Assembly (NCBI GenBank): GCA_008632985.1 | Contig: QPGO01000109.1 | Location: forward strand, 124,001 to 188,000 | Length of the DNA: 64,000 nt | DNA from: Psammoneis japonica | Lineage: Eukaryota | Direction of reading: 5' to 3' | In this document: in pieces, positions 1 through 64,000 of the stretch | Position numbering within the stretch: the stretch's first letter is position 1 | Layout: every line of letters begins with the position of its first letter | Translations under genes and position numbers: made by a program | The notes under the pieces: generated by a model | The model's input: the letters and a program-made list of their open reading frames with translations, nothing else | What the model was told of the DNA's origin: nothing | Database searches by the model: none

Positions 1-18
1 TGCGGACTTGCTGTCTCA

Positions 19-1133
19 ATGACAATGGTGGAATGTGTGAACATCGGAAGGCACATGGTGTTGAGAAGAAGATTGAAGTTCAGAGGGTCTGTCAATCGCT
101 GCAACACAGGCAGGCTGAATCTAACAGAAGTCGCTCGGGTTTGCAGGGTTGACCACAAATTTGCAGTCAAAGTGGAGCGAGAACTTGACTGTTGCGGCCA
201 AGTGCTTCACCCGAAAAAGATTCACCAGAAACAATTGCATGGTCCAGGCATCAACAAAATTGACAGTCTAGATGCTTTTGTCCTTCTGCTGATTCCATGT
301 CTGGACAAGCCAAGTTGCTCGCTGTCCAACTGTCAGGAGAAAATCTGCACAACCTCACAGGAGCAGTGGCTTCAAACACTGCCATCAGTGGATTCTGGAA
401 TCATGCATTTCCAATCAGCGGGAAACTTTGCAAGCCAAATCTCATTCCCTGTGACAAATTCAAGCCTGAAAACATCCTTCAAGTGTGTGAGTTCACAATG
501 GTTGTTGCCAAGGTTGATCTGTGGAGGGTCAAATGCAGAGATGAGAAGCTGCTGAAAGGTTCAGAAGTGCATTGCCGAAGGACAAGGCGAAATGTGCCAA
601 TGGGGGAAGTCCCGCCATCCTTCACATCCTCTGATTTTCGCAGCACACACCCCATCATTGGCTTTTGCGGTGTCGACACAAGGACCCACCCAGTGCATTG
701 CCGGATCCATGATGAGCTGAATGATGCAGGACAGTTTGCAATGGAGATTGAGCACGCAGTGTGTTGGGGCCTTCTCAGAGGCGGTGACATCCTTGTTCCA
801 GATGATGCAGCCTGCCATGTGCATGGTGAAAATGCAGTTCTTGAAGAATGGCTGTGGATGGAGCATGGCATCTTTGTTTTGTTTCTTCCAATGAAGACCC
901 CTGGATGGAACCCTGCAGAACTTGTGTGGCATCAACTTGTGACACAGCTCAAGCACCATCCAATCTGCAGGCTCCGCTCACACACCGAGCACTCCACCAC
1001 CTGTGCTGCCCATGACGTGTTGTCCCAAATCATGCATGACCAAGTCTTCCACATGCACAGAGCATGTGGACATGCATCTCAAGCTTGTTCCATGATAGAA
1101 TGCTCCACCATGGAATGCCCTGCAACAGACTGA
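19..1133 (+). pseudogene. Tc1/IS630-like (DDE_3-type) transposase remnant, frameshifted near 300, TpA-hypermutated
   Basis: Motifs GDILVPDDAACH (second Asp) and FLPMKTPGWNPAELVW (FLP-x-SPELNPIE-like); N-terminal HTH-like segment in another frame; no Tyr, excess Cys/His. Confidence 0.75.
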
Positions 1134-2039
1134 GATGCAATTGAAACTTCCAGGCCCTGGGCACATGACACAGAGTCATTCTGTGCCAGGAAACACTTTC
1201 GTTTTCCCACAAAAAATGTCTCTAAAAATTGACACTGCTTTGCCGTTGCGAGATTGGATCCATTCAATTCAAATTGTTGATCCAAAAAATGCTGCAGTTA
1301 GACTTTCACCCTGGCGAGAGCCACAAAATGCACAAAATGTGAGCATTGTTGGTTTTCCATCCTTTAAAACAATGTCTTGCAAGAACAGAACAGGCATGCA
1401 TTGTTCATGGTGCCAGGTGTTTGAACACGAAACTGGCTTTACATGCGGAGCACCTTTGTCGCACGAGAAAGCACAAGGGGTGGTGCAATTTTTAGTGACA
1501 GCTCTGCAACTGATGGAGTTGGGCCCAGATTGAGACACCTGAACAGTGCAATGGTGACAAGATGCAAACACAGTCACCAGCACAGACAGTCTTCATTGAT
1601 TTCAAAAGCATCAAGTGGATTCACACAGGAGTTTCAACGTCTGCAGAAATTTGCATTCAAACATCCATGCCTTTGCATCCAACAGAAACATTGTTGGAAG
1701 CAACATCCTTGTAGACTTGCATGCTTTCAGACTCATTGGACAATGAGAAGGATGGTGCAGTCAATGCCGGACGATTCTTTGGAGGACCAGGGAAGGAACA
1801 TGACCCCATGCGATTTTGAAAAGAATTCTCCTTGCCGTCAGGATGGGTGTTCTCCTTCTCCTGCATGCCATTTTCATCAGAATGCACGGGCTCTTCATCA
1901 TGTCCTCCATCATGTCCATGGGAGCTGCGATGATCATGGGAGGAGGAGCTGGGAGGTTGGTGTTGGTTGCAGTGGCAATTGTCTTTGCAGCCACTGGAAG
2001 CAGTGACATGGCACCTCTCTTCTTGATCACCCATGCTGC

Positions 2040-2400
2040 AGCAAGACTGACTTTGATGCTGGCAAGAGACACTGTCAGAGCGACTGTGCTCCCTGTCACT
2101 GGTGCGAGTGCTCTCACCGCGAGAGCAACTGCACTCCCTGTCACTGGTGCGAGTGCTCTCACCGCGGTGAGAGACACTGCAAGAACAACTGTGCTCCCTC
2201 TCACTGGAGCCATTGCTCTCACCGCGGCAAGAGACACTGTGATGGTGGCAAGAGCAAGAGCGACTGGGAGAGCAACTGCGACAGTGGCAAGAGCAAGAGT
2301 GATTGCGGCAGCAATGGGAATCACTGTGGTCACTCTCACTGTCACTGGAGCTTGGACTGTGGCAAGAGTGGCTGCAGCCTCCACTCCCATGTCCTCTTGA
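2040..2400. repeat. Degenerate tandem repeat (units of about 39-51 bp); minus frame resembles a decayed Arg/Ser-rich low-complexity coding repeat
   Basis: Recurring ctccctgtcactggtgcgagtgctctcaccgcg and gcaagagcaagag units; minus translation RGESTRTSDRE repeated among SCSC/SHS runs. Confidence 0.7.
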
Positions 2401-3748
2401 GTGACCACAGCCACTGCTGCTGTGACGTCGATTGAGGGAACAACCACGATGCCTTGTTTGTTCTTGGTGACAGGAATCATCAGACTGCCTCTGACCATGT
2501 GCCACTGGACACCCAGAGCCAAGCTTTTTGAGGAAGAAAAGAAAAGGCCAGTGAGTGGAGTCAAAGAAATCAAAAAGAAATGAAAGACATGAAAGATGCA
2601 CGTGAGTGCAGCAAAGCAATGATTTGATGCTCATGACAAACTGCCCATTTGAAGCATGCAGTGATTGCATGCATTCTTTCTTTGCACCCAAAGCATTCTT
2701 CTTCTCCTGCTTTTTCAAATCAACTTTTGTTCACTCCTTCACCCTGAATTCTTCAAACACAAAGAAGCAGACCATTCAAATGATCCCAGGAAGGTGGGCT
2801 TTTGAGAAAACAAAAAGCTCAAAGACTTGCAATCCCACTGCAAAATTGCAAAAGTGGCAGCAGCAAGAACAGCAAGTCTGGCAACACCCAAAATGGAAAG
2901 ACTGCAAAACAGAACAGCCCAGGCATGAGAGCAAAGGAAACTTGGAGGATGTTGAAGCTGCAAATCTTGTTGCAAAGTCCTTGTCACACTTGGGCAAGAG
3001 TGGTTTTTGGGATTCAGTGTGCTGTGGTGAGAAAAATGAAGAGAGTCAAAGCAAGTTGATGAAGACAAGCAGCTGGAAGCCAATGCCTGCAAAGGCCACG
3101 GGGCAAGCACCAGCAGCACCAGCAAGAAGAAGCTGAGTGGCGAGGCAGGGCACCAGAAGAAAGCAAAAAAAGTGGGTTGATCATGCAGCATGAAAGGAAG
3201 GAGCAAGATTTGAGGCAGGGCTGAGACGGGAGACTCAGAGGTTTAGAAGCCATAAAAAAGAAGCACCTTGTTGTCAAAAAACAGAAGCTGCGGACACAAT
3301 GCACTTAGATTTCAGAGAGAGCGGCAACTGAGGCAAGGGCTGCTGCTGGGCAACTGGCAAGCACCTTGAAGCAGAGCGCTTTGCCAATGTCAAATTCAGC
3401 ACAGAACAGGTTGTCGTCAAAACCCATGTTGACTCACCCCGCTCTCCAGCTCGTGTCCATTCATCATTCCTTGCAAGTTGAGAATGGATGACAAAGTGGC
3501 ATTTCCATGTTGATGGAATGTGTCGCATTCAGAGATGAACGATGCGATGATTCATTTGCACAAGAAAATGTGTCCACAGTAACGACAATGACGCATCTAG
3601 AGAGACATTGCTGGCATCGTCGATTCTACAGTAAGCAGGCCTTGGCAAAATTCCCTGACGCAGGCCGCCAGGCCGCCATTAAGAAACAAAGCGCATGAAC
3701 TCATGATTTCGTGACACAAGGCCCAATCCAACTAGAAATTACAACTGT

Positions 3749-5820
3749 TTAGATGCAACACTCGGCAGCATGCTCTTCTTGGAATCGTAGACAGTCAAAG
3801 GTTGCCATGTCTGTCAATAAATCAACGTTTGCTTTGAATTCGACCTAACGGAGGCAACGACAACATAACAATGATGAGATTCAAGCGCCACAAAACAAAG
3901 CAAAATGGCAAGCGAGTCACTCACATGAATGCATGTAGTCTCCATACTTAACAGGGAAGAATTCACCATTCGGTCGGGCTTTGGCAACATAGTGTCACCA
4001 CCACATATGCGACAAAATGGTTGTGGATTCTCAGTCTTGGGACATGCACAGTAAGCTCCCACAGACTGCCACGCGGTACAGTCTGTAGCAAAACGAGGAT
4101 CCGAATCCATCAACCCGTAGGCCATTCCGCTTATATCCTCACAAGAGACACTGGGAAGAATCTCCTTACTCATGTTTTGAGCAGGAAGCAACGAGACGTT
4201 ACCATCTTCCTGGGGACAAATCCGACAAAAGCTACCGCCCGAGGACGGACAGTTGCAGACGGTTTCTCCTTGATAACCCGCGGTCAAACAATCGCTCTTG
4301 GTGGAATCCGTCTGTGCAATGCGGTCTTGAGCAACACCACAAGTCACATTTTCTCCATCCTCTGAAACTTTTACAAGTACGTCTTGAAAGTCAATGTCCA
4401 CAAGTGAGCCATCGGGGCAGAGTGTGTCACAGAAATTCTGACACCCACAAAAGAATGCATGTTTCTGGATTTCTTCCTTGCATTGCGTCGAATTGTATGC
4501 AAAACCTGAATTCTCCAAATCACCACAGGTAACAAATTCCTCTTGAAAAGGTATTTCAAGTTCCGGCTTTGTAACGGGTGTCCCGTCAGGACAAACGGTG
4601 CAGTTGCCTCGAGAAGTGTTACCAATTGGAGGAGATGGAACAGGTGCGGTTGTTTCTTGTCGATCGTCGATTGGTGAAACGATATCAAACCGGGTCTCGC
4701 TGTTTGAACTGAATGGAAATACTCGTCTGATGCGATTTTCTGCAATGCTCGTGTCGCTTCCCATGTAAATTTCGTAAAAGCCTCCTGGGAGACCATCCCC
4801 TCCAAGATCGACAAGAGAAAAGACACAGCAACTCCCACTCACTTGAGTGGTAGATTCCACTCGAAAGCTCGGGATCAAGTTGTCTGTTCCGATTGGCAAG
4901 AAAGAATAGGTTCCCTGAGGTACATTCAGAACTGTGTCTTGTTGACAATCCCGTCGTGGGCCGCACGCCAAGGTCCATCCCGTTTCACCAGGATTTTCCA
5001 CCAACTCAATTACCAAGGACACTGTGGACAAAATGGTGGGCGCTGGAGTAGAGGTAGGAGACGCCGTTTCTTCGGGTGGAGGGTCGCTATTGCTGTCGCC
5101 ACCGCCCAACAAAACACCCAGCGTCGTTCCTACAGCACCAGCCACCACGAGGAAAGCCAAAACCAAAACAGGAGTACGTCTGAACCACGGTTTTTCTTTG
5201 ACGGCTTCGGCTTGCACAGCCAGTGGTCGATCGCCATCCTCGTCGCTGGTATGCGAGTCTGTGACCGATTCGGGATCGTCTTCGTCGGCCAAATAGGCTT
5301 GTACTGCAGGAGAAGTATCGGTTGTACTTGTTGCAGACGTCACGGCACTACTCCTCGTGGTTTCCTGATCAGCACAAGAGGCCCCAATTCCCGCTACAGA
5401 AACAGCGCCAGGCAGAGTAGATTCGACTCCCTGGACCCTGGATGACGACGTGTTGTCCACTCCTGATGTTGTTTCATGATTATATGGAGAGATTTCCTCG
5501 TTATTAGTGTCAGCGTTCAGCGAGTGTGTCGTTGCAGTAGCAGCAGTGGCGGCGTAGGGTGGCGTTGCCTCTGCATTACTATATTTATTATTTGCCTTGG
5601 CCTGGGCATCCAAATACTCCTGAGAATAAGCTGCCCGTGCTACATCGGCCATATCAGTAGTTCGGCCTTCATCACCAACATTGGACCGACGAGAGGTTAT
5701 GGAAGCCGCTGTAGTTGCTGATGCTGTCTCGCCGCGGCCTCCCTCTCGTGTCGGCGCTTGAAGAAATGTCATTTCCTCCTCACCATCGTCCTTGGGGCGC
5801 CCCGAGCGTTTACTCTCCAT
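3749..5820 (-). CDS. Single-pass membrane protein with Cys-rich extracellular repeats; exons 5820-3925 and 3844-3749
   Basis: Long ORF with normal Tyr content, TM helix VLVLAFLVVAGAVGTTLGVLL, CxxCP...TC repeats; GTGAGT donor at 3924 after TCIH, TAG acceptor, last exon VEFKAN...AECCI-stop matches the paralog. Confidence 0.85.
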
Positions 5821-6317
5821 GGTCGACAAACCCAAATCAATGATATTTTGGCTCACTTTCAACTTGAACTTCCCTCCACGCAGCGACCTGACGTCACTAT
5901 TGAAGAAATTTCCTCCGTGCAGAGATGCACTGCTTTTTCATTGCTACGTCATCAATATGTTATTAATACATTAAGGTACATATACTCTTTACTTCATATT
6001 GATGTAACAGGTATGTTCTTCAGTTCTGAATAATTATGAAGCGATATATATCAGGTAGAGCTCTACTACCGGTATGGTAGTACTGTAGAATAATACTGCC
6101 AGAAGCACTAAGCGTTTTCATGTGTATCTCTCGTGCATGCTGCAGAAACATTCCGCGCGGAACGTTCGCCGCCGTTGGCACATGATAAAACGGCCGCAGA
6201 CCTTACGAAGAAATTGCCATTTGCCATGAACAATTCCAGAGAAAGAGGCAACAAAAAGAAGGAACAAGAGGAAACACTCAAGGGCTTATTACAGACACAG
6301 TTCATTCGTCTTTTACA

Positions 6318-8761
6318 ATGAAAATCAGATACCACGACAAGGTCTGCGTTTGCAATCTCGGTGCAGAATGCAAGGGGATTGCATCCGCTTTCTACTTACT
6401 TGAAGATGCTCGTGGTGGTCATACCAAGATACCTCCGCACGTGTACAATGCCAAAACGCCTCAAGACATTTGCAGCAATCAGTGGAGGGAGCTATTGATT
6501 GAATATGTCAACTCGGAGGACTTTGGCCCCAAGACTCGGTTCGACGAAAACCATGATGCTTCTTCTGTTTACATTGCCAATCATCACTTTCACCCGCAAG
6601 TGGTGGAGGCTGCAGCCGTCAAGACAAGCCCGGGAGCGACCTTCAAGATGCCCATGACGATTCCCATGAACGAAGCGGAACGCTTGGGGTTGAAAGACAT
6701 ACATGTGATGTGTGACAAAGACGGTCAGCCGACGGATCGTGTCTTTGTGCTTCCAAACTACAACTTTGCCAACGTCAAGCAGGACATCAAGAGAACTTCT
6801 CACCTGAATGTTGTCGCCAAGAATTACCAGTTGGTGGAGCTCCAAGATTCAGAGGAAAAGAGTGCAAAAGCTGGGAGCCGTGTCCGTGCCGCTGTGCCCG
6901 GCGCCGTTATGGTTTCGGGAACTGCAGCCGCAGCTGCGGCTGCCTCGGCGACGACGGACCGTGGTACGGAGAATGGTATGCGTTATCAAGAAAAAGACGT
7001 TCTTAGACACGGTCAATTCAGTTCTTTCCACAAGACAGAAAGCACCCAAAGCATCTCCTCTTTTTCAAAGTCAAAGGACGACGGCGACAAGAAAAAGATT
7101 GACATGGAACAATTCGAGTCTTCTAGCCCTGAAGGCGACGAAGGATTGGTCCATGCAGCCATGGTGACGGACGGAGCGAGGAGCAGGGTCAAGAACAAAG
7201 ACGTAGAAAAGGGAGAGCTGGGTGAGAAGAAAGAATTGGCTACCGCTCATGCCAAAGAAGTCAAGCCATGGTATAAACGCAGAAAGGTTGTTGCGGGACT
7301 CATTCTATCGGCATGCGTCATTATTGGCGTTGCGGTAGGCGTCTCTGTGGGCCTGTCAAACAAGGATAATAGTAATCAAGAACCCTCCGCCACCATATCC
7401 ATGTCGGACATAACTCTGGTGATGCTCGTGGATTACCAGCCGGAGCAGGTAGGATGGAAACTGGAGTGCGACAACCAAGTCATCCATGATATTCCCACCG
7501 GAACGTATGGATTACTAGGATATGGGGTATCTGGCGTTGGATCAAGGCGTCGGCTTCATCGTCACGGAGGTAGGTTGATTGACACGTTTCGCGTGGAATA
7601 CACTACTCAGGTTCCATACAACAGCACTTGTGTCTTCAACATAACCGATTCCGGCGGGGACGGTTTGATTGGTGGCTTTTATGAAATCTACTACGGAAAC
7701 GACGTTGCAGACCCCAAAAGCCTCATGAAACAAGTTTCTTTTGAGGGTTACTACGATATCTCTCAGTTTCAAGCCATTTCACCAAAGGCAGAGGATGGTT
7801 CCTCCTCACCACCACAGAAATCGCTCACGTCGCCGTTTGCAAAACATGTGGATGATAAAGAGCATTGCAGCATTTGTCCTGGCGGTGAGCCCGTCCCGGA
7901 CAAGTCGGAGGAGCTCGATGGCAACCGAACGTGCGGCCAAGTGGAAGACTTGCTTGCTGACTTGTTTTCGAACTGCCCACTCAATCATGATTTAATCCAT
8001 GAATGCGGCTGTAACAATCAGTGTGACAAACTCTGTCGTGACGGTTCGACTGTCCCGCGAGACTCTGAGGACAACTTGGTCAAGGTCGAGAATGGTTATC
8101 GTGTTACGTGTAAAATGGCTCAAGATAAGGTAGAGCGGACGATTTCAAGACAGAGTGACTGTTTGAGGAGCAGCTATATTGGAGAGACGTTTTGTGGTTG
8201 TCCCAAGGAGGTGAGCTTATGAATTTGCAAACAATTCTTCGCAGGTGTTTGTGTCCTCGTTGAGCTTACGTACGCTTCTTCTCGTGTTGAATTGAAATTT
8301 GCAGAGGGAGTTTTGTCACGTTTGTCCGGACAATGAATCGCCAACGGACCTGACGCGTGAACTCGTTCCGGGGGTCACGTGTGAAGGTCTCAGTGGCATT
8401 GGCTACTCTTTGCCAAGATCAGATGAACGGTATGCGCCCATTTGCCCAGCTTGTCAGGGATTAGGAGCTTATTGCGGATGTCCCCAAGAGCAGAGTACAG
8501 AATCATACTGCCGTCTTTGTGGAGATAGTCTCCTGCCTGAGCTTGGTCGAATTGTCTTCTTCCCCTTGCTGAACATAACTACGACATGTATCCATGTAAG
8601 TTATTATGGTCAGTTGTGTTGTGTACTGAGGCAGTTTCTTGTCGTGTCTCAACTGCTTCTTTTCTTCTTGTTAGGTTGAATTCCAAGCAAACGTAAACTC
8701 TACGGAAGTTCCGGGGTGTGCCGCATTTCAAGAAGATTTTGGTGCTCACTGCTGTGCGTAG
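6318..8761 (+). CDS. Paralogous single-pass membrane protein with Cys-rich repeats; exons 6318-8210, 8305-8595, 8675-8761 (start uncertain)
   Basis: KPWYKRRK then a TM helix; shares FRVE-TTQV, D-GGDGL-GGFYEIY-G-D and GET-C-CP with the 3749-5820 gene; phase-0 GT-AG introns 8211-8304 and 8596-8674; ends VEFQAN...AHCCA-TAG. Confidence 0.85.
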
Positions 8762-9451
8762 AAATGCACGTTTCAAACCATGGGCAATTGAACGTTGATG
8801 GGGTTACTTTGTGTTTGATTATGTTTTGTTGATGTCACATTTGCAGTTTTTGTAGTTGCACCGGAAATAATTTTTTAGAGGAAATTGACACTGCATGACA
8901 TCGATTGTGGCATTGTTGTTGTGTCAACAAGATAATCGGCCACTACGTCACCAAACTGATGATGATTCATTTGTTTTATTGCTTCAAAGAACAAGGAGGG
9001 AGGGACAACAATCCTTTTGCCACTTTAAGCTGGCACCACCAGATCCGGACGGTGACGTCGTGTTCAAATTTCAGTGAAGGAATGGGGTGTGCCTCCAATC
9101 TATGGCATGTCTTCATGAGGGGGGCACTGCATTCCCTCAGAACTGTCATTGCAAATGCAAGCAAATGAGGTTCCTTGGCCAAAACAGACTCCATTGCTGT
9201 GAAGGCAAGATTGAGATCCATGCCGCAGTGGATGGCAAGCCATGAGGCTGCAGTCAAGACAAGTGCACCCACCATTGACACCAACAACAAATGCCTGTAG
9301 ATGGCCACCTGTCACCCCACAAAAACACTGCAAAGTTCACATCCACTTGGCTGCTTAAAGCAGAGAGGGGGGGGGGGGGGGGTTGGTGCATTCAGGAAAA
9401 CATTGTGGCATGAGTCTTTCTTCTGTGAGCATAGCAGAACAAACAAGGGGA

Positions 9452-9848
9452 GACGCGTTCCAGCCCTAGGTGGGAGCTCGTAGTACTGACGTGTGACACA
9501 AATAATTTTTATCATCCGTCGTATGTTTCGTACGTAGCTTTCTACGTGTGATATTAAAAAAAAAATTGTCCAGACTCGCTGTTTTGCGAAGCCCCAGACG
9601 TTTTATATAACGATTTTATAGAAACAATAATGCGCCAGTTACATTCTTCAATGTCTGAAGAATGTAACTGGCTAAGTAAAAAATGATGTACTTCAATCAT
9701 GGGCGAGTTTGTGCGTTCGCAAAATTGCCTCATTTTCTGTTGGCGATCATTGACATTTTAATTACCGTATGATTTTACTACAGAGCTCGCACGTAGAAGT
9801 CTACGGGCCCAATGTCACACGGATTCCCACCTACGTCTGGAACGCGTC
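9452..9848. mobile_element. Young MITE of the GAC-TIR family, 23-bp imperfect TIRs, 4-bp TSD GGGA
   Basis: ggga|GACGCGTTCCAGCCCTAGGTGGG ... CCCACCTACGTCTGGAACGCGTC|ggga; interior rich in TpA and CpG. Confidence 0.85.
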
Positions 9849-12149
9849 GGGAGCAACAACAACCAAGTGGAACATTCTTCTGGGGACACTGCTTTGTTTC
9901 CTGACTCTGTTGTCCTCTTTTGTTTGAAGCTGAGCATGAGTGCAGGACACTGATCCACCTTCCTTTGGCGCATCAATGCTGGTGCTTGCAAATGAGTGTT
10001 TGACTCATTGTCTTCTGGTTCCATCTGCCCAAGTGACTTGGAAAAAGCTGGTTGAAGAACAGCTCCACATTGATGGGCAGTGGCACATGCAAATGACAAC
10101 AGCCCTGCTTGCTTGGGCTCACATGTGCAAATTGCAATGGCCCTGCTCACTTGGGCCCAGGCTGGTTTGCCTGCACAAAAAATGCCAGCAAGGATGGTGT
10201 CGTCAGATCTTGTTGACAGGGAAGCTGCCCATGCTTGGCATCCAAGGTGCTGCCTGACAATGAGCAGCACCACAAAAAAACAAAGTGCCAGCTGGAAGTG
10301 GCATCTGCCAAAGACTCTGGAAATGTGGCATCAACTGAGAAACCCCACAAACAAGCCAACAATGTTGTCAAAAACAGAAGATGAGAAAAACCAAAATGGT
10401 GCCTGCGAAGTCTCTCAACAGAAATTTCACAATGGGCTGCCACACGGCAAATGCTGCATGGCCCAAAAGAGAAGCAACTAATTGTCCGGGGGATGTGATA
10501 GTCACACACAAGGAAATTTGCCTTGCTTCCACCCAGGCATGATGCTGCAAAACTTTGGAGTGCTGGGAGAAGACAACCCTGTCTGTCAAAATCCAAGAAC
10601 TTGTTCGGCGCCGCTCACGCTGCAACGCCAGTGCAAGCTCCTCACCTCCAAAAGTCAGCGGCCCCACTGCACTCCTGTTTTTTTCCTTTTGGTCAGCAGT
10701 GAACTGCACATCTGGCTGCAGTGGCTCTTCTCTTCCCCTGCCCTGCACCAAATGGAACATCGTCATTGGCGCCATTGCTGGCGGCAAACCAAGCATGCTC
10801 TGCAATCTTGTCTGTGAGCCACAAGCAACAAATCCTTTCTCTGCAGCACAAGACACCTTTGCTTGCTTGTTGCAGGTTAGCACATGCACAAGGGCAGACA
10901 AAACACACACATGAAAGCTTTGCAATGCCCAGATTTTGCTGCATCAGCCCACATGCATTCTCAGCACTTTGAGTGTGTGTCACTCCTCTGTTTTTGCCAT
11001 GGCACCACCAAAGAACAGGGAAAAAACTGCTGCCCAGGCAAAGAACAGGGTTCTCTCTGATGAGAGCTGCATGAGCTGGAGTGGGCCAAAAAAAAGATGT
11101 GAGCAAATGTTTGGGAAAGATCCGCCCCTTTTTAACTGCAACATGAGCAAAGGACAACACAGCATCCTTGCTGCTTCAACCCAGATGCTTGAGGACATTG
11201 AACATGTTTGCTCCCCCCCTTGTGTTAAAGAGTGTTGGACCAACAGGTTCACTTGCTTGCACAAAACATCAACAAATGCATGGTCAGATCTTGAAAAGGA
11301 AATTGCTGTTGCTTGGTTTTCAAGGTGAAGAGACAAAGGACAGGAGCATTGTGGAAGAGAGAAGCAAAAGAGCAACTGGAAATGGTGTCTGCTGAAAATT
11401 TTGCAAGTGTGCTTCAACAGCAGTTAAAAACCCTTGCAAACAAACCAGCAATGTTGACAACATCAGCGCTCACAAGCAGGGAGAAGGAAGGGAGGCAAAA
11501 AGAACAACTCTCAAAAAGAAAAGGTGAGAAAACACCAAAACAGCACCTGCAAAGAAGTCTCCAACAAAACACTTCACAAAGAGCCATGCCTCAAAGACAG
11601 TGGCACAGCTTGGGAGCAGAGCACCAGCCCAGAGTCATTTTTGCAACTTGTCTGAGCCTGGCTGGTGCCCAAAGCATGCTGCTGTTCTTGAAATCTCTCA
11701 GCCCCAGCAACCAAGCAACAAGGCTGCTCCTCCAGCTTTTTTGTCCCCCTTGCAGAGCCAAGCACTGCTGCATCATTGTTTTTTGGCCAGCAGCAGGAGG
11801 TTTGGGGAGCCGTGCAGGAACAACATGGGTGGATGCTCCTCCTCCGCCATGCCGCACAGCTCTTTCCACACTCTGAAATGGGAGCAAAGCAGACATTGGC
11901 CAGCAGGCTCAGGTTGCAGTGCAGCAATGTTGCCAAGTTTGGCAAGACAGTGTGCGCGCCAGACTTGCAATGCTGACAACTGGCTCTGGCAGGCACAAAC
12001 GTGTCATGCGCAGCTGTGTTGTGCCATGGAGTCTGCTCCTCCTCCTGTGTGCAAGGTGCAAGTGACTGAGGCTCTTGCTGAGTGGGCTTGTGGCAGTTGC
12101 TTCATCAGAGGTGGCAATGTGGTGGTCTCCACTTTCCTTTGTAAAATGT

Positions 12150-14480
12150 TTAATGTGCGCCGTCAAAATTGTTGACAAGCAGAATTTAAAAAATGCCAGC
12201 AAAAGTGCTCCACAAAATGAAGCTGTTTCTTGCATTTCATCTGATGTCTCGTCAACTTTTCTTGCACAAGCTTCAATCAAATGCATGCAATGTTGAACTT
12301 GATTGGGGTCAAAATCCATTTTTTGTGATGCATGGTTTGGTTTCCTTTTGATCACAAACAATTTGAACTTGGTTTTCACTTTGTCCTCCTTGCTCACGTG
12401 GTGGTTGTGTCTTTGCACGTGTGCAGTCTGTGGCACTTCACACAAGCACATGACCCACCTTCATTTTTCTTCATGTTTCCCAGATTTGTGCAGCCCATTG
12501 GTCTGCGGCATTTTCAGCACATGTTTTTTACATGTGCAACTTTCTGCACACTTCATGACAGTGCACCCTCTCCCCAAAGTTTGAAAAACAAGAGCACGAC
12601 TGTTGTGATTCATGCGGATCCTGTGTGTGGTCGACAGCGGCTCAATGCATGGTGAAACCTGCCGTCCTTCTGTTTGGTCAAGATGGGGTTTTATTTGGGG
12701 GGCACAGCTTGAATTTTGTGATCGAGAATGTGCTGTCACGAATCTGCCGTGCATCCAGAATGCTGAGCTCTGGCATGTTGTTGTGTGTTGTGTGCACCCA
12801 CATCACAAACTTGCTTTTCTGCAGCATTGGTGCAATCGTGCATGTCAGAGTTTTGCATCCAAAATCATCACAAGTCACCACAAATTGCACTGTTCAAACA
12901 AGGCATGCACAAAATGAGTTTCATTGGTTTTTGACACATTCGCCAACAACACATCCGTCTTCTCCAATTTCTACATCCAGATCCAGAAAGACTGCAGGCG
13001 GTGCTTGTTCCTGCAGCTCTCAGAATCACATGTGTGAAAAGTTCTTTGCCATGTGTGACACTCTTCAAAAAAGGCATGAACAAAAAGAGCTTCATTTGTT
13101 TTTGATGTGTTCACTCATGTTGCACCCGTCTTCTCCAATTTCCACATCCAGACCCAGAAAGACTGCTGAGGCAGAGAGTGAGGAGGCAACCCATTGGAGG
13201 TTGCCTGAGTTTTTGGGCTCATTTTTGAGGATGGATCGTCCAGATGAGGTCTGTTTGCGCATTTTTTTGGAAAAAACCTGGATTTCTCGCACTGGATGCG
13301 CTCGCCAACAAAACATTTTCAGCGATGGGTCGGACTTTGTCCCTTCAAAAGACACCACAGAATGTGTCAGCAATGGTCGTGACCATGCGCGATCTTTAGC
13401 ATGACGACTGTGGATGTGTCTGCAGCCAGTCAAACGCCAATTGTCGGCATTTCCTGGAAAGTTGTGGCATGTCTCCCATGAGCAGTGTGATTTTGGTGAA
13501 AAATGGCAGTTCATTGAATGTGACAACTGCACGAATCCTAAGATTGGCATTTGAAGGTTGAAATGTGCAGTTCATGTGTGGGTCCAATGGCCCTGATGGG
13601 GGCTGGACACACTCACAAGTGTTTGGGGGTGCTCAGAGGCATCGCAAAACAACACGGTCGAAGCACAAGAAAATTGCAAAATCACGAGCTGATTAAAAAA
13701 ATGCCTCATCTGGACAATCCATCCTCAAAGGCTTCCCAAGTCTCTCCGCTGTTTGTGGCCCATGCTCTGAACATGTCATTGATGAACCGTCCACAGCATG
13801 GGAGGTGTGGGGCGAACTCAGTCATTGCCGTGTGACTTTGTTGTTCATGCAGCACCTTGCACACTGTGGTGCAAGTGCAGACTGTGCTTGTTCCCACAGC
13901 TGTTCCAGCAAGTGCATTGTGCGGCACTTGCAATGTTTTTTTGCTTGCTCACATGCTTTCTTTCTGTGTTTTCTTTGAGTTGCAGGGGTGGAGCTGGGTG
14001 CTCGACGTCTTGCACCGCACACCAAAGCCCAGCCTGCTCCGAAATCAGTGGTGCCGGATGCACCGATGCACCGGCAAGTTTTGGCTCATGTCAGTGCATC
14101 TACACTGCACTCTCACAATGTGCTCTGCACTTTTTGGCAATGAACAAGGTGGGTCAGAGGAGCAACAGCACTTCTGCTGCAAACTTGCCTGCTCCAGAAT
14201 CAGCGGCATTGGATGCACTGGCGCGCCCATGTTGCCATTCCTGTGGGCAGTGTTGGCACATCTGTGCAATGCTCTCACAATGTGTTTTGCTCTTTTTGGC
14301 AATGAATGAGGTGGAACAGAGCAGCGGTGCTTCAAACAACAAAACAGCAGCTCCTGCTGCAAACACGCCTGTTCCAGAATCAGTGGTGCCAGATGCGCTG
14401 GTGAGCCCATGTTGCCGTTCCTGTTGGCGGTGTTGGCTCATCCACATTGCACCCTCACAATGCATTCTGCACTTTTTTGG
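12150..14480. repeat. Dispersed repeat with internal tandem duplications; inverted homolog at ~44150-44249 and ~46347-47680
   Basis: aaaattgttgacaagcaga...aaaaaatgccagcaaaagtgctc at ~12165 is the reverse complement of ~47595-47640; blocks ~12830-13230 and ~13750-14380 also match in reverse. Confidence 0.8.
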
Positions 14481-15898
14481 CAATGAACAAGGTGGCTGCC
14501 AGCAGCAGCACTTAAAGAAAGCGAGCTGCAACTGCTGCTGCAGACTCCAGGGTGCAGTCTCCATCGGCGTCATTCAACTTAAATGCAAACAACAAAGTAG
14601 AAAGTTCATGGCACAGCGCAAATGATTTTAATTTGCAGGTTTTGCAGGGACAGAGGGTGGGCACTCTCATGGGGAAAACCTGCCCCTGTTTCACAGTGAA
14701 ACAATTTTCCTCATGGGGAGGGGGGGTCTGATCCCACAGTGTGAAAATGTCAATCTGTCATGGTTGGCATGTCATTGCCAGCCACACAACTGATGAGGTT
14801 TGAAACCATGAAAAAATTGTCTGCAAAAGGAACAAAAATCACAGTGAAAAGATGTGTGATGATCACTGTGTTGCACACTCTGATGTTCCACTCCAAAGTT
14901 GGGCTGCTGCACTGTGTTCTGGCACTTGTGTCCGGGGGCAGCAACGCGAGGAGGAAGGACTCTTTTCACACTGCGGGCAGTTGGACTGCAGCAGCCACAA
15001 TCCAACACAACTGTTTGAGGTGCACCCACGAGTGTTGGAACATCAGTTTCAAAGTTGTTGTTGTGGAGGATGTCATGTCACTCCGCACACGCGGGTTGGT
15101 CAAATCCCTTTTTTTTGTGTTTTTGCAGAACACGTCTAAAACAAGCCACAATTGTGTTCGAAGGTGAGGCATTTCGATGAAAATTGCCAAGTTGAAAAGA
15201 ACCAATTTGCTCGTTTTGCACAGTGACAAAAAACAAAAAACAACAACACCACGACACATCGTTCAGTCTGGGTGCCAGAACCCCAGGACTGACAATCCCT
15301 GGTTTTTGAAAACACGGGTTCGAACCCCGAAATGAAAATGCGGGATTGAGTCCCTGGTTTTTATTCGCGCAGCTCGCAGTGCTTTTTCTGCATGATTTTG
15401 CTGTTGCTTGCCACCCGAAGTGACTTTGCTTCCCATCAGTTCTCACGGAAAATCTGTCACTTGATCCACTTTGTGGCCACTGCTGCTTGCAATGTTGAAC
15501 CAAGCATTTGACATTTTATGCAGTGTTGCTTTCCTGTTGTTCAATGAGACTTTTGATGTGATTTGCATTGCGTCTCTTCGCATCGGTTGATGGTGGTGTC
15601 CAATCAGCCTTTTGTTTGTTCAAAAACAGCTGAGTGTCTTCCCTGCCAAGCCCATGTGACTGTGCATCATGACAGTCAAGAAAACAGGTTTTCTTGCCGC
15701 TTGTGCCTTGGTTGGTGGGGAAGTGCAATGGCTTTCCACACAGGTTGCAACTCGAGCACGAGTCTGTCCCGCACCAAACACAGAGCCTTGGATGCTTGTG
15801 GCTGGCGAACACTGCATCAAAGTGACAACGTAAGTGCGGTGCACTGCGGCACAGACGAGATTCATTTCCACCCTGCTGAGCTCGTTGGCATTGTTCTA

Positions 15899-16751
15899 GA
15901 CGCGCTCCAGGTCCAGGTGGGACCTCGTGCTGCTGAACTGCAACATCGATGGTTTTTTGAATCGCGTCGTATGTTGCAGCACGCAGATTTCTGCGTGATT
16001 TTTGTGACATTTTGTGTCATTTCATGGCACACTTGTTGAGCGATCCATCCAACAACTTTTGACATTTTTTGTTGCAGTGCGATTCTACAATGTCTTAAGA
16101 ATCGCGCAGGGCAGGTGCATTTGCAAAAACGTCGAGTGGCACGAGGCACAATTGCACCACAAACTTGGCACCACAAACTTGGCCATTTATTTTGCAGCAT
16201 GCATGCAGACAAAAGGTTGTTTTTGTCACCCCTTTGTGACATTTAAAGGCTGTGACACGTCGCCGTGATGCATTGGCTCTTGTTGGCAGCTGCACATTGC
16301 ACTCCTCCCCATGTGTCACGCGTCCATGCGGCTCTTTACTGACGTGCACTGACGCTGCACGGTTTTGGCAGAACAGTGTGGGTGCGCACGAAGGAACGTG
16401 CAGAACTGCACAGAGTTTTGCGCGCTCGACAGTGATCAACGTTGCTGCAGACAACTCCCACTCAGGGTTTCGAACCCCTGGCCTCCTGCCCAATGGTTGC
16501 GATGAACCACTCCACCATGAATTCACAACGCAGCATGCATGCAGACAAAAGGTCATTTTTGTCACGCCCTTTGTGACATTTAAAGGCTGCAACACATGCC
16601 ATGATGCATTGACTCTTGTCAGCAGCTGTGTGTGCAATTTGATGTTGAAGACAAGTGTGTCCATTGATTGAATTCTCGCACTGCAGAGCTCGCACGTAGA
16701 GTTCTACGGGCCCAATGTCAAACGGAGTCCCACCTGGGGCTGGAGCACGTC
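15899..16751. mobile_element. GAC-TIR family MITE inserted in the piggyBac-like transposase; TSD TCTA/TCCA
   Basis: tcta|gacgcgctccaggtccaggtggg ... cccacctggggctggagcacgtc|tcca; interior homologous to ~46010-46346; removing it rejoins the transposase (VTLEQCQR). Confidence 0.85.
16193..16636 (-). mobile_element. TRIM-like miniature LTR element with an internal tRNA-like segment; TSD ATTT
   Basis: TG...CA ends; ~108-bp direct repeats (16193-16301, 16529-16636); purine tract ggggaggag on minus before the 3' repeat; A/B-box-like motifs at ~16454-16524; the homologous site at ~46225-46250 lacks the insertion. Confidence 0.8.
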
Positions 16752-19564
16752 TCCAATGTCACAAAATTGCCAGCCGTCATCGTTTGTCCCAAAGCTGCTC
16801 TTCGTTGATGGTTTTGTTGAGTTGAGGCCCGCACTGCATTGTCACCTGGGTGCAGATGTGCTGCAGGGTGACGCTGCAGCATCTGTCCTGAGAGACGGTC
16901 TCAGAATGTCCAGAAATCCATTGGACCATCGACTTTCCATGATGAGTCTAACCCACCCTCTGCCATTTCCAAATGAACATCACACGCAATGACGACAGCC
17001 ATGGCCTTGCCGTGGTTCATCACAGAATGCCAATGCTTCCAAGAACGACAGAACACATTTGCATTTTTGATGCAATGGTCAAATGAATCAACTGTGAGCA
17101 AGATGAGAGACACAGATCACGGGCTTCATTCGTCTCAATTGCCCAGTGTCGCTTGCTCTTGTTTCTGCCTCTTTCTTGATGCCCCACACATTTGCTGCAC
17201 TCGTTGAGGGCATTCACAGCAGCAATGTTGCACGACGAAGTTGATTGAAATGAGCAAAGCACATGTTGGCAGCCCCCAGCATTGCGCGTGGGTGCCACAG
17301 TCTTGACAGCAACAATCGGATGATCAAACCCAGCAGCTTTTGATCTTGCATTGGATGGTGTTTGTTTTTTCTGGAAGTGCTTCCCTGGGACACCTGCAGG
17401 CAGCCGATCCCTCCGACGTGCAATTGCAGCTGAATGGCCATTTTCCCCAATCCAGTCTGAACTGCAGTCAGCGTCAAAGCAGTTGTCACATGTTGCGCGC
17501 GGCTTTCCTGGGAACATCTTCTTGGGTCCGGCGTCGTCGCCCACACTGCCGTCGTAACCCACCATTTCCCCCACTTGTTCCAAGATCACACGAATTTCCG
17601 TCGGGCCCATGGCGCCCCATCCATCTGTCCGTGGGTGCAATTTGTGTCGTCGAACACAAGCCCGAGGTCGCATCCGGCGCACATCCAACACGATCACTGT
17701 CAGACCGCCCTTGGTGATGCCGGGCTTTCCAACTGTGCGACTGGCAATCCCGCTGCCAGCTTCACCACAACCCGCGTGGCCCCAGGTGGTTTCGTCACCA
17801 CATTGATCCATTTCTGCATGCAGTGTTGTCGCGTTGACATTGTGCACTGTTGTCGAGCAAAGCATGTCATGCTTGCATGCCGGGTTGCACCCGGCTTCAC
17901 CTCTTCCAGGGGATGTCATGTTGTTGCATGGCTTCAGCACTCGCTTTGTTTGAAGCCAACGTGAGCAGCGAATCGACGAGGACACACTCGAGTCACAGTC
18001 GGATCCATCAGCCATCCACCTGCGGTGAATGGCTCCGTCACTGCCACCCTTGATGCCGTCTCAGACAATCACTGCATCAAATCTGACAAGCTCCTGGATG
18101 TTCACAAGTTTGAAATCATGTCCATGCAATGAGCACAACTTCAACTCTGCCATGGCGCACAAGTTGGAATGCATCCCCACTTTGCTGTAGAACGACTTTC
18201 TGGGGTCTGAGTTGACACCGGACCGTGCAGTGTCACACATTGGGAGAATCAATTGATGGAAAAACAAAGCATCCCGATTTTTCATCCGCTCAGCATTCGT
18301 TCCCAACAATCGCAATGCATTTGCATCCAAAGATCCTTTCCTTGGTGCTGGAAACAGGTTGTCCTTTGATGCGCCCGATCTGTCAGGCAGTTGCAGCATC
18401 AAATCCTTCTCGGCAACATCGTCACTGGACATTGACCCATCCATTGCAAATTCTCTTCCCTTCTGAATTCTCCGGCACTGGCACGGCCCCAGTTGGCAAG
18501 CCATGTTGAGTGCACTTCTTGCCCCCTCTTGCTTCAAGCTGAGAGCGGAAAGCATGTCTGCTCCACCCTCCTGGATTGTCCACATCAGCAAATGGTGGCT
18601 CCCCCTTGTCTGCTTTCATCTCGGGTGGCTGCCACCCTTCAGGAGCACCAGGAATGTTCAACTGCACTGACGGGTCACGCTCACCAAGGTGCAGCAGCAA
18701 GGCAGTGTGGTCGTTGTCAGCCACAGTCTGTTCATCACTGTCTTGGTCCACAACACGCGATCTCAACCTTTCCAAATGGGCATCAGCATGAGCTCCATCA
18801 ATGTCATTGACATTCTCATGCTCTTCATCGCTGTCACCACCATCTCCCGTCTCTGTCTCATCCGCAAGGACGTGCTCGGGGTCCACCAGTTGGTCCTCCG
18901 CAGCTGCGGGACCAAAGTCTGTGGCCGTCATGTGCAGTGGCAGCCCTGGTTGTTGTGTCGCCATTCCACCAAACGCTTCATTGGCACTTGCAGAAGCGGC
19001 CATCTTCGTCGCAACGTTGATGCTCCGATTCACTGAGCGTGTTGCTTTGACGACAATGGCGGTGGCTGCGGTTGTTTTTTTTTTTGCAGTCATCGGCTTT
19101 TCAACGTAGGCTCAGGTAACATTTCTACGGTGATGCGTCACTGCAAAAAACCCGGGATTCAGTCCCCGAACACCCCGGTTTCAAGCCCACTCTAATAACG
19201 ACAACAAAATGCCAATGTAACTCCAACCGTTAGACATGTTATTTGAAGGGTAATCAGTCATTTACATCCTGACTAAAACCTCTGAGTAATAATCAATGGT
19301 TATTGGATATTTCCGTTCAACGGCTAACGGCTAGTGGAAAACCCGGGACTGAATCCGGGTTTTTCGGGGCGCCCAGACTAAACGATAGATAACTCGATGA
19401 TTGATGATGCAGCAACAATAAGCTGTTGTTTGTTGTTGTCGTTGCGCTTCACACATTTGGCGGCAGATGACGAGAGGTAGAAGACTTATTGGCAAAAGTT
19501 GTGGATGCGACTATAGCACTATACGCGTTGGAGCCGCAGCGTATAGCAACGAGTCCTCTCCGAC

Positions 19565-20531
19565 ATGAAATTATTGTCAGCGGTGCAAAACAGCAACAAG
19601 AAGAACAAGGCTCGATCCGTTTTACGAGTCGTTCGTCGATTTCTCTTTCCCATTTGTTTGCTTGTTGTTGTTGTTGCGCTTGGAATGATGGGAGGAGTGT
19701 GGAGGAATGATTATTATTTGGTGACGACGGCAACGGAGCAAACCGTGACGGGGTACTTTGACGCCCCCGTTCACCTTGTACAGGTAGGGGATACTGCCTA
19801 TGCTCACAAAATGTCCAATCATACGCTTCGTAATCGCCAATGGGCAGAGTGCAGGAAGTTCAATTACACCTTGATTCCGATACAACCGGATTCTGCAGCT
19901 GGTGCCAATAACACCGACTGTATCTACACTCGCAAGGTACAAGCGATTCAGAATTTCCTTTTCAAAGTCCCAAACGACGAGTGGATTAATTTTTCTAGAT
20001 TTGGACGTTCAGTATGCGGCTCGTTCGTGCATGGCACTGGATAGGATTCTGCCCACTGTCTCGGTCAAGGAGAGTCAATCGTGTGAATTCATGGCGCTCG
20101 GTTCCTATCACACAATCAATACAGGTGTCCTGATTGTCAAGTCCACCGCATCGACCCGACAACTTGTCAAGGACTGGTACCACCGACAGAAAAAGTTTGC
20201 AATCTGCGGTGGTGCTGCGGATCAAATATCACTTCAATCGGTAATGCTGGATTATGCGTCACGGAACCGGTACAAGGGCTCTTGTGATGATGACGATGAC
20301 ATGAGTCTTCATGGACGGAATTTATGTTTTCGAAAAAGCATGATTGCCTTTGGTTGTCGCAAACGATCGTTTCGGAATGTATGCTTGTTGGGTTGTGGTG
20401 ATGGACTTCAATGCAAAGATTGTCATCATTGGAAACGATGGTTTGTCCGAACGAGTGGGATTTGCAATGAGAACAAGACAGTCTTTTGGCACGACAAGCA
20501 TCACGCGCTTGAGTTACAACCACCCACATGA
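19565..20531 (+). CDS. Type II membrane glycosyltransferase-like protein (GT34/MNN10-like) with a 1-nt frameshift near 19987
   Basis: N-terminal TM helix, RKVQAI, IFLDLD (DxD), INTGVLIVK, DQ motif; two overlapping ORFs (19565-20044, 19902-20531) join at tggattaatttttctagat. Confidence 0.65.
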
Positions 20532-21403
20532 AAAGAAGTGTGAAATCATTGTTGTGGATGGGATCTGGCATAGAAACAAAAGATATTTTGTATCAATGAC
20601 AAGTGGAAGGGATGGTGGAGGTACACTCGACTGTGGAGACCGTTCCTTGGGTGCTGCAGCTGCACTCTGTGTCCCCAAGATGTGTTTCAGTGCCGTTTGT
20701 GGAATTGTTCAGGGCATTTGTGCTGGAATGGTTGGTCCAAAGGGAGCTGGCAACTCTTCCGCAAATCGGCACATGGAACTAGGACGTGACGAGGAGACCG
20801 GCTGTGCTCCGAATGAAATGCGTTGGTAGGCGAAAGCCATTGTCTCTATAACCTCACCTCTGGTGGCATGGTCACACAAGGTTGCTGAGGTTGATCTCGA
20901 CGTTTCCTTGCATCGAAAGCAAGCGTGATTCAGAAACAGGAGCAGCCAAAAAGGACACAACTTTGGCAAATGTGTGCGCAGCGTGGTGTTTTCGGTTGAC
21001 GAGCGAGGAGTCCAATTTTAATTGTAGCGAGAAAAATCAAAATGGAGAAGCACCTTATTCCAAACAATTTTTAGCTACAGTAGCTAGAAGCAGTAGAGGA
21101 TAGTTATAAAATAGAGGCAGGCAGGCAGGACGAAGCTTTGCACTGTAGCACATACACCTAAATATCGTACGTTTCACCCTCGAACCCGCGCCATCGCAAT
21201 TATTTCACGGTCAAGCCGCAACCCCCTTTGACCTTGTTGCGAGGCCTTTGCATCAAGTATCAGAAGCTTAAAGACTCCAAGAGCGAACCTAAGAAGTCTT
21301 TTGAGAGTCATATGAGATATGGCAAATGAGTGGTATCGATTGAGGCAACTATTGGATAAAAACGATAAGAGCACTGAACTCCCATCATACCGTGACGTCT
21401 GAA

Positions 21404-23047
21404 ATGAATAACAGCTGGACCGGCGGCAGCGCTGTTCCTCCGCCTGCCTTTGAAAACAACATGGCTTCGCAGAGTACACTGCCTTATAATCAAGAGCAGC
21501 AGTATAATCAGGTGACACCGCAGTCATCTACGTACTACAACCGAAACAAGAACAGCAATGAACAGATGTTCGCCTGTCTGTACACCAAACAGCTCACGCA
21601 AAAACGCAAAGTGTGGCACGATGGGAAACTCATACTGACAAAATCGCCGTCGTCCTTTCATATGGTATTGCTCAAAGCGACTCCAAGTCTCGGTACGACG
21701 GGAACAGCTTTGGAAGAGTGTGATTTGACGATACAGCAGGGACAAATGATGATTGTATCCGGTAGTGACGAGACTGTGGAAACCGAGAAACACCTTATTC
21801 AAGTGCAAGGGCCGTGGATAGAGCCATCGAATCGCACATCAACGACTCTAAACAATAGTGGTGGTCCGTCCACAGGGATGCAAAAGATACTCAAGACAAA
21901 ATTTCATAAACCGAATCGATTTGTTCCTCCTCCTCCGCAACAGCATAAAGCGCCAACACTTCTCGGGAAACGGACTCGTCCTTTACAACCGGGAGAGTTG
22001 CAACGACGACATTATGGAGAATCTTGCCCACCAGTACAGCAGCAGCAGCAGCTCTATGGTGGCTCTCAACAACCGTCCAACTGGGGTGGACAACAAGAAC
22101 AGCGCCACAGCCCTCACCCGTCCAGTGGCGGTGGACCACACGAATATCGTCCTTCCTCGAATAACAATCACGGTGCTACGTCGAGTTACCCAGAGCCTTC
22201 TCGAAACATTCCGGGGCATCTTCAGTCATCGGGCAATCATGCAAGAGGACCAGTAGCTGGTTCCAACTACGCTCACTCGAATATGAATACTGGCTTTGCG
22301 TCTGGTAATCCGTATGCACAGGGTTCTCGTGAGAATAGGACGCCCCAGCAGCAGCATCAACCTTCTCGTGTTGACAACAACGACTACCAACAATTCTCAT
22401 CGAACCAACCGCCACCGCCCATTATGGATGCCACACGTGCTCCTCCAACGAGTCATTTTGTCAGAAACGGTGACGGACACGACGGAAACAAGGAGAATCA
22501 TCGTCAGCCGCAAGACATGCAATCTACTGATAGGACGCGTCCAAGCCAGAACTCCTTTGCCAATAACGACTTTGATCCAAACAGTATCTATGGTGAAGAA
22601 GAGGATGACGACGGCATGAATCATCACAATGATGCGCAAAGCACGGCTCCCTGGCACGGGAATTATAATACCGCATCTACCAATAGTAGTATTACAAATG
22701 CGTGGGGCCCTGCTTTAGACACGAATCGCCAACAAGAGCCGTGTCCTTCTGGAACGCTGTCTTCTCACAAAAATGTCCCGTCTGGAGAACAAGACAATAC
22801 GGGAGTCGCAGAAAAGAAGCCATTGTCCACGAATCAATTGCTCCTACTCTTTGGCGTGGGATCGGCTGCTCCAACGGATGCCGGCGCTACAGAACGCGTC
22901 CCTGAAGAGGTTCGAGGCAATCCTGCAACTGCACCGTTGGATGGCAATGACAATGACGGTACTCCCAACAATGACGCAGAAAATCAATATGCTTTTGATT
23001 TACCGTCTCAATCGTCCTCTGACTCTTCGTCGGTGGACGATGACTAG
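21404..23047 (+). CDS. DUF2439 (ZGRF1-like N-terminal) domain protein with a long disordered Q/N/P/S-rich tail
   Basis: FACLYTKQLTQKRKVWHDGKL matches the DUF2439 signature; uninterrupted ORF with normal composition; first ATG at 21404. Confidence 0.8.
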   Translation: MNNSWTGGSAVPPPAFENNMASQSTLPYNQEQQYNQVTPQSSTYYNRNKNSNEQMFACLYTKQLTQKRKVWHDGKLILTKSPSSFHMVLLKATPSLGTTGTALEECDLTIQQGQMMIVSGSDETVETEKHLIQVQGPWIEPSNRTSTTLNNSGGPSTGMQKILKTKFHKPNRFVPPPPQQHKAPTLLGKRTRPLQPGELQRRHYGESCPPVQQQQQLYGGSQQPSNWGGQQEQRHSPHPSSGGGPHEYRPSSNNNHGATSSYPEPSRNIPGHLQSSGNHARGPVAGSNYAHSNMNTGFASGNPYAQGSRENRTPQQQHQPSRVDNNDYQQFSSNQPPPPIMDATRAPPTSHFVRNGDGHDGNKENHRQPQDMQSTDRTRPSQNSFANNDFDPNSIYGEEEDDDGMNHHNDAQSTAPWHGNYNTASTNSSITNAWGPALDTNRQQEPCPSGTLSSHKNVPSGEQDNTGVAEKKPLSTNQLLLLFGVGSAAPTDAGATERVPEEVRGNPATAPLDGNDNDGTPNNDAENQYAFDLPSQSSSDSSSVDDD

Positions 23048-23261
23048 CTAGAGCGTCGAGTCCTACTTGTAGCGGAAAAAATAGAACAGCGTCTTTTTCA
23101 ATCATTATAGCTAGGACGAAGCTGTTTATACTTCTACTTGACGACTGCGTAGTATTCTACTCGAGGGAACGCTAGCTATCTCCACATCACACAAAGCTGC
23201 TCCAAGCGCTTCTCACGGTCAAGGTCAAGTTTTCCGCCGGTTTTCACCATTTATATTTTCC

Positions 23262-25750
23262 TCATCGAAAACTCCACCGAAAGCCAATTTCACCCAAGCG
23301 TTCCTCACGGTCTCGGTTAAGTCTCCCAGTCTTCTTCGCTTGACGTTGCGTATCCAACCACGTTCCAAGGTTCTTTCCATCCTCCACATGGCTGCATCGA
23401 ACGTTGCAGCCCCCCTCCCGTTCTTTGAATTGAACAAGAAGTCGAAACATTGCTTCCCAACGTTCAGAAGGAAGATTCCAAGCAACACCAACCTCTTTGA
23501 GCCGTTCCTCAAGAGCACTGTCCAGCTTTCCAGCATTCCTCAAAACACGCTGTTTCTTTAGCCACTCTCCAAGGTTCTTTCCATCCTCTTTGTGCTTTTG
23601 TACAACGTTGCAGCCCCCCTCCCGTTCTTTGAATTGAACAAGAAGTCGACACAATGCTTCCCAACGTTCAGACGGAAGATACCAAGCAACACCAACCTCT
23701 TTGAGCCGTTCCTCAAGAGCACTGTCCAGCTTTCCAGCATTCCTCAAAACACGCTGCGTACTTAACCACCTTCCAAGGTTCTCTCCATCCTCTTTGTGCT
23801 TTTGTACAACGTTGCAATCACCCTCCCATTGTTTGAATTGCACAAGAAGTCGATACATTGCTTCCCAACGTTCAGAAGGAACATTCCAAGCAACGCCAAC
23901 ATCTTTGAGCCGTTCCTCAAGAGCACTGTCGAGCTTTCCGGCATTCCTCAAAACACGCTGCGTACTTAACCACCTTCCAAGGTTCTCTCCATCCTCTTTG
24001 TGCTTTTGTACAACGTTGCAATCACCCTCCCGTTGTTTGAATTGAACAAGAAGTCGATACATTGCTTCCCAACGTTCAGAAGGAACATTCCAAGCAACGC
24101 CAACATCTTTGAGCCGTTCCTCAAGAGCACCGTCGAGCTTTCCGGCATTCCTCAAGACACGCTGCGCACTTAACCATGTCCCGAGGTTCTTTCCATCCTC
24201 TTTGTGTCTACGTGGAACAAGGCAATTCCCCTCCCTTTCTTTATAAACCAAAAGCAATCCATACATTCGGTCCCAATTGCTTTCACGATTCTTGTACTCC
24301 GTAATTGCTCGATTCATGATAATAGTCTTCATTTCAAGCAGCATTGAGTCTGAAAGCATGAATGATTCAAGTACCCGAGATGGGAATTCTGTATCAAGCA
24401 GAGGCCTTCCGAGTCTCGCGCTCTCGTCAATCACAAACACGACATCTTCCCGTAATTCGGGATCCAATCCTACCATCGCATTGAATGCTAATGTGAAAGA
24501 TTCATAGCCACCTTCATCTTCGATAAATTCAGTGTCACCAGTTATAGGCGCTGGTACCAAAACGTATCCACGCTCTTTGCCAGGAGCCTTCCGGCTAACA
24601 CGACCAATCATTTGGCGCGCGTCAACGGTACTTCGGACAGGATCTGCCATCACCACTAACTCCCAATCTGCCTCGTCCACACCGGTCGCCAAAACCCTAC
24701 AGTTGGCAACAATCGATTTGGTCGCGTGTTTGGCATTTGACAATATCTCTTCCCGCTTGGTAGGTGACATGTCCGAGCTGCCACTAACCGCAAATGCGGC
24801 TATATCGTCCTTCTCAAGAACTGGGGCTGCGTCACGCACAAAAGCACGAGCACGGTAGTTCATGGAATGGAACGAAACGGCGCTACTCACATTGAGCTTG
24901 TGAAAAGCCGCTTGAACTACAAATGGCAGTAGGTAATCCTTTGAGAGTGCCGGTGGGACGGAACCGTCAAGGAGCGGATCAGCAAGGACGGCGCTGATTT
25001 CGTCGGCATCCAATACACAAAGTGTGATTGGAACGGTGATATTTTGTTTCACGGCATCACTTAGCGTCCGTTTCGCGAGGCATGGTCCAAATAAGGTTGC
25101 ATTGTTAAAACTGCGGACACCAGTGACTTTCTTGGGCTCTGAGCTTCTATTAGGAATGAGCGTTCGAGACCCATCCTTGCAAAGTTTTCCACCAATAATG
25201 TCAACCTGTTGTGGAGCATCCGTGTACCGACGAGGCGTGGCTGTTAAAAAAAGGCGATAGTCAACTGGGAGCCGCGAGTCATAGAGACCATAGCCAGAAA
25301 GTTTGCCAATCCCTTCCATCTCGTGCGCCTCGTCAAACACGGCAAACCCCATTTTGGCACCAAGCTGCTTTAGCGCCTCTCCCACCTTGGGTAAGGACCT
25401 GTAAGTGCAGCAAATAAATGATAATCCATTTTCTTCTGAACCAAGAAAAGCTGCAATCTCATCAGAAGAGGTTGAGCAACCCTCGGTTCGATTGGTCTGG
25501 CTCGCCACAATTAATCGCGAGTGAGGCACGTGATCAAGTACGCCGAACCTATCCAAGTCATCCAGTACTTGATCCACGAGTTTCAGAGTCGGTGTGACAT
25601 AGATGACTGACTGGAGTCTTGTTCGTCTTGAACCTATTCCATCTAATGCAAACATCTTCAAGGCAAGCAGCGTTTTACCCCATCCCGGCGGTAGCTGAAC
25701 GTTTGCCCTGGGAACGTATTGAGGAGAATCTCGAGATTGTTTAGTGTTGC
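23262..25750 (-). CDS. SF2 (ResIII-like) helicase with tandem helicase-associated (HA) repeats; probable extra 5' exon(s) up to ~26213
   Basis: Frame is open upstream of the called ORF through LPPGWGKT (Walker A); FDEAH, LTATP, GVD, QMIGRVSR; five ~68-aa W..MY..L..FK.REG.C.V...LG.WL..QR repeats; an upstream ORF at 26213 starts with a signal-peptide-like segment. Confidence 0.85.
23280..24290 (-). repeat. 204-bp tandem repeat encoding HA domains, about five units
   Basis: Near-identical blocks offset by 204 nt (e.g. 23762 and 23966). Confidence 0.9.
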
Positions 25751-26274
25751 TGTTCAGATTATTGCCTCCTCCCCTTTCTCCTCCATTCTATGACGATTTA
25801 ACTTGACAAAAGTGTTGAACAATTGAATCTAAAATGTCATCGTGGCGATTGTCTTGCTCTTGGTGGTTTTCTTGGTTTCCCTCTGACGTACTTGAACGCA
25901 TCTCTGATAATGTGTTTTGTTGTTTGTTCTGCATGTCTCGTATGATCTCGTTTGTCTCGACAGCTCTCTATGGAACGAGATAATCCAAGTGCTGGTCCAG
26001 TATAGCAAACAAGCACCATGTGTGGCTGGTTCAACACATGCTTCCGATACTGCTGTATCATTCAAAATCTCGACGCTTATTGCGACCTTGAGGTGAAAAG
26101 CACTGCGTCTCCGTGCATCACCTCTTGATTGTCCGATTTTTGTTGACTGGAACGTTGATATAACAGTAAGCTGCAAAATCAGTACAAGAAGGAAAAGAGC
26201 TTGGGTATAACCCATTATTGTCTGATGCGATTGAGGGAGAAGACACGACGAAAAACTAAAACAACGTTGTATAG

Positions 26275-29200
26275 CCCGCGTGAAGATTTTCGTCTGTTTT
26301 TTGTCCGTTCGTGCTCCTGTGGGCACGAACGGAGGCTGCGTAGGACTGTACTGCCAAATCCTGTAGATGCCCGTTTTCATGCCAACAGCCAACCAAAAAA
26401 GGAGACAATGGCGTCGTTCTGTATCAACGCCGAAGTCGGGACGTCTAGAACCGCAGCGCGCCGCTTTTCTGCTCGTAGACTTGTACGCTGTCCTGGTACA
26501 AATGTCATTGTATGCACAGAGTCTACGATGAGTCTGCACTGGAGCAAGAAATCTCGATTTGAATTCTCAGCAACCAACTGTGACTTTTTTGAATTTTCAT
26601 TTTTATGCTGCATCCCAAGCAGTCTTACTATCTCGCCTCCCAGATTCTACAAACACAAGACAACACAGAGATGTCACTCCACACATGCCAGCACCAATGG
26701 ATGAATCGGCGTTGCACTCTGTGACGACGTCCGAGTCAGATTGGGTGGAGCGTTTTAATCCATCAGAGGACTTGAATTTTTGCGACAAGGATCTCCACTT
26801 GATTGAGGACAGCTTGATGGACAAGCATGACAGAACCGAGCAGTCAAAGGACCGTCCAAAATGGAAAGTGGACAATGATGGGAAAGATGTCAAGATCACC
26901 TTTAGCCAAGCTCCCCAAAAGGTGTGGGAGATGGCCAAAGCTGAGATTCAGGGATGTCGCGAGAGGGTGAAAAAACTTGCAGGACGAGAGTGCAAATCTG
27001 TTGCCATTGAGGACATTGCATTGCTGTTTGTGGGCAGTGCCCGTCCTCTCATGCAACTTTTAGAGTCAGAGTTGTCTCTGAACTTTCAAGAAGCTTCTCA
27101 ATTTCTTGCCACCCGCTGCAAGCAAAAGGCATGTTGGTTGTCAGTTGAAGAGTTCTGTGATGACGAGGACATAAATTGTGGTGGGCTCATGACTGAAGAC
27201 AAGCACAAAATGGTGTGGAAGTCAACAGGCCATGCAGGCAATGCGCCATCGACGGCTCGCAAGACAAAGCGGTTCTGGGAAAAATTCCAAAACAGGTTCA
27301 ACGAGACGTGTCAAGAAACAAATGTGAGTCAGTCAGCATCCTTGATTGTTTCATTGGACAACAATAAAAAGAAAGCTGCAGTCAACAATGGAGATGACAT
27401 GCAAGGTCTGAAGCAGGTTGTGCACACAGACAAGCGAAAGAGCATCATCGGCCACACAGCCGTGTCCCCTGCAAGTTGGACAAATGCTGTGTGATGATGC
27501 TGTGCACAACACATGCCCAAATGTGTGTGCAGAGAAGGGACTCAACAATCAGCCGAGTGGCAATTTCTTTGCCTCTTGGGTTGTTGAGAACCTCCCGCAC
27601 TCGTTGGGTGGTGTGCAGCACTCTGACTGGTTATGAGCCCAACTGCCCACCCCGGATGGGGTTGGAATGGGGCAGGCCGAGAAAGAAAAGGAGGCTTGGA
27701 TTTGAGGCCGATTTTGACTGCGGACAACCCTGGGAAGACAAAGCACTGTTGTGGTTGAGTGGTTGTGAGTCTTTATGCTTCCTGAGGTCGCTGGTTCGAG
27801 TCGGCCTCAAATCCAAGCCTCCTTTTNNNNNNNNNNNNNNNNNNNNNNNNNNNNNNNNNNNNNNNNNNNNNNNNNNNNNNNNNNNNNNNNNNNNNNNNNN
27901 NNNNNNNNNNNNNNNNNNNNNNNNNNNNNNNNNNNNNNNNNNNNNNNNNNNNNNNNNNNNNNNNNNNNNNNNNNNNNNNNNNNNNNNNNNNNNNNNNNNN
28001 NNNNNNNNNNNNNNNNNNNNNNNNNNNNNNNNNNNNNNNNNNNNNNNNNNNNNNNNNNNNNNNNNNNNNNNNNNNNNNNNNNNNNNNNNNNNNNNNNNNG
28101 GCAATTTCTTTTGCCTCTTGGGTTGTTGAGAACCTCCCGCACTCGTTGGGCAGTGTGCAGCATTCTGACTCTGCAACTCTTTTGACGCACGGTGTTTGCT
28201 GGGAACGAGTTGGAGACACAACTCATGACTGTTGTGTAAATCTTGTGGAGACAACATTTGGACGGAAGCCGACGCTCGACCGAGTCACGTTCTGTTCTGA
28301 TCATGGTTGTTGGACAATGAAGCTTCTCATGCTTGCTCGAGAATGGAGCCGACATTCATGGGATGGCAAGGCGTCAACATTGGCACCACTTCACTTGTGA
28401 CCGGACATTAAAGATCGGTGACCCCAGGGTCTTGATTGACACAGCAGGGCCGGCAACACTTCACATGGGGGCTGCTTCGGTTTCAGAAAGGAAAGTGGAC
28501 ACAAGTGCTTTTCGAAACGGCATGAATGGTGTGGTGTTGTCTGTGTCAACTGTGTGTCATGGCGCCCATTGGGATCTTGTCCTCAAGGGGGGGAAAGAGC
28601 AAGTGTCAAAGCATGCTCTGCTTGTTTTTAACTCCCGAACATCATTGGGCTCACACGTTCCGACAGTTTCTTGAAGATCAGCCAATTGATGAAGAGACGA
28701 TCAAGGAGTTGTCGAGGTTGAATGTTGATCATGTTGCAGAGCATCAAGGTCATTCAGAATGGTTCCAAGGACGCAAGCAAGCATGCACTGACCTCCTCTG
28801 GTTCAGATGCTCAAGTTTCAGTTCACCCCAGATTGGACAAAGCGCGAGAGCAGCGGCAGTCGCATTGGGTGTGCCTGGAGAAGCATCTTGACATGACATC
28901 TGGTGTCGAAGATTTGGTGTCTCAAAATGATGACAATGATGATGCGGCACCGGCTCAAAATGACAATGATGATGCCACTGCACAATCCAATCCAATGACT
29001 GGTGGTGAAGGGAGTGCTGCTGGCTCAGAGGACACCGATGATGATGATGTTGTGGATTGGGCTGAGTTGGAAAAATGCTTGGATTCAGAAGATGTGGAAG
29101 AGGAGGAGCGGATTTCTGTCATTGAGAGCCGACGTTGGGAAGCAAAGGAGGTGATGAAGAAAGCCAAGGAAATTCTCAGTGATGCAGTTGACTCCACCAA

Positions 29201-31466
29201 ACGAAATGAGGTTTTGCACGCCAAACCAATGTCGGAGTTGAAAGCTGGCGAGCACAAAGATCTGCTGAAGGCGTTTGTCAAACAAGTGGGGTGGAAGGTT
29301 TGTAAGACGCACAAGGCAAACCTGAAAAACGTGGTTGCATGGCTAGAGTGCACCCCCGCCTCTTGACCCTGCATCGTGCTGAACAAGGAGCAACTGAAGG
29401 TGCGCACGTGTGACTGCTGCCACTGATGTCATTTTACTTTAGATCTAACCGAGTCGCTCCGTAACCCAATTATTTGCTGACAAAGGCAAAATGCCGAGAC
29501 AGTGTCAACAGCACAATGCCATCAAGTGTTACAAAAAATGATGACTTCATGGTGATTCTGAGTGGTGAAGCATCCGCACCAGTTGCAAGAGATGGTGACA
29601 GTGAGCCGAAAACGCCACTGGAAGCAATGGTGAAAACTGCTTTTCTTCCACCACTCAAAGGTGAGGCGGCGGAGCTCTGCAGATTGGGACATGAGATGGA
29701 AGAACAGGCAGAAAAGATTTTCTTGCTGTTGCCAGCGGCGAAGGAGTGAGACTCGAAAACGGGTCAGTGTTTGTTGCAAACAATCTCTTCAGAGCCGGCC
29801 TGCTGCAGAAGCAAAATCGCCCTTGTCAAAAAGACAGTCCTGACTTCCTTTGCACTGGCACAATGGATGGCGAGCGAATCGTTGCGGTTGTCGAGATGAA
29901 GGCACGTTGCAAATCTACCACCGCCGCCAAGGAGCATCAGTGCATCTCCAAAGTTGGTGAATTTTTGGTTGCATCATGTGATTCACCTGAGTTGTGCAAG
30001 TTCATGCTCAAGCGTTCGGAGGCAGTGCAGGTGAGTTGCCACACGGAATGGCAACTCGAAACTGTTGTTGTTGCAGCAACTCACCTCCATCTCCACGACT
30101 TCCTTGCTGCAGTGTGCTCATCATGCAAGCACCCTTGGAGTCAACCATGTCATTCTTGCTGCTGGAGACAGAGCAGGCCTCACAGCAATGGTTGTGATTG
30201 AGTGCTCCAACGATTTCCTTGAAAACCACAAAAAGTGCATCGACGACATGCATGAGTCAGCATTGAAGTGGGCGTGCGAGGAGGGCGTTGGCGTGCCAAC
30301 CGAAGAGCTCAAGGCTGCTGTGAAAACTGCACGAGCAAAGGTGGACTGTGAGTCATTTATGAAATCAGTGCATTTTTGGAAAGAACTCACGAAGCCTCAG
30401 CACTCACCACTCCCACCGTGCGAAAGAATTGTTCCCATGCAGGATGCGCACTGGAACAACACTGAGCATGGGTCGGATGTCAAAACCCAGTGCTGCCAAA
30501 GCCAATCAGCCCCAATTCCTGTCACATCTGCTGGAGCCAAGGCATGTGACCGCATGCAAATGACCGCACTGTCCCATCCACAAAGGCACCACCATGTTTG
30601 TCACCAAGGAAGATCTCAATGAGTGCAAATCCCTTCACGACTTCAGAGACGATGCAAAGCACAAGATGAGCTTCAGAAAATCACTCCTTCGATTGTCTAA
30701 GTTTTTTAAGAAGCTGAGCCAGCAAAATCTCCCAAGTTGCACCGGAACTCCTTTGCCCTTTACAACGATCATCACACCATTGCCAGCAACTCCAGTGGCC
30801 CGGCCTGGGTGGCTGCACGGTGAAATCCAAAAGGAGCCAACCAATTTTGCAGCAAAAGAAACTGGAAAGTCCCCCAAGCGTTCCCACCTGCAAGCTCTGC
30901 CAAAACCAAAGGACAGTTCTGAAGAGCTCCCTTCCAAGCAATTCAAGAGTTGTCGCGGCACACCTGTGTTCAGGGCAAATGAAAACAACGGAAGTGAGAA
31001 AGGGAGTGGAGCTTTGGCACGATGCATTTTGTGTGACTCCAAGACACATTGGCGCTGCTCTGGCTGTAGACAATGGTGTTGCTGTGACAGCCCCCGTCTG
31101 GAAAGCGCTGGTGTCCCGTGCTTTCAAGATTCGTCAACGTGCTGTGATGGGAAAAACAGGGATCTGCCAATCGCTGGCGTGTGCACATGCTTTGTGCACT
31201 GTCACCCAGCCATTGTGAACCAGGGACAGCCACACACAATTGCAGCAGTGACGAACATCATCTTTTCGACCACCAGCATGGTTGCAGCAGTCAGGAACAT
31301 CATCTTGTTTCACAAGAGGCGTGTCGCTTGTTTTGATGTTGTCAATGGGAGATGACACAACCTTTCACGTAAAACTTGGCACGAATTCTACGAGGGCACC
31401 GTTCGTGCCCCCAGGGGCACAAACTTCTGCGTTTGTGCCCACATGCACATGAACTTGTCACGCGGG
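26275..31466 (+). mobile_element. piggyBac-like transposon with CCC termini; degraded transposase (~26685-31355) containing a YqaJ-like PD-(D/E)xK segment; TSD ATAG/ATGG
   Basis: atag|CCCGCGTGA ... TCACGCGGG|atgg; subterminal inverted gggcacgaacgg repeats (~26321, ~31399); motifs SLDNNKK, SDHGCW (DRGY), DSPDFL...VEMKAR, WNNTEHGSD, CILC...CSGC. Confidence 0.75.
27827..28099. other. Assembly gap (N run)
   Basis: Run of N; ~70 bp after the gap duplicates ~27559-27630. Confidence 0.99.
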
Positions 31467-32118
31467 ATGGGCTGATGCCAATGGGGCTGTTGGATGTTTT
31501 GATGTCTGGTGTTGCATGATGTTGTGTGCGTCACAGTGCTTGCGCACGTGGGCTTTTCGTCCGTGGTCAGCCCGTCACACCGTTGGCCCCGTCATCACCC
31601 TCTGTGGCAGAGCTGGCAGTCGTCGCAAATTGCGACCATGACAGTCTCCATCTTGGCTTGCGCGGGGTGCACCCCAAGCAGCTGGAGAGGGGACAGATTG
31701 CAACTCTCAAGTCCGCAACCTTTGACACATTCAAATGCTCTAAATTGAGCACATTCAGTCCCAGATGCTGCTGTTGCAGTCTCATGTTCTGTCTCTCCCA
31801 ATTTCCGTGCGGCAAGACTTTTGTTTTGCAACAACAAGCACGACAGAGCCCCACGACCGGATTGAAAGGAAACTCCGTGAAGCAAATGTAACCTGCAAAA
31901 ACTTGTTTCCGTTTCCCATCCTGAAGTGCGCATCTTTTTCATCCTTGACCAACAAATCACACCAATGCAACTGCTTGCAAGCAAACTGTGAGGTGCGCAA
32001 CGACCTCTTTCTTTGCACTTCACCCTCTAAAAATGGTTTCATCCAACGAGTGGTCAGACTGAATCACTGGACAATCTCCTTGCCACGTTCAAAACCAACA
32101 GCACATTGCACGACATTT

Positions 32119-32680
32119 TCAAACATGGCCAGTTTCCGCCGGTTGCTGTTGCTGTTGTTGTTGCACTCCACCCAAGAATCCAAACAACCCCGATCGCAGC
32201 ATCAACATGGCACCGGCTTGAGCACCCTGTTGCATCATTTGTTGAAATTTCGCCTTTTGATCTGAGCTGCACTTGTGATGTCCACAGACATTGGCAATGC
32301 TGAGACTGAGAGCCATGACGACCATCAACAACCACCTCAATTCCAATTTGAGCAAACCAATCACAAAGAGTCCCACCCAGACACTGCAGGGTGTCACACG
32401 CAGGACGGTCCAAAAGACGCGTGAATCAAACTTGTTTGCCATCACATGCTGTTGTTGGTTGGCAGCCGGCGATTGAAAAATCCATTGTGTCATGTTTCCT
32501 TCAATCTTGTTCCACCGCCGCAATCCTGCCAAGAGACGTCCGGCAATGTTTTTGACGACCCAAAAATCGGCACTCAATGACAAAATGCAAAGGACCATGA
32601 TGGCAATGAAATTGGCACCACCACCAAAGAAACCACCAAAAATGTGCAAAACAAATGTGGCTGATGTTGTGAGTGTGACA
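32119..32680 (-). pseudogene. TVP23: Golgi membrane protein TVP23 (DUF846) pseudogene copy, TpA-hypermutated
   Basis: ADFWVVKNIAGRLLAGLRRWN, DSRVFW, and ANVCGHHKC for family ANxYGYxKC; no Tyr; N-terminal part not recognisable. Confidence 0.85.
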
Positions 32681-33124
32681 ATTGTGCCAGAAAAAAGTCT
32701 CTCTGGCTGTTGCGGTCTTTTGCTCATCTGTCTTTCACTGGCCAGTCCTTCTGCATGTGTGAAGTGAATGTGTGCATGAACAAGGACATTGATTTAATTT
32801 TGATTTTGGATTTTGTCCCTCCAACATGGATCACGCAAAACAAACACGTGCATCATGTCTCGTGTGATGGGGCCTGCTGGAAAAAATGATTGTGCTGCTG
32901 CGGCACAACTTGATGTGACACGCGGCACCAATTGGTCCTGTGCATTGGGGGCACAGACAGATGCCACCCACAGCAGCACATGCATTGCATTGCCGCAGAT
33001 GCCCAACCCAAAATCACAGCATCACATCTCATGTGACGGGGGCCTGCTGGAAAAAATGATTGTGCTGCTGCGGCACAACTTGATGACACGTGGAGCCAGT
33101 TGGTCCTGTGCATTGGGGGCACAG

Positions 33125-33567
33125 CGCAGCATGCATGCAGACAAAAGGTTGTTTTTGTCACGCCCTTTGTGACATTTAAAGGCTGTGACACGTCACCGTG
33201 ACACATTGGCTCTTGTCAGTGGCTGTGTGTTGCACTCCTCCCCATGTGTCACGCATCCATGCGGCTCTTTGCCAATGTGTGCTGACACTGCATGGTTTTG
33301 GCGGAACAGTGTGGGTGCGCACGAAGGAACATGCAGAACTGCACAGACTTTTGCGCGTTCGACAGTGATCAACGTTGCGCAGACAACTCCCACTCAGGGT
33401 TCGAACCCCTGGCCTCCTGCCCAATGGTTGCGATGACCACTCCGCTGTGAATCATGATGCAGTGTGCGTGCAGACAAAAGGTCATTTTTGTCACGCCCTT
33501 TGTGACATTTAAAGGCTGCAACACGTCGCCGTGACACATTGGCTCTTGCCAGTGGCTGTGTGTTGCA
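33125..33567 (-). mobile_element. Second copy of the tRNA-bearing TRIM-like element; TSD ACAG
   Basis: Colinear with 16193-16636; inserted in the second unit of a ~170-bp tandem repeat whose first unit (~32945-32965) shows the empty site gcacagacagatgcc. Confidence 0.8.
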
Positions 33568-34089
33568 ACAGACAGATGCCACCCGCAGCAGCACATGCAT
33601 TGCATTGCCACAGATGCCCAACACCAAAATCACAGCCTTGATGTTAAAAGCCTTTGATGACACCAGTGTTGTCTGACTTCATTTCCAAAAGCTTTTGCTT
33701 GTCCACCCATGTTGGCAAATTTCAAGATTCTCTTGCTGGTCTGGCTCGATTGCATTGCGCACTCAAGAATTGCAACCAAAAGCACAAAAGCACAAAACAA
33801 TCAAGTCAGGTCCCTCGTGCTGGATGCACCCAGCTTGAGGAATTGCAGACAAGCTGGTGAGGCAGATGATGATGTCAGTGTTGCAGCATGATGACACTCT
33901 GGACAACAAGCAGGTGCGACAATCACGTCATTGGCGCATTTTAAATTTCCCGCCACATGGCACGCGACAGGGTTGGTTCTCGGCTCTCTTTCCTTGTGCT
34001 TGCTCATGACTTGCAAGAGCATTGCAGCAATGATGAGATTGGGAAACATTCACAGCAACAACACTTTGGCAAAACAATGCTTTTTGCTG

Positions 34090-34965
34090 TTGTTTCACCT
34101 GTCAAAATCATTGACATCAAATGGCGAGCAGCCCATCATGAGGGCCAACTGTGTGATGTTGGCCACGGCATGAAACACATGGTGATGTGTTTCCTTCATG
34201 TGGCTGTGTCTTTTCTGGAGCATTCCAAAATGCTTGAGCCATCCATTGACAGCCTCATGCCTTGCCCTTGCCATTGTTTTTGTGGCCTTGTCTGCATTTC
34301 TTGGGCCAGATGGAGTTGAGCTGTGCTGGTGTCCCTTGCTGTGGCCACCGTCAGCAAGATGCATCTCACCATCTTCAAGCTCTTCAATGATCCATTTGAA
34401 AGCAATGCCCAGCTGGGCACAGTCCATTGACCCAAACAACCCACCCTGTTTGAGCACATGTTCCAATTTCACACCGCAACCCAGCACTGTGGAATTCATG
34501 GGAGAGCCACATTGGATCAAATGGTGATGGCTTGTAGAAATCAGCACAGTCGAGTGTCACCAAACAGTCTGGGATTGGCCTTGATGACTGCAGACACAAC
34601 AGCATGGTCCTCCCAAAGTGTTGGAGGCGGCGATCCCTCTGGATGGTGACACGGCACAGACACCTCAACATTTTGCTCCACTTGCATGTTGCTGCAAAAG
34701 AAATTGCCAGCAACGGGTGCGAGCTGCACTCTGTCTGGGGGGCATGTGACAGACAACGTGTTGTGGATCCGGCAATTGTTCATCTGGGCCAGGCCGCCCA
34801 AAGCACAGAATTTGGGTCCAAAATCTCCTTGAACAACTGCACCAAGCTGTTGGCCCGAGTCAATTCCCTTGCCTTTGCACTTTGTTGAGTTTGCCGGCAG
34901 CTTGCCAAAGCCACAACAGCCCCAGAACCAAGGTTGATTTTCCTTCGTTTAGCCACATGGATCAT
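34090..34965 (-). pseudogene. PIF/Harbinger (DDE_Tnp_4) transposase remnant
   Basis: TLDCADF, WLSHEF..AGLRCEI (LRYE), VWVNG, LADGGH (ADxGY), ARARHEAVNG.LK.F, VFHAVA. Confidence 0.8.
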
Positions 34966-34984
34966 GCAAAGCATCCAACTCTGC

Positions 34985-36575
34985 AATCTTTGTTCTGCTT
35001 TTTTTTGTGCTTGTTCTTCAAGCACAGTGCATTGTGCACACACACACCACAGAAGGTGTGAAATGCATCAGTTCTGCTGGAATTGATTTCCAAGCGGAAG
35101 AAGCTCACTCCCAGCAGTGCCTCAAGATGGAACCCTGTTTTTGTCTGCAAGACAAGAGGATTTGTTCTGATGTGATCAATTTCAAGTGCCGCAGGACCAA
35201 GGACTCTACAAGTGCACAGCATTGTCAAAACATCTGTGCCAAGTCATGGTTGGACAGAATTTCGGGTCACAAGTCAAACAGGTCCGAGAAATGCATCCAT
35301 GGTGCAAGGAGAGACTGTTGGAGAGTTTTTTTGATGCCAAATCAATGAGCCTTGAGTCCAAACAGCAAGAAGGAACCATTGAAAACTGTTTCAAGCATCT
35401 CTTGACTCATGTCTTCTGAGGAAATGCAACTCAGAATCAGAGCCATTGTTTTGCAAAATCCATCCTTGATGTTTCAATGTCCATCATGTGTGTTGTCTCG
35501 GGAGATTCATTTGCTGCATGGTTCACAGGAAATGCCTCTTGCACCATGCCGTTGCTGCAGGGACATTGACACTGCTTGCCAAAGTGTGACAGAAAACAGG
35601 AATCCAAAATGGCAGACAGCATCATTTGGATCTTCGTTGGTCCAAACATGATGTTGTGCAGTGCCCCGCCTTGTTTCAAGTGCTTGGTGCATCCAGAGCT
35701 GCGTTTCGGACATCATTCTGGACCCAACATTCTTTGACTCATGTGCTCAATGTCCAGTCCACGGATGCAATCTTGATCACTGCCGTGCACTGGTGCAACA
35801 CATCTGTCGCCACACCCAACATTGGCTGCACTGTGTCAATCACACCACAGTTGTGGATGTGCACAAAGGACAGGACGATCATGCAGAGTTGATCTGAAGT
35901 CGAAAATTGCAAATGCAATCAATTGATGATGTTGACATCTTGCATGTCAACAGCAATTGCATCTGGACAATCTGTTGTCATGACTGCATTCTCCGAATGG
36001 CTTTTTGTCTGCAGAAGCAGTGCAAAAGCATCAGGCCATTGAGAACCAGTTCAGAGAAACCAAAAATCACAGAGCAAAATTTAATTCCACAATTTCCACT
36101 TTTCGCACTTTGTTCTGCTCTTTTGTTTGTGCTCGCTCTTCAAGCACAGTGCACTGTGCACACACACACCACAGAAGGTGTGAAATGCATCAGTTCTGCT
36201 GGAATTGATTTCCAAGCAGAAGAAGCTCAATCCCAGCAGTGCCTCAAGATGGAACCCTGTTTTTTGTCTGCAAGACAAGAGGATTTGTTCTGATGTGATC
36301 AATTTCAAGTGCCTCAGGACCAAGGACTCTGCAAGTGCACAGCATTGTCAAAACATCTGCACCAAGTCATGGTTGGACAGAATTTCAGGTCACAAGTCGA
36401 GCAGGTCCAAGAAATGCATCCACTGTGCAAGGAGAGACTGTTGAAGAGTTTTTTGAGACCAAATCAACAAGCCTTGAGTCCAAAGAGCAAGAAGGAACCA
36501 TTGACAACTGTTTCAAGCATCTCTTGACTCATGTCTTCCAAGGAAATGCACTTCAGAATCAGAGCCATCATTTTT
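34985..36575. repeat. Direct repeat pair of ~460 bp (~34985-35455 and ~36105-36575)
   Basis: Shared cacaccacagaaggtgtgaaatgcatcagttctgctggaattgatttccaagc...cagaatcagagccat. Confidence 0.85.
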
Positions 36576-39500
36576 GAGACAATCTGAAGAAACCAGAACA
36601 GCTCAACAGCAAGAAAGCCTCTGCCAGACCCAAGAGATCAATGAGGAATGTCCGTGCGATCCTCCAATCGATTCTAAGTTGAATCCAGCGGGAAACAGAG
36701 CTGTGAGCTGTCAGCCATCACTTGCACCGCAAGGATGGTGGCATCAGTCGACTGTCCAAAATGTTGAACTGCTGGAATGTGCCTTTGGTGAACCGACTGA
36801 GTTTTGAGTTGTTTGGAGGTCGTTGAAGATGTCCACAACACAAAAAATGTCAAATCAGAATCTGACAGCAAGGTTGGCTCCAAAACCAAAATGGCTCCAA
36901 ATCTGGTTCTAAAAATGGTCGCCATGTGGTGCCCAACCAACCCAACCAATCCAAAGTGAACAAAAGGTGCCATCTTTGAAAATGGAACACCTGTGTCATG
37001 GATTTAAGCTGCTCTGCAAACAAGCTGGCAAAAGAGTGCAAGGGTGGCTCTGAAAGAGATCCAAAAATGCGATGCTCCAATGTGGCAATTGCACACGGTC
37101 ACGTGATGACAGCAGAAATGCCTCTGTGAAAGAAGAGTTGACGCCATGATGACTGGGCAGTTCACAAAAACAATTGAAGCAAGTTCCTTGGCACGACTCT
37201 AAAATGCTCAGTGAGCAAAACCATCAATTTGGAAAAATTGATCCGATCGACTCAGATCAAAAACTCACACCGCTTGAGGAGCACAACTCGACACAGGATG
37301 TCTGGCAACCCAGAGAAAAGAGGAAGCATCACAGTGTGTCATGCTGGTCCTGTCCTTGCTGTTTGTGTGAGTGCTTCTCTGAGAAAGGCAAAAAACAAGC
37401 TTCGGTGCCGTTCTTTTTGTCAAAGAACATCGTCATCCACGGTTTTGCGCAAATTCACGTGGAAGTGAGAATGAAGAAATCTGCCACCAAAACTTGGGAA
37501 ACCAAGGGTGACTCTTTACGACTGACAGTTGCCATTCAATGCAGCTCTCTTTGCCTGAATTTGACAAGCATGCAATGGTGCAAGCAACACAACATGTTGA
37601 CAACACCAGCTCTTCTTCAAGCCCACATGATGTGATCATGAGACGCAATTTAATGTCCAGTCTTGAAATCACATTGGACTGTGCAACTGAAGAAATCAAA
37701 GAGGAAGAAGCAACCGCATCTGTGAAGAACGTTGGTCCACTCTTTGATGCTGATGTTTTCCAGCTGAGTGCCAATCACATTGAAAAATGTGGCGCCATGA
37801 ACAGAGTTGATGATGGAGCCAATGGTCCTTGACTCACATTGTCACACTGCCAATCTCAACAATGTGACAGCTGTGGCAACTCATCTGACTCCAGAGGAGC
37901 AGAAGCAATTGATCTTCCCTTTGAAAAGATTCAAATCTCTTTTCGATGGTTCTCTGGGCAAGTGGACTGGAAAACCTCGCAGTGAAATCTGGTGCAAAAC
38001 TGCGTCACACAAAAGGTTTCCTGTTCCACAAGCCTTGGAGGCAACTCACAAGAGATTGAGAGGCTCTGCAAGCTAAAAGTCCTGAAGAAAAACAAACCAT
38101 TCTGAGTGGACAGCTCCAACCTTTGTTCAACCTAAAAAAACAGAAAAATTGTCAAAGTTTGGTTTCTGTCCGACTTTCATGAACTGAATGAGAGGCCAGT
38201 GTGCACACTGCATCTTCTGCCAAATGTTCAGGTTGTGCTTCAGAAACTGGAAAGTTTCACATGTGTGGCCTCATTTGATTTGAACATGGGACAATGTCAT
38301 GTCAAATTAAAAAAACACACGTCGTGCTTGCACAAAAATCATGCCGTGGGGAGAAATGAGTGCCATGGACTTCCAGTGAGAATCTGTGGAGCCCCAGATG
38401 TTTTCAGCAACACATGAGCAAACTCAGGACAGGTTTGCAGTTGTCAGAACAACTGCAAATGATCATTTGCGCCTGACAAAAAGTGACTTCAAAACATCAC
38501 CTGTGCAAGTGACAGCTTGATGTGGCATTCATGTGACTGGAACAGTTGCTTTGAAGGTCAACAACAAAAGTCCTTCACTGCTTGGCTTGAAACAAACTGT
38601 CAAGGCTTCCACACGCAACAACATGCATTTGATTGCAAAGGAAATGGAGGCAATTCAGGCAATTGCAACACCAGAAAAATGCAAAGAAGATTGCAAATCT
38701 TGTCGACATGCGTTGCTGCTGTTGAGACATGCAATCTCAACAATCTCCTGCACAGTGCTGGCCAAATTCACCTCAATGAGGGTCAAACGGCAAAAGGACA
38801 AGTGCAGATTAAAAAGTCTCTGAAAACATGGAGCACATCATGTCAAAAACTGCACTGTCATCATGCCCAAAATTCAACATTCACGTCACAATGGAAAAAG
38901 AGCTTCTTCTCTGGAACACACTGTTTGGCCCACAGATTGACACATGTGCGGATCACAAGACACAATGGACAAAGTCATGCATTGGCAACTTGCAATGGAA
39001 AACTTCAGTCCCCAAACAACATGCATTGAGGGCAAGGCGAACATTGTCACAACAGACGTGATCAGCCGACTTGCCATGACATGAAGAAAATTGAATCCTG
39101 TGACAATGTCCCGCCATTGAAATGGAGTGAAGACAACATCTCCAAATTGTTGGACACAACACATCACATGTGCACTTTTCGTGGAGGCAAGCAAGAACAA
39201 AAAATGCTCATGTCACAAGGACAAAATCGCGTTGCCAAAGGACGGTTGGAAAAAATCTGTGACAGATTGGCACACTGTTGGCACCCACTTCACACTTGGC
39301 AAAAAGACAATCTCACAACACCCACACAGCTGCAATGCACAATGTACGAGGCAAGGCACAAATGACGTTGTCATGTCAACACACGAGATGTGCCAAAGAC
39401 TCAGAAAAATGAAAGAAAAATGGACATTTGTCCACTTGGTGCACGAAAGCAGTGCCTTCGGAATGACAAAATGATGCCGGTGCATCAAAAAGAAATGTCC

Positions 39501-40425
39501 AAATGACAATTAAAATCCAACTGAAAGATGGTTGAAGTGCAAAAAATCCACAATGGAGTTCATGACCATCAGGATTGATCGTCAAGACGAAATGGTTGTG
39601 TCCTTGACCATCGTCAATTGCTTGTGAAACATGGCAGTGTGCAGCAGAGAAATGTGGCACATGAAGCAAGGCCGCCACACTGCATGAAATCCACAAGTGA
39701 GTGAGTGAATGCTGTCATCAAGAGCACACATTAAGTGCTGGGCAAAATGCCATGTGCAATTGACACCATGAAAGACACAGCAGGACAATTGGCCCTTGCA
39801 TCCATGCCAACAAACAACAACATCATAGAGACCACTCAATGCAACGCTGCATGTGCACCATGTGGACTGAGAGACAAACAACGACACTCTCAAAAGACAC
39901 ATGGAAATTGGAGTGGCCCTGTGCAGCTGGCCTGTGCAAAACAACAACAGTTGTTGCCAACTGCACAGTGTGGTTGATGTGGAGACATCATTGGTGCTGT
40001 CAATGTCCATTGAATGACTCCACTTAACGAATGACTCTGGTGTGCAATTGGGGAGGCAAGTGCAGTGTGCGACTGTTGTGTGTGCATGTCCACAATTGCA
40101 CATTGTTGTTTGCGTGTCAATTGCACCACAGTCATGGATGTGCACAAAGGACAGGACGATCACACAGAGTTGATTGGAAGTCAAAAAAACTCTGCATGAC
40201 AATGTTGACATCTTGCGTGTCAACAGCAATCGCATTCCAACAATCTGTTGTCATGACTGCATTCTCTGAAAGGCCTTTTGTCTGCAGAAGCAGCGCAGAA
40301 GCTTTGGGCCATTGAGAGCTTGTTTGGAGAAACCAAAAATCACAGAGCAAAATTTGGTCTCACAATTTCCACTTTTTGCACTTTGTTCTGCTTTTGTTTG
40401 TGCTTTTTCTTCAAGCATGGTGCAT
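35830..40425 (+). mobile_element. Heavily decayed Ty3/Gypsy retrotransposon remnant with probable LTR fragments (~35830-36150 and ~40112-40425)
   Basis: LFDGSLGKW, SEWTAPTFVQPKK, SDFHELN, FDLNMGQCH (LDLNMGYY), LPV.I..APDVF; a ~320-bp direct repeat flanks the pol remnant. Confidence 0.7.
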
Positions 40426-43400
40426 CTGAATTCTTGACAAAGCCCACTCCACATGTCTTGCATGGGATGATGAAGAAGTGCATCCAAAGCAACAGACAAA
40501 TCAAGTGCCAGTTGATCAAGTGCAGACACACACAACTGCTGGCATGCAACAAGGCACACAGTTGCCACTTGCACTGCTGCCTGTTCCCAATGGCAAGTCC
40601 ACTGATGTGATTGCCACATTTCCAAGACAAAGCCAGTTGGTGTCAACATGCAACAAACAAGTTGTCTCTGCCTGCCATGCACTGTCACTCTGTGCCAAAA
40701 AATGGTGCATGAGTCATCATGTGACATTCCATCTTTGTGGAGAACATGATGCACCAGTGATCAGCAGCCTTCTGTGCCCATGGCAGATGAATGGGGGATC
40801 TGATGTGTCCCACAGCAACAACACAGGCCACCGGGATGAGACGGACACAACAAACTGATGGTCATGGAGGCAATGGCTGGTTGTTTTTGAATTAGAATTT
40901 TGTGGATTTTTGTGCGCGTGCATGCTGTCACCCATTTTTTAATGTCCTGATCTCCATTTGAGAAAGCAAAGGGTGCGCAGCAGGTGAATGGGCAAAAGTC
41001 CTCATGGTGTTTTTCCATTGTCTTCCAGAAGCCCCCACAACTCAGATGCTGCTTCTTGTGGGGTGCAGAAGTGTGGTGCAAACAGCCATTGTTTCCATGC
41101 TGTGGGTGAGTCTTTTGGCTTCTGAATGATCATCTGTGCGCCAAGTGCTCTGGCGCCTCTTTGGGCAGATGCATGATCAGCAACCACCAGTGCACACCAT
41201 CAAGTGCCATTTTAGACTTTTTGTCAATTGTGCCACATGTGCTGCTGGTCTCTGCTTCTGGAGCAGTTGTTTGGTGAGAGTTGTGTTTTGTCATCTTGGT
41301 GCAGTTGGGGTTCTCATTTGAAGAGGCCTTTTGTGTGATTCCGTTGTGCATGACTAAAATGAAAAAAATGTGACTTGGGTGCGGTTTCAGAATGATGACT
41401 TTGAAACGAATGCAAAAGGCAAGTTTGGGTGTCCTCATCTCAACGGAACCAGCACACTGACTGCTCCAAGGCATGCTCTTGGCTCAACCACCACAGTGTC
41501 AGAGCTGCAACATGTGACATGGCTTTTTAATCCCACGATCCATCAATGGTGGGGCTTCAAAGAAGCACGTTTTTCTGCAAATCGAAATGAAAATGCCCTT
41601 TTGTGGATGAAGAGCGCACGTAAATGTGCTGCTGAAAAGCCAAAATGAACTTGCACGCAAAAGTTTGCCATCAGTGCTGTTGTTCACATGAGCTGCAGCT
41701 GTGTTTCAGCCACTCATTCTTCAGTTGAGAGGGCCCAAAGTCATCATTCTGGAGCCGGAAATCATTTTGTGTGTGATTTGCAAACAATTTTAGTGCGGTC
41801 TCGGAACGTTTTTTGTGTGCTCTTGAGGGAATCTGCCCCCCCCCCCCCCCCCACAATGTCACGAGGCTCTTTCTCACTTTTGGCAGTTGCGATTCTCTCA
41901 AATCTCATTTTGATGGTTGGGGTTTTTCACATTTGAAAAGAGCAGCATCCCAAGGAAAGCAGTGAGGTGGGTTGGCCGTGACTCATTCAAAAATGGGGCT
42001 CTCGTTTCTGACCATCAATGCAAATGTGGATCTTGATGCCTCTTGACTTTGCACCATCCATCCTGTGGAAGAGCACCTTTGCATGGTGTCTCCTGTGGCC
42101 CCGCATGCAGAGAGAAAGACTTCTGTGTGCAAAGACCCCAGGACAAACAAAGATTTTGAGGTTGATGTGCGACATCCGTTCTGAGTGCTAAACCACTGCA
42201 TGGTGGCTGAGATGCAAAGCCAGTTTCAAGATTGCCACAAACAAGCTGCTCATCATGAGCAGCATGAGAGGGAGGAGGCAAGCAGGTGTGTCTTGTTCTT
42301 TGCTGTGTGTGTTTTGACAAACTGCAAATGATGCTGACCCTGCTGTTGCTTCTTGTCTTTGTGCTGGCACACTGGCATCTGTTGTTGCATGTCGTCTTTG
42401 GATGTTCAAGGAACTCAGTTCAGGGCGTTCCTGTTCATGCAAGCACTGCCCAGGTTTGCACTCTTCCTGACTCCTGCTGGAAAAGGCAAGATCAAACAGC
42501 AGAGCATCTACAAGGTCACCACGCATGTCCTGAAACAAGCGACAGTGCCGCCGATCGGGAACTCCAGAACGGCCTTGTGAGTCCATCCAGCTTGGAGTGG
42601 GATGGCGCCAGTGGTCAAAATCCTGTTGACCTTGCTGCTGATTCAAGCAATGGCGAATCATCTGATGCACTCTGCTTCCCACGGCGCCCTTTTGGCAGTG
42701 GCAACACACCAGCATGCCCCCGAGACGATTCATCTTCCTCCTCCACCTCCAGTGATGAGACCAAAACCTTGCTGAAGAGCAACACCCATCACAACACAAC
42801 AGACTCAACAGGCAACCTGTGGCTGCTGTGCTGGCTGCCATGGCTGAGGGGAACCCACCCCCAGCAGCAACTTCAAACGTTGCTCATGCCCGCAGGATTG
42901 GGTCGAGTTGTGGTTCCCATGTGCCAGTGCACAGGAGGCCACAGCTGGCTGTGGCCTCCATTGTCACCCAACCTTGCCTTGGATCATTTTTGGAAAATGT
43001 CCAAGGACAAGCTGCACCAGTGTTGACATTGAAAGCTGTGAAAAGGAGAGGCTTTGAGAACTCTCTTGCCTTTGGAAAGAGAGAGGACTTTTTGCGCAGT
43101 CTCATTGCCGGTGGGACATTTGACAGAAACTTGCATGGGCCACCATCTGATTTTGAGTCAGTCAGACTGGATGCACTGCATCGAAAGTTGAAGAATGCAG
43201 AAAACATTTGCAAAAGCAGGCATTGTTCATTGCAAGGTTCCCACAGCACTGATGCAATGGGTGCCACCCCACAATCCATTCCCACGTTTGGATGCCTTTT
43301 CAATGAATGCTTTCACTTTCAAGAATGTCGCGCCTCTGAATCTGGACATGGGTCAACTGAAGCCAACAGATCAGCACATTGGAGGTGAGCAAAGTGTTTG

Positions 43401-44059
43401 TTTGTCATTGTCACTTGTGACCACAAAACAACTCACTTTTCGTTTTGCTGTGCACCACACAATGCTTTTGCATCACACCACTTTGTCAAATGGGACCAAG
43501 AGGAGTGCCATTGGGGCTGTGGAGTCACTTGGTGTGGAGCCAGGTCAATCTCTTTGGCAAGAGACTGACTGTGGCAATTCAAACTCTCAGTTTGCAGCCA
43601 ATGTGCAAGTTGGACGTAACGTCAGGCAGTGTGTTGATCCTGTCAACCCAACGGCATGGCTGCACATGCTCATCGACAGCATCAGAGTGCACAACATGGT
43701 GATCAGACCAACTTTCTTGCAACGAATTTTTTAATCTGTCAGAGTTAAAAATTCAATGGCTTCAAACCTCATCAGCTGTGTGTGTGGTGACAATTTGTCA
43801 ACTGTGAAGACAAGCTTCATTGCTGTGGAGCCCACTGCTGTCCCATGAGATGCCACTCTTCACTGTGAAACAGCCAACCATTTTCCCTGTGGGAGTGCCC
43901 ACACTCCATTCCCACAAAACCTGCAATTTAAAATCATTTGAATTGTGCACATTCCATTTTGTTGTTTGTGTTTGACCCAAATGATGCAGACGGAGACAAC
44001 ACCATGATGCCTGAGGCTTGCCATCCAGAGACACAAGCCCAGCGGAGATGCTTCTGACA

Positions 44060-44148
44060 GCACGCCACGTGATTTTGCTGCGGAGCTTGCACGCAGAAGT
44101 CTACGGGCCCAATGTCACACGGATTCCAACCTGCGTCTGGAACACATC
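44060..44148. mobile_element. Right end of another GAC-TIR family copy (left end not located)
   Basis: Aligns with ~9765-9848; differences are mostly TA->TG/CA and CG->TG/CA. Confidence 0.75.
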
Positions 44149-44249
44149 TGGAGCGGGCATGTTTGCAGCAAGAGCTGCTGTTTTGGTGTTTGAAGTGCTG
44201 TTGCTCTGTTCCACCTCATTCATTGCCAAAAAGAGTGAAGCACATTGTG

Positions 44250-46346
44250 GATGCGTTCCAGGTCTGGGTGGGACCTCGTGCTGCAGGTGCGCGCCCTGTG
44301 CACTTGTGGAGCCTGACGAGGAGGGTTCGGCCCCACCAAGCCCGACGAGAAGGGTCCAAGCAACAAGGTGGAGACCGACGAGGCGGGTTGCACAATGGCG
44401 AGAATGACCCCAGCGAGGAGGGCTTTGGCCCGATGAGAAGGCCACACGACAAGCTGTGGGTCGTTCTCGCCATTGTGCAACCCAACGAGAAGGTCATAAC
44501 CGAGGCACGTTGAGTGCACACGGGAGCACATGTGGGGTCTCCCGCTGTGAGGATTTTGTGTGTGCAACTCGACAGTCAACTGCTTGGGGAGCGCTTTCAT
44601 GTGCAAGACTGAAGTGCCAAAGTGTTGCGGTTTGCTTGTTGGTGACGGTTTTTGGTGCCGACTGGCAGTTGCGCAATCATTCAAAATTGTCAACGCCATG
44701 TGTGACATTTAATTCAAACTTGTGTGTCACATTCATCTCAGCACCTGAAGCCGTCATTGCGATCGAAATTCAAAAACGTTGGTGGGATTGATTCAAATTG
44801 ACCATGCAGAATTGTGCACATTGGCGCAGTTTAATGGCAGAATCCTTGCAGTCTACATGGAGAGAGCAACGGTTCTACTCACAACCCTTCTGCACGATTT
44901 TTACACTGACGCACATTTGTGCACATTTTGTGCTGAGAAATTTTGTTCGACTCCGAATGGTGCGCGGTCGAGTTGATGGCTCACAATTTTTCCGAGCGGC
45001 CGATCGACAACCACCGCTCCCTCCGACAATGGCGCTTTTGGCCGATTTGACCGGTGCGACACCGCCTCCCGACCCCTGCCTTGCTTGATGGTGTCATGCG
45101 CCATTGGGTCGTGCTGTGTGAGTGAGCCACGGCTCTAGAATGGGTCAGAATGACTCAAAATGTGGTGAGTTCTGATTCTCACGGAATCAAGTCTCGTTTT
45201 CCCCCGTTCTCGTTCGCAATGGCGCTCACCTTGAACCTCCTTGTCCCGCATCTTGATGTGTGGGACTCGAAGATGGGGATGTCGAAGTCCGTGGGTCTGC
45301 ACCGTTGCCGTCACCGTTTTTGGCTCTGTCACCGTTCCACCATGGCGCGCTGCTTCTGTCCCGGTCCATGCCATCCTGCCATGGTGCTGCCTCCGTTCTC
45401 CAAGCTGCTGCCACGACTTTTGTGGACTGGACGAGTCACTCGATCCCAAGCGCCGACTTTCTGCCATTGCTCACGCCGATGTGCCGCCTGCTTTTGTCGT
45501 CCTGCTCCGTGGAACCAGCAGACTCTCTTTCATCCGTCATTCCTCCCGCCGTTGACGATCCAGGCACCCCAAGTTTTGACCCTGCTGGTGAGTTTCTATT
45601 GGTTGTTTGCTCGTTGTTGCATTGCATTTGTAGAAAAGTGTGTTCTCACCTCCTTGTGTTGTTCCATGTCACCGCAGATGTGGTCATTTTGCAGGCGCTG
45701 GTGCCGTGCTTCTTTGTGTGAGTTTTTGTGCATGCCAATGTCTTCTTGCTTTGTTCTTTTTGTTGAAGATGTGGTGCTCACTCAAACAGATCTTTCCTCT
45801 CTTTTGCGCCCTTGCAATGTTGTTGGATTGCTCTCCTTGCATCTCTCTCTGGCACTTGCATCATTGTCGGTCTCTTCGCTTGTGCTTCGCTCGCGTCATC
45901 TCTTCTCCATGCTCATTTCCCCTGATGTTTGTACGCACGTAATTTCTGCATAAATGCCTCATTCACAGAGTGCCAAAATGCTGCCAAATTACACACTCGA
46001 GCAGTGGGATTCCTGCTGAACTGTGACATCGACAGTTTTTTGAATCGCGTCGCATGTCGCGCACGTACATTTCTACGTGATTTTGGCGAAATTTTGCATC
46101 ATTTTATGGTGCAATTGTCAGGTGATCCATTCAACAACTTTTGACATTTTTTTCTTCTACGCCATTCTCGAGTGTCTCAAGAATGAACTTCGAGTGCAAA
46201 CAGAAACACATGTGCTGCAAACTTGGCCGTTCATTTTATGTCAAAGACAAATGTGTCCATTGACCAGAGTGCAAAGTGCAGAGCTCGCACGCAGAATTCT
46301 GCGGGGCAAATGTCACAAAAAGTCCCACCTGGGACTGGAACCCGTC
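44250..46346. mobile_element. 2.1-kb non-autonomous GAC-TIR family element; TSD TGTG
   Basis: tgtg|gatgcgttccaggtctgggtggg ... cccacctgggactggaacccgtc|tgtg; splits a repeat whose intact form is at ~14265-14300 (reverse). Confidence 0.8.
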
Positions 46347-47782
46347 TGTGAGAGCATTGCATGGATGAACCAACACAACCCATGGGAACGGCAACATGGA
46401 CACACCAGTGCGTCCGATGCCGCCAATTCTGGAGCAGGCGAGTTTTCAGCAGAAGTGCTGTTGCTCCTCTGATGCACCTTGTTCATTGTCAAAAAGTGTG
46501 GAGCACATTGTGAGAGCACAGTGCAGATGCACTGACATGAACCGCAGCACACACTTGCCCCTGCATTGGTGCATCCAGTGCCGCTGATTCTGGAGCAACG
46601 TGGACGTCGGTGCACGGTGCAAGACATTGAGAACCCAGCTGCATCCCTGCAACTCAAAGAAAACACAGAAAGAAATCATGTGAGCACTTGAGTGCCACAT
46701 GATGCACTCACTGGAACAGCTGTGGGAACAAGCACTGCCTGCATGTGCACCACACTGTGCAAGGCACCACGCAAATGACAAAGTCACACGGCAATGATTG
46801 AGTTCACCCCACACCTCCCATGCTGTGGACGGTTCATCAATGACATGTTCAGAGCATGGACCACAAACAGTGGACCACAAACAGCAGAGAGACTTGGGAA
46901 GTCTTTAAAAATGAGCCCAACAACTCAGGCAACCTCCAATGGGTTGCCTCCCCACTCTCCAGCTCTGCAGTCTTTCTGGATCTGGACACAGAAATTGGAG
47001 AAGACAGATGCAATGCAAGTGAACACATCAAAAACAAATGAAGCTCTTTTTGTGCATGCCTTTTTTGAAGAGTGTCATGTGTGGCAAAGAACTTTTCATG
47101 CATGTGACTCTGAGAGCTGCAGGAACAAGCACCGCCTGCAGTCTTTCTGGATCTAGATGCAAAAATTGGAGAAGACGGATGTGTTGCCAGCGAATGCATC
47201 AAAAACCAATGAACCTCTTTTTGCACATGCCTTGTTTAAACAGTGCAATTTGTGCCAACTTGTGATGATTCTGGATGCAAAACTCAGACATGCGCGATTG
47301 TGCCAATGCTGCAGAAAAGTGAGTTTGTGACGTGCATGCACATGACACACAACAACACTCAAGCAGCTCAGCGTTAATTGTGGTAAACTGCGCAGAAAAT
47401 CGGCCTCTGCGTGATGAAAAGTGGATCACCTGGAGCTGGAACAGGCCTGGGATCAAAAGGAAACCAAACCATGCATCACAAAAAACAGATTTTGACCCCA
47501 ATTAAATTTGACATTGCACACATTTGTTTGAAGCTTGTGCAAGCAAAGTTAATGAGACATCAGATGAAATGCAAAAACCAGCTTCATTTTGCAGAGCACT
47601 TTTGCTGGCATTTTTTGAACTCTGCTTGTCAACAATTTTGAGAATGCACACTAAAAATTTTACAAAGGAATGTGGAAGCCACTGTGTTGCCGCCTCTCTG
47701 ATGAGCCTCCCAGGGCAAACACCCAGAATTTTGCTGGAAGCAGTCATGTCAAGGTGGTGTGTGGCGGGTTTCATTTGCTCGT

Positions 47783-47884
47783 NNNNNNNNNNNNNNNNNN
47801 NNNNNNNNNNNNNNNNNNNNNNNNNNNNNNNNNNNNNNNNNNNNNNNNNNNNNNNNNNNNNNNNNNNNNNNNNNNNNNNNNNNN
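47783..47884. other. Assembly gap (N run)
   Basis: Run of N. Confidence 0.99.
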
Positions 47885-47889
47885 CAGCA

Positions 47890-48854
47890 ATTGAGAAGAT
47901 GGAATGACAAAAATGCAAGTTTCAAAATGTGCTTCCCCCCTGAAAACAGTCAGAGGTGTGCCGGATTGTTGAAAGCACAGCACAGATTGTGATGATCTGC
48001 AAACACGGGCCACTCTGACACCCACAATCCAGCAAATCTTGCGTTGACATTTGATTCAAACCAATCTGTGCCTTGGAACAATGTTTGGAAGGTCGGCAGC
48101 AAAAACGCTGTCTGTGTGCAGCACTGGCAGAAACAAACCATGAGGAGGCAGTGCAAAGGGTGCAAGGACAGTTTTGAGACAACCGTTCAGGTTGCTCATG
48201 TTGACCAAACCATTGTCATTGTGCCTCATGGAAGCAATGAAAATGCTTCCAATCATGCCATTTGGCAGGAACACAAGCTGCACTTTGAGGCCGTGTCCTC
48301 AGAAATGCTGGCTGTGCAGTGCAGCAGAATGGGGTTGCAAAACACAGAGTGTCAGAAATGTGGCTCCATGTTGGAGTGCAAGTGCAAAGATTCCAAGTGC
48401 TCACCTGCAGAGTGCTCTTTGAATGTCATCAGCCAACAAATCCCCAACGGAGGGCTGGCGCATCACGCGGCCGTGCTGTCTGCACTCTGGTGTCATCCAA
48501 AAAGCCGAATGTTCTGAAAGACTCAAACGGCACTGTGATGGACACCAGCTGGGCAAAAGTTGCAAGAGATCCACATTGAGCAACCAACCACTGATCTTGT
48601 GGTGGAACGTGTTGCGCAAATGATTCGCCATGAACTGCGTGGTGCACGCAATTCTTCTTGGGTCACTGCCAAACATGTCCCTGGCCATGCTTGTGTGGGT
48701 GTGGCCACTTCGAAGACAACAAAGAAATGTTGTTAGAATCTCTTTGTCATGGAAGATGCAACCTTCATGACGGACAATGGATGGCAGCCGCAGGTGATGC
48801 AGCAACTTTTGCAGCTTGTGATGGTTGCATCCTGTGCAGGAGTGCACTTCAAAG
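47890..48854 (-). pseudogene. Second PIF/Harbinger-type transposase remnant, interrupted by the Copia element (5' part probably continues beyond 55552)
   Basis: FGFLDDT..QTARP, DIQRA, VFLPNGMIGSIF...RHND.G motifs. Confidence 0.65.
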
Positions 48855-51800
48855 TGAACAAATGCTGACATGCTGTCACGAACACAGGCAGTTTATGTGC
48901 TGTTGGCGATTGGTCCACTGTTGCTCAATTGGTGGCCCCAGCAGCGTAACATCTCACAATTCCAGAACCTGTTGATGCTGTTCAACACTCTGTCTTGTCT
49001 TGCACCAAATTCTTGGCTGTCATGGTGGCATTTGTTCACTTTGTCAGAGCCAATGCGCCATGATGTTCATTGCCTGGAACGGGCATTGCGAACGGTGCGA
49101 CGGCATCATTGCGATCGATCGATTTTTGCGGCAAGCGCCATGTTGGTCCCATGGTTGCTCGCGCAATCGCTGAGTCCTTTGCATGTGTCAACATTCATGG
49201 ACACAAACGACATGCTCTTGGAGACCAGAGCTGTGATCCGTTAGACATGACGTTGGTGGACGAAATGTTTGATCATGTGGATGGAACATGTTGGCTAAGA
49301 CATGTGAACATTCGTGATGCAGATGACACAATGATTTGTGTGCAGAGGTCTCTCATTTGATCATGTGCATTTCATTGATCAAAGTGCGTCATCAAATTGT
49401 TTTGACACTGTGCATGTGGGTGCATGTCTGTTGGACATTGTCGCCTGGGGGCAACACCGCCTGCTTGCGGGTTCACCAAGCAGAAACCGCCAAATCGGCA
49501 CGAGAACCACACATTTTTCTCACTTTCCTCCACTCACACAAGTGGATGCTCACGCGTCGAAACGCGAACAACTGCTGACACACCATGGCCGCTGCCGCAG
49601 CCTTCACCGCCTGTCTTGCACATTGTGGATGCAATGCGCAGACGCGCACCTGCACAGCCCGCCAAGGCTTTGCTGCGATCGAGGACCTGGAACAGGTCCC
49701 TTTGACGGAAATTGCCGATGTGACCAAGGGCATTGTGAAGAGTGTGGATGCCGCCGCCAACCCCCAAGTCCGCTTTCCACACATGGCCAATCGCAAGCTC
49801 AAGGCACTGCGCGCATGGATTGACTGCCGCAGAGCTCGGAATCAAGAGCCGACCACTGCTCTCTTCGCTGGCGACGCCATTGGAACATGGACGACACGTC
49901 TGACGGAACTGGAGCAATTCAAGTCTGCCGACTCGGACAACGAATCGGCTGCCAAAACGGCCGTGGAGCTCAAGAACCCATGCAACTGGCCTGCCTTCCA
50001 AGAGCCACTGGAGACCAAACTGCGTCACCACCGCAGTGCCGTCACCGGAGTCCCCCTCATCTGCCTGACCAGGGAGCATGAAGAAGTCACTGCCGAGATG
50101 TTGGCTGCTGCCTGCACTGCCATTGACGAGGACCTCATTGCTGCCACCCGCCTTGCAGGAGCTCAGTGTGCGCAGGACAGGCAACGACTGCATGATCTCT
50201 TGAAGAAGTCAGTGATGGGGGGCCTGGATGGGCTTTTGTCAAACCTTCCAATCGCAATCGCGATGGTCGCACTGCCTTCTTTGCACTTGAGAGGCAGGCG
50301 GAAGGATCGGCTGCCGCCACCACCCAAAAGAACCGTGCTCACGCACAGATTGCCACCGCGAAGTGCACCGGATGGGGTCGATTTACATTTGACCAGTGCA
50401 TTCAGCGTCATCAAAAGGCTCACAAAACGACTTGTCTGAGCTTGATGAACCGGTGGCCGAGACCAAGAAGGTCTCTGACTTTCTGAAGGGTGTCTCCGAC
50501 CCCAGGTTGGAAACTGGCAAGAGCACAGTGGATGGAGACCCAACGAAGCCAGTGGATTTTGAGGCATGCCAGCAGCACATGAAAACTCTGGTCAAGAATG
50601 CCAAGAACTGCAATGCTGACACTCGCGGGATCGCATCCGTCCAACGCCGCAACAATCGGAGCACCAACCCTGGTGGGAAGCACCAACCTAAGAAGGACAA
50701 GCCCAGGATTCAGGCAGGCCATTGTCCATTGAAGAGTGGAGTGCTCTTGATGGTCCTGAGCAAGAGCAAGTCCAAAAGCACCGCGATGCCAAGAAGGCCA
50801 AAAAGAAATGCAAAGCTGCTGCTGCATCCTCAGAGGCTGAGTCGGTCGACACCGAAACTTGTGCTGTGAAGAAAGTGGCCACTGCCGAGCCCACTGCTCA
50901 ACCCACTGACACACTGAAAGACTCCGACGAGCCTGACAAACCTGCCGCCAATGCAGGCACCCAGTTCGGATGCAGTGCGCATGAGAAACCTCAGAAGGAG
51001 GAATGAACAGTTGCGCCAGCACCAAAAGGTGCAGAACCAAAAGTCACTGCACCTGCTGGCACTGTTTGTTTGTCTGGGCGCTTCTCAAAGGATGTGCACA
51101 TCTCTTTGTCATCTGCTGGAAATTCAGATGACGAAGCCACCACTGACTTGGACTCACACGCTGACATGTGTGCTGTTGGGTCCAATTTTGTGATGCACTC
51201 TGACATCAACAGAACTGTCGTGGTTCACCCCCACTCCGAAGAGCATGCGCCAATGGAGGGTGTCCCCATTTGCACGGCTGCTGCCGTGTGGGTTGATCCA
51301 ACTGATGGACAACCATGCCTGCCACTCGTCCACGAGGCCATGTTTTTTGGGGACAAGATGACTGACACCCTCCCATGCCCCAACCAACTGCGAGCAAATG
51401 GGCTGATTGTCCACAATGCCCCTCGCCAGTTTGATCCGACCAGCACGCACTCCATTTCTTTTCCTGACTCGAAGATCAGGACACCATTGCGAATGAGAGG
51501 TGTTGCTTCAGTCTTTGATTCACACAAGCTGACAAAGGAGGATCTGGAGAACCTCCCCCGGCTGGAACTTGCATCGCCCCTGAGATGGGAGCCTTCTGCT
51601 GATGCCATGGCGCAAAAGGAGGAAGCACATGCATGCGCCAGTGTGCGCCAAGGATCAGCAAAGTTGGGTGGATGGACGGTCGACGATGATGAATGTGACC
51701 AGGTGTGTTGCTTCCATTCATTCATGCCAAACGTCCCATCACAATGAGAGTGTCATTGTGGGTGCCAATGACAACGATTCATTTGTCACTGCCTGGTTGC

Positions 51801-54800
51801 TCAGGCAAATGTCTCCCACAACGACACTGAGGGAGACGGGCCACACGACCGGCATGACCCAGATGTCCACCCGGATTGTGCCGAGCGGAAACGGGTGCAT
51901 GCACTGTCAACCTCGAGTCGTGCATCAACACCATCACGCCCGAGACACTCTCTAAAAGGTGGAGCATTGGCCTGACGGCCGCTGAGAACACCCTCAGAGT
52001 GACGACCCAGGCAGGGGTCCGCAATGTCCACACACCATCCAAATGGAAAGTCCGGAAGAAAGCCCCTTGGCTTAAGTTCCCTGCTGTCAAGGGATGACTC
52101 TACTCCAACCAGATGTTTTCGAAGGTCAAATCGACACATGGCGAGATGGGAGGAAGTGCACTTGCCAACGGAAGGGGGTGTGATGGGTTCTGTCCTTGGA
52201 AGAGGAAACAGGACCACTCAGACGCCGTCATGTCATTCACACATGACGTTGGTGCACCGCAGGTCCTTGTGTCGGATGGCACGCAGGAAATGGCGGAAGG
52301 CCAGACCAAGGAGATCTGCAAGGAATGCAGGACACACCAGGAGGTGTCCACCCCATGCAGCCCCTGGCAGAACCCAGCCGAGGCATCCATTCGTGAGTTG
52401 AAGAAAAGAGTCCGTGTGACTCTACGCCGGACTGGCGCTCACAGGCGACTTTGGTCCCACAGCGCCAAATGGACATGTGACATCCAACGCATGATTGCGA
52501 CCAGCATGTTGGACATGGGAGGACGAGTCCCAGAAGAGGAGGTGACAGGTTCGACACCCGACATCTCTTCCCTCTCTCTCTTTGATTGGCATCAACCTGT
52601 GCATTGCTGTGTGCCTGTGGCGGAGTTCCCACACGAAAAGAAGTGCATTGGCCGTTGGCTTGGAGTGGCTGACAACTGCACTGATGATGTGGCATTCATT
52701 GTTTTGCCCGAATCAGGCAAACCCATTGTTCGGAAGGATGTGTGGGCCATGCCGGAGGATGACCTTAAAACTCCGGTGATCCAGATGGATCTTGCATTGG
52801 TCGATCAAGCTTTGATCGAACAGCTTGGCATCCCAGAAAAGGATGCCAGTGCTGACTTCCCTGAACTCCCTGACAACTTCATGGACGAATGGGATGATGC
52901 CGTTGAACCCGTGGAACCCGACTCTTCCAAACCGGAAGCTGATGAGTCTGCCCCGGAAGGGCCAGATGAATGTCTCACAGCTCAAGTCATGTCACCACGA
53001 GGAGGCAAGCTGACTCATGCTAGGGTCATTGCACGCAAGCGAGACAGCGACGGGGTTCCCATTGGTGCCAGGAACGACAACCCTGTCCTGGACTCGAGGA
53101 TGTGCGACATGGAATTCCCTGATGGATCCACTGATTCCTGTGCTGCTGGCGCAATTGCAGAGAACCCATTCGCTCAGATCGACTCTGAAGGGAATGCCTG
53201 CCAGATCATGAAGGAAACAGTCGATCACCGACGTGATGCCCATGCCGCAACGGCCGATGACGGGTGCATGACGACTGAGACTGGCAGGCATGCTCCTGGG
53301 AGGATGACCACAGGCTGGGACCTGCAAGTTGAATGGAAGGATGGGACCACATCCTGGGTTCCTCTCAAGGATTTGAAGGAGTCCAATCCAGTCAAGGTTG
53401 CTGAGTGCGCTGCAGCGAACAAAGTGGCTGGTGAACCAGCCTTCAACTGGTGGGTCCGAGACGTCTTGCGTCGCAGGTCAAGGATCCTGAAGAAAGTCAA
53501 GTCGCATCACTGGAAACACACGCACAAGTTCGGAATTGAACTCCTGAAATCTGTTGAGGAAGCCATGGAAATGGATGACAGAACGGGGACCGACTTCTGG
53601 TTCAAGGCTGTCGAGAAGGAAATGCGTGACGTCATGCCTGCGTTCGAATTCCGTGATGACGACACTGCACCGGTCGGGTGCAAACACATTGATTGTCACA
53701 TGATCTTTGACATCAAGAGCACCCTCCAACGTAAAGCGAGCTTCGTGGCGGAGGCCATCAAACCAATCCACCTGAGGAATCGACACATTCCAGCGTGGTG
53801 TCGCGTGACAGCGTTAGGATGGCATTCACTGTGGCAGCTCTGAATGACCTGGAGGTCCTGAGCACTGACGTTCAGAATGCCCACTTGAACGCACACACTG
53901 AGGAAAAGTGTTGCACCGCTGCTGGCCTGGAATTTGGGAAGCAGAACAAAGGAAGGCCGGTGATCATTGTCTGTGCCTTGCATGGTCTCAAGTCTTCAGG
54001 TGCAAGATTTAGGGAACATGTGGCAGCTGCTCTGCGGGACGCTGGGCTCGAATCTTGCAAGGCTGACCCGGATGTCTGGATGCGGGCTGCGGTCAAGCCG
54101 GATGGCTTCAAGTGCTGGGAATGTGCACTTGTTTATGTGGACGACTTGTTGTGCGTCTCCCATGAACCTCAGAAGGTCATGGATTGTATGAGCTCTAGGC
54201 ACACGCTCAAGGACGGAAGCGTCTGCGAACCGGAAGAGCACTTGGGCACCCAGATCAGAAAGTGCCAGCTGTCTGACTCGGATGGTGAGACACGCTGGGC
54301 CATGTCCTCTGACCTTCATGTCAAAAGAGCATCAGCTGACGTTGAATTGGAGCTTGAGAAAACTGACAGGCATCTTCCGACGAAGGCATTGAAGCCTTTG
54401 AGCTCGGGACACAGGCCTGAACTGGACAGCTCACCTGAGTTGAATGCCAAAACGGCTAACCACCATCAAGGCCTTGTTGGTGTGCTGCGGTGGGCAGTTG
54501 AACTGGGGTGAGTGGACATTTTTGTCGCTGTCTTGCTCATGTCCTCCTGCTTGGCAGCACCATGAGTTGGACACCTGGACGAGGTGCTCCACATCTTTGC
54601 ACACTTGAAGGCTCACTCTAAGTCTGCGCCAGTGTTCAATGACTCTGAGCCCGTCTTTGACGAGAGTCGCTTTGCCAAGTGTGACTGGGAAGAATGTCAC
54701 CCTGGCACGGCTGAACCAATGCCGCCGAATGTGCCGGAGGCACGCGGGAACAGCGTGACCACTGCTTGCTTTGTCGACGCTGATCACGCCGGATGTGTGT

Positions 54801-55552
54801 GACGTGCAGGTCCCACACTGGGATCCTGACATTCATCCAACGAGCACCCATCTTGCATTGCTCTAAGCAGCAGAATGCCGTAGAGTCCTCTGCTTTTGGG
54901 TCGGAGTTCGTGGCCATGAAAACTGCAGTGGAGCAAATTGAAGCCTTGCGTTGCAAGCTTCGGATGCTCGGAATCCCCATGGATGGGGCCACCAACGTTT
55001 TCTGCGACAATGAAGCTGTCTTCAAGAACTCAACTAAACCAGAGTCCACTTTGAAGAAGAAGCACAATGCAATTGCCCATCACAGGACTCGTGAGGCACA
55101 AGCCGCTGGAACAGTGCGCATTGCTTGGGAAGACGGACGCATGAATCTGGCGGACGCACTGACTGAGTTGTTGCCTGGACCAAAGCTCGGGAAATCACAA
55201 GTCATGTCCCATGGCAAGTCCCAAAAGGGGACAAACCGAACGGGTTTGCCGCGTGGGTGCGGCTTTTCCCACCCCCAAAATGTGACTGCTGCCCTGGAAT
55301 GGGGCAGCATCAGGTTGCATTTGTCTGTTGATCTGACCCAAGCGGAGCCAGTGTCAGTTCGAGGGGACTGAACAAATGCTGATGTGCTGTCACGAATGTA
55401 GGCAGTTTATGTGCTGTTGGCAATTGGTCCACTGTCACTTGGTCAGTGGCCCCAGCAGCGCAACATCTCACAATTCTAGAACCTGTTGATGCTGTTCAAC
55501 ACTCTGTCTTGTCTTGCACCCAATTCTCAGCCATCATGGCAGCATTTGTTCA
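48855..55552 (+). mobile_element. Full-length Ty1/Copia LTR retrotransposon (diatom CoDi-like), inactivated
   Basis: 184-bp LTRs 48855-49038 and 55369-55552 with TGAACAAATGC...GCATTTGTTCA ends; AAAG on both flanks; tRNA-Met-like PBS remnant tgtcagagcc; PPT gaggggac; gag from 49585; protease LDSHAD, integrase PWQNPAE, RT YVDD, RNase H DADHAG and CDNEAV in Copia order. Confidence 0.95.
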
Positions 55553-57143
55553 AAAGGGTGTCAAGCTTGTGACTGTTCTTCTTCTTTCACCAGCAAATTG
55601 TTCTCTCTGTCTGCTGCAGAAGAGCCAATCTTCAAAGTCAAGCAAGCAAATCTCACTGCAGCACCGGCACCACACAAAGAAATGTTTCTCCACAAGAATC
55701 TCTTTCACACAATTGATTGTGGCTCTTCTGTTCTTTTCAATGATGCCACAGAGCAACATGACAAAAAGCACAAATGCACATGCATGAGACATCATTTGAA
55801 TGGCGACAACAGGCAAAGTGACACCCGTCAGTCGCTGCTTTTTGGGACACAACAAAATGGTGACTGTGGCAGATGACAGAGCTGTTGTGCACGGGCACCA
55901 ATTTCTTGCCGATTTGCTGCCAGACCGCCAATTTCCAGACACCTTGTTGACCATGTTCCTGCGCGTGTGTGTGTGACAATTGGAAGTGACATCACATCGT
56001 TGCTGACGCTTGCATTTTCATTTTGACCATGCGCCGTGCATTGTCGAATTGTTGTTCACGCTGTGTGCACCAATGTCTTCACCAGACACCAATGATTCCA
56101 ACAATGAGAAGCTGTTCTCAGGCAGCCTTGACAGTGCTTGTCAGATGAATGCATTGGCTCCAACTCCTGCCAACAACGGCGATGCTGCTGGCATCATGGT
56201 GGATCTGGTGTTGCTCTTGTGGCAGAGGGACGTGGTGGTGAGCAACGAGGTTGGAAGAGCTTCAAGCCCATGGTCTTGCAAGCCACTTGCAAGGACTCCG
56301 TCACCAAAACTGATCATGTCACGTTGCTCATTGTGGCTTCATCTGGTGTGTTTGCACCACGGACCTTTCTGGCTTCCAGCTGTCTGTTGTGGGCAATGGA
56401 ACGATGCTCAGCTGCATCTCCCAATGGCCTCAGAACTCCATGGACATGGATGCTCTTCATGCAGTTCTCCTTTCTGAAGCTTCTGCCAAAGGGGGTGGCC
56501 ATGGTGGCAATGATGAACTGTGTGACATGTGCAAGCGTCTTGAAGCTCTTTCAGATGAGATGGCTTCAATGGGGCAGTCTGACTCTGAGGTCCTGTCTTC
56601 CACGGCCATCACTCCCTTGTCAATCCAGGTCTCTAGGAAAATTGACAAGGTCCATTTGTTGGGTGGGCGCGATGGGTCCAGGGTCATTCATGTGGACCTC
56701 AAGTCGGAAGATTCGACATGTTGTGCTGTGGAGAATCCAGCAGTTAAGTTGATTGATGCTGTGGGTGACAGTGTTGGACTCATTGACAACAATTAGGAGC
56801 GTCAATGTTGGCGGATGGGATGCGCGCACATTTGACTCAACACGCAGATTGGGGTTTGGGATTGTCAGCAACTGATTGGCATGAGAAAATGCTGCTTTAG
56901 ACAACAGTCTCAGCACAACTGGTTGTTTGTGTGAAACACACAACTCAGCTCAATCTTGGGCTTGCGCTTTGTGGCAAGCAGGCTGGCACAGCAACATGCA
57001 GTCATTGTCTGCTCATGTTTTTATAAAAAAAACCACAAAATGACACAAGACCTGCACAGCTGGACAATTGCCATGATCCACCTCATCGTTTTGTCATTTG
57101 TGCATGCGCTTGGTGTGTGAGTGCACGTGTGCAAATGACAACA

Positions 57144-57911
57144 GATGTGCTCCAGCTCTGGGTGGGACCTTGCGCTGTGGCTGGAGTTCATTTTTTGAAA
57201 TTTGGAGTGGATTTCTGCTCAAGTGGTGCAACACGTCACCAAGTTGAAGCTCATTTCATTGGAAGGAAAACAAAAAGCACGAGAATTGTCACGTGCCCGG
57301 TGTCTCAACGATGATGCTCACAGCTTCTTGAAAATCTTTGGCTTTTTGACGTGTTCCAGCCGCATGTGAACCAAATCGTGCACAAAAACAACATTTGCGT
57401 GATTTTTGCGTGGTCCCTTGACGATCAAACTTTCGCCACCAAAAGCATGGAATTTGCAAATGCAAATGTTTTTCAACACTGACAAGACTCGTGTGAGTGT
57501 TGCAATGTCATTGTCATTGTGCCAGGGGCCCCACGGGTGTGTTTTACATTGCGTTAAAAGATTTGTAACACAACGGATGATTTTCGGCGAAAATGTTGCT
57601 GTCATTTTGATGTTGCCTAAATGTGTCTTTCTACGATCATGCTTGGCAGGTTTTCTACCTGCAAAGAAATCTCGGTGTAAATTCACTGATGCACAATGTC
57701 TCCATTGAGTCCACTGAGGAAGTCCACAACACATGTCCCATGAGGATTTGAGTGACCCTCAAAAAACTGTTTAAGTGTTCATGCTCTAGAAGCCCACAAA
57801 AGTCAATCCGTCCAAGCATTTGTTGTCAAAATGCTTCACACACTATAAGATGCACAAATCATGTTCAAAATGGACTGTCGTTTTGTGCGTCACCTGGGAC
57901 TGGAACACGTC
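57144..57911. mobile_element. Possible divergent GAC-TIR family copy
   Basis: gatgtgctccagctctgggtggg at 57144 and cacctgggactggaacacgtc ending 57911, but flanks (aaca/tttt) give no TSD. Confidence 0.45.
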
Positions 57912-58199
57912 TTTTGCACTGCGACCTGTGCCCACCTCACCAAGTCACCTGCAAAGCTCCATGAGGGATGAAGTGCAAAGACCCATCATGTCTGAAACCC
58001 GAAATCATTTGCATCAAAACACATGCATCAACTGTTCCTGGATTCTTGCGTTTGGAATCAATGGATGCCAGCGGACCTGTGGGCAGAGCACTGCAACACA
58101 AAGTTCAACATCGTTGATGAGGGAGTCCAAATCATGGGTGAAGAGTTGAAGAAGCAGCATGGCAGCATCAACAGGGTTTCAAATTTGATGGCAGAGAAC

Positions 58200-61100
58200 A
58201 ACGTTGTTGCCGATGTCAGTCAGCAGACAAATCTTGGCTCACTCACAGGCACTGCTCAACCAAGACATCCCCAATCATGAACTGGCCAAAAGGTTAGATC
58301 AAGACATGTTGCAGTTCTCCTTGGCTGCTGCCAAGAAGTGTCAGATTCACCGAGAGCCAGAGTGGTTGGTTGAACTGTCACAACTGCGGCAAGTTGAAGT
58401 CATGGAAGGAAACTGCCTCCATGCTCATAAAGTCAGGATTGCACCTCGGTCATTGGAAAGCCATGCATGCTTCCCATGCTCATTCTTGTGCCAAGACAAA
58501 GGATGGAGATCCGACGGAGGCCCACATTTGCCTGGACAATGTGCAGCAGACCTTGGTGCAAATCCAGCTCAATCTGCTCAATTGCGCCTTGTGCTGGGGA
58601 TGCTCGTGCAACTGATGGAGGGACATTGTAAACGTGATGACATTCAAGGAAGCCGGCAACAACAAGATCCATCGTTTGTGCATCATTCATGTCTGCGAGG
58701 CAGATTTCCAACTTGTCTCAAGTGTCCTGTGGCGTTCATTGGCTCAGAACATGGAGCACCAAAAATTGCACAACCCAGGCATTTGTGGCACGCGTCCTTT
58801 CCTGCACGCCAATGTCCCAGCATGTTTGGAAGAATTGATGTTGGAAATCAGCAGGGTGTCTCAGAAAACAGCTGTCCACAGCAACGGTGACTGCACCTCC
58901 TGTTGCGACAGGAACATTCCTGCTCTTGCAGTGCTTGAAAGTCACAACAATGGCGTGCCCAAGACCGTGACAAATTTCTGCAACATCTGCCCTCCTACAA
59001 GCTCGGTGCTGGCTAAAAACAGCCATCGGATTGTCTCCCACCTCATGTTCCCACACTTTGGACTTTCCCATCTACGGCACAGGACAAGGCAGTGGCAACT
59101 CTCCACCATGCTGGAACCAGGTGTGTGACAGTTTGTTTGATCTCTTTGACCAAAATGCTCACGGAGCCTTCTTCGAGTCCCCTGATCATTCAGTGTCACT
59201 CAAGATCCACAACCAAGGACACGCAGATGACACGTCCAAGCAGGTGAACGACTTTGCTGCATCCCCTCAGTTTGGTGTGACCTGCTGAACGCAGCAGGAC
59301 ACGAGCTGGAACTTCCAAAGTGCTCCTTTCATGTCATCGAATGGAACTTTGTGGAGGATGGCGAACCATGCCTCCATGCATGCAATGATGACATTGTTGT
59401 TGACATCTCCTCTGCAGACAGGTCAGACAGCAGGCCCAGCACTCAACCATTGCCTTGCTCCTCCCACAAGACTTTGGGCCACCACAAAGCCCCGGCTGGA
59501 TCGCAAAAGATGCACCACAAGGCCTTGAAGAAGAAGAGTGATGTTAGATTGTCATGAAGCATGGACCCATTGCTTCACCTGCCACTTGGCAGCAATGACT
59601 CACACCCTTCCGAACACCCATTTTCTCCCCAAGGAACTGACAGAGATCCAGAGGAAGGCCATGCGCACGATCTTTGCGAAATGTGGACACAATCACAACA
59701 TGAAACGAGATTTCTCATTTGGCCCATGTTCCCTCGGTGGCGGAGGTTTCTGGTCCTTGGATGTCGAACAAGGAGTCAGCCAAGTCATGCAGTTCATGTC
59801 TCACTGGAGAGGTGTCAGCCAGCCACATGCCCTTTCATGGATTGCAGCATCTTGGGTTCAGTTTCATCTGGGCACCGGCACAAGCTTCTTGAAGGATGTG
59901 CACTCCCATCTGCCACATTCTGAGTCAAAATGGCTCTTCTCACTTAGACCCTTCCTCTCCCGCATCAACGCTTCCTTCGACCCAGACAAACCTGGAGTCC
60001 TTCCGCTTCAATGTGACAATGATCAACATCTCATGGATGTGGCACTTGACTCGGGACTTTTCTCTGACAAAGAAGTCAGGTGGGTCAACTGTTGTTGCCT
60101 GTTTCTCAATGTCCTCACAGTTTCAGATGTCACCTTGCCCAACGGCAGAGCACTTGACAAGCACAAGTTCCACGCACACACCTCAGTTCTCAGCAGCATT
60201 TCGACATTGCACCAAGTTGAACAGGCCGCCCATCTGCCAGAGCATGGAAACAATTGCAACGTGCCTGCAGGTTGTTGTGCAAGAATGACAATTTAGAACT
60301 TTGAGCCCCCCCCCCCCCCTTGGCTCTTGGGCAATTCCAGCAATGGAGATGCGCGCGACCTTTCCAGCACACTGCAAACCCAACAAAGATCATTTGTGTG
60401 TCAAGTTGGACACAGGTTTTCAGGTTTTCCCCGTGTCTCATGGCTCTGCTCAATCCATCAATCCTCTCAAGGTTGCACCTGATCTGTCTCCACGGGCTTC
60501 TCCAGTGATGGCAGATTCTGTCAGAGATGGCTGGTGGTGCATTGGACACAGGCTCTTCATTTGACCTGCCTCCCACAGTGCCAGTTCCTTCAGACTTTCA
60601 AGCTTGGTTGTCATCATCACCGCAATGGAAGTCATTCCTCTTTGCCGATGTTCGCCTGCATGTGTCCGTCTTTGAGATTGCACACTGCTTGCAGATGTGC
60701 CAATCAACAGCTGGCAGCGATGGGTCTGTCATCGGAAATGCAGCAACATTCGGCTGGACTCTCGCCATCAATGGTGCGGCACTGGCCGACTGTGCTGGTC
60801 CAGTGCTTGGATTTCACCCAACTTCTCACAGAGTGGAAGCATGCAGAGTGCTGTCCTGTCTGAGATTCTTGACTCAGGTGATGGAATGTTGTTTTGCAAG
60901 CTGCCCTCTGGGAAGTGACCCATGCTGCGATGGCTTGGCTGTCATTTGCCGTGTGTCAAAGTTTGAGGCACCGATGTCAAGCTCCCCTGCTCAGGAATCC
61001 GACTCCGTGCTGCACGGCTTTCACCGCAGAAGTCACACAGCAAACACAACATCCGCCAACTGCTGGGATGTCATTGATGAAATTTGCTCATCAACGGAAG

Positions 61101-62190
61101 AGATGTCTGCATCATCCACGGAGAACACTCCATGCATTCTGTCTCTGTCCAGTGGATTCTTAAAGGACACCAGGATTCTGCTGCTCCACATGAGATGCTT
61201 TCTCCACCTGCCAAAGTGAACGTCTGCACTGACAAGATTGCCGGTCAATGTCACAGAAAGTTCCAGGGCGACACCCTGCACGCGCCGCAGATGCCTCATT
61301 GTTCTGCAAATCTGGTCCTCAACAATTCCACAGTGGGGTCCAAGTTTAAGCAGGTCATGCGATGCGCAGCGTCTTGCCCAGCACTTGTTCAATGCATGAA
61401 AGAGAAACATTCTTGGACAGAAGATGCACTTCAGTCCATGGGTTGGGCTTCTCACTCCAAACTCATGTCTGTGTGGTCAAATTGGTTCAAGATTTGCTGC
61501 CCACAAACAAGACAGTGCATCGGTGCAACCCAAATCGCCCAGACACTTGTGTGCATTGCTCGCACCCAATGGAGGATCGGGGCCACATTTTAAAATGTCC
61601 TCATGACAAGTCATGGCGCCGCACCTTCTTCCTTCAAGGCCTGTGCAAGAAATGTGATGACATCTGCACTTCCCCTCCCATGCATGATCTTCTCTTGGAA
61701 GCCCTTGAAGCTTGGTTTGCAATCAAACGGCATTTCCGGAGGACTTGCACCTCAGTGTTGTGTCAGCATTCTACTCCCAGGATCTGATGGGATGGAGGCA
61801 AATTTTCAATGGCAGATTTGCCGTCCAATGGAGTGCAGTTCAAGCTTCGCACCTCAGGAACACAGAACTTCCTTCTGATGTGGCAGAGAATGTCCGGAGA
61901 TTGGATTGGTTGGCTGCTGCAGGAAGTTTCATTTGGTCTCAATGGTGGGAACCATGGGATCAACATGACAACGCAGTGCAGGGTCACGATGCAGAGATGA
62001 GGAAATCAGCCCAACGGAGAGATGCAGAGGCGGAAGTCAAGGTCATTTGCTCCAGATCAAGTGAACATCTTGCAAAGGACAGGTCCACCTTGTTTGACTC
62101 GGTGGAAGAACACTTGACTCATTCTGCTTGCAGATTGCAAAATTAGTTGGAAATGGTGAGACCCATGTTTAAATCCAGCATTGAGGAGGC
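58200..62190 (+). mobile_element. Non-LTR (LINE) retrotransposon remnant with RT, RNase H and a C-terminal CCHC motif
   Basis: RLCIIHVCEADF, DCTSCCDR (CYDR), GTGQGSGNSP, GHADDT, LELPKC, GP.SLGG.G; RNase H SDGS...E...CD...KGHQD...N..D..A; CVHC....EDRGHILKC. Confidence 0.85.
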
Positions 62191-62429
62191 GAAGTGGCTT
62201 GAAGTGAGGGGCACTCTTGCTGTTGCTGGTTGCTTTGGTGTGGTTGGGTTTTGTTTTTGACGGAGCAAATTTGTGCAAAATGGAACACTTGTGTGGCCTC
62301 GAGAAGGGCAGAAAACGATCACGTCACATGTTTCTTCTCATCACCGTTGAAAAGCCACCATCAAAACCTTTGTCCACCAGCAACTGGCAATGAATCTGCA
62401 GAGGTGTGGCTTTGTGAAGTGGAGCCGTC

Positions 62430-64000
62430 AAGATGAAATTTGGAAGAACGCCACTTGATTGCACTGAAATGCCTCCCAAATTTTCCGACACCAATCCAGA
62501 CATGCTCAACAGTGACAAAGCACAACAAGCAAGGAAGAAGCAACGTTTTTCTGAAGAAAAAGAGAATGATGGGATGTCAATTGAAGAGTTGGATTCAATC
62601 AGGCAACAAATTGCACCTCGGTTTGTCCACTTGGATTCAACTCGAGCCGCAATGTTTTTGCTCCAACCTTGGTTTACCCCAATGACATTGATGCAAAGAC
62701 AGTTGTGCAAGATTGCATTGACATTTTGTCTGCTGTTGTCAATCATCCACGTGGCCACAAGACAGTGTTGCCTGACCAGGATGACAAGAATCTAGCTGCC
62801 AACTGTGAAAAGGCATCCATTGGGCATCGTGCACTTTGCATCATGGCAGCACTTCAGGCCACACTCAACAACCTCAAGGGGGAAGGAAAAGAGATTGAGG
62901 GTGATGTGACTTGGGGTGAGTGCTGTGGGTGTGCTGTGAAAAGGCCAGAGGAGGATGGCATTGCTGCCATTGGCATTTGGCGCAAGCGGGAGACCACTTT
63001 TCTCAAAACACCAAATGAGGCAAACCTGCACTCCCACCTTTTTTAGCAGCAATCCTGAAGTCAAGAATGCATTTGTTTGGCGCGCAATGCACAATCTGAA
63101 AGATCTTTCAATTGAGTTGATGCACAAGCACCTTTGCCAGAAGACAATTCCTGCGCTGCTGCTGAGCGCAAAGAATGATGTTGTGGTGGAAGATGATGAC
63201 GAATTTGAGCAAACCATTGAATCCACTGGTGAATCTCATTTGCTGACTGAAGATGAGGAAGATGCCAGAAGTTCATTTCTGAAAACGTTTGGACCAAGGA
63301 CATTTTCTATTTTGACAGTGTTGCGGTGGATGCATCTTCTTGGATTCAAGCATGCTCACAGGCTGAAAAGCTTTTGTGTTGATGGTCACAAGAAGCCCGC
63401 CATGAAGGCGCATTGAAAACAATTCACCAGATGATGCCTTGAGTTGGAGACGAGGTGCTGCAGGTGGGTGCAAATTCCACTGGAAGAAGCGACAGAGCTC
63501 ATGAATGCAGGCTTGGTTCCAAATCTTGGTCAGGACTCTCTCTTTGCTCGAGATGGAAATGTGTGTGTTGAGTTCCATGTGGACGACTGTGGCAGCTTTC
63601 ATGACATGATCACTCAATCCGCCGACCCGAAAGTGTGGGAATGTGTTGGATGTCCAAGCCACCAGTTTCCTGCCAGTGCAAAGCCAGCTGTGTTGTGGGG
63701 GCAAGATGAGGCCATTTTCAAACAGCTTCCATTGAACAACAAGGCCCCATGGTGAGACAGCACTGGTTCCGAAAGATGAGGGCCTTGGAACAATGCCCTC
63801 TCTTTTTGTGTGTTGGGAGTTTGGCCCAGTGCAAAGTCTTGATGATGATTTGCTCAAGAAAGTGAATGACAAAAGGAGCAGAGCTGTGTGCTGAGATGAA
63901 GCAGCAGCAACCGAAGCACAAGGGTCCAATTCCAAGAAAGATGTGAAGACGTTGCTGCTTGTCTGCGAATTTGAGTGTGGGCAGAACAATGAGGGACACT
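62430..64000 (+). pseudogene. Tc1/mariner-related DDE transposase remnant, cut by the window end
   Basis: RWMHLLGFK....KSFCVDGH (YVDGH), WGQDEAIFKQ, PKDEG.G.M motifs. Confidence 0.65.

Follow-up and report, generated by a model that had tools for sequence, protein, structure and literature searches.

The window, the 64-kb stretch of diatom DNA analysed here, comprises three TA-poor domains and two gene islands with normal TA content. Its features are as follows, with domains assigned by a Pfam search of all window ORFs of at least 110 aa (cut-off E ≤ 0.01) and dinucleotide values given as observed/expected ratios (o/e):

1-3573: TA-poor domain 1 (12 TA vs 235 expected, o/e 0.051; CG 0.31, TG 1.79, CA 1.66)
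264-1130, + strand: hypermutated remnant of a Tc1-like DDE_3 transposase, a DNA transposon (Pfam DDE_3, E = 5.8e-07)
3580-8979: gene island 1, unaffected, an internal control (TA 0.547, CG 0.91), with long ORFs at 3817-5937 (-) and 6189-8219 (+)
8980-9445: TA-poor start of domain 2 (5 TA vs 28 expected, o/e 0.18; CG 0.17)
9446-9848: young, unmutated MITE copy (30 TA, o/e 0.89; CG 1.45)
9849-19101: TA-poor domain 2 (37 TA vs 584 expected, o/e 0.063)
15893-16755: old fragments of the young MITE's family, TA turned to TG/CA (two alignments against the young copy)
19107-26648: gene island 2, unaffected, an internal control (TA 0.559, CG 0.97)
21344-23044, + strand: ORF with a ZGRF1-like N-domain (Pfam), in gene island 2
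23265-25787, - strand: DEAD/Helicase_C/HA-domain helicase (Pfam), in gene island 2
26672-64000: TA-poor domain 3 (157 TA vs 2322 expected, o/e 0.068), with N gaps at 27827-28099 and 47783-47884
32122-32793, - strand: hypermutated pseudogene copy of a host-type TVP23/DUF846 gene (Pfam DUF846, E = 9.6e-33)
44070-44155 and 45975-46350: further fragments of the same MITE family
48855-55552, + strand: hypermutated Copia LTR retrotransposon, 6698 bp
48855-49038, + strand: its 5' LTR (TG...CA), matching 55369-55552 over 184 bp without gaps (88% identity)
52098-53840: its gag-int ORF, matching relatives at E = 3e-185
53735-54508: its RVT_2 ORF (Pfam)
55369-55552, + strand: its 3' LTR, with 22 differences from the 5' LTR

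Dinucleotide counts over the whole window gave o/e values of 0.18 for TA, 0.57 for CG, 1.66 for TG and 1.58 for CA. A two-state HMM on P(A|T) separated TA-poor segments (1-3573, 9836-19101, 26672-29301, 29539-57544 and 57851-63990; TA 0.05-0.07, CG 0.31-0.62, TG/CA 1.64-1.82) from normal ones (3580-9832 and 19107-26648; TA 0.55-0.56, CG 0.88-0.97, TG/CA ~1.2), with small pockets of higher TA at 29303-29530 and 57545-57846. Together with the finer counts above, this segmentation agrees with the sequence-only reading, which had described TA as nearly absent from ~1-3560, ~8900-19090 (except 9452-9848) and ~26600-64000. When the TA-poor DNA was summed over 50,621 bp (1-3573, 8980-9445, 9849-19101 and 26672-64000), 211 TA were observed against 3169 expected from base composition (o/e 0.067). 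Relative to the gene islands, TA is lower in the domains by ~0.5 o/e units and CG by ~0.45, with TG and CA each raised by ~0.45-0.6, and ~90-95% of TpA has been lost. The domain edges are abrupt, the last or first TA lying ~10-25 bp from the boundary, and CpG decay accompanies the TpA loss within the same domains and boundaries. The loss also depends on flanking bases: ATA/TAT decayed fastest, no ATAT is left and TTAA is largely spared, with survival by flank being symmetric.

The TA depletion in the window is real. At the level of raw reads, which the sequence-only reading had named as a safeguard against an assembly artefact, Logan k-mer contigs of public reads (run X1, a single platform) match 9823-10770, 10772-12151 and 14780-15567 with three differing letters each; they agree with the window, the run being probably the assembly's own sample. 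A modified base in heterochromatic TpA that is misread, in a genome that truly reads TA, is a highly improbable source of the pattern. In its favour are the probable identity of the two samples and the fact that some of the letters at which the contigs depart from the window form CA<>TG doublets (10665-6, 18228-9, 18482-3). A misread base would, however, produce CA on one strand and TG on the other, which would break 31-mer contigs and halve their depth, whereas the matching contigs extend over 0.8-1.4 kb at full single-copy depth (58-64). Copies of one family, moreover, differ in their fixed CA/TG choices, and new mutations of the same type are heritable in Bigelowiella natans (bioRxiv 10.64898/2026.01.13.699255).

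The direction of change was read against homologues of four window sequences (120 TVP23, 120 Copia RT, 78 of 150 Copia gag-int and 9 DDE_3), with a conserved Tyr column defined as Tyr in at least 80% of homologues. Such columns were changed in the window in 19 of 20 cases (13 His, 5 Cys and 1 Arg, CGT), as compared with 55 of 364 other conserved columns (p = 5.5e-14, Fisher); 11 of these 55 changes were TpA-type and 14 CpG-type. At codon position 2, A>G occurred at 5/20 TpA but at only 1/32 ApA, 0/10 CpA and 1/42 GpA, and at codon position 1, T>C occurred at 13/20 TpA as against 0/20 TpT, 0/13 TpC and 1/22 TpG. Neither change was elevated in the non-TpA contexts tested in these columns, supporting the earlier proposal of an A:T>G:C process specific to TpA. 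In the Copia element, the motifs KCWEC, EHLG, NHHQG and ALHGL, all located in ORF 53735-54508, align to KYWEY, AYLG, NYYQG and ALYGL of relatives; the Cys and His residues thus stand where the family has Tyr, as had been claimed, and are not already present in intact relatives. A fifth motif, IAHHR, lies in 54784-55368, beyond the aligned regions. By comparison with these relatives, the change is polarised from TpA to TpG/CpA, and it has destroyed coding capacity at every Tyr codon and at many Ile/Leu/Val/Thr/Asn codons.

All kinds of sequence in these domains are affected: Copia, the Tc1-like DNA transposon, the old MITE fragments and the host-type TVP23 pseudogene. In the DDE_3 ORF (9 homologues, 41-61% identity), which retains 2 TA, the three columns that are at least 80% Tyr in the homologues are all His. 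The TVP23 copy contains 0 TA, and its N-terminal 45 residues fall outside the alignment; at the six positions where at least 59% of 120 homologues have Tyr, it carries H, R (CGT), C, H, H and H. The Tc1-like class named by the sequence-only reading is borne out by the DDE_3 match, whereas its CVDGH motif lies in an ORF (62940-63413) without a Pfam family. Its piggyBac, Harbinger and LINE labels went unconfirmed, the ORFs carrying those motifs having no Pfam family at E ≤ 0.01, and two of them yielded no relevant PDB match.

Within the TA-poor DNA, eight repeat pairs showed 344 differences, 279 of them transitions; 144 of these transitions fell in 72 CA/TG doublets, as compared with 2 doublets among 76 differences in a gene-island repeat pair. 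At 18 sites TA was kept in one copy and read TG/CA in the other. The two LTRs of the Copia element differ at 22 of 184 positions, comprising 8 CA/TG doublets (16 nt), 3 TA/CA, 1 CpG-type and 2 other differences, so that 19 of the 22 are at inferred former TpA, indicating mutation in place after insertion. Roughly 88% of ~20 TpA were converted per LTR, against the 2 other differences, and the TpA rate thus exceeds that of other sites by a factor of the order of a few hundred (~300, estimated from this single LTR pair, with only 2 background differences). The element as a whole holds 26 TA, or 3.9 per kb as compared with 51.8 per kb across 80 related Copia loci, and its GC is 54% against a median of 46% in those loci. 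Since TA content is normal in the relatives (o/e 0.46-0.90, median 0.72), the TA poverty is no inherent trait of this family.

These data leave next to no weight for an account without a special process, in which CpG decay is combined with intrinsically TA-poor elements, or RNA editing is fixed by reverse transcription. CpG decay is indeed present and also feeds TG/CA, but TAY (Tyr) codons cannot derive from CpG, the relatives carry Tyr and normal TA, and the LTRs diverged after insertion; the account is refuted by the Tyr polarity, the TA content of the Copia relatives and the LTR pair. Decay of 5-methyl-CpG resembles the process seen here in that it, too, yields TpG/CpA within these domains (CG o/e 0.3-0.6 vs 0.9-1.0 in the islands). 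It cannot, however, remove TpA or make CAY/TGY from TAY, and as the sole cause it is excluded by the TAY to CAY/TGY changes and by the 18 repeat-pair sites with TA against TG/CA. It has also been slower here, the young Copia having a CG o/e of 0.64 with a TA o/e of 0.07. ADAR-type RNA editing fixed by retrotransposition, like reverse-transcription error, is excluded, in agreement with the sequence-only reading, because both strands are affected, because the Tc1-like transposon, the MITE fragments and the TVP23 pseudogene carry the changes too, and because the LTRs diverged after integration.

We also considered error-prone repair in methylated heterochromatin, an option already named by the sequence-only reading, in which frequent T:G mismatches from 5mC deamination would engage patch repair by a low-fidelity polymerase (Pol eta type, WA motif), with misinsertion opposite the T of TpA. 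This mechanism would account for TpA loss and CpG decay sharing domains and boundaries, but we regard it as improbable. The Pol eta signature at the WA motif involves mutation of both ApA and TpA and many transversions, whereas A>G at ApA was found in 1/32 sites against 19/20 TpA sites changed, and the TpA changes in homologue columns, repeat pairs and the LTR pair were pure transitions; mutagenesis of this type is rejected here. Rare repair patches could hardly produce so near-total a loss (0 ATAT left), and in the young Copia, TpA loss is far ahead of CpG loss.

Because TpA is palindromic, sequence does not separate A>G from T>C on the opposite strand. The same process with the same targets might accordingly attack the T of TpA: a TET/JBP-type oxidase, or some other enzyme that modifies T, would make 5-hydroxymethyl- or 5-formyl-uracil in silenced DNA, which mispairs with G, leading to T>C. 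All polarity, Tyr-site and LTR results fit T>C equally well, the symmetric flank survival is compatible with it, and the balance of CAY to TGY at Tyr sites (19 vs 10, CAY being coding-strand T>C) favours neither base. We nevertheless hold attack on T to be unlikely, since repair of an oxidised T would be expected to leave some transversions or deletions, and only transitions were seen at TpA. To our knowledge, no such enzyme or modified base has been described in diatoms.

The reading that we favour, at a probability of about 0.8, is that the TE-rich domains have undergone, as seen in B. natans, a RIP-like TpA to TpG/CpA hypermutation of opposite direction, with an adenine deaminase of the TadA/ADAT kind as its probable cause here. 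TpA in the chromosomal DNA of these domains is converted to TpG or CpA after the elements have inserted, by A:T>G:C transitions on either strand; the agent would be an enzyme that is drawn to silenced mobile DNA with methylated cytosines and alters one base of TpA. Our best guess for this enzyme is a TpA-directed DNA adenine deaminase, which would convert A to hypoxanthine, copied as G; the native tRNA target of the TadA/ADAT kind is likewise an A preceded by U. The Pfam search found no deaminase family among window ORFs of at least 110 aa, in line with the sequence-only reading, which had seen no responsible enzyme. The TA-poor domains hold Copia, DDE_3 and MITE remnants and the gene islands are spared, the exception to the confinement to mobile DNA being the TVP23 pseudogene inside a TA-poor domain. 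To call the process a defence is to interpret it; a by-product of heterochromatin biochemistry would give an identical picture.

The sequence-only reading knew of no described system of this kind, but the same hypermutation has been measured on integrated viral DNA in B. natans (Mettrop et al., bioRxiv 10.64898/2026.01.13.699255). As that preprint describes, 230 of 231 mutations in two viral inserts of mutation-accumulation lines were A>G or T>C, all stated to be on TpA, the local rate was raised ~1000-fold, TpA-poor CDS were enriched in DDE and reverse-transcriptase domains, and ADAT2 was proposed as a candidate enzyme. Judged by the sequence features, the diatom hypermutation is the same phenomenon: in both, almost only A:T>G:C transitions are seen, at TpA only, with both products and in foreign or mobile DNA. 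The ~1000-fold local rate compares with ~300-fold here, an indirect value from one LTR pair, and the B. natans process was active in 11 of 15 lines, a non-constitutive behaviour akin to the sparing of the young MITE copy. B. natans is a chlorarachniophyte (Rhizaria) and not a diatom (stramenopile), and the main targets there, an NCLDV and a virophage insert, were still only half depleted (Rho TpA 0.45), whereas the diatom targets are ordinary transposons in domains of tens of kb at o/e 0.05-0.07. CpG decay alongside the TpA loss, sharp gene borders and a flank hierarchy with TTAA spared are not among the features given in the preprint's Results and Discussion. In the literature we found no report of TpA to TpG/CpA hypermutation in a diatom.

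Published properties of TadA and ADAT2-ADAT3 bear on the adenine deaminase in both directions. These enzymes deaminate A after U, and TadA-derived editors are described as favouring a UACG(A) motif (PMC8052359), a preference that fits the diatom TpA and counts for a TadA/ADAT-type reading. A natural ADAT2/3 is reported to be able to deaminate A in DNA (PMC10354150); the one natural ADAT2 described there on DNA adenine, BjADAT2, prefers GAA and not TA, which counts against an ADAT-type reading, and enzymes of this kind act on single-stranded loops.

The process is a mirror image of fungal RIP, and is known so far from one 2026 preprint on an unrelated alga. Like RIP in Neurospora and other fungi, it acts after insertion and permanently inactivates mobile DNA through dense transitions at a specific dinucleotide on both strands, with a sharp split between affected and unaffected DNA and with copies mutated independently. 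RIP, however, makes C:G>T:A changes, chiefly at CpA, and generates TpA, the exact reverse of the pattern found here (TA 0.05-0.07, TG/CA 1.6-1.8). RIP requires duplication and a premeiotic stage and depends on RID/DIM-2 (see also PMC9998398), and diatom TEs are described as being CpG-methylated by DNMT5a (PMC9998398). The young MITE at 9446-9848, which has 24-bp terminal inverted repeats of 92% identity, lies unmutated in a mutated domain, and its bin has a summed contig depth of ~47,000 as compared with ~56-66 in single-copy bins, although depth is not equal to copy number. An unmutated copy of so high-depth a MITE suggests that the process is not immediate and speaks against simple triggering by repetition.

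TA is strongly depleted across the window (observed/expected ratio, o/e, 0.18), together with CG (0.57), while TG (1.66) and CA (1.58) are in excess. Segmentation of the window with a two-state HMM resolved TA-poor domains and TA-normal stretches, along with two small pockets that hold more TA than the TA-poor DNA surrounding them.

Segmentation of the window by TA content (TA-poor domains, TA o/e 0.05-0.07; TA-normal stretches, TA 0.55-0.56, CG 0.88-0.97, TG/CA ~1.2; pockets, intermediate level, 7-10 TA in 228-302 bp)
1-3573: TA-poor domain
3580-9832: TA-normal stretch
9836-19101: TA-poor domain
19107-26648: TA-normal stretch
26672-29301: TA-poor domain
29303-29530: small pocket
29539-57544: TA-poor domain
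57545-57846: small pocket
57851-63990: TA-poor domain

On a finer reading, 8980-9445 is likewise TA-poor (5 TA observed, 28 expected). The TA-poor DNA amounts to 50,621 bp and retains 211 TA, as compared with 3169 predicted by base composition, and its borders are abrupt, spanning only ~10-25 bp. CpG is also depleted in these domains (o/e 0.31-0.62), and the gain in TG and CA roughly equals the loss of TA (~0.5 o/e units) plus that of CG (~0.45). No repeat match to either pocket was seen in the rest of the window, and each may be a later insertion or DNA that is only partly converted. Two assembly gaps lie within TA-poor DNA, at 27827-28099 (273 N) and 47783-47884 (102 N).

The direction of the change was read from four ORFs in the TA-poor DNA, aligned with their homologues: the DDE_3 transposase, the TVP23 copy, and the gag-integrase (gag-int) and reverse transcriptase (RT) ORFs of a Copia element.

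Pfam matches in TA-poor DNA
264-1130 (+): DDE_3, Tc1-like transposase
32122-32793 (-): DUF846/TVP23, host-type gene copy
53735-54508 (+): RVT_2, Copia RT
61350-61784: zf-RVT, weak match (E = 8e-4), sub-threshold against the curated cut-off

We scored columns with at least 60% occupancy and at least 80% agreement among homologues, using all 9 matches for DDE_3, the 120 matches listed for RT, the 78 of 150 gag-int matches spanning 60% or more of the query, and the 120 matches listed for TVP23, whose non-aligning N-terminal residues 1-45 were dropped. Conserved Tyr columns were changed in 19 of 20 cases (13 to His, 5 to Cys, one to Arg, CGT; one kept), as compared with 55 of 364 for all other conserved columns (Fisher p = 5.5e-14). 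The excess is specific to TpA in both codon positions: at position 2, A>G occurred in 5/20 TpA (Tyr>Cys), as against 1/32 ApA, 0/10 CpA and 1/42 GpA, and at position 1, T>C occurred in 13/20 TpA (Tyr>His), as against 0/20 TpT, 0/13 TpC and 1/22 TpG. The sequence-only reading would have fallen had intact relatives already carried Cys or His at these columns, or had A>G been no higher at TpA than elsewhere; intact relatives carry Tyr, and the A>G excess is confined to TpA. The 55 non-Tyr changes include 11 readable as TpA conversions (such as ATA>ATG/ACA, TTA>TCA, CTA>CCA, GTA>GCA and T|ACN>T|GCN) and 14 as CpG decay, the remainder being 8 other transitions, 12 transversions and 10 multi-step changes. 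Double hits (TA>CG) are rare, at 1/20 Tyr columns. Three of the 120 RT homologues listed, which come from public metagenome and genome sources, themselves read His or Cys at conserved Tyr columns (P0220, 6/9; P0141, 5/8; P0144, 4/10), so the signature is also present elsewhere in public sequence data.

The Copia element (48855-55552) carries 184-bp LTRs with TG...CA ends. Two LTRs of one element are identical at integration, and the 22 positions at which this pair differs comprise 16 that fall in 8 CA/TG doublets, 3 TA/CA differences, one of CpG type and 2 others. Assuming random strand choice, we estimate ~20 ancestral TpA per LTR, of which ~88% have been converted in each; the per-site rate at TpA is roughly 300 times that at other sites, a ratio underlain by only two background differences. 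The same pattern was found in eight repeat pairs within TA-poor DNA, chosen among the strongest of 32 self-matches and excluding the gene-island HA repeat: 279 of their 344 differences are transitions, with 72 CA/TG doublets, and one copy still reads TA at 18 sites and still CG at 53. Old fragments of a MITE family likewise read TG or CA where a young copy (9446-9848) has TA. As a baseline we used 80 related metagenome Copia loci, in which TA o/e is 0.46-0.90 (median 0.72) and TA density is 51.8 per kb, as compared with 3.9 per kb in the window Copia; GC is 46% in those loci and 54% in the window Copia, the direction that A:T>G:C conversion predicts. The metagenome scan for close nucleotide relatives returned, as the best of these 80 loci, one of only 66% protein identity, and searches of genome contigs and viral contigs returned no close nucleotide relatives of the element. 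Conversion took place in the chromosome, after the element had inserted.

Sequencing reads were consulted through Logan 31-mer contigs of two public runs. Independently assembled contigs of the first run, X1, reproduce 9823-10770, 10772-12151 and 14780-15567, differing from the window at 3 letters each, at depths of 58-64, as compared with ~56-66 in adjacent single-copy DNA; the second run, X2, is without cover over most TA-poor bins. A modified base misread by the sequencer could be invoked for the loss of TA, but each site would then read CA on one strand and TG on the other, giving shattered contigs and halved depth; neither is seen, and the loss is not an artefact of this kind. The bases proposed by the sequence-only reading are borne out in these contigs, but X1 and the assembly probably derive from one and the same sample. 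At three places the window reads CA where the X1 contig reads TG: 10665-10666 (depth 58.5), 18228-18229 (depth 202) and 18482-18483 (depth 59.5). Such sites could be allelic, with one ancestral TA resolved in two ways, or they could reflect collapsed paralogues; if two haplotypes are represented, the activity would be recent.

Survival of TA depends on its flanks. For each NTAN class, density in TA-poor DNA was compared with that in the gene islands and with that in the 80 Copia loci, which served as the two baselines.

Surviving fraction of TA by flanking bases
ATAT: 0 (0 sites left)
ATAC/GTAT: 0.005-0.01
GTAC: 0.018
ATAG/CTAT: 0.02-0.03
ATAA/TTAT: 0.05-0.06
GTAA/TTAC: 0.07-0.11
CTAC/GTAG: 0.09-0.11
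CTAG: 0.10-0.18
CTAA/TTAG: 0.21-0.42
TTAA: 0.35-0.79

TTAA accounts for 49 of 187 remaining TA. By our own arithmetic, an additive one-flank rate, ordered A>G>C>>T on the 5' side and mirrored on the 3' side, fits 9 of the 10 classes within ~2-fold, with CTAC/GTAG ~2.5-fold off. Products at Tyr sites are CAY in 19 cases and TGY in 10, the base before them having no clear influence, and tetranucleotide gains disagree with Tyr products by preceding base on which flank governs which strand. A hand count of Tyr products had hinted at strand-coordinated clustering along the Copia element, which a runs test on the 72 CA/TG doublets of the eight repeat pairs did not support: no strand coordination was detected (38 runs, 39.7 expected, z = -0.46). 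TpA loss also outpaces CpG decay (Copia TA o/e 0.07, CG 0.64).

The domains coincide coarsely with raised summed contig depth, and they also contain DNA at single-copy depth (10432-11719). The TVP23 copy has lost all five invariant Tyr residues (ANVYGYYKCS reads ANVCGHHKCS) and its N-terminus does not align; this copy of a Golgi-membrane protein gene is a host-type gene inactivated by the same hypermutation. One element inside a domain is unmutated:

9446-9848: MITE, 403 bp, intact 24-bp terminal inverted repeats (GACGCGTTCCAG...), with GGGA on either flank of the element

The sequence-only reading had singled out this stretch as an exception to the TA loss, correctly: it holds 30 TA (o/e 0.89), with CG at 1.45. 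The summed Logan depth of its bin, which is not a copy number, is ~47,000, as compared with ~56-66 in single-copy bins, and the element looks like a new copy of a currently very abundant family, so far unconverted. Just upstream, at 9361-9383, is a stretch of 23 G. Because single-copy DNA and TVP23 were hit while this MITE copy was spared, the process is neither instantaneous nor simply triggered by copy number.

The process therefore acts in place, on both strands, by transitions only, is specific to TpA, dependent on flanks and limited to domains, and runs far above the background rate. These properties would fit enzymatic base conversion at TpA, with adenine deamination the favoured chemistry, given the pure transitions, the preference of TadA/ADAT enzymes for A after U, and the action of ADAT2/3 on DNA. 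TadA/ADAT enzymes are reported to edit natively an A preceded by U, and editors derived from TadA to prefer UACG(A) (PMC8052359); a natural ADAT2/3 is described as deaminating adenine in DNA, with a GAA preference (PMC10354150). Modification of the thymine of TpA, instead of the adenine, is fully equivalent on sequence grounds, while repair of the Pol eta type fits poorly as the source. As had been noted from the sequence, no candidate enzyme lies within the window.

To our knowledge, hypermutation of transposons that is both heritable and sequence-specific had been known only from fungi until a 2026 preprint on the chlorarachniophyte Bigelowiella natans. That preprint overtakes the statement in the sequence-only reading that no described system matches, by describing the same signature (bioRxiv 10.64898/2026.01.13.699255). 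According to its authors, 231 of 302 new mutations in mutation-accumulation lines fell in NCLDV and virophage inserts, 230 of these 231 being A>G or T>C; the GC-biased mutations were all on TpA, occurred in 11 of 15 lines at a rate of ~6e-7, DDE and RT domains were over-represented among TpA-poor CDS, and ADAT2 was put forward as a candidate (bioRxiv 10.64898/2026.01.13.699255). The observation from the sequence is otherwise upheld, and its core interpretation supported, by TA depletion, Tyr polarity and post-insertion LTR changes. Our window is a second and much more saturated instance of this phenomenon, whose first description, some months before, came from another SAR lineage; a full-text literature search returned no report of the signature for diatoms. 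New here are ordinary transposons as targets, the post-integration LTR evidence, sharp gene borders, coexistence with CpG decay, the sparing of TTAA and the spared young MITE copy. Fungal RIP shares the logic of the process, but its chemistry is reversed, so the diatom process is not a member of the RIP family. Diatom TEs are reported to undergo CpG methylation by DNMT5a, and diatoms to carry RID-related DNMT4 genes, whose function is given as unknown (PMC9998398).

We give a probability of about one in three to a broader reading, in which diatoms and chlorarachniophytes would share a dedicated genome-defence enzyme, a DNA adenine deaminase that is brought to mobile DNA which is silenced and cytosine-methylated, and that irreversibly erases TpA (hence every Tyr codon, as well as TAA and TAG), preferring ATA/TAT and sparing TTAA; such a "mirror-image RIP" would be old within the SAR supergroup and, among major marine phytoplankton, would shape how TEs decay, GC content and the formation of pseudogenes. 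Diatoms are a second lineage, distant from the first and of great ecological importance, and the signature in one of them would mean that the process is not a curiosity confined to one alga and that its targets extend beyond viral inserts to ordinary transposons. It would also make the existence of a natural TpA-directed A:T>G:C DNA editor probable, a matter of interest for base-editing technology, and a comparison of diatoms that carry the signature with others that lack it would put the question of the enzyme to the test.

Stop-to-stop ORFs of 110 aa or more number 199 in the 64-kb window, and long spurious ORFs are common on both strands of TA-poor DNA because the loss of TAA and TAG leaves only TGA stops. 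We ran Pfam on 176 of the 199, leaving out overlapping ORFs inside both gene islands and those spanning the two N gaps; among the ORFs searched, TA-poor DNA yielded no families beyond DDE_3, DUF846/TVP23, RVT_2 and the sub-threshold zf-RVT. The piggyBac, Harbinger and LINE labels proposed from sequence motifs were not confirmed, the motif-bearing ORFs having no Pfam family at E<=0.01; this was the result for 17023-18060, 34387-34779, 34098-34556, 58616-59125 and 62940-63413, and the weak zf-RVT at 61350-61784 was the sole related match. PDB sequence searches with 17023-18060 and 59529-60293 gave no relevant match, and Rfam and tRNA scans across the window gave 0 hits. The 581-aa gag-int ORF (52098-53840) has no Pfam match, yet in an exhaustive phmmer search it matches Copia gag-protease-integrase proteins (E = 3e-185): hypermutation conceals Copia-type elements from profile models. 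Gene callers and TE annotators would be misled in such genomes by spurious ORFs and Pfam-invisible elements, and since 19 of the 22 Copia LTR differences stem from hypermutation and Pfam misses most elements, TE annotation, LTR-divergence dating and pseudogene calling would be systematically distorted.

Named relatives, all of them diatoms, were Pseudo-nitzschia multistriata and Seminavis robusta for the TVP23 copy, and Fragilaria crotonensis for the Copia RT. HA-domain helicases are a family expanded in diatoms, and one such gene, with five HA domains, lies within a gene island (23265-25787, minus strand); by these two criteria the sequence reads as that of a diatom. Its HA-domain repeats are encoded by four tandem 204-bp units (23400-24206; 93% matches), the differences between which are not of the TpA type (2 CA/TG doublets in 76 differences).

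Follow-up and report, generated by a model that had tools for sequence, protein, structure and literature searches.

A probable recent MITE insertion in DNA of Psammoneis japonica already depleted of TA and CG

Repeat-induced point mutation (RIP) of Neurospora and other ascomycetes is triggered by sequence duplication before meiosis and consists of C-to-T changes at CpA, by which TpA becomes enriched. In animals, ADAR and APOBEC edit retroelements and viruses, and ADAR prefers an A that has a U on its 5' side and a G on its 3' side. In tRNA anticodon loops, TadA/ADAT naturally acts on the A that follows the conserved U33, and a YAC preference has been reported for early TadA-derived editors. 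Recently, a process directed at TpA was described in mutation-accumulation lines of the chlorarachniophyte Bigelowiella natans (Mettrop et al., bioRxiv 10.64898/2026.01.13.699255). According to the available part of that preprint, of the 231 mutations that arose in two integrated regions of viral origin, 230 were A-to-G or T-to-C, all at TpA, with a rate of about 6e-7 per site per generation, a de novo occurrence on the order of 1e-7 to 1e-6, and activity in 11 of 15 vegetatively propagated lines, and the single-copy viral inserts (giant virus, virophage) still contain 3.3% TpA (bioRxiv 10.64898/2026.01.13.699255). Its authors propose an ADAT-like adenine deaminase (bioRxiv 10.64898/2026.01.13.699255). 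A literature search on TpA hypermutation, diatoms and transposable elements gave only this preprint as relevant, and no description of TpA-directed hypermutation of selfish DNA other than this one of 2026, for a chlorarachniophyte, is known so far.

Here we describe a 64-kb stretch of DNA from Psammoneis japonica (hereafter the window) that as a whole has observed/expected ratios (o/e) of 0.18 for TA, 0.57 for CG, 1.66 for TG and 1.58 for CA. Two TA-normal blocks at about 3200-9026 and 19150-26700 have a TA o/e of 0.44-0.78 and long frames, and elsewhere the TA o/e is 0.02-0.15. The gene for a DEAD helicase with five HA domains lies in a TA-normal block; its HA domains (23267-24276) form an internal tandem repeat with a 204-nt period and 64-86% identity. 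A protein-atlas search with the helicase yielded bacterial look-alikes only. TA depletion is confined to mobile-type DNA and genes are spared, with one exception, a copy of a DUF846 gene. Three recognisable protein relics were found in the depleted DNA:

264-1130: DDE_3 transposase relic, identified by Pfam
53735-54508: RVT_2 copia-type reverse transcriptase relic, with 1 Tyr in 258 aa
32122-32793, minus strand: DUF846 copy, a 224-aa open frame with the full domain (E 1e-32), 0 Tyr and 2 TA per kb

These relics mark the depleted DNA as defunct sequence of mobile or duplicated origin. The DUF846 copy looks like a host-type gene copy that was caught by the TA-erasing process, and its frame stays open because TAA and TAG stops were erased as well. 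The Pfam search on 150 frames of at least 110 aa gave no match in the immediate flanks of the element described below.

This element, copy A, lies in depleted DNA close to the end of the first TA-normal block, and its parts and surroundings are as follows:

9452..9848, plus strand: copy A, an unconverted 397-bp MITE with 30 TA, 26 CG and a long hairpin fold
9452..9475, plus strand: left terminal inverted repeat of copy A, 24 nt, with an end motif that recurs at the ends of other copies
9825..9848, minus strand: right terminal inverted repeat of copy A, pairing with 9452-9475
9448..9451: left target-site duplication of copy A, GGGA, 4 bp, a length upheld by copies F, E/C and B
9849..9852: right target-site duplication of copy A, GGGA, identical to the left one
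9634..9672: internal perfect palindrome of copy A, with 17-nt arms and a 5-nt loop; its core ATTCT...AGAAT is also in copies B and C
9027..9451: left flank of copy A, depleted of TA and CG, separating the gene island from the MITE
9849..12087: right flank of copy A, TA o/e 0.05 and CG o/e 0.15, at a single-copy contig depth of about 58-69

Copy A is a MITE by its inverted ends, its fixed-length duplication and its small, non-coding, multi-copy nature. The two ends are complementary at 22 of 24 positions (92%; 9452-9475 against 9825-9848), in line with the ends of about 24 nt in the family, which start with GACGCGTTCCAG. The DNA hairpin has a minimum free energy of -74.4 kcal/mol compared to -42.1 +/- 4.2 for shuffled sequences (z -7.8). 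No stop-to-stop frame of at least 110 aa was found inside the element, and there was no Rfam match in its region. The right junction is real, since a contig covering 9823-10770 spans it with 26 nt of the element and 922 nt of flank at a flank-like depth of 58.5. The left junction is in none of the contigs listed, which stop at 9248. A run of 16 G is located at 9368-9383, 70 bp to the left of copy A, and contigs end at 9248 and 9823.

In composition, copy A differs sharply from its surroundings. With 30 TA (o/e 0.90) and 26 CG (o/e 1.50) in 397 bp the element is indeed as TA- and CG-rich as a sequence-only reading of this DNA had stated, and the depletion of TA that the same reading ascribed to both flanks was found on the left (5 TA, o/e 0.19, and 5 CG in the 450 bp at 9001-9451) as well as on the right (0 TA and 2 CG in the first 450 bp; 6 TA, o/e 0.05, and 18 CG, o/e 0.15, in 2 kb). 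At the rate of the right flank, a length of 397 bp would contain 1.2 TA, giving P(>=30) = 2e-31, and the corresponding probability of at least 26 CG is 2e-14. In the flanks the o/e of TG and CA is 1.6-2.0, that of CG is 0.15-0.4, and the G+C content is about 0.49-0.50 compared to 0.42 in the element.

Other members of the family, and two paralogous repeats that bear on their boundaries, were identified in the window:

44065..44148, plus strand: copy D, a 5'-truncated close sister of copy A, right end only, converted
15899..16751, plus strand: copy B, a MITE of about 387 bp of a second subfamily, with a 466-bp nested insert at 16171-16636 and the duplication TCTA/TCCA
44250..46346, plus strand: copy E/C, second-subfamily ends around about 1.7 kb of other DNA, one insertion with the duplication TGTG
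57348..57911, plus strand: copy F, 564 bp, sharing only the terminal repeats, with the duplication TTTT and 11 TA (o/e 0.24)
57144..57347, plus strand: copy G, the left end of another converted copy, interrupted by copy F
12102..14885, minus strand: repeat R1, a TA-depleted paralogue that gives the empty sites for D and E/C, at a depth of about 680-5300 compared to about 60 for single-copy DNA
43680..47704, plus strand: repeat R2, which carries D and E/C, in opposite orientation to R1

R1 and R2, two copies of one repeat with internal sub-repeats, are 64-87% alike, have a depth about 10-90 times that of single-copy DNA, and contain no recognisable protein domain. The degenerate end motif of the family has 23 matches in the window compared to 8.9 expected, and none of 100 shuffles reached 23. 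Ends of the family other than those of copy A are at 15899 and 16751 (B), 44250 and 46346 (E/C), 44148 (D), 57348 and 57911 (F) and 57144 (G); no right end of copy G was found in the window. Copies F and G have little in common with copy A beyond the ends. All six copies lie in the depleted 78% of the window, which does not amount to a significant preference for such DNA (0.785^6 = 0.23).

The target-site duplication of copy A was described as perfect in the sequence-only reading, which agrees with what we found, and the other copies and an empty site fix its length at 4 bp (GGGA at 9448-9451 and 9849-9852). Perfect duplications flank three of the four complete copies (GGGA for A, TTTT for F, TGTG for E/C), and the fourth, copy B, has TCTA on one side and TCCA on the other, a single T-to-C change at a TA. 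No target consensus emerges from the four duplications GGGA, TTTT, TGTG and TCTA. At the place of E/C in R2, the paralogue R1 runs on without interruption and contains a single TGTG, so that E/C is one insertion of 2097 bp and its duplication is 4 bp long. A duplication of 5 bp (GGGAG, TTTTG) would need asymmetric ends, fails for E/C and B, and is contradicted by the paralogous empty site. That copy D is 5'-truncated can also be seen from R1, since TGGA at the right junction of D agrees with the uninterrupted R1 sequence and a deletion falls at the left side of D. A position of 45990-46012 as a degenerate left end belonging to C alone, with E and C as two elements, was ruled out by the R1 empty site; these are the last 23 bases of the 1.7 kb of unrelated DNA between the ends of E/C (44285-46012, with CTGC on both sides), and they resemble the degenerate left end of the family.

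Copy B is itself interrupted. Contig joints from 16170 to 16637, at depths of 861 and 532, come from relatives of B that lack the insert. The insert (16171-16636), an element of about 450 bp, has an 89% identical sister at 33126-33568, direct repeats of about 95 bp at both ends, a T-arm-like stretch, and an end that begins with GACGTGT, like the MITE end. Despite the T-arm-like stretch, ARAGORN gave no tRNA in the insert and Rfam no match. A read-derived contig joins 9762 to 16708 with 16 other letters between them, combining an A-type interior with a B-type right end, so that a chimeric copy, or one of a third subfamily, is indicated at another place in the genome. There was no transposase element with these MITE ends within the 64-kb window and no matching transposase; the only DDE relic in it (264-1130) is of the DDE_3 type, relatives of which make TA duplications.

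Comparison of the copies gave the direction of change. The right end of copy A recurs, as had been noticed at about 44070-44148, in copy D at 44065-44148, where 84 aligned columns contain 12 differences, 11 transitions and 1 transversion. In 10 of these 12 differences a TA or CG of copy A has become TG or CA (6 at TA, 4 at CG), and one difference is reversed (CA in A, CG in D). Of the six TA of A, D has lost five, one of which was hit on both strands and became CG, and of the eight CG it has lost four. Six of the seven A:T-to-G:C differences fall at a TA of A, four being A-to-G and two T-to-C on the plus strand. In the comparison of 44063-44069 with 9763-9769, D has CG in place of two TA of A, as results when one TA is hit on both strands. 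From such TA-to-CG double hits in D it follows that the process makes new CpG while CpG decay removes others.

Copies B and E/C are related to copy A in another way. They differ from it by transversions at 58/351, 38/220 and 16/114 columns (about 16%), and B differs from E/C by transversions at 18/215 and 16/138 columns. Given this transversion load, B and E/C form a second subfamily and are not mutated versions of A. The older mutated sisters of which the sequence-only reading spoke are thus, strictly, reduced to copy D, the only close sister of A in the window. Nevertheless, homologous sites could be compared across the subfamilies. Among 16 homologous pyrimidine-purine columns with TA in any copy, TA is present in A at 16/16, in B at 3, in C at 2/14 and in D at 1/4, and the copies without TA at these columns have only TG or CA there. 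At none of them do B, C or D have a TA that was lost in A, and the five sites with TA in another copy are all TA in A.

We compared the 210 TA that remain in 49,850 bp of depleted DNA with those of the TA-normal DNA (518 in 13,775 bp), normalised for length and divided by context. Retention was 0.76 for TTAA, about 0.4 for CTAA/TTAG, 0.22 for CTAG, 0.018 for GTAC and 0 for ATAT and ATAC. A multiplicative per-strand model fits all 16 contexts within about twofold, with per-strand retentions of about 0.87 for TAA, about 0.47 for TAG, about 0.13 for TAC and 0.05-0.09 for TAT, from which it follows that the mutated A is favoured before T or C. The context rule of the surviving TA is strand-symmetric, and the target preference is TAT and TAC > TAG >> TAA.

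R1 and R2 differ at 43 places by an adjacent CA-versus-TG double difference in 1546 aligned bases. Such a CA-versus-TG pair is one ancestral TA that was resolved on different strands in the two copies, and the conversion of R1 and that of R2 were separate events that followed insertion. Six adjacent CA-versus-TG pairs were also found among read-derived relatives of the B insert. The converted elements being DNA transposons, the change within the target duplication of B and the double differences between R1 and R2 together argue that conversion takes place at the DNA level and in place, and all three also speak against RNA editing followed by reverse transcription, which cannot explain converted DNA transposons together with changed host sites flanking them. 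The process has two parts. At TpA, A:T-to-G:C transitions fall on one strand or the other and leave TG or CA, and where both strands are hit, CG; the second part is CpG-to-TpG/CpA decay in the same DNA. The chemistry may be the adenine deamination by an ADAT/TadA-like enzyme that the preprint proposes; at a palindromic TA, a modified thymine on the other strand would leave the same trace.

Against this context rule the exposure of each copy can be estimated. At the context-specific retention of the flanks copy A would have 4.1 TA compared to the 30 observed, 11 of which are in contexts with at most 5% retention in depleted DNA. At a dose of 5%, the Poisson-binomial probability of 0 conversions in 30 is 0.019 and that of at most 1 in 31 is 0.088. 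Copy A has therefore received less than about 5% of the cumulative TA-mutation dose of its flanks, and its CpG clock, with a CG o/e of 1.50, also reads about zero. Of the homologous TA, copy B kept 3/18, C 2/14 and D 1/7 compared to 2.5, 1.6 and 0.7 expected at saturation, so these copies are about as converted as their surroundings. An apparently intermediate state of B, C and F (TA o/e 0.17-0.24 compared to 0.04-0.10 in the flanks) disappeared after correction for context and for ancestral TA at homologous sites. The family is not immune, as D and other copies are converted. Of the four copies in the window that could be placed in this way, one is near 0% conversion and three are near saturation, a pattern that is compatible with bursts, four copies being too few to decide. 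The sequence-only reading had suggested conversion that is possibly episodic, for instance at sexual cycles; in B. natans, the sole experimental precedent, sporadic activity was seen in lines propagated vegetatively.

The abundance of the family was estimated from public contigs of four runs of one sample in one study, the only sample found to contain this DNA, aligned to 8800-17000 at a likeness of at least 90%; the depth of such contigs is not a copy number, and they drop rare variants. Summed contig depth over copy A was 32,863 and 134,950 compared to 56-65 on the flanks (500-2000 times), and three of the runs from this sample, although very small, still gave assembled pieces of copy A of 222-247 nt, with 5-6 differences. 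The family is very abundant, and in copies at a likeness of at least 90% most TA and CG must be intact. Among the public sequencing runs listed with the copy A region there were no RNA runs. At a likeness of at least 90%, a threshold below which converted copies there would fall, the right flank shows single-copy depth.

At 9612, 9614, 9702 and 9771 the letter of copy A accounts for 42%, 0%, 28% and 26% of the depth among the rows listed, beside which there are 57 more for the 8.2-kb stretch. Three of these four listed differences are thus family polymorphisms (26-42% of depth), and only that at 9614 is private, which places copy A near the family consensus as far as the listed rows go. At 9771 both A and D have TG, and 74% of the depth has TA in a highly mutable ATAA context; copy A may carry one conversion at this site. 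An empty-site joint was absent among the 15 of 35 joints listed, which by itself is no evidence either way. Given the flank-like depth of the junction, and with no empty-site joint among those listed, the insertion looks fixed in the sequenced strain and not brand new. On the scale of the decay of its flanks copy A looks recent, and its low exposure points to a recent arrival.

In a metagenome scan, the 28-nt internal MITE pattern gave 0 matches and the terminal-repeat pattern gave 12 loci, 11 of which had little match beyond the pattern. The one that extends, L005, matches the left end of copy A over 58 nt at 84%. It is located at 345-724 on the minus strand of a metagenome contig and has the end of a related element with TA intact; on its other side the contig resembles coding DNA. 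About 380 bp away in L005 there may be a short right end, with no convincing second end and no matching duplication.

Taken together, we consider it probable that 9452-9848 is a recent insertion of an abundant, non-autonomous MITE family into DNA that had already been hit by TpA-to-TpG/CpA change and CpG decay. Copy A would have landed in DNA already stripped of TA and of most CG by in-place mutation, and older copies of the family would have been converted together with the surrounding DNA while the process ran. That new insertions at first have a normal composition and undergo conversion afterwards, in place, as the sequence-only reading proposed, is borne out by the unconverted copy A beside the converted copy D and by the target duplication of B. 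It would be different if copy A were old and had escaped the mutator through its position about 425 bp from the gene island, its short length or a missing guide signal. Copy A indeed has a TA-normal block nearby, with its end at about 9026, and appears fixed at flank-like depth, and most TA and CG are kept in a very large number of relatives of at least 90% likeness, so that the family is largely unconverted; the raw divergence of A from the contigs of the small runs (about 2%) is also like that of D outside TA and CG (2/84), the two values (2/84 and 5-6 of 222-247) being statistically indistinguishable unless the shared letters are taken into account. However, copies as short as D (84 bp), C (about 335 bp) and B (about 387 bp without the insert) were converted to flank level, and the DNA between the island and the element (9027-9451) is itself depleted. 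Moreover, the TA clock and the CpG clock are both at about zero in A, and three of the four listed differences are polymorphisms shared within the family, so copy A was not found to be as diverged outside TA and CG as the mutated copies, which the sequence-only reading had named as the sign of an old but protected element. We therefore regard protection as unlikely, though it deserves to be kept in mind.

A second objection concerns the flanks, which could be natively TA-poor and not mutated, in which case the contrast would be one of two compositions with no before and after. It is true that 9027-9451 and 9849-12087 contain no protein relic and that neither has an unmutated relative within the window, but transposase, reverse-transcriptase and DUF846 relics with 0-1 tyrosines lie in equally depleted DNA, the pair of A and D is polarised, R1 and R2 have their 43 CA-versus-TG double differences, and the surviving TA obey a strand-symmetric context rule, all of which makes native poverty in TA very improbable. 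Hardly credible is, finally, an artefact of assembly or polishing in which the assembler put the sequence of a high-copy MITE here or replaced the local one by the family consensus. The extreme abundance of the family, the run of 16 G at 9368-9383 and the contig breaks at 9248 and 9823 could invite such a view, but the element has a perfect 4-bp duplication of the length proven for the family, an independently built contig contains 26 nt of it with 922 nt of flank at single-copy depth, and its letter is private at 9614 and a minority one at three more sites.

With a recent insertion as the preferred explanation, copy A adds to what has been described for TpA-directed hypermutation that conversion acts on DNA in place, that DNA transposons and target duplications are among the victims, and that the process does not act continuously on everything inside a depleted domain, as copy A has under about 5% of the dose of its flanks. 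The family is a practical clock, since it is abundant, short and TA-rich and has proven insertion boundaries. It is possible, if doubtful, that TA is erased in rare all-or-none bouts on whole chromatin domains which an active MITE family outruns. On that reading one might, equally tentatively, expect hundreds or more of intact MITE copies, each insertion being a dated probe. If bouts hold genome-wide, Psammoneis japonica would have a burst-like, RIP-style defence with adenine-directed chemistry, the timing and targeting rules of which would be measurable directly from the MITE family.

In comparison to known systems, copy A resembles MITEs in general in its 397 bp, inverted ends, fixed duplication, hairpin, high copy number, subfamilies and nested insertions. 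As in methylation-driven CpG decay of methylated repeats, CG has changed to TG or CA in the same DNA; unlike CpG decay alone, which does not explain the loss of TA, the process also creates CpG by TA-to-CG double hits, with two cases in D. With ADAR and APOBEC editing it shares a deaminase-type hypermutation of selfish nucleic acids, and unlike ADAR its 3' preference is T and C > G >> A. The likeness to RIP lies in dense, context-specific transitions that inactivate mobile or duplicated DNA in place and in converted old copies beside unconverted new ones, but the polarity is opposite, TA being erased (o/e 0.05) and G+C gained. As far as the available part of the B. natans preprint goes, both systems have A-to-G/T-to-C changes at TpA that give TpG or CpA depending on the strand, DNA depleted of TpA and enriched in CpA and TpG, and a confinement to foreign or mobile DNA, and the activity in B. 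natans is sporadic between lines (bioRxiv 10.64898/2026.01.13.699255). Unlike B. natans, where the available text reports direct measurement, the process in P. japonica is read from sequence in another lineage, has transposon-derived targets, is near completion with a TA o/e of about 0.05, shows a 3'-neighbour preference (TAY > TAG >> TAA) of a kind that the available text does not describe, and is accompanied by strong CpG loss.

Follow-up and report, generated by a model that had tools for sequence, protein, structure and literature searches.

Neighbourhood-dependent sparing of piggyBac-like transposon ends from TpA loss in Psammoneis japonica

A TpA-restricted hypermutation of A:T to G:C is described in integrated NCLDV and virophage DNA of Bigelowiella natans (Mettrop et al., bioRxiv 10.64898/2026.01.13.699255), and adenine deamination appears in the accessible text of that preprint as a hypothesis of its authors. 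A second system with features relevant to this study comes from the mouse, where ETn/MusD and IAP copies near gene starts have two LTRs that differ in methylation, a one-sided escape attributed, in the available sections of the article, to the spread of euchromatin out of the promoter (Rebollo et al. 2012, PMC3491417). In Phaeodactylum tricornutum, according to the accessible part of the report by Hoguin et al. (2023, PMC9998398), DNMT5 maintains CG methylation of transposon-rich regions marked by H3K9me/H3K27me3, while genes have little of it. How a TpA mutator picks its targets is a question left by the one paper describing it. A literature search that reached few subscription papers found nothing that deals with the erasure of TpA in a diatom or with transposon ends spared by such a mutator.

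Loss of TpA and the element in the window

The DNA considered in this study, which I will refer to as the window, is a stretch of 64,000 nucleotides from the Psammoneis japonica assembly GCA_008632985.1 (91 Mb, 597 contigs), namely positions 124,001 to 188,000 of contig QPGO01000109.1. The genome consists of blocks with normal TpA content and blocks with a TpA observed/expected ratio of about 0.05 and low CpG; a two-state model assigned 49% and 55% of two unselected 200-kb stretches to the erased class. The changes are from TpA to TpG or CpA, on both strands, at a rate far above background and locally, in two-state blocks, and both in kind and in local rate they match the already known mutation type of the Bigelowiella preprint. 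The survival of TA varies with the flanking bases (about 0.68 Mb considered), from 0.003 for ATAT up to 0.45 for TTAA, the mutator favouring a purine before the T on either strand. ATAT, ATAC/GTAT, ATAG/CTAT, and GTAC are nearly absent (0.003 to 0.04), and the resistant contexts are TTAA, CTAA/TTAG, and CTAG (relative survival 0.2 to 0.45).

Twelve copies or fragments of the element in the window were aligned, and 152 TA sites and 232 CG sites were called; six copies in the assembly are full-length or nearly so. In the bodies of the aligned copies (beyond element position 300), sites that once were TA now read CA in 419 cases, TG in 417, TA in 55, and something else in 5, and 93–98% of body TA is gone in every copy. 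CA and TG co-occur at the same alignment columns in different copies, so the loss of TA occurred separately in each. Five copies of the same subfamily have lost 94–96% of their TA, as compared to a difference from the majority of 0.7–1.3% at other body sites, and all six copies examined have changes from Tyr to Cys or His. The loss of TpA is post-insertion, independent in each copy, and strand-symmetric.

The features of the copy in the window are collected in Table 1. Its two TIRs are as the original prediction described them, a left arm with two changes and an unmutated right arm, and they extend one base past the earlier quotation (T at 15259, A at 19385); the inverted arms (15258-15276 and 19368-19386) are 89% complementary. 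At the sites mutated in the 3' TIR, TA is kept in C65 and C111, and CG in C76. At six 5' and six 3' junctions the TIR begins TCG and is flanked by TA or mutated CA/TG (five of the six 3' junctions have CA or TG), and I therefore read the CA beside the 3' TIR as a mutated TA target duplication.

Table 1. Features in and around the transposon copy, in window coordinates.
Feature	Position	Strand	Remarks
Target duplication, TA mutated to CA	15257..15258		
Dead piggyBac-like DNA transposon	15259..19385	-	about 3.27 kb plus 855-bp nested insert
3' TIR	15259..15276	+	one TA to CA and one CG to TG change
Broken transposase frame	15516..19093	-	probable start codon at 19093 (element position 293)
Nested high-copy MITE	15897..16751		31-bp inverted ends; contains a very high-copy element of about 440 bp (~16193-16633)
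Edge of TA-erased block	19088..19107		last kept TA at 19107; sites at ~19088, 19044, and 19022 mutated
Spared 5' end	19107..19385	-	of 17 sites that are TA in at least one copy, 16 kept; CG 15/19 kept
Inner subterminal motif	19147..19166		inverted relative to 19345-19364; third copy at 15335-15354
5' TIR, unmutated	19368..19385	-	
TA target duplication, kept	19386..19387		
Single-copy host gene	19565..20531	+	points away from element; weak nucleotide-diphospho-sugar transferase match
Single-copy TA-poor patch	20300..21000		3' side of host gene

A Pfam search of the mutated transposase frames found no family, and the family was assigned through homologues instead. The 532-residue frame of a sister copy (C1a) matches 226 proteins, several of them with PF13843 or the name PiggyBac. 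The homologues are 40–56% identical, one of them (P0090) matches PF13843 with an E value of 4.6e-8, and those that are named come from the diatom Cylindrotheca closterium. Three acidic (DDD) motifs, which I take to be equivalent to D268/D346/D447 of piggyBac, align between the element copies and the homologues, and a Cys-rich C-terminal domain with the pattern CxxC...C/CxxC...H is present in the homologues and at 15516-16016 of the window. The 24 tyrosines of homologue P0001 that align to the window copy are represented there by 15 Cys, 6 His, and 1 Tyr.

The element thus resembles the piggyBac superfamily (PF13843, PGBD4-like diatom proteins) in transposase homology, acidic motifs, Cys-rich C-terminus, and asymmetric subterminal repeats. 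Canonical piggyBac duplicates TTAA and has CCC...GGG termini, whereas the present element and its MITEs have TA (or CA/TG) flanks and TCG...CGA termini, and it is therefore classed as piggyBac-like only. The literature search found no description of a TA-duplicating diatom piggyBac. The family so defined has both autonomous and MITE members (window ends; L058-L087).

The same end in different neighbourhoods

The original prediction held that the last 300 bp or so of the element, beside the gene island, keep many TAs. As compared to the aligned copies, the window copy keeps 16 of 20 TA sites in its first 300 bp (the head) and 5 of 131 in the rest, which bears this out, and a count within the window agrees: 19 TA in 19090-19390 versus 3 in the adjoining 2338 bp of the element (Poisson p ~1e-25). 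A two-state HMM puts the edge at 19102/19103. The TIR pair by itself is weak evidence, since its TA has one of the more resistant contexts (CTAA/TTAG, relative survival 0.32) and survives in two of six tails and one of two heads on the repeat side.

The comparison called for is between copies of the same end in different surroundings. Over the first 300 bp, six copies adjacent to genes together keep 59 of their 90 TA sites (the window copy, C110, 16/20; C21 18/20; C365 11/20; C65 7/16; C3 5/10; C1b 2/4). In four copies embedded in repeats, the figure is 6 of 68 (C40 0/20, C111 3/20, C76 2/13, C132 1/15). The separation is complete, each gene-side copy outranking each repeat-side copy, and with C76 and C132 counted as one insertion because they share most states, the comparison is of six versus three independent insertions (exact p 0.012). 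Two copies were left out of the counts: C464, a near-duplicate contig of C365, and C1a, whose flank is neither gene nor erased DNA. The truncated head of C1a, which abuts an LTR-like repeat and has no called host gene beside it, keeps 7 of 14. In the region of the element (L036, L037), contigs C365 and C464 hardly differ and are probably uncollapsed alleles.

Sequence context as the only cause of the spared end was rejected, as it leads one to expect 17 of 90 sites kept in place of the 59 observed. When the comparison is confined to the five contexts present in the head, gene-side heads keep 59/86 (69%), repeat-side heads 4/52 (8%), and bodies 28/342 (8%), so the end is not intrinsically protected. 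The comparison of copies that the original prediction called for thus shows, as far as sequence can, that sparing depends on neighbourhood rather than on the sequence of the transposon, as had been proposed; had all copies kept TA at this end, the opposite would have been concluded. The loss of CG splits in the same way, 73 of 88 head CG sites being kept on the gene side and 25 of 56 on the repeat side. Neighbour-dependent sparing, with CG tracking TA, points to a chromatin-domain rule.

The pattern extends to two other families. A pattern search turned up a MITE family whose termini are related to those of the element, and 30 loci were fetched. The test was made without seven young copies (identity at least 0.87, reference included), L061 (end missing), L080 (TA-rich on both sides and poorly aligned), L072 (a near-duplicate of L071), and four loci that repeat the other end of another copy. 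In the first 120 bp of the promoterless end of old copies, TA is kept at 20 of 31 sites in five gene-side copies versus 8 of 60 in eleven repeat-side copies; further in, the counts are 5/23 versus 2/61 and then 0/13 versus 3/37, the MITE ends being spared less deeply (about 75–220 bp). A TA-rich MITE also lies at the other island edge of the window (~9447-9834). In a third family, spared ends are 360–400 bp long, and at one end all six TA are kept beside genes (C76), two of those six inside repeats (C132). This third family (L038, L040/L041; C76, C132) is a two-frame DNA element, presumably PIF/Harbinger-like, with a nested 190-bp mini-copy of the piggyBac-like family. The spared zone may also cross from one repeat into the next: in C1b it passes from 85 bp of the piggyBac-like element into about 118 bp of another repeat.

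The sharp edge that had been predicted is found in C110 and C21 but not elsewhere: the other gene-adjacent copies keep 44–55%, with scattered losses, and sparing overall is graded, from 44 to 90% per copy over a depth of about 75–400 bp. On average it lowers the loss 6- to 7-fold (-ln kept 0.38 versus 2.5), far more in the best copies, and it is not absolute. In all five spared copies that reach it (C110, C21, C365, C65, C1a), the drop comes at element position 280–400, close to the transposase start (293), and this in spite of 84 bp missing from C1a and of an insertion and a deletion upstream in C65. The four most sensitive contexts account for only 1 of the 20 sites in the head, as compared to about half of body sites. 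The element may therefore help to set the edge without being able to protect itself. The near absence of sensitive-context TA from the head (window 19090-19385) gives the impression that the mutator has already acted as a filter on the active lineage.

The neighbouring genes and the explanations weighed

The host gene beside the element matches PF03407 with an E value of 0.0012, below the cut-off, and its probable start is separated from the TIR by 180 bp and from the edge by about 460 bp. Contigs of two runs from one sample (X1 and X2; perhaps the source of the assembly) were compared with window 14500-22500. Between 19419 and 20827, the 14 differences listed between X1 and the window include nine losses of TA and two of CG, and the X2 contig retains, in the region of the host gene, the TA lost in X1. 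The island is therefore not pristine on every allele, and the cautious conclusion from these unphased contigs is a partial erosion of the neighbouring gene on one allele. The X2 contig departs from the window at 19384; the nine letters that follow do not resemble the TIR but do resemble a host unit at 19467, and the contig is perhaps an allele lacking the element. X2 covers mainly gene-shaped blocks, and its library type was guessed to be DNA. The window differs from the contigs of both runs at 19988 and 20427; at the former, one base is absent from both, and without it the host frame has 321 codons in place of 159, so the split of the frame there is probably an assembly error. In and near the element, single-depth X1 contigs read TG where the window has CA at 18482-18483, in an otherwise identical 333 bp, and show three CG-type differences near the tail (14975-15116), both of which I take as signs of recent, independent hits. 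Elsewhere in the window (23262-25787, minus strand) there is an intact 841-codon DEAD-type helicase with five helicase-associated domains.

Besides the window's, 12 spared ends were inspected, ten of which have a Pfam-matched frame nearby, making 11 with the window gene. Ten of the 11 (three matches being weak) point away from the element, with the 5' end towards it, and their probable starts are mostly 75–560 bp outside it; on C3 a kinesin frame points towards the element from beyond an N gap. Among the 34 genes called at unselected edges, 23 likewise present their 5' end, and relative to this baseline the excess is not significant (p 0.085), the facing of gene 5' ends to spared ends being suggestive only. 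In the third family one spared end was assigned to a 3' side, and the spared end of another repeat lies inside a gene frame. Heads abut gene islands in 6 of 10 or 11 cases (C110, C21, C365, C65, C3, C1) and tails in none of 6 (Fisher p 0.03–0.04), numbers that are small and come from separate searches.

Some observations concern edges in general. Under a rough gene model, erased blocks adjoin gene 5' ends more than 3' ends (23 versus 11, p 0.058; L088-L127), and the spared margins from edge to gene are alike on the two sides (medians of 253 and 263 bp for the 23 and 11 edges). Edge statistics from an earlier gene model (4th order, 61 training frames) were discarded, since that model overlooked genes with Pfam matches; the codon model that replaced it is still rough. 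An all-against-all BLAST of about 0.7 Mb gave too few repeat-spanning edges for a comparison of depth between 5' and 3' sides.

The explanation I consider probable, from the sequence comparisons above, is that a zone of promoter chromatin anchored on the neighbour holds off the TA mutator. A strand-symmetric mutator turns TpA into TpG or CpA in presumably silenced DNA, acting on each copy independently after its insertion, and is held off by a zone that, according to the comparison of copies, is anchored on the neighbour and not on the transposon. Most likely this zone would consist of open chromatin, free of methylation, at the start of an active host gene, reaching some 200–750 bp upstream of the start codon and so covering the first 75–400 bp of an inserted element. 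It would also lower the loss of CG, as expected if CG methylation, presumed here from the biology of diatom DNMT5, is kept out. This host zone probably runs together with the promoter or 5' UTR of the element itself, which would then contribute to placing the edge near the transposase start.

The alternative offered with the original prediction, that the end is protected intrinsically, the transposase promoter or proteins on the subterminal motifs shielding 300 bp anywhere, I consider unlikely. It would account for the constant position of the edge near the transposase start and is in keeping with the scarcity of sensitive contexts in the head, with the sites kept by C1a in the absence of a host gene, and with tails that keep 26 of 119 TA, above the bodies. 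In its strong form it fails on the equality of repeat-side heads and bodies in matched contexts, and as a sole cause it is refuted by C40, C111, and C76/C132, the last two of which share the head type of the spared copies (0/100 and 4/150 background differences) yet lost their TA. Moreover, the promoterless MITE end is spared only beside genes, and the sparing continues beyond the inner motif (position ~240). A quite different account, to which I give little credence, is that the spared end is younger DNA, whether by conversion from an unmutated copy after insertion or because gene-side copies are simply younger. The window copy is in fact a recombinant, its first 350–390 bp being of the C21 type and its body of the C40 type (switch at window ~18995-19035): 69 differences from the majority are common to its body and C40 after position 390, none in 1–350 (p ~2e-5). 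Age does matter as a second factor, since in a young MITE subfamily hardly any TA has been lost, whether or not repeats surround the copy (L062 22/22, L064 18/21). Body CG retention is lower in C40 (33%) and C111 (36%) than in most gene-side copies (45–58%). But the switch in ancestry (350–391) lies beyond the TA edge (278–298), with sites 298, 342, and 364 between them mutated (16/17 versus 0/3, p 0.004), and C21, C365, C65, and C3 are spared with no such switch, so a young patch does not explain the pattern and this reading is largely refuted by the non-recombinant copies. Bodies are erased alike in all copies, and a difference in body CG as small as that between C21 (46%) and C111 cannot yield heads of 18/20 and 3/20.

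Selection is likewise improbable as the cause. If the end formed part of the host promoter and mutated alleles were removed, one would expect spared ends to lie shortly upstream of start codons, as most do, and heads to face genes more than tails, as they do; but nearly every TA and CG over 280–370 bp would have to be important, in six unrelated promoters and three families, while the losses in half-spared copies are scattered and indels are tolerated in spared heads (C65, C3, C464, C1b). RIP of ascomycetes is also targeted and saturating, kills repeats, and can leak into flanks; it is triggered by homology and changes C:G to T:A, creating TpA. A homology-driven process of this sort, fading towards the ends of the paired segment, would suit the observation that every affected copy is a repeat and that tails keep 22% of TA as compared to about 4% in bodies, and yet it is very improbable here: homology ends just as well at the repeat-side heads, which are erased, the single-copy patch 3' of the host gene is TA-poor, the tail excess is partly context (15 of the 26 expected), and the change is opposite to that of RIP, TpA observed/expected in repeats being about 0.05. 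Least credible of all is an artefact of assembly, either a mosaic contig or polishing that drew on reads from other copies or from the second allele. The disagreements with X1 and X2 described above, including the departure of X2 at 19384, are what such an artefact might leave behind; mis-polishing, however, would restore TA in the interior of repeats and not beside a unique anchor, the pattern recurs at six plus five other loci, and among the differences between runs that are listed none falls within 19090-19390.

Comparison with known systems

If a promoter-anchored zone is responsible, element ends beside genes would look younger than they are, and the survival of TA could mark promoters in diatom genomes that lack chromatin data. 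A broader picture can be offered only tentatively, and I would not be surprised if it proved wrong. In it the TA mutator would act as a natural agent of chromatin footprinting: kept away from the few hundred bases that surround each active promoter, it would leave TA behind in old transposons as a map, readable from sequence alone, of promoter activity over evolutionary time. The position of the family, head-first against host promoters, would account for its survival with an intact promoter and 5' TIR, and where the boundary failed, as on some alleles, the neighbouring gene would be eroded.

The system differs from RIP in that TpA is here destroyed and position decides. DNMT5 methylation, as the accessible part of the Phaeodactylum report describes it in that other species, fits the loss of CG seen here, but would account only for CG to TG/CA and not for the loss of TA. 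There is also a likeness to the mouse ERVs: in both cases, going by the available sections of the mouse study, escape is one-sided, confined within a copy to whichever end lies near a gene start, and here too the same sequence is spared near genes and not elsewhere, in the piggyBac-like heads as in the MITE ends. The mouse study measured reversible methylation in three copies, the spared end being the 3' LTR, whereas in P. japonica the record is one of permanent mutation, read from sequence, and the spared end is the 5' end.

The hypermutation of Bigelowiella, in the preprint text at hand, has in common with the present one the change from TpA to TpG or CpA, its action on both strands, its local character, and targets that are foreign or transposon-like and include single-copy ones. 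In Bigelowiella the process was followed as new mutations and was active in some of the lines, and of such activity the allele differences at the present locus give at most a hint. The preprint text does not treat edges, spared ends of elements, or a preference for flanking bases. The two differ in lineage, and in P. japonica about half of a 400-kb sample is erased, with near-complete loss in element bodies. What the present study adds is a multi-copy, context-matched, reciprocal control of position-dependent sparing, in which the fate of the same 300 bases, erasure or sparing, goes with what adjoins them, in three families of elements, and CG moves with TA.

Follow-up and report, generated by a model that had tools for sequence, protein, structure and literature searches.

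Loss of TpA to TpG or CpA in transposon-rich domains of a diatom-like genome follows a graded six-base context

Organisation of the window

The window analysed here is a single stretch of 64 kb from which all our figures are taken; domains nearly devoid of TA lie in it next to islands of genes, the latter serving as a control within the same window.

1..3000 (no strand): third low-TA domain, extending past the left edge of the window
3501..9750 (no strand): gene island, control, with ordinary TA (o/e 0.4-0.8)
10001..19000 (no strand): second low-TA domain
19251..26500 (no strand): gene island, control, with ordinary TA
27001..64000 (no strand): largest low-TA domain, transposon-rich, TA o/e 0.01-0.17 per kb

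In the kilobases that are low in TA throughout, the TA o/e is 0.00-0.17, against 0.4-0.8 in both gene islands, and the borders between the two kinds of DNA are sharp, within 250-500 bp. The largest domain has a CG o/e of 0.23-0.88 and a TG/CA o/e of about 1.3-2.5. The repeat families of the second domain (10001..19000) are found again at 43.6-47.7 kb and at 33.1-33.6 kb, and are the basis of the polarised pair tests presented below. The island at 19251..26500 carries a ZGRF1-like ORF and a helicase with HA domains, and the relatives that bear a name are diatoms; two ORFs of the window gave no match in Pfam and none in the Atlas. The loss of TA is limited to foreign or repeated DNA and the host genes are spared, a distribution of the type described for Bigelowiella natans.

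The largest domain contains a dead Copia element:

48855..49038 (+): Copia 5' LTR with TG...CA ends, direct repeat of 55369-55552
49585..55200 (+): dead Copia interior (gag-pol relic) with 19 TA left, recognised by an RVT_2 Pfam match and by tblastn
55369..55552 (+): Copia 3' LTR, aligned to the 5' LTR

The RVT_2 match lies at 53735-54511, and tblastn with 120 relatives covers 49585-55210 in three frames. The LTRs are 88% identical as DNA but 99.5% identical in a purine/pyrimidine alphabet: 22 of their 184 columns differ, 21 of these by transitions, with eight CA-versus-TG doublets, and a TTAT site is retained in both (48894 and 55408). As the two LTRs of one retrotransposon are identical at integration, this divergence indicates that the mutator acts on integrated DNA. 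Nor is poverty in TA inherent to Copia as a lineage, since the relatives used as background, 80 out of 80, have a TA o/e between 0.46 and 1.01.

These observations bear on an ADAR-like A-to-I editing of transposon RNA that would be fixed by reverse transcription. Copia is indeed a retrotransposon, and ADARs prefer a U 5' of the edited A, as stated in the text of a preprint to which we return below (bioRxiv 10.64898/2026.01.13.699255). However, the LTRs of one and the same element differ by 21 transitions, the eight CA/TG doublets included, and the depletion spans whole domains of 9 to 37 kb, well beyond the retroelement interiors. RNA editing thus appears a most improbable origin.

Direction and specificity of the change

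The background is drawn from metagenomes: 80 related Copia loci (365,642 bases, 17,260 TA), selected with peptide patterns containing a Tyr, a choice that works against the recovery of mutated copies. What we call ancestral frequency is a proxy, given by the gene islands and by these relatives from other species. With the dinucleotides grouped into ten strand-symmetric classes, TA and CG are the sole two to drop in transposon DNA: TA o/e is 0.06 (genes 0.55, relatives 0.70) and CG o/e is 0.47 (genes 0.93, relatives 0.91), while AT, for instance, does not move. The sole clear rise is that of CA/TG (1.72, versus 1.23 in genes and 1.15 in relatives), GC being somewhat up (1.17, versus 0.99 and 0.94). 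The low-TA DNA stays at about 50% GC, and AA/TT is not depleted (1.21 in transposon DNA, 1.16 in genes); the WA spectrum of Pol eta, which the preliminary description had put forward for comparison, hence does not fit.

The protein alignment points in the same direction. We scored 738 residue columns, each with at least 30 relatives aligned and a majority of at least 60%. Of 34 conserved Tyr columns, 17 now read His (CAY) and 13 Cys (TGY), one Leu and one Phe, and two are still Tyr; Tyr is thus kept at 6%, whereas the other residue classes are kept at 53-100%. The two surviving codons both have a protective flank, in the sense defined below:

52101..52103 (+): surviving Tyr codon, ctc TAC; its 5' flank TC is a TAGA half-site on the other strand
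54134..54136 (+): surviving Tyr codon, gtt TAT (Tyr of the YVDD motif); the TT on its 5' side is a TAAA half-site on the other strand

When repeat copies are compared (5175 aligned columns), CA facing TG is the most frequent dinucleotide difference (125 cases), and the contigs of run X1 at 80% likeness show 2005 transition places versus 390 transversion places. This run gave 8890 matching contig pieces, which indicates a large repeat family; run X2 gave five. TpA has changed to TpG or to CpA after integration and, as the sections below show, in a context-dependent manner.

TA and CG being both classic sites of modification, one might ask if modified bases in the repeats were simply miscalled as TG or CA. 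A miscall should be uniform for a given context, but identical flanks carry here either CA or TG, and such CA/TG doublets number 125 in the full set of aligned repeat columns and 79 in the non-redundant set. Moreover, short contigs of run X1, which may be the source data of the window's own assembly, agree with single-copy low-TA stretches to within 1-6 differences over 658-979 letters. There is very little chance that an artefact of this kind made the pattern.

Methyl-CpG decay is active in the same domains as the loss of TA. The latter is nevertheless near complete at places with a CG o/e that remains as high as 0.76-0.88 (17-18 kb, 49-50 kb), an indirect sign that it outruns the former. The loss of CpG shows a mild, base-specific context effect only (GCGC about 1.0, TCGA 0.40-0.47) and no purine/pyrimidine flank rule, the shares of Y..R, mixed and R..Y flanks being alike in transposon DNA and in genes.

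Flanks of the surviving TA

In the Copia interior 19 TA are left, when about 265 would be expected from the 80 unmutated relatives. Their flanks are far from random: 12 are YTAR (CTAA six, TTAA, CTAG and TTAG two each), six are mixed (CTAC two, TTAC, TTAT, GTAA and GTAG one each) and one is RTAY (GTAT). This is what had been read by eye in the preliminary description, i.e. survivors mainly of the CTAA, TTAA, CTAG and TTAG types, fewer CTAC/GTAG, rare others and almost no RTAY, and the words it gave as examples are all found in 49585-55200. In the relatives 18.7% of the TA are YTAR and 32.5% RTAY, so that the unmutated interior should have had about 50 YTAR, 129 mixed and 86 RTAY; the binomial probability is 2.5e-5 for at least 12 YTAR out of 19, and 0.006 for at most one RTAY. 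The excess of YTAR persists (P = 0.0012) when the reference is the 1071 TG and CA sites of the interior itself, 27.5% of which have Y..R flanks.

The same bias extends to all low-TA domains, where the 201 remaining TA divide into 110 YTAR, 86 mixed and 5 RTAY, versus 62 (12%), 284 and 153 for the 499 TA of the gene islands (chi-square p 2e-35). It is not due to repeated copies, as 197 unique contexts still give 107, 85 and 5, and it was found again in seven of seven sub-blocks: RTAY is the rarest class in six of them, with 0-2 sites each, and the sub-block 1-3000 has nine TA in total and no RTAY. TTAA is the commonest surviving tetramer (50 of 201). A CHG-type methylation, which would create TAG/CTA, leaves precisely this tetramer unexplained and was discarded.

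A graded rule over six bases

The counts of NTAN tetramers and of hexamers, in transposon DNA and in genes, give a survival that is strongly non-uniform after normalising for ancestral frequency. We nevertheless observe that YTAR, which had seemed refractory, is itself about 4-fold depleted in Copia (12 sites for about 50 expected): it is favoured among the survivors, but two bases on each side matter. For YTAR sites with neither a T at -2 nor an A at +2, survival is 0.08-0.15 only, and adding position +2 to a model restricted to +1 improves the fit by a chi-square of 214 for 12 df.

A flank score from 0 to 4, with one point for a Y at each of -2 and -1 and for an R at each of +1 and +2, summarizes the effect. 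Survival is 0, 0.003, 0.05 and 0.22-0.32 of the background for scores 0, 1, 2 and 3, and reaches 0.49-0.96 for YYTARR (score 4). At one extreme, RRTAYY is not seen at all in the low-TA domains, for about 150-230 sites expected (0 in transposon DNA, the densities per kb being 3.0 for genes and 4.7 for relatives); between such RR__YY flanks the sum of TA, CG, TG and CA is kept, with 16.3 per kb versus 16.9 and 17.4 in the two backgrounds. At the other extreme, TYTARA is as dense as in either background (0.61 per kb, versus 0.59 and 0.63), the 30 sites counted giving a Poisson range of roughly 0.66-1.4 for the relative density. The rule is thus graded and spans at least NN-TA-NN, with a dynamic range well over tenfold.

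Taken by halves, the decay constants are 0 for TAAA and TAGA, 1.52 for TAGG and 4.0 for TATC. The hot half-sites are TATC, TACC, TATA, TATT and TACT, the cold ones TAAA and TAGA. The effect is one of purine/pyrimidine class, in the order A>G>C>T, the same at +1 and at +2, rather as if shape or stacking were read instead of individual bases. Duplex stability as its cause was set aside on an impression only: by nearest-neighbour energies TACC would be stable yet hot, and TAAA weak yet cold. The half-sites also speak against two known deaminases. ADAR favours a 3' G, whereas a G at +1 goes here with relative protection (TAGA 0, TAGG 1.52). The natural substrate of TadA is a UACG loop, and TACG, like TACA, ranks with the colder half-sites of the TAY group; the TadA spectrum, also proposed for comparison, does not match.

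Polarised tests on repeat pairs

Pairs of repeats are cases in which the ancestral TA can be known or deduced. We used 3487 non-redundant repeat-pair columns, assuming a random product and an independent CpG decay. With Y..R flanks we count 4 TA/TA, 9 TA facing another dinucleotide and 15 CA/TG; with mixed flanks 3, 15 and 34; with R..Y flanks 0, 1 and 30 (Fisher p = 1.3e-6 for Y..R versus R..Y). By flank score, from 0 to 4, the pairs with a TA versus the CA/TG doublets are 0/3, 0/29, 8/28, 16/15 and 9/2. A search of the window against itself in a purine/pyrimidine recoding, aimed at older repeats, found essentially the same pairs as blastn and added nothing.

A quite different scheme would have TA removed whatever its context, the present ones arising later by C>T from CA or TG with a dipyrimidine, UV-like bias. 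YTAR, mixed and RTAY would then have two, one and no route of formation, which predicts roughly the observed 110:86:5; many TA do face TG or CA in the partner (9 with Y..R and 15 with mixed flanks), and one site of the LTR pair has TCTAGA facing TCCAGA. The generic C/T differences outside CG and TA show however the opposite bias, 0.010-0.025 after pyrimidines and 0.056-0.098 after purines. TA shared by both partners occur only with protective flanks (7, versus 0 at scores 0-2), while the doublets prove that a TA or a CG once stood at 60 sites of low score (0-2). The two surviving Tyr codons are certainly ancestral and both have a TARA half-site. In at least 10 of the 19 Copia TA, the A has to be there as first base of a codon for Lys, Asn or Arg, a residue which is the commonest or a frequent one in the relatives at that place, although no more than about four of these columns are strongly conserved. 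Finally, the density of TYTARA equals that of both backgrounds, which new formation would match by coincidence only. Formation of most present TA by this route therefore seems improbable to us, and protection of ancestral TA in poor contexts the better account of the YTAR excess.

Protection is not absolute: in the repeat pairs, 4 of 7 TYTARA face TG or CA in the partner, one of them between the LTRs, so that some loss occurs in the most favourable contexts too. Some of the present TA may hence be new, or the relative density near 1.0 may be partly a balance of loss and gain.

The Tyr codons follow the same rule, with 2 of 5 surviving after TY and 0 of 29 elsewhere (p = 0.018), and they tell in addition which base was changed. 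Where the two halves of the site are unequal by at least one unit, the change is found beside the hot flank in 7 codons and on the far side in 10; after a pyrimidine there are 9 His and 6 Cys. The numbers rule out a strand-local half-site model, in which each flank would govern the adjacent base, and leave its mirror, a far-side model, likewise unsupported. That the changed base does not depend on the side of the hot flank suggests that the site is read as duplex DNA.

Interpretation

We propose, and consider probable, that after integration a DNA-level process converts TpA to TpG or CpA with an efficiency set by two flanking bases on each side. The transposon-rich domains would have been hit by this A:T>G:C process, run almost to completion, which would be of the same kind as that reported in 2026 for B. 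natans. The purine/pyrimidine class of the flanks would set the efficiency at each TA, every position adding protection: RR-TA-YY would be wiped out, and YY-TA-RR, above all T-Y-TA-R-A, largely spared. The present TA would mostly be ancestral TA in poor contexts, hence their YTAR look. The flanks would decide the fate of the whole site rather than of one strand, the TA step being read in the duplex before either of the two A:T pairs, with no preference, is changed. The preliminary description had seen in the context preference a suggestion of enzymatic recognition beyond the dinucleotide; the dependence on a wider sequence is borne out by both density and polarised tests, the enzymatic nature being plausible only.

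From sequence, the lesion can be inferred to be enzymatic, most simply a deamination of adenine to inosine. It might however strike all TA alike and be repaired better in YY-TA-RR, through removal of inosine or of a modified thymine: a context-dependent repair of a context-free lesion would leave the same sequence picture, and an effect that is graded, of purine/pyrimidine class and independent of the product fits any base-flipping enzyme, including one of repair. We nonetheless find it rather unlikely that repair sets the rule, and retain the context-dependent process stated above.

The A:T>G:C change may equally start from a modified thymine, because TA is self-complementary and the target, A or T, cannot be separated from sequence. 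5-Formyluracil can pair with G, whereas 5hmU itself pairs normally, and we know of no base of the 5hmU/5fU type in diatoms. A TET/JBP-type oxidation of T in TpA, to 5-hydroxymethyl- or 5-formyluracil, would give a mispair with G and then T>C. The dinoflagellate 5hmU, made by a TET/JBP enzyme and enriched in repeats, is according to the portions of the report cited here a precedent for such an oxidation, and older work on Crypthecodinium mentioned there found a preference for TA and TC (PMC11572971); the base-resolution map of Breviolum, as presented in the cited part of its report, displays on the other hand no sequence preference (PMC11071213). Oxidation of thymine as the starting point is, in our opinion, unlikely.

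To our knowledge, no natural editor of adenine in double-stranded DNA has yet been described. It is tempting, though tentative, to suppose that one exists as an enzyme of genome defence, specific for TpA, common to diatoms and chlorarachniophytes (or evolved twice) and obeying a six-base shape code. On the same reading it would act on silenced foreign elements, RR-TA-YY being its optimum and YY-TA-RR immune. If so, the code would reveal the action of the editor in any genome, tell in advance the transposon sites that it misses and help to judge candidate enzymes, and such an enzyme would be of interest to the base-editing field. The flank rule also allows one to foresee the codons and motifs that an invading element can keep. 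More generally the six-base fingerprint separates mechanisms: ADAR, Pol eta and the DNA contexts known for ADAT2 are disfavoured by it, and a readout of the duplex is favoured.

Comparison with known systems

As far as the literature we found goes, TpA-specific A:T>G:C hypermutation of foreign DNA has a single report, in one chlorarachniophyte, in the form of a 2026 preprint: Mettrop et al. (April 2026) describe in B. natans a hypermutation of viral DNA that has integrated, A>G/T>C and limited to TpA; its rate, directly measured, is episodic and about 1000-fold above background, and mutation-accumulation lines yielded 231 de novo TpA mutations, with two hypermutable regions (bioRxiv 10.64898/2026.01.13.699255). 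The two cases share a change of TpA only, to TpG or CpA, on either strand, and integrated foreign or silent DNA as the target with host genes spared; the trace is also alike, TpA being depleted and CpA and TpG gained, reverse-transcriptase and DDE genes included. The host differs, being diatom-like (stramenopile) here and a chlorarachniophyte there, and so do the targets: retrotransposon-rich domains of 9 to 37 kb with a TA o/e of about 0.06, versus a Rho of 0.45 given in the preprint for an NCLDV region. CpG decay goes along with the loss of TA here. The main text of the preprint holds no flank analysis, and the words flank, context, trinucleotide and tetranucleotide occur 0 times each in it. 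The flank rule is the new part, the type of hypermutation being already reported. The signature of the latter, near saturation in diatom-like transposon compartments, suggests a process that is not restricted to a single lineage.

TadA/ADAT2 enzymes, by deaminating A to inosine, would give exactly the A>G change seen here. Their natural tRNA target, A34, follows U33 and is therefore a UA, and eukaryotic anticodons with A34 have mostly a purine at position 35, which corresponds to the protected context of our window. These enzymes also work on single strands, when our product-side test points to a duplex. The amphioxus BjADAT2 acts on DNA, on A and on C, in the contexts GAA and TCG respectively, as given in the cited part of the report (PMC10354150); these do not match the hot TA-YY.

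Pol eta in somatic hypermutation changes WA to WG, a motif that includes AA. It resembles the window by A>G after T and departs from it in two ways: AA is not depleted here (1.21 versus 1.16) and transversions are rare.

The 5hmU of dinoflagellates, which silences transposons and sits on repeats (PMC11572971, cited part), shares with the window its aim at repeats and, in the old report, its preference for TpA. It is known as an epigenetic mark rather than as a mutator, and the parts of the two reports cited here mention no loss of TA (PMC11572971; PMC11071213).

Lastly, fungal RIP is a transition-only hypermutation of integrated repeats, with a dinucleotide preference, that kills transposon genes; it is triggered by sequence duplication before meiosis and needs a RID-type methyltransferase. 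As in the window, stretches of unusual composition come to lie next to ordinary genes. In RIP the change is from C to T, for the most part in CpA, which becomes TpA; the outcome is new TpA and AT-rich DNA, as described in the cited part of the RIPCAL paper (PMC2621366). At the opposite, in our window TpA is destroyed and about 50% GC is retained.

Two kinds of DNA in the window

The window is an alternation of two kinds of DNA, gene islands and low-TA domains, with the following features:

~3.5-9.75 kb and 19.25-26.5 kb: gene islands; TA o/e 0.4-0.8, CG ~0.9-1.2
1-3 kb, 10-19 kb and 27-64 kb: low-TA domains; per-kb TA o/e 0.00-0.17, CG o/e 0.12-0.88, TG/CA o/e ~1.3-2.5
3814-5937, minus strand: long open frame of 707 aa, first gene island
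6189-8222, plus strand: long open frame of 677 aa, first gene island
23262-25787, minus strand: 841-aa helicase (DEAD/ResIII/Helicase_C) with five Helicase-associated (HA) domains; ordinary TA content
27827-28099 (273 bases) and 47783-47884 (102 bases): assembly gaps (N runs) in a low-TA domain
49585-55200, plus strand: Copia interior, a dead gag-pol relic, with LTRs at 48855-49038 and 55369-55552

With both strands pooled, TA o/e is 0.06 in the low-TA domains, compared with gene islands at 0.55 and a set of 80 Copia relatives from metagenomes at 0.70; the corresponding values are 0.47, 0.93 and 0.91 for CG and 1.72, 1.23 and 1.15 for CA/TG, and AA/TT is flat (1.21 in low-TA domains vs 1.16 in gene islands). 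Only TA and CG decrease, and only CA/TG clearly increases. Base composition is nearly equal in the two kinds of DNA (A and T 0.252 each in low-TA domains vs 0.261 in gene islands) despite a massive A:T>G:C change at TA; as this is offset by G:C>A:T at CpG, GC content alone would never reveal the low-TA domains. The TA-removing process halts at, or is excluded from, the gene islands.

The domain borders (~3000-3500, 9750-10000, 18750-19000 and 26500-27000) are sharp, the composition switching within 250-500 bases. The HA domains of the helicase are encoded by ~204-bp tandem units, 82-89% identical (23283-24276). For the 707-aa and 677-aa frames, a Pfam search returned no family and the protein atlas no usable match. 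The named relatives in the protein collection are Pseudo-nitzschia multistriata for the helicase, Fistulifera solaris and Ditylum brightwellii for a ZGRF1-like ORF and Nitzschia inconspicua for Copia, with at most 64% identity; judging from these matches the host genome is probably that of a diatom.

A mutator acting on integrated DNA

The proteins of 120 relatives were aligned to Copia by tblastn, and the analysis used the 738 codon columns in which 30 or more relatives aligned and the majority residue reached 60%. The 34 conserved Tyr columns now hold 2 Tyr, 17 His (CAY), 13 Cys (TGY), 1 Leu and 1 Phe; retention in each of the other residue classes is 53-100%, and Arg columns changed CpG-style, to His, Cys, Gln, Trp or stop. 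The two LTRs of an LTR element are identical at integration. Here 22 of 184 columns differ, 21 by transitions, 16 of which form eight adjacent CA-vs-TG doublets; recoded as purines and pyrimidines, they agree at 99.5%. A doublet of this kind records an ancestral TA (or CG) that took opposite routes in the two copies. CA vs TG is also the commonest dinucleotide difference (125 cases) between repeat pairs of the window outside gene islands (29 partly overlapping alignments, 5175 columns), where 532 of the 711 mismatches are transitions.

The LTR doublets, the repeat-pair differences and the loss of Tyr codons together exclude an inherited Copia composition, and the LTR divergence excludes RNA editing before reverse transcription (ADAR-type). 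A systematic base-calling artefact is unlikely, since it would give the identical wrong letter in an identical context. When contigs of X1, a public sequencing run, were aligned to 48-64 kb at 80% likeness, 8890 pieces matched, with 2005 transition vs 390 transversion places, and with 1-6 differences per 658-979 letters in single-copy stretches; the window may itself derive from X1, which makes this match no independent proof. TA is nearly gone also from 17-18 kb and 49-50 kb, which keep a CG o/e of 0.76-0.88; TA loss hence outpaces methyl-CpG decay. The TA mutator is thus real, acts at the DNA level and acts after integration.

Surviving TAs obey a graded flank rule

The preliminary description had noticed that TAs remaining in the Copia interior are mainly YTAR (Y, pyrimidine; R, purine) and that RTAY is almost gone. 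The counts bear this out: its 19 TAs comprise 12 YTAR, 6 mixed (YTAY or RTAR) and 1 RTAY, and all the example words quoted are found there. Scaled to 5616 bases, the 80 relatives (each with TA o/e 0.46-1.01, and biased toward intact copies because picked by two peptide patterns, one containing Tyr) would give ~265 TA, i.e. 50 YTAR, 129 mixed and 86 RTAY, hence survivals of ~0.24, ~0.05 and ~0.01. The YTAR share of 12/19 departs from the 18.7% expected from relatives (P = 2.5e-5) and also from the flanks of TG+CA within the Copia interior (P = 0.0012). All low-TA domains together hold 201 TA (110 YTAR, 86 mixed, 5 RTAY) vs 499 in the gene islands (62, 284 and 153; chi-square 159.6, p 2e-35); the YTAR-rich pattern is present in 7/7 sub-blocks and persists when duplicate contexts are removed (197 sites: 107, 85 and 5).

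RTAY survives at five sites. All but the one at 54187, namely those at 15970, 39345, 45932 and 46066, lie at most 2 bases from a CpG (cgTAtg, tgTAcg, tgTAcg, cgTAca), and the motif cgcacgTA is repeated at 16697, 41621, 45940 and 46066; a methylated C nearby may protect such sites, the repeat may be young, or this may be chance.

Survival in the NTAN and hexamer counts that had been proposed for transposon vs gene domains is strongly context-dependent, not uniform, under both normalisers, which rank the tetramers almost identically (the sole swap being CTAC/GTAG with GTAA/TTAC).

Table. Per-base density of TA tetramers in low-TA domains, divided by that in gene islands, then by that in relatives.
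TTAA: 0.73; 0.38
CTAA/TTAG: 0.47; 0.23
CTAG: 0.22; 0.12
CTAC/GTAG: 0.10; 0.12
GTAA/TTAC: 0.15; 0.11
ATAA/TTAT: 0.06; 0.06
ATAG/CTAT: 0.03; 0.02
GTAC: 0.02; 0.02
ATAC/GTAT: 0.01; 0.005
ATAT: 0; 0

The second flanking base weighs as much as the first. In half-sites (TA-N1-N2, both strands pooled) survivors carry A at +1 in 50% (genes 22%) and at +2 in 56% (genes 27%); adding +2 to a +1-only model brings a chi-square gain of 214 (12 df), and +3 has a weak residual effect. The fitted decay constants are lowest for TAAA and TAGA (0), followed by TAAC 0.76, TACA 0.94, TAAG 1.06, TACG 1.10, TAAT 1.13, TAGG 1.52, TAGC 1.71, TATG 1.88 and TAGT 1.98, and highest for TACT 2.66, TATT 2.70, TATA 2.86, TACC 3.17 and TATC 4.0. 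At one extreme, RRTAYY is absent from the low-TA domains (0 sites vs ~150-230 expected; genes 3.0 and relatives 4.7 per kb); at the other, TYTARA occurs at 0.61 per kb vs 0.59 in genes and 0.63 in relatives, a ratio of ~1.0 that, with 30 sites, may lie anywhere from about 0.66 to 1.4. For YTAR with neither T at -2 nor A at +2, survival drops to 0.08-0.15. The dose-response is clean, survival climbing with the number of protective flanks.

Table. Survival of TA by number of protective flanks (Y at -2, Y at -1, R at +1, R at +2).
0: 0
1: 0.003
2: 0.05-0.06
3: 0.22-0.32
4: 0.49-0.96

The TA lost in RR__YY flanks reappears as product: in these flanks TA, CG, TG and CA add up to 16.3 per kb in the low-TA domains, vs 16.9 in one background and 17.4 in the other. 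The proposed context preference beyond the dinucleotide stands in substance; its YTAR wording gives way to a graded six-base purine/pyrimidine rule, supported by these data, in which RR-TA-YY is erased and YY-TA-RR largely spared. Every figure on this rule derives from a single 64-kb window.

Survival more likely than re-creation

The main rival reading supposes that all TAs were destroyed and that C>T changes, with a context bias of their own, made the present ones anew. A polarised test used 3487 non-redundant repeat-pair columns, after dropping helicase repeats, gapped columns and pairs discordant in flank class.

Table. Repeat-pair sites by flank class (TA/TA; TA/x; CA/TG).
Y..R: 4; 9; 15
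Mixed: 3; 15; 34
R..Y: 0; 1; 30

Taking every doublet as a former TA, surviving copy-sites are 17/86 for Y..R, 21/172 for mixed and 1/122 for R..Y flanks (Y..R vs R..Y, Fisher test, p = 1.3e-6). By flank score 0-4, TA-holding pairs vs doublets are 0/3, 0/29, 8/28, 16/15 and 9/2, the seven shared TA/TA pairs being confined to scores 3 and 4; the implied per-copy survival (about 0, 0, 0.08, 0.2-0.4 and 0.5) agrees with the density estimates. Both surviving Tyr codons are certainly ancestral; each follows T-Y, so that the opposite strand reads as a TARA half-site (survival 2/5 after T-Y vs 0/29 for the remaining Tyr codons, p = 0.018). For the majority of the 19 Copia TAs, the A supplies the required first position of a codon for Lys, Asn or Arg, matching the relatives' commonest or a frequent residue, only ~4 of these columns being strongly conserved. 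Moreover, outside CG and TA a preceding pyrimidine goes with fewer generic C/T differences (0.010-0.025) than a preceding purine (0.056-0.098), so that no dipyrimidine bias could create YTA. On the other hand, 4/7 TYTARA sites in repeat pairs, one of them between the LTRs, face TG or CA in the partner copy; even the best context is thus incompletely immune, and some TAs may be new. Re-creation of all TAs seems to us improbable, and we retain survival as the reading of the flank rule.

Which base changes, and how the flanks act

If each flank governed the adjacent base only, Y-TA-Y should give TG; this is contradicted by the Tyr-codon products (9 His and 6 Cys after a pyrimidine, 8 His and 7 Cys after a purine). 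At Tyr sites whose half-site constants differ by at least 1, the change fell beside the hot flank in 7 cases and on the far side in 10. The product being independent of flank side, the flanks decide how vulnerable the TA step is as a whole, with a near-random outcome. Two models fit the window data, which do not separate them: recognition of the TA step in duplex DNA across ~six base pairs, or a single-strand enzyme for which the -2 and +1 bases around the target A weigh about equally. The protection order A>G>C>T is identical at +1 and +2 and, with the purine/pyrimidine dependence, looks more like a readout of shape or stacking than base-specific contacts. From sequence, the preference might belong to the lesion-forming enzyme, its candidate owner, or to repair.

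Comparison with known systems

The process at work here has a single, very recent precedent of its kind, in another lineage: our literature search for a TpA signature, in diatoms or elsewhere, found one relevant report, the 2026 preprint on Bigelowiella natans (Mettrop et al., bioRxiv 10.64898/2026.01.13.699255). According to the part of it available to us, 231 of 302 nuclear point mutations in mutation-accumulation lines fell in two integrated viral regions, at ~1000-fold the background rate; nearly all were A>G or T>C, and these lay without exception on TpA. The genome has TpA-depleted, CpA+TpG-enriched clusters including reverse-transcriptase and DDE genes, and an ADAT2-like deaminase is proposed. 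As far as this part goes, the window shares with B. natans the restriction to TpA, both products, and the targeting of foreign DNA only, in integrated form; "flank", "context", "trinucleotide" and "tetranucleotide" are absent from its main text. The flank rule is new, as far as our search reaches, and so is the saturation seen in a diatom-like genome.

The one ADAT2 whose activity on DNA is documented favours, in the accessible part of its report, GAA and TCG (PMC10354150), a mismatch with the TA-YY of the window. TET/JBP thymine modification of the 5hmU/5fU type is known on dinoflagellate repeats (PMC11572971, PMC11071213, as available in part); since TA is its own complement, such a thymine route is indistinguishable from adenine deamination. 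The Pol eta WA motif, a suggested comparison, does not fit and is ruled out by the unchanged AA/TT (1.21 vs 1.16). Fungal RIP is alike as a defence and opposite in direction: it creates TpA, which the process in the window destroys.

Changes outside TA

No purine/pyrimidine flank rule for CpG loss was found in the low-TA domains (1-3000, 10001-19000, 27001-64000). CpG loss is mildly base-specific: GCGC is undepleted (0.97-1.00 of background), CCGC/GCGG stands at 0.73-0.75, and TCGA is the most depleted context (0.40-0.47); TCG is also the cytosine context preferred by the sole ADAT2 known to act on DNA, in the part of that report accessible to us (PMC10354150), and a single enzyme might conceivably carry out both tasks. 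In repeat pairs of these domains, off CG and TA, C/T differences are 3-5 times commoner in R[C/T]Y than in Y[C/T]Y (0.056-0.098 vs 0.010-0.025), which may reflect a weaker, second-tier activity of the TA process on R-T-Y / R-A-Y.

Finally, 57078-57611 has the top summed contig depth in run X1 (15558 vs 6000-10900 over Copia and 230-540 further right) and may be a very abundant repeat; a local cluster of 13 TA lies at 57-58 kb.
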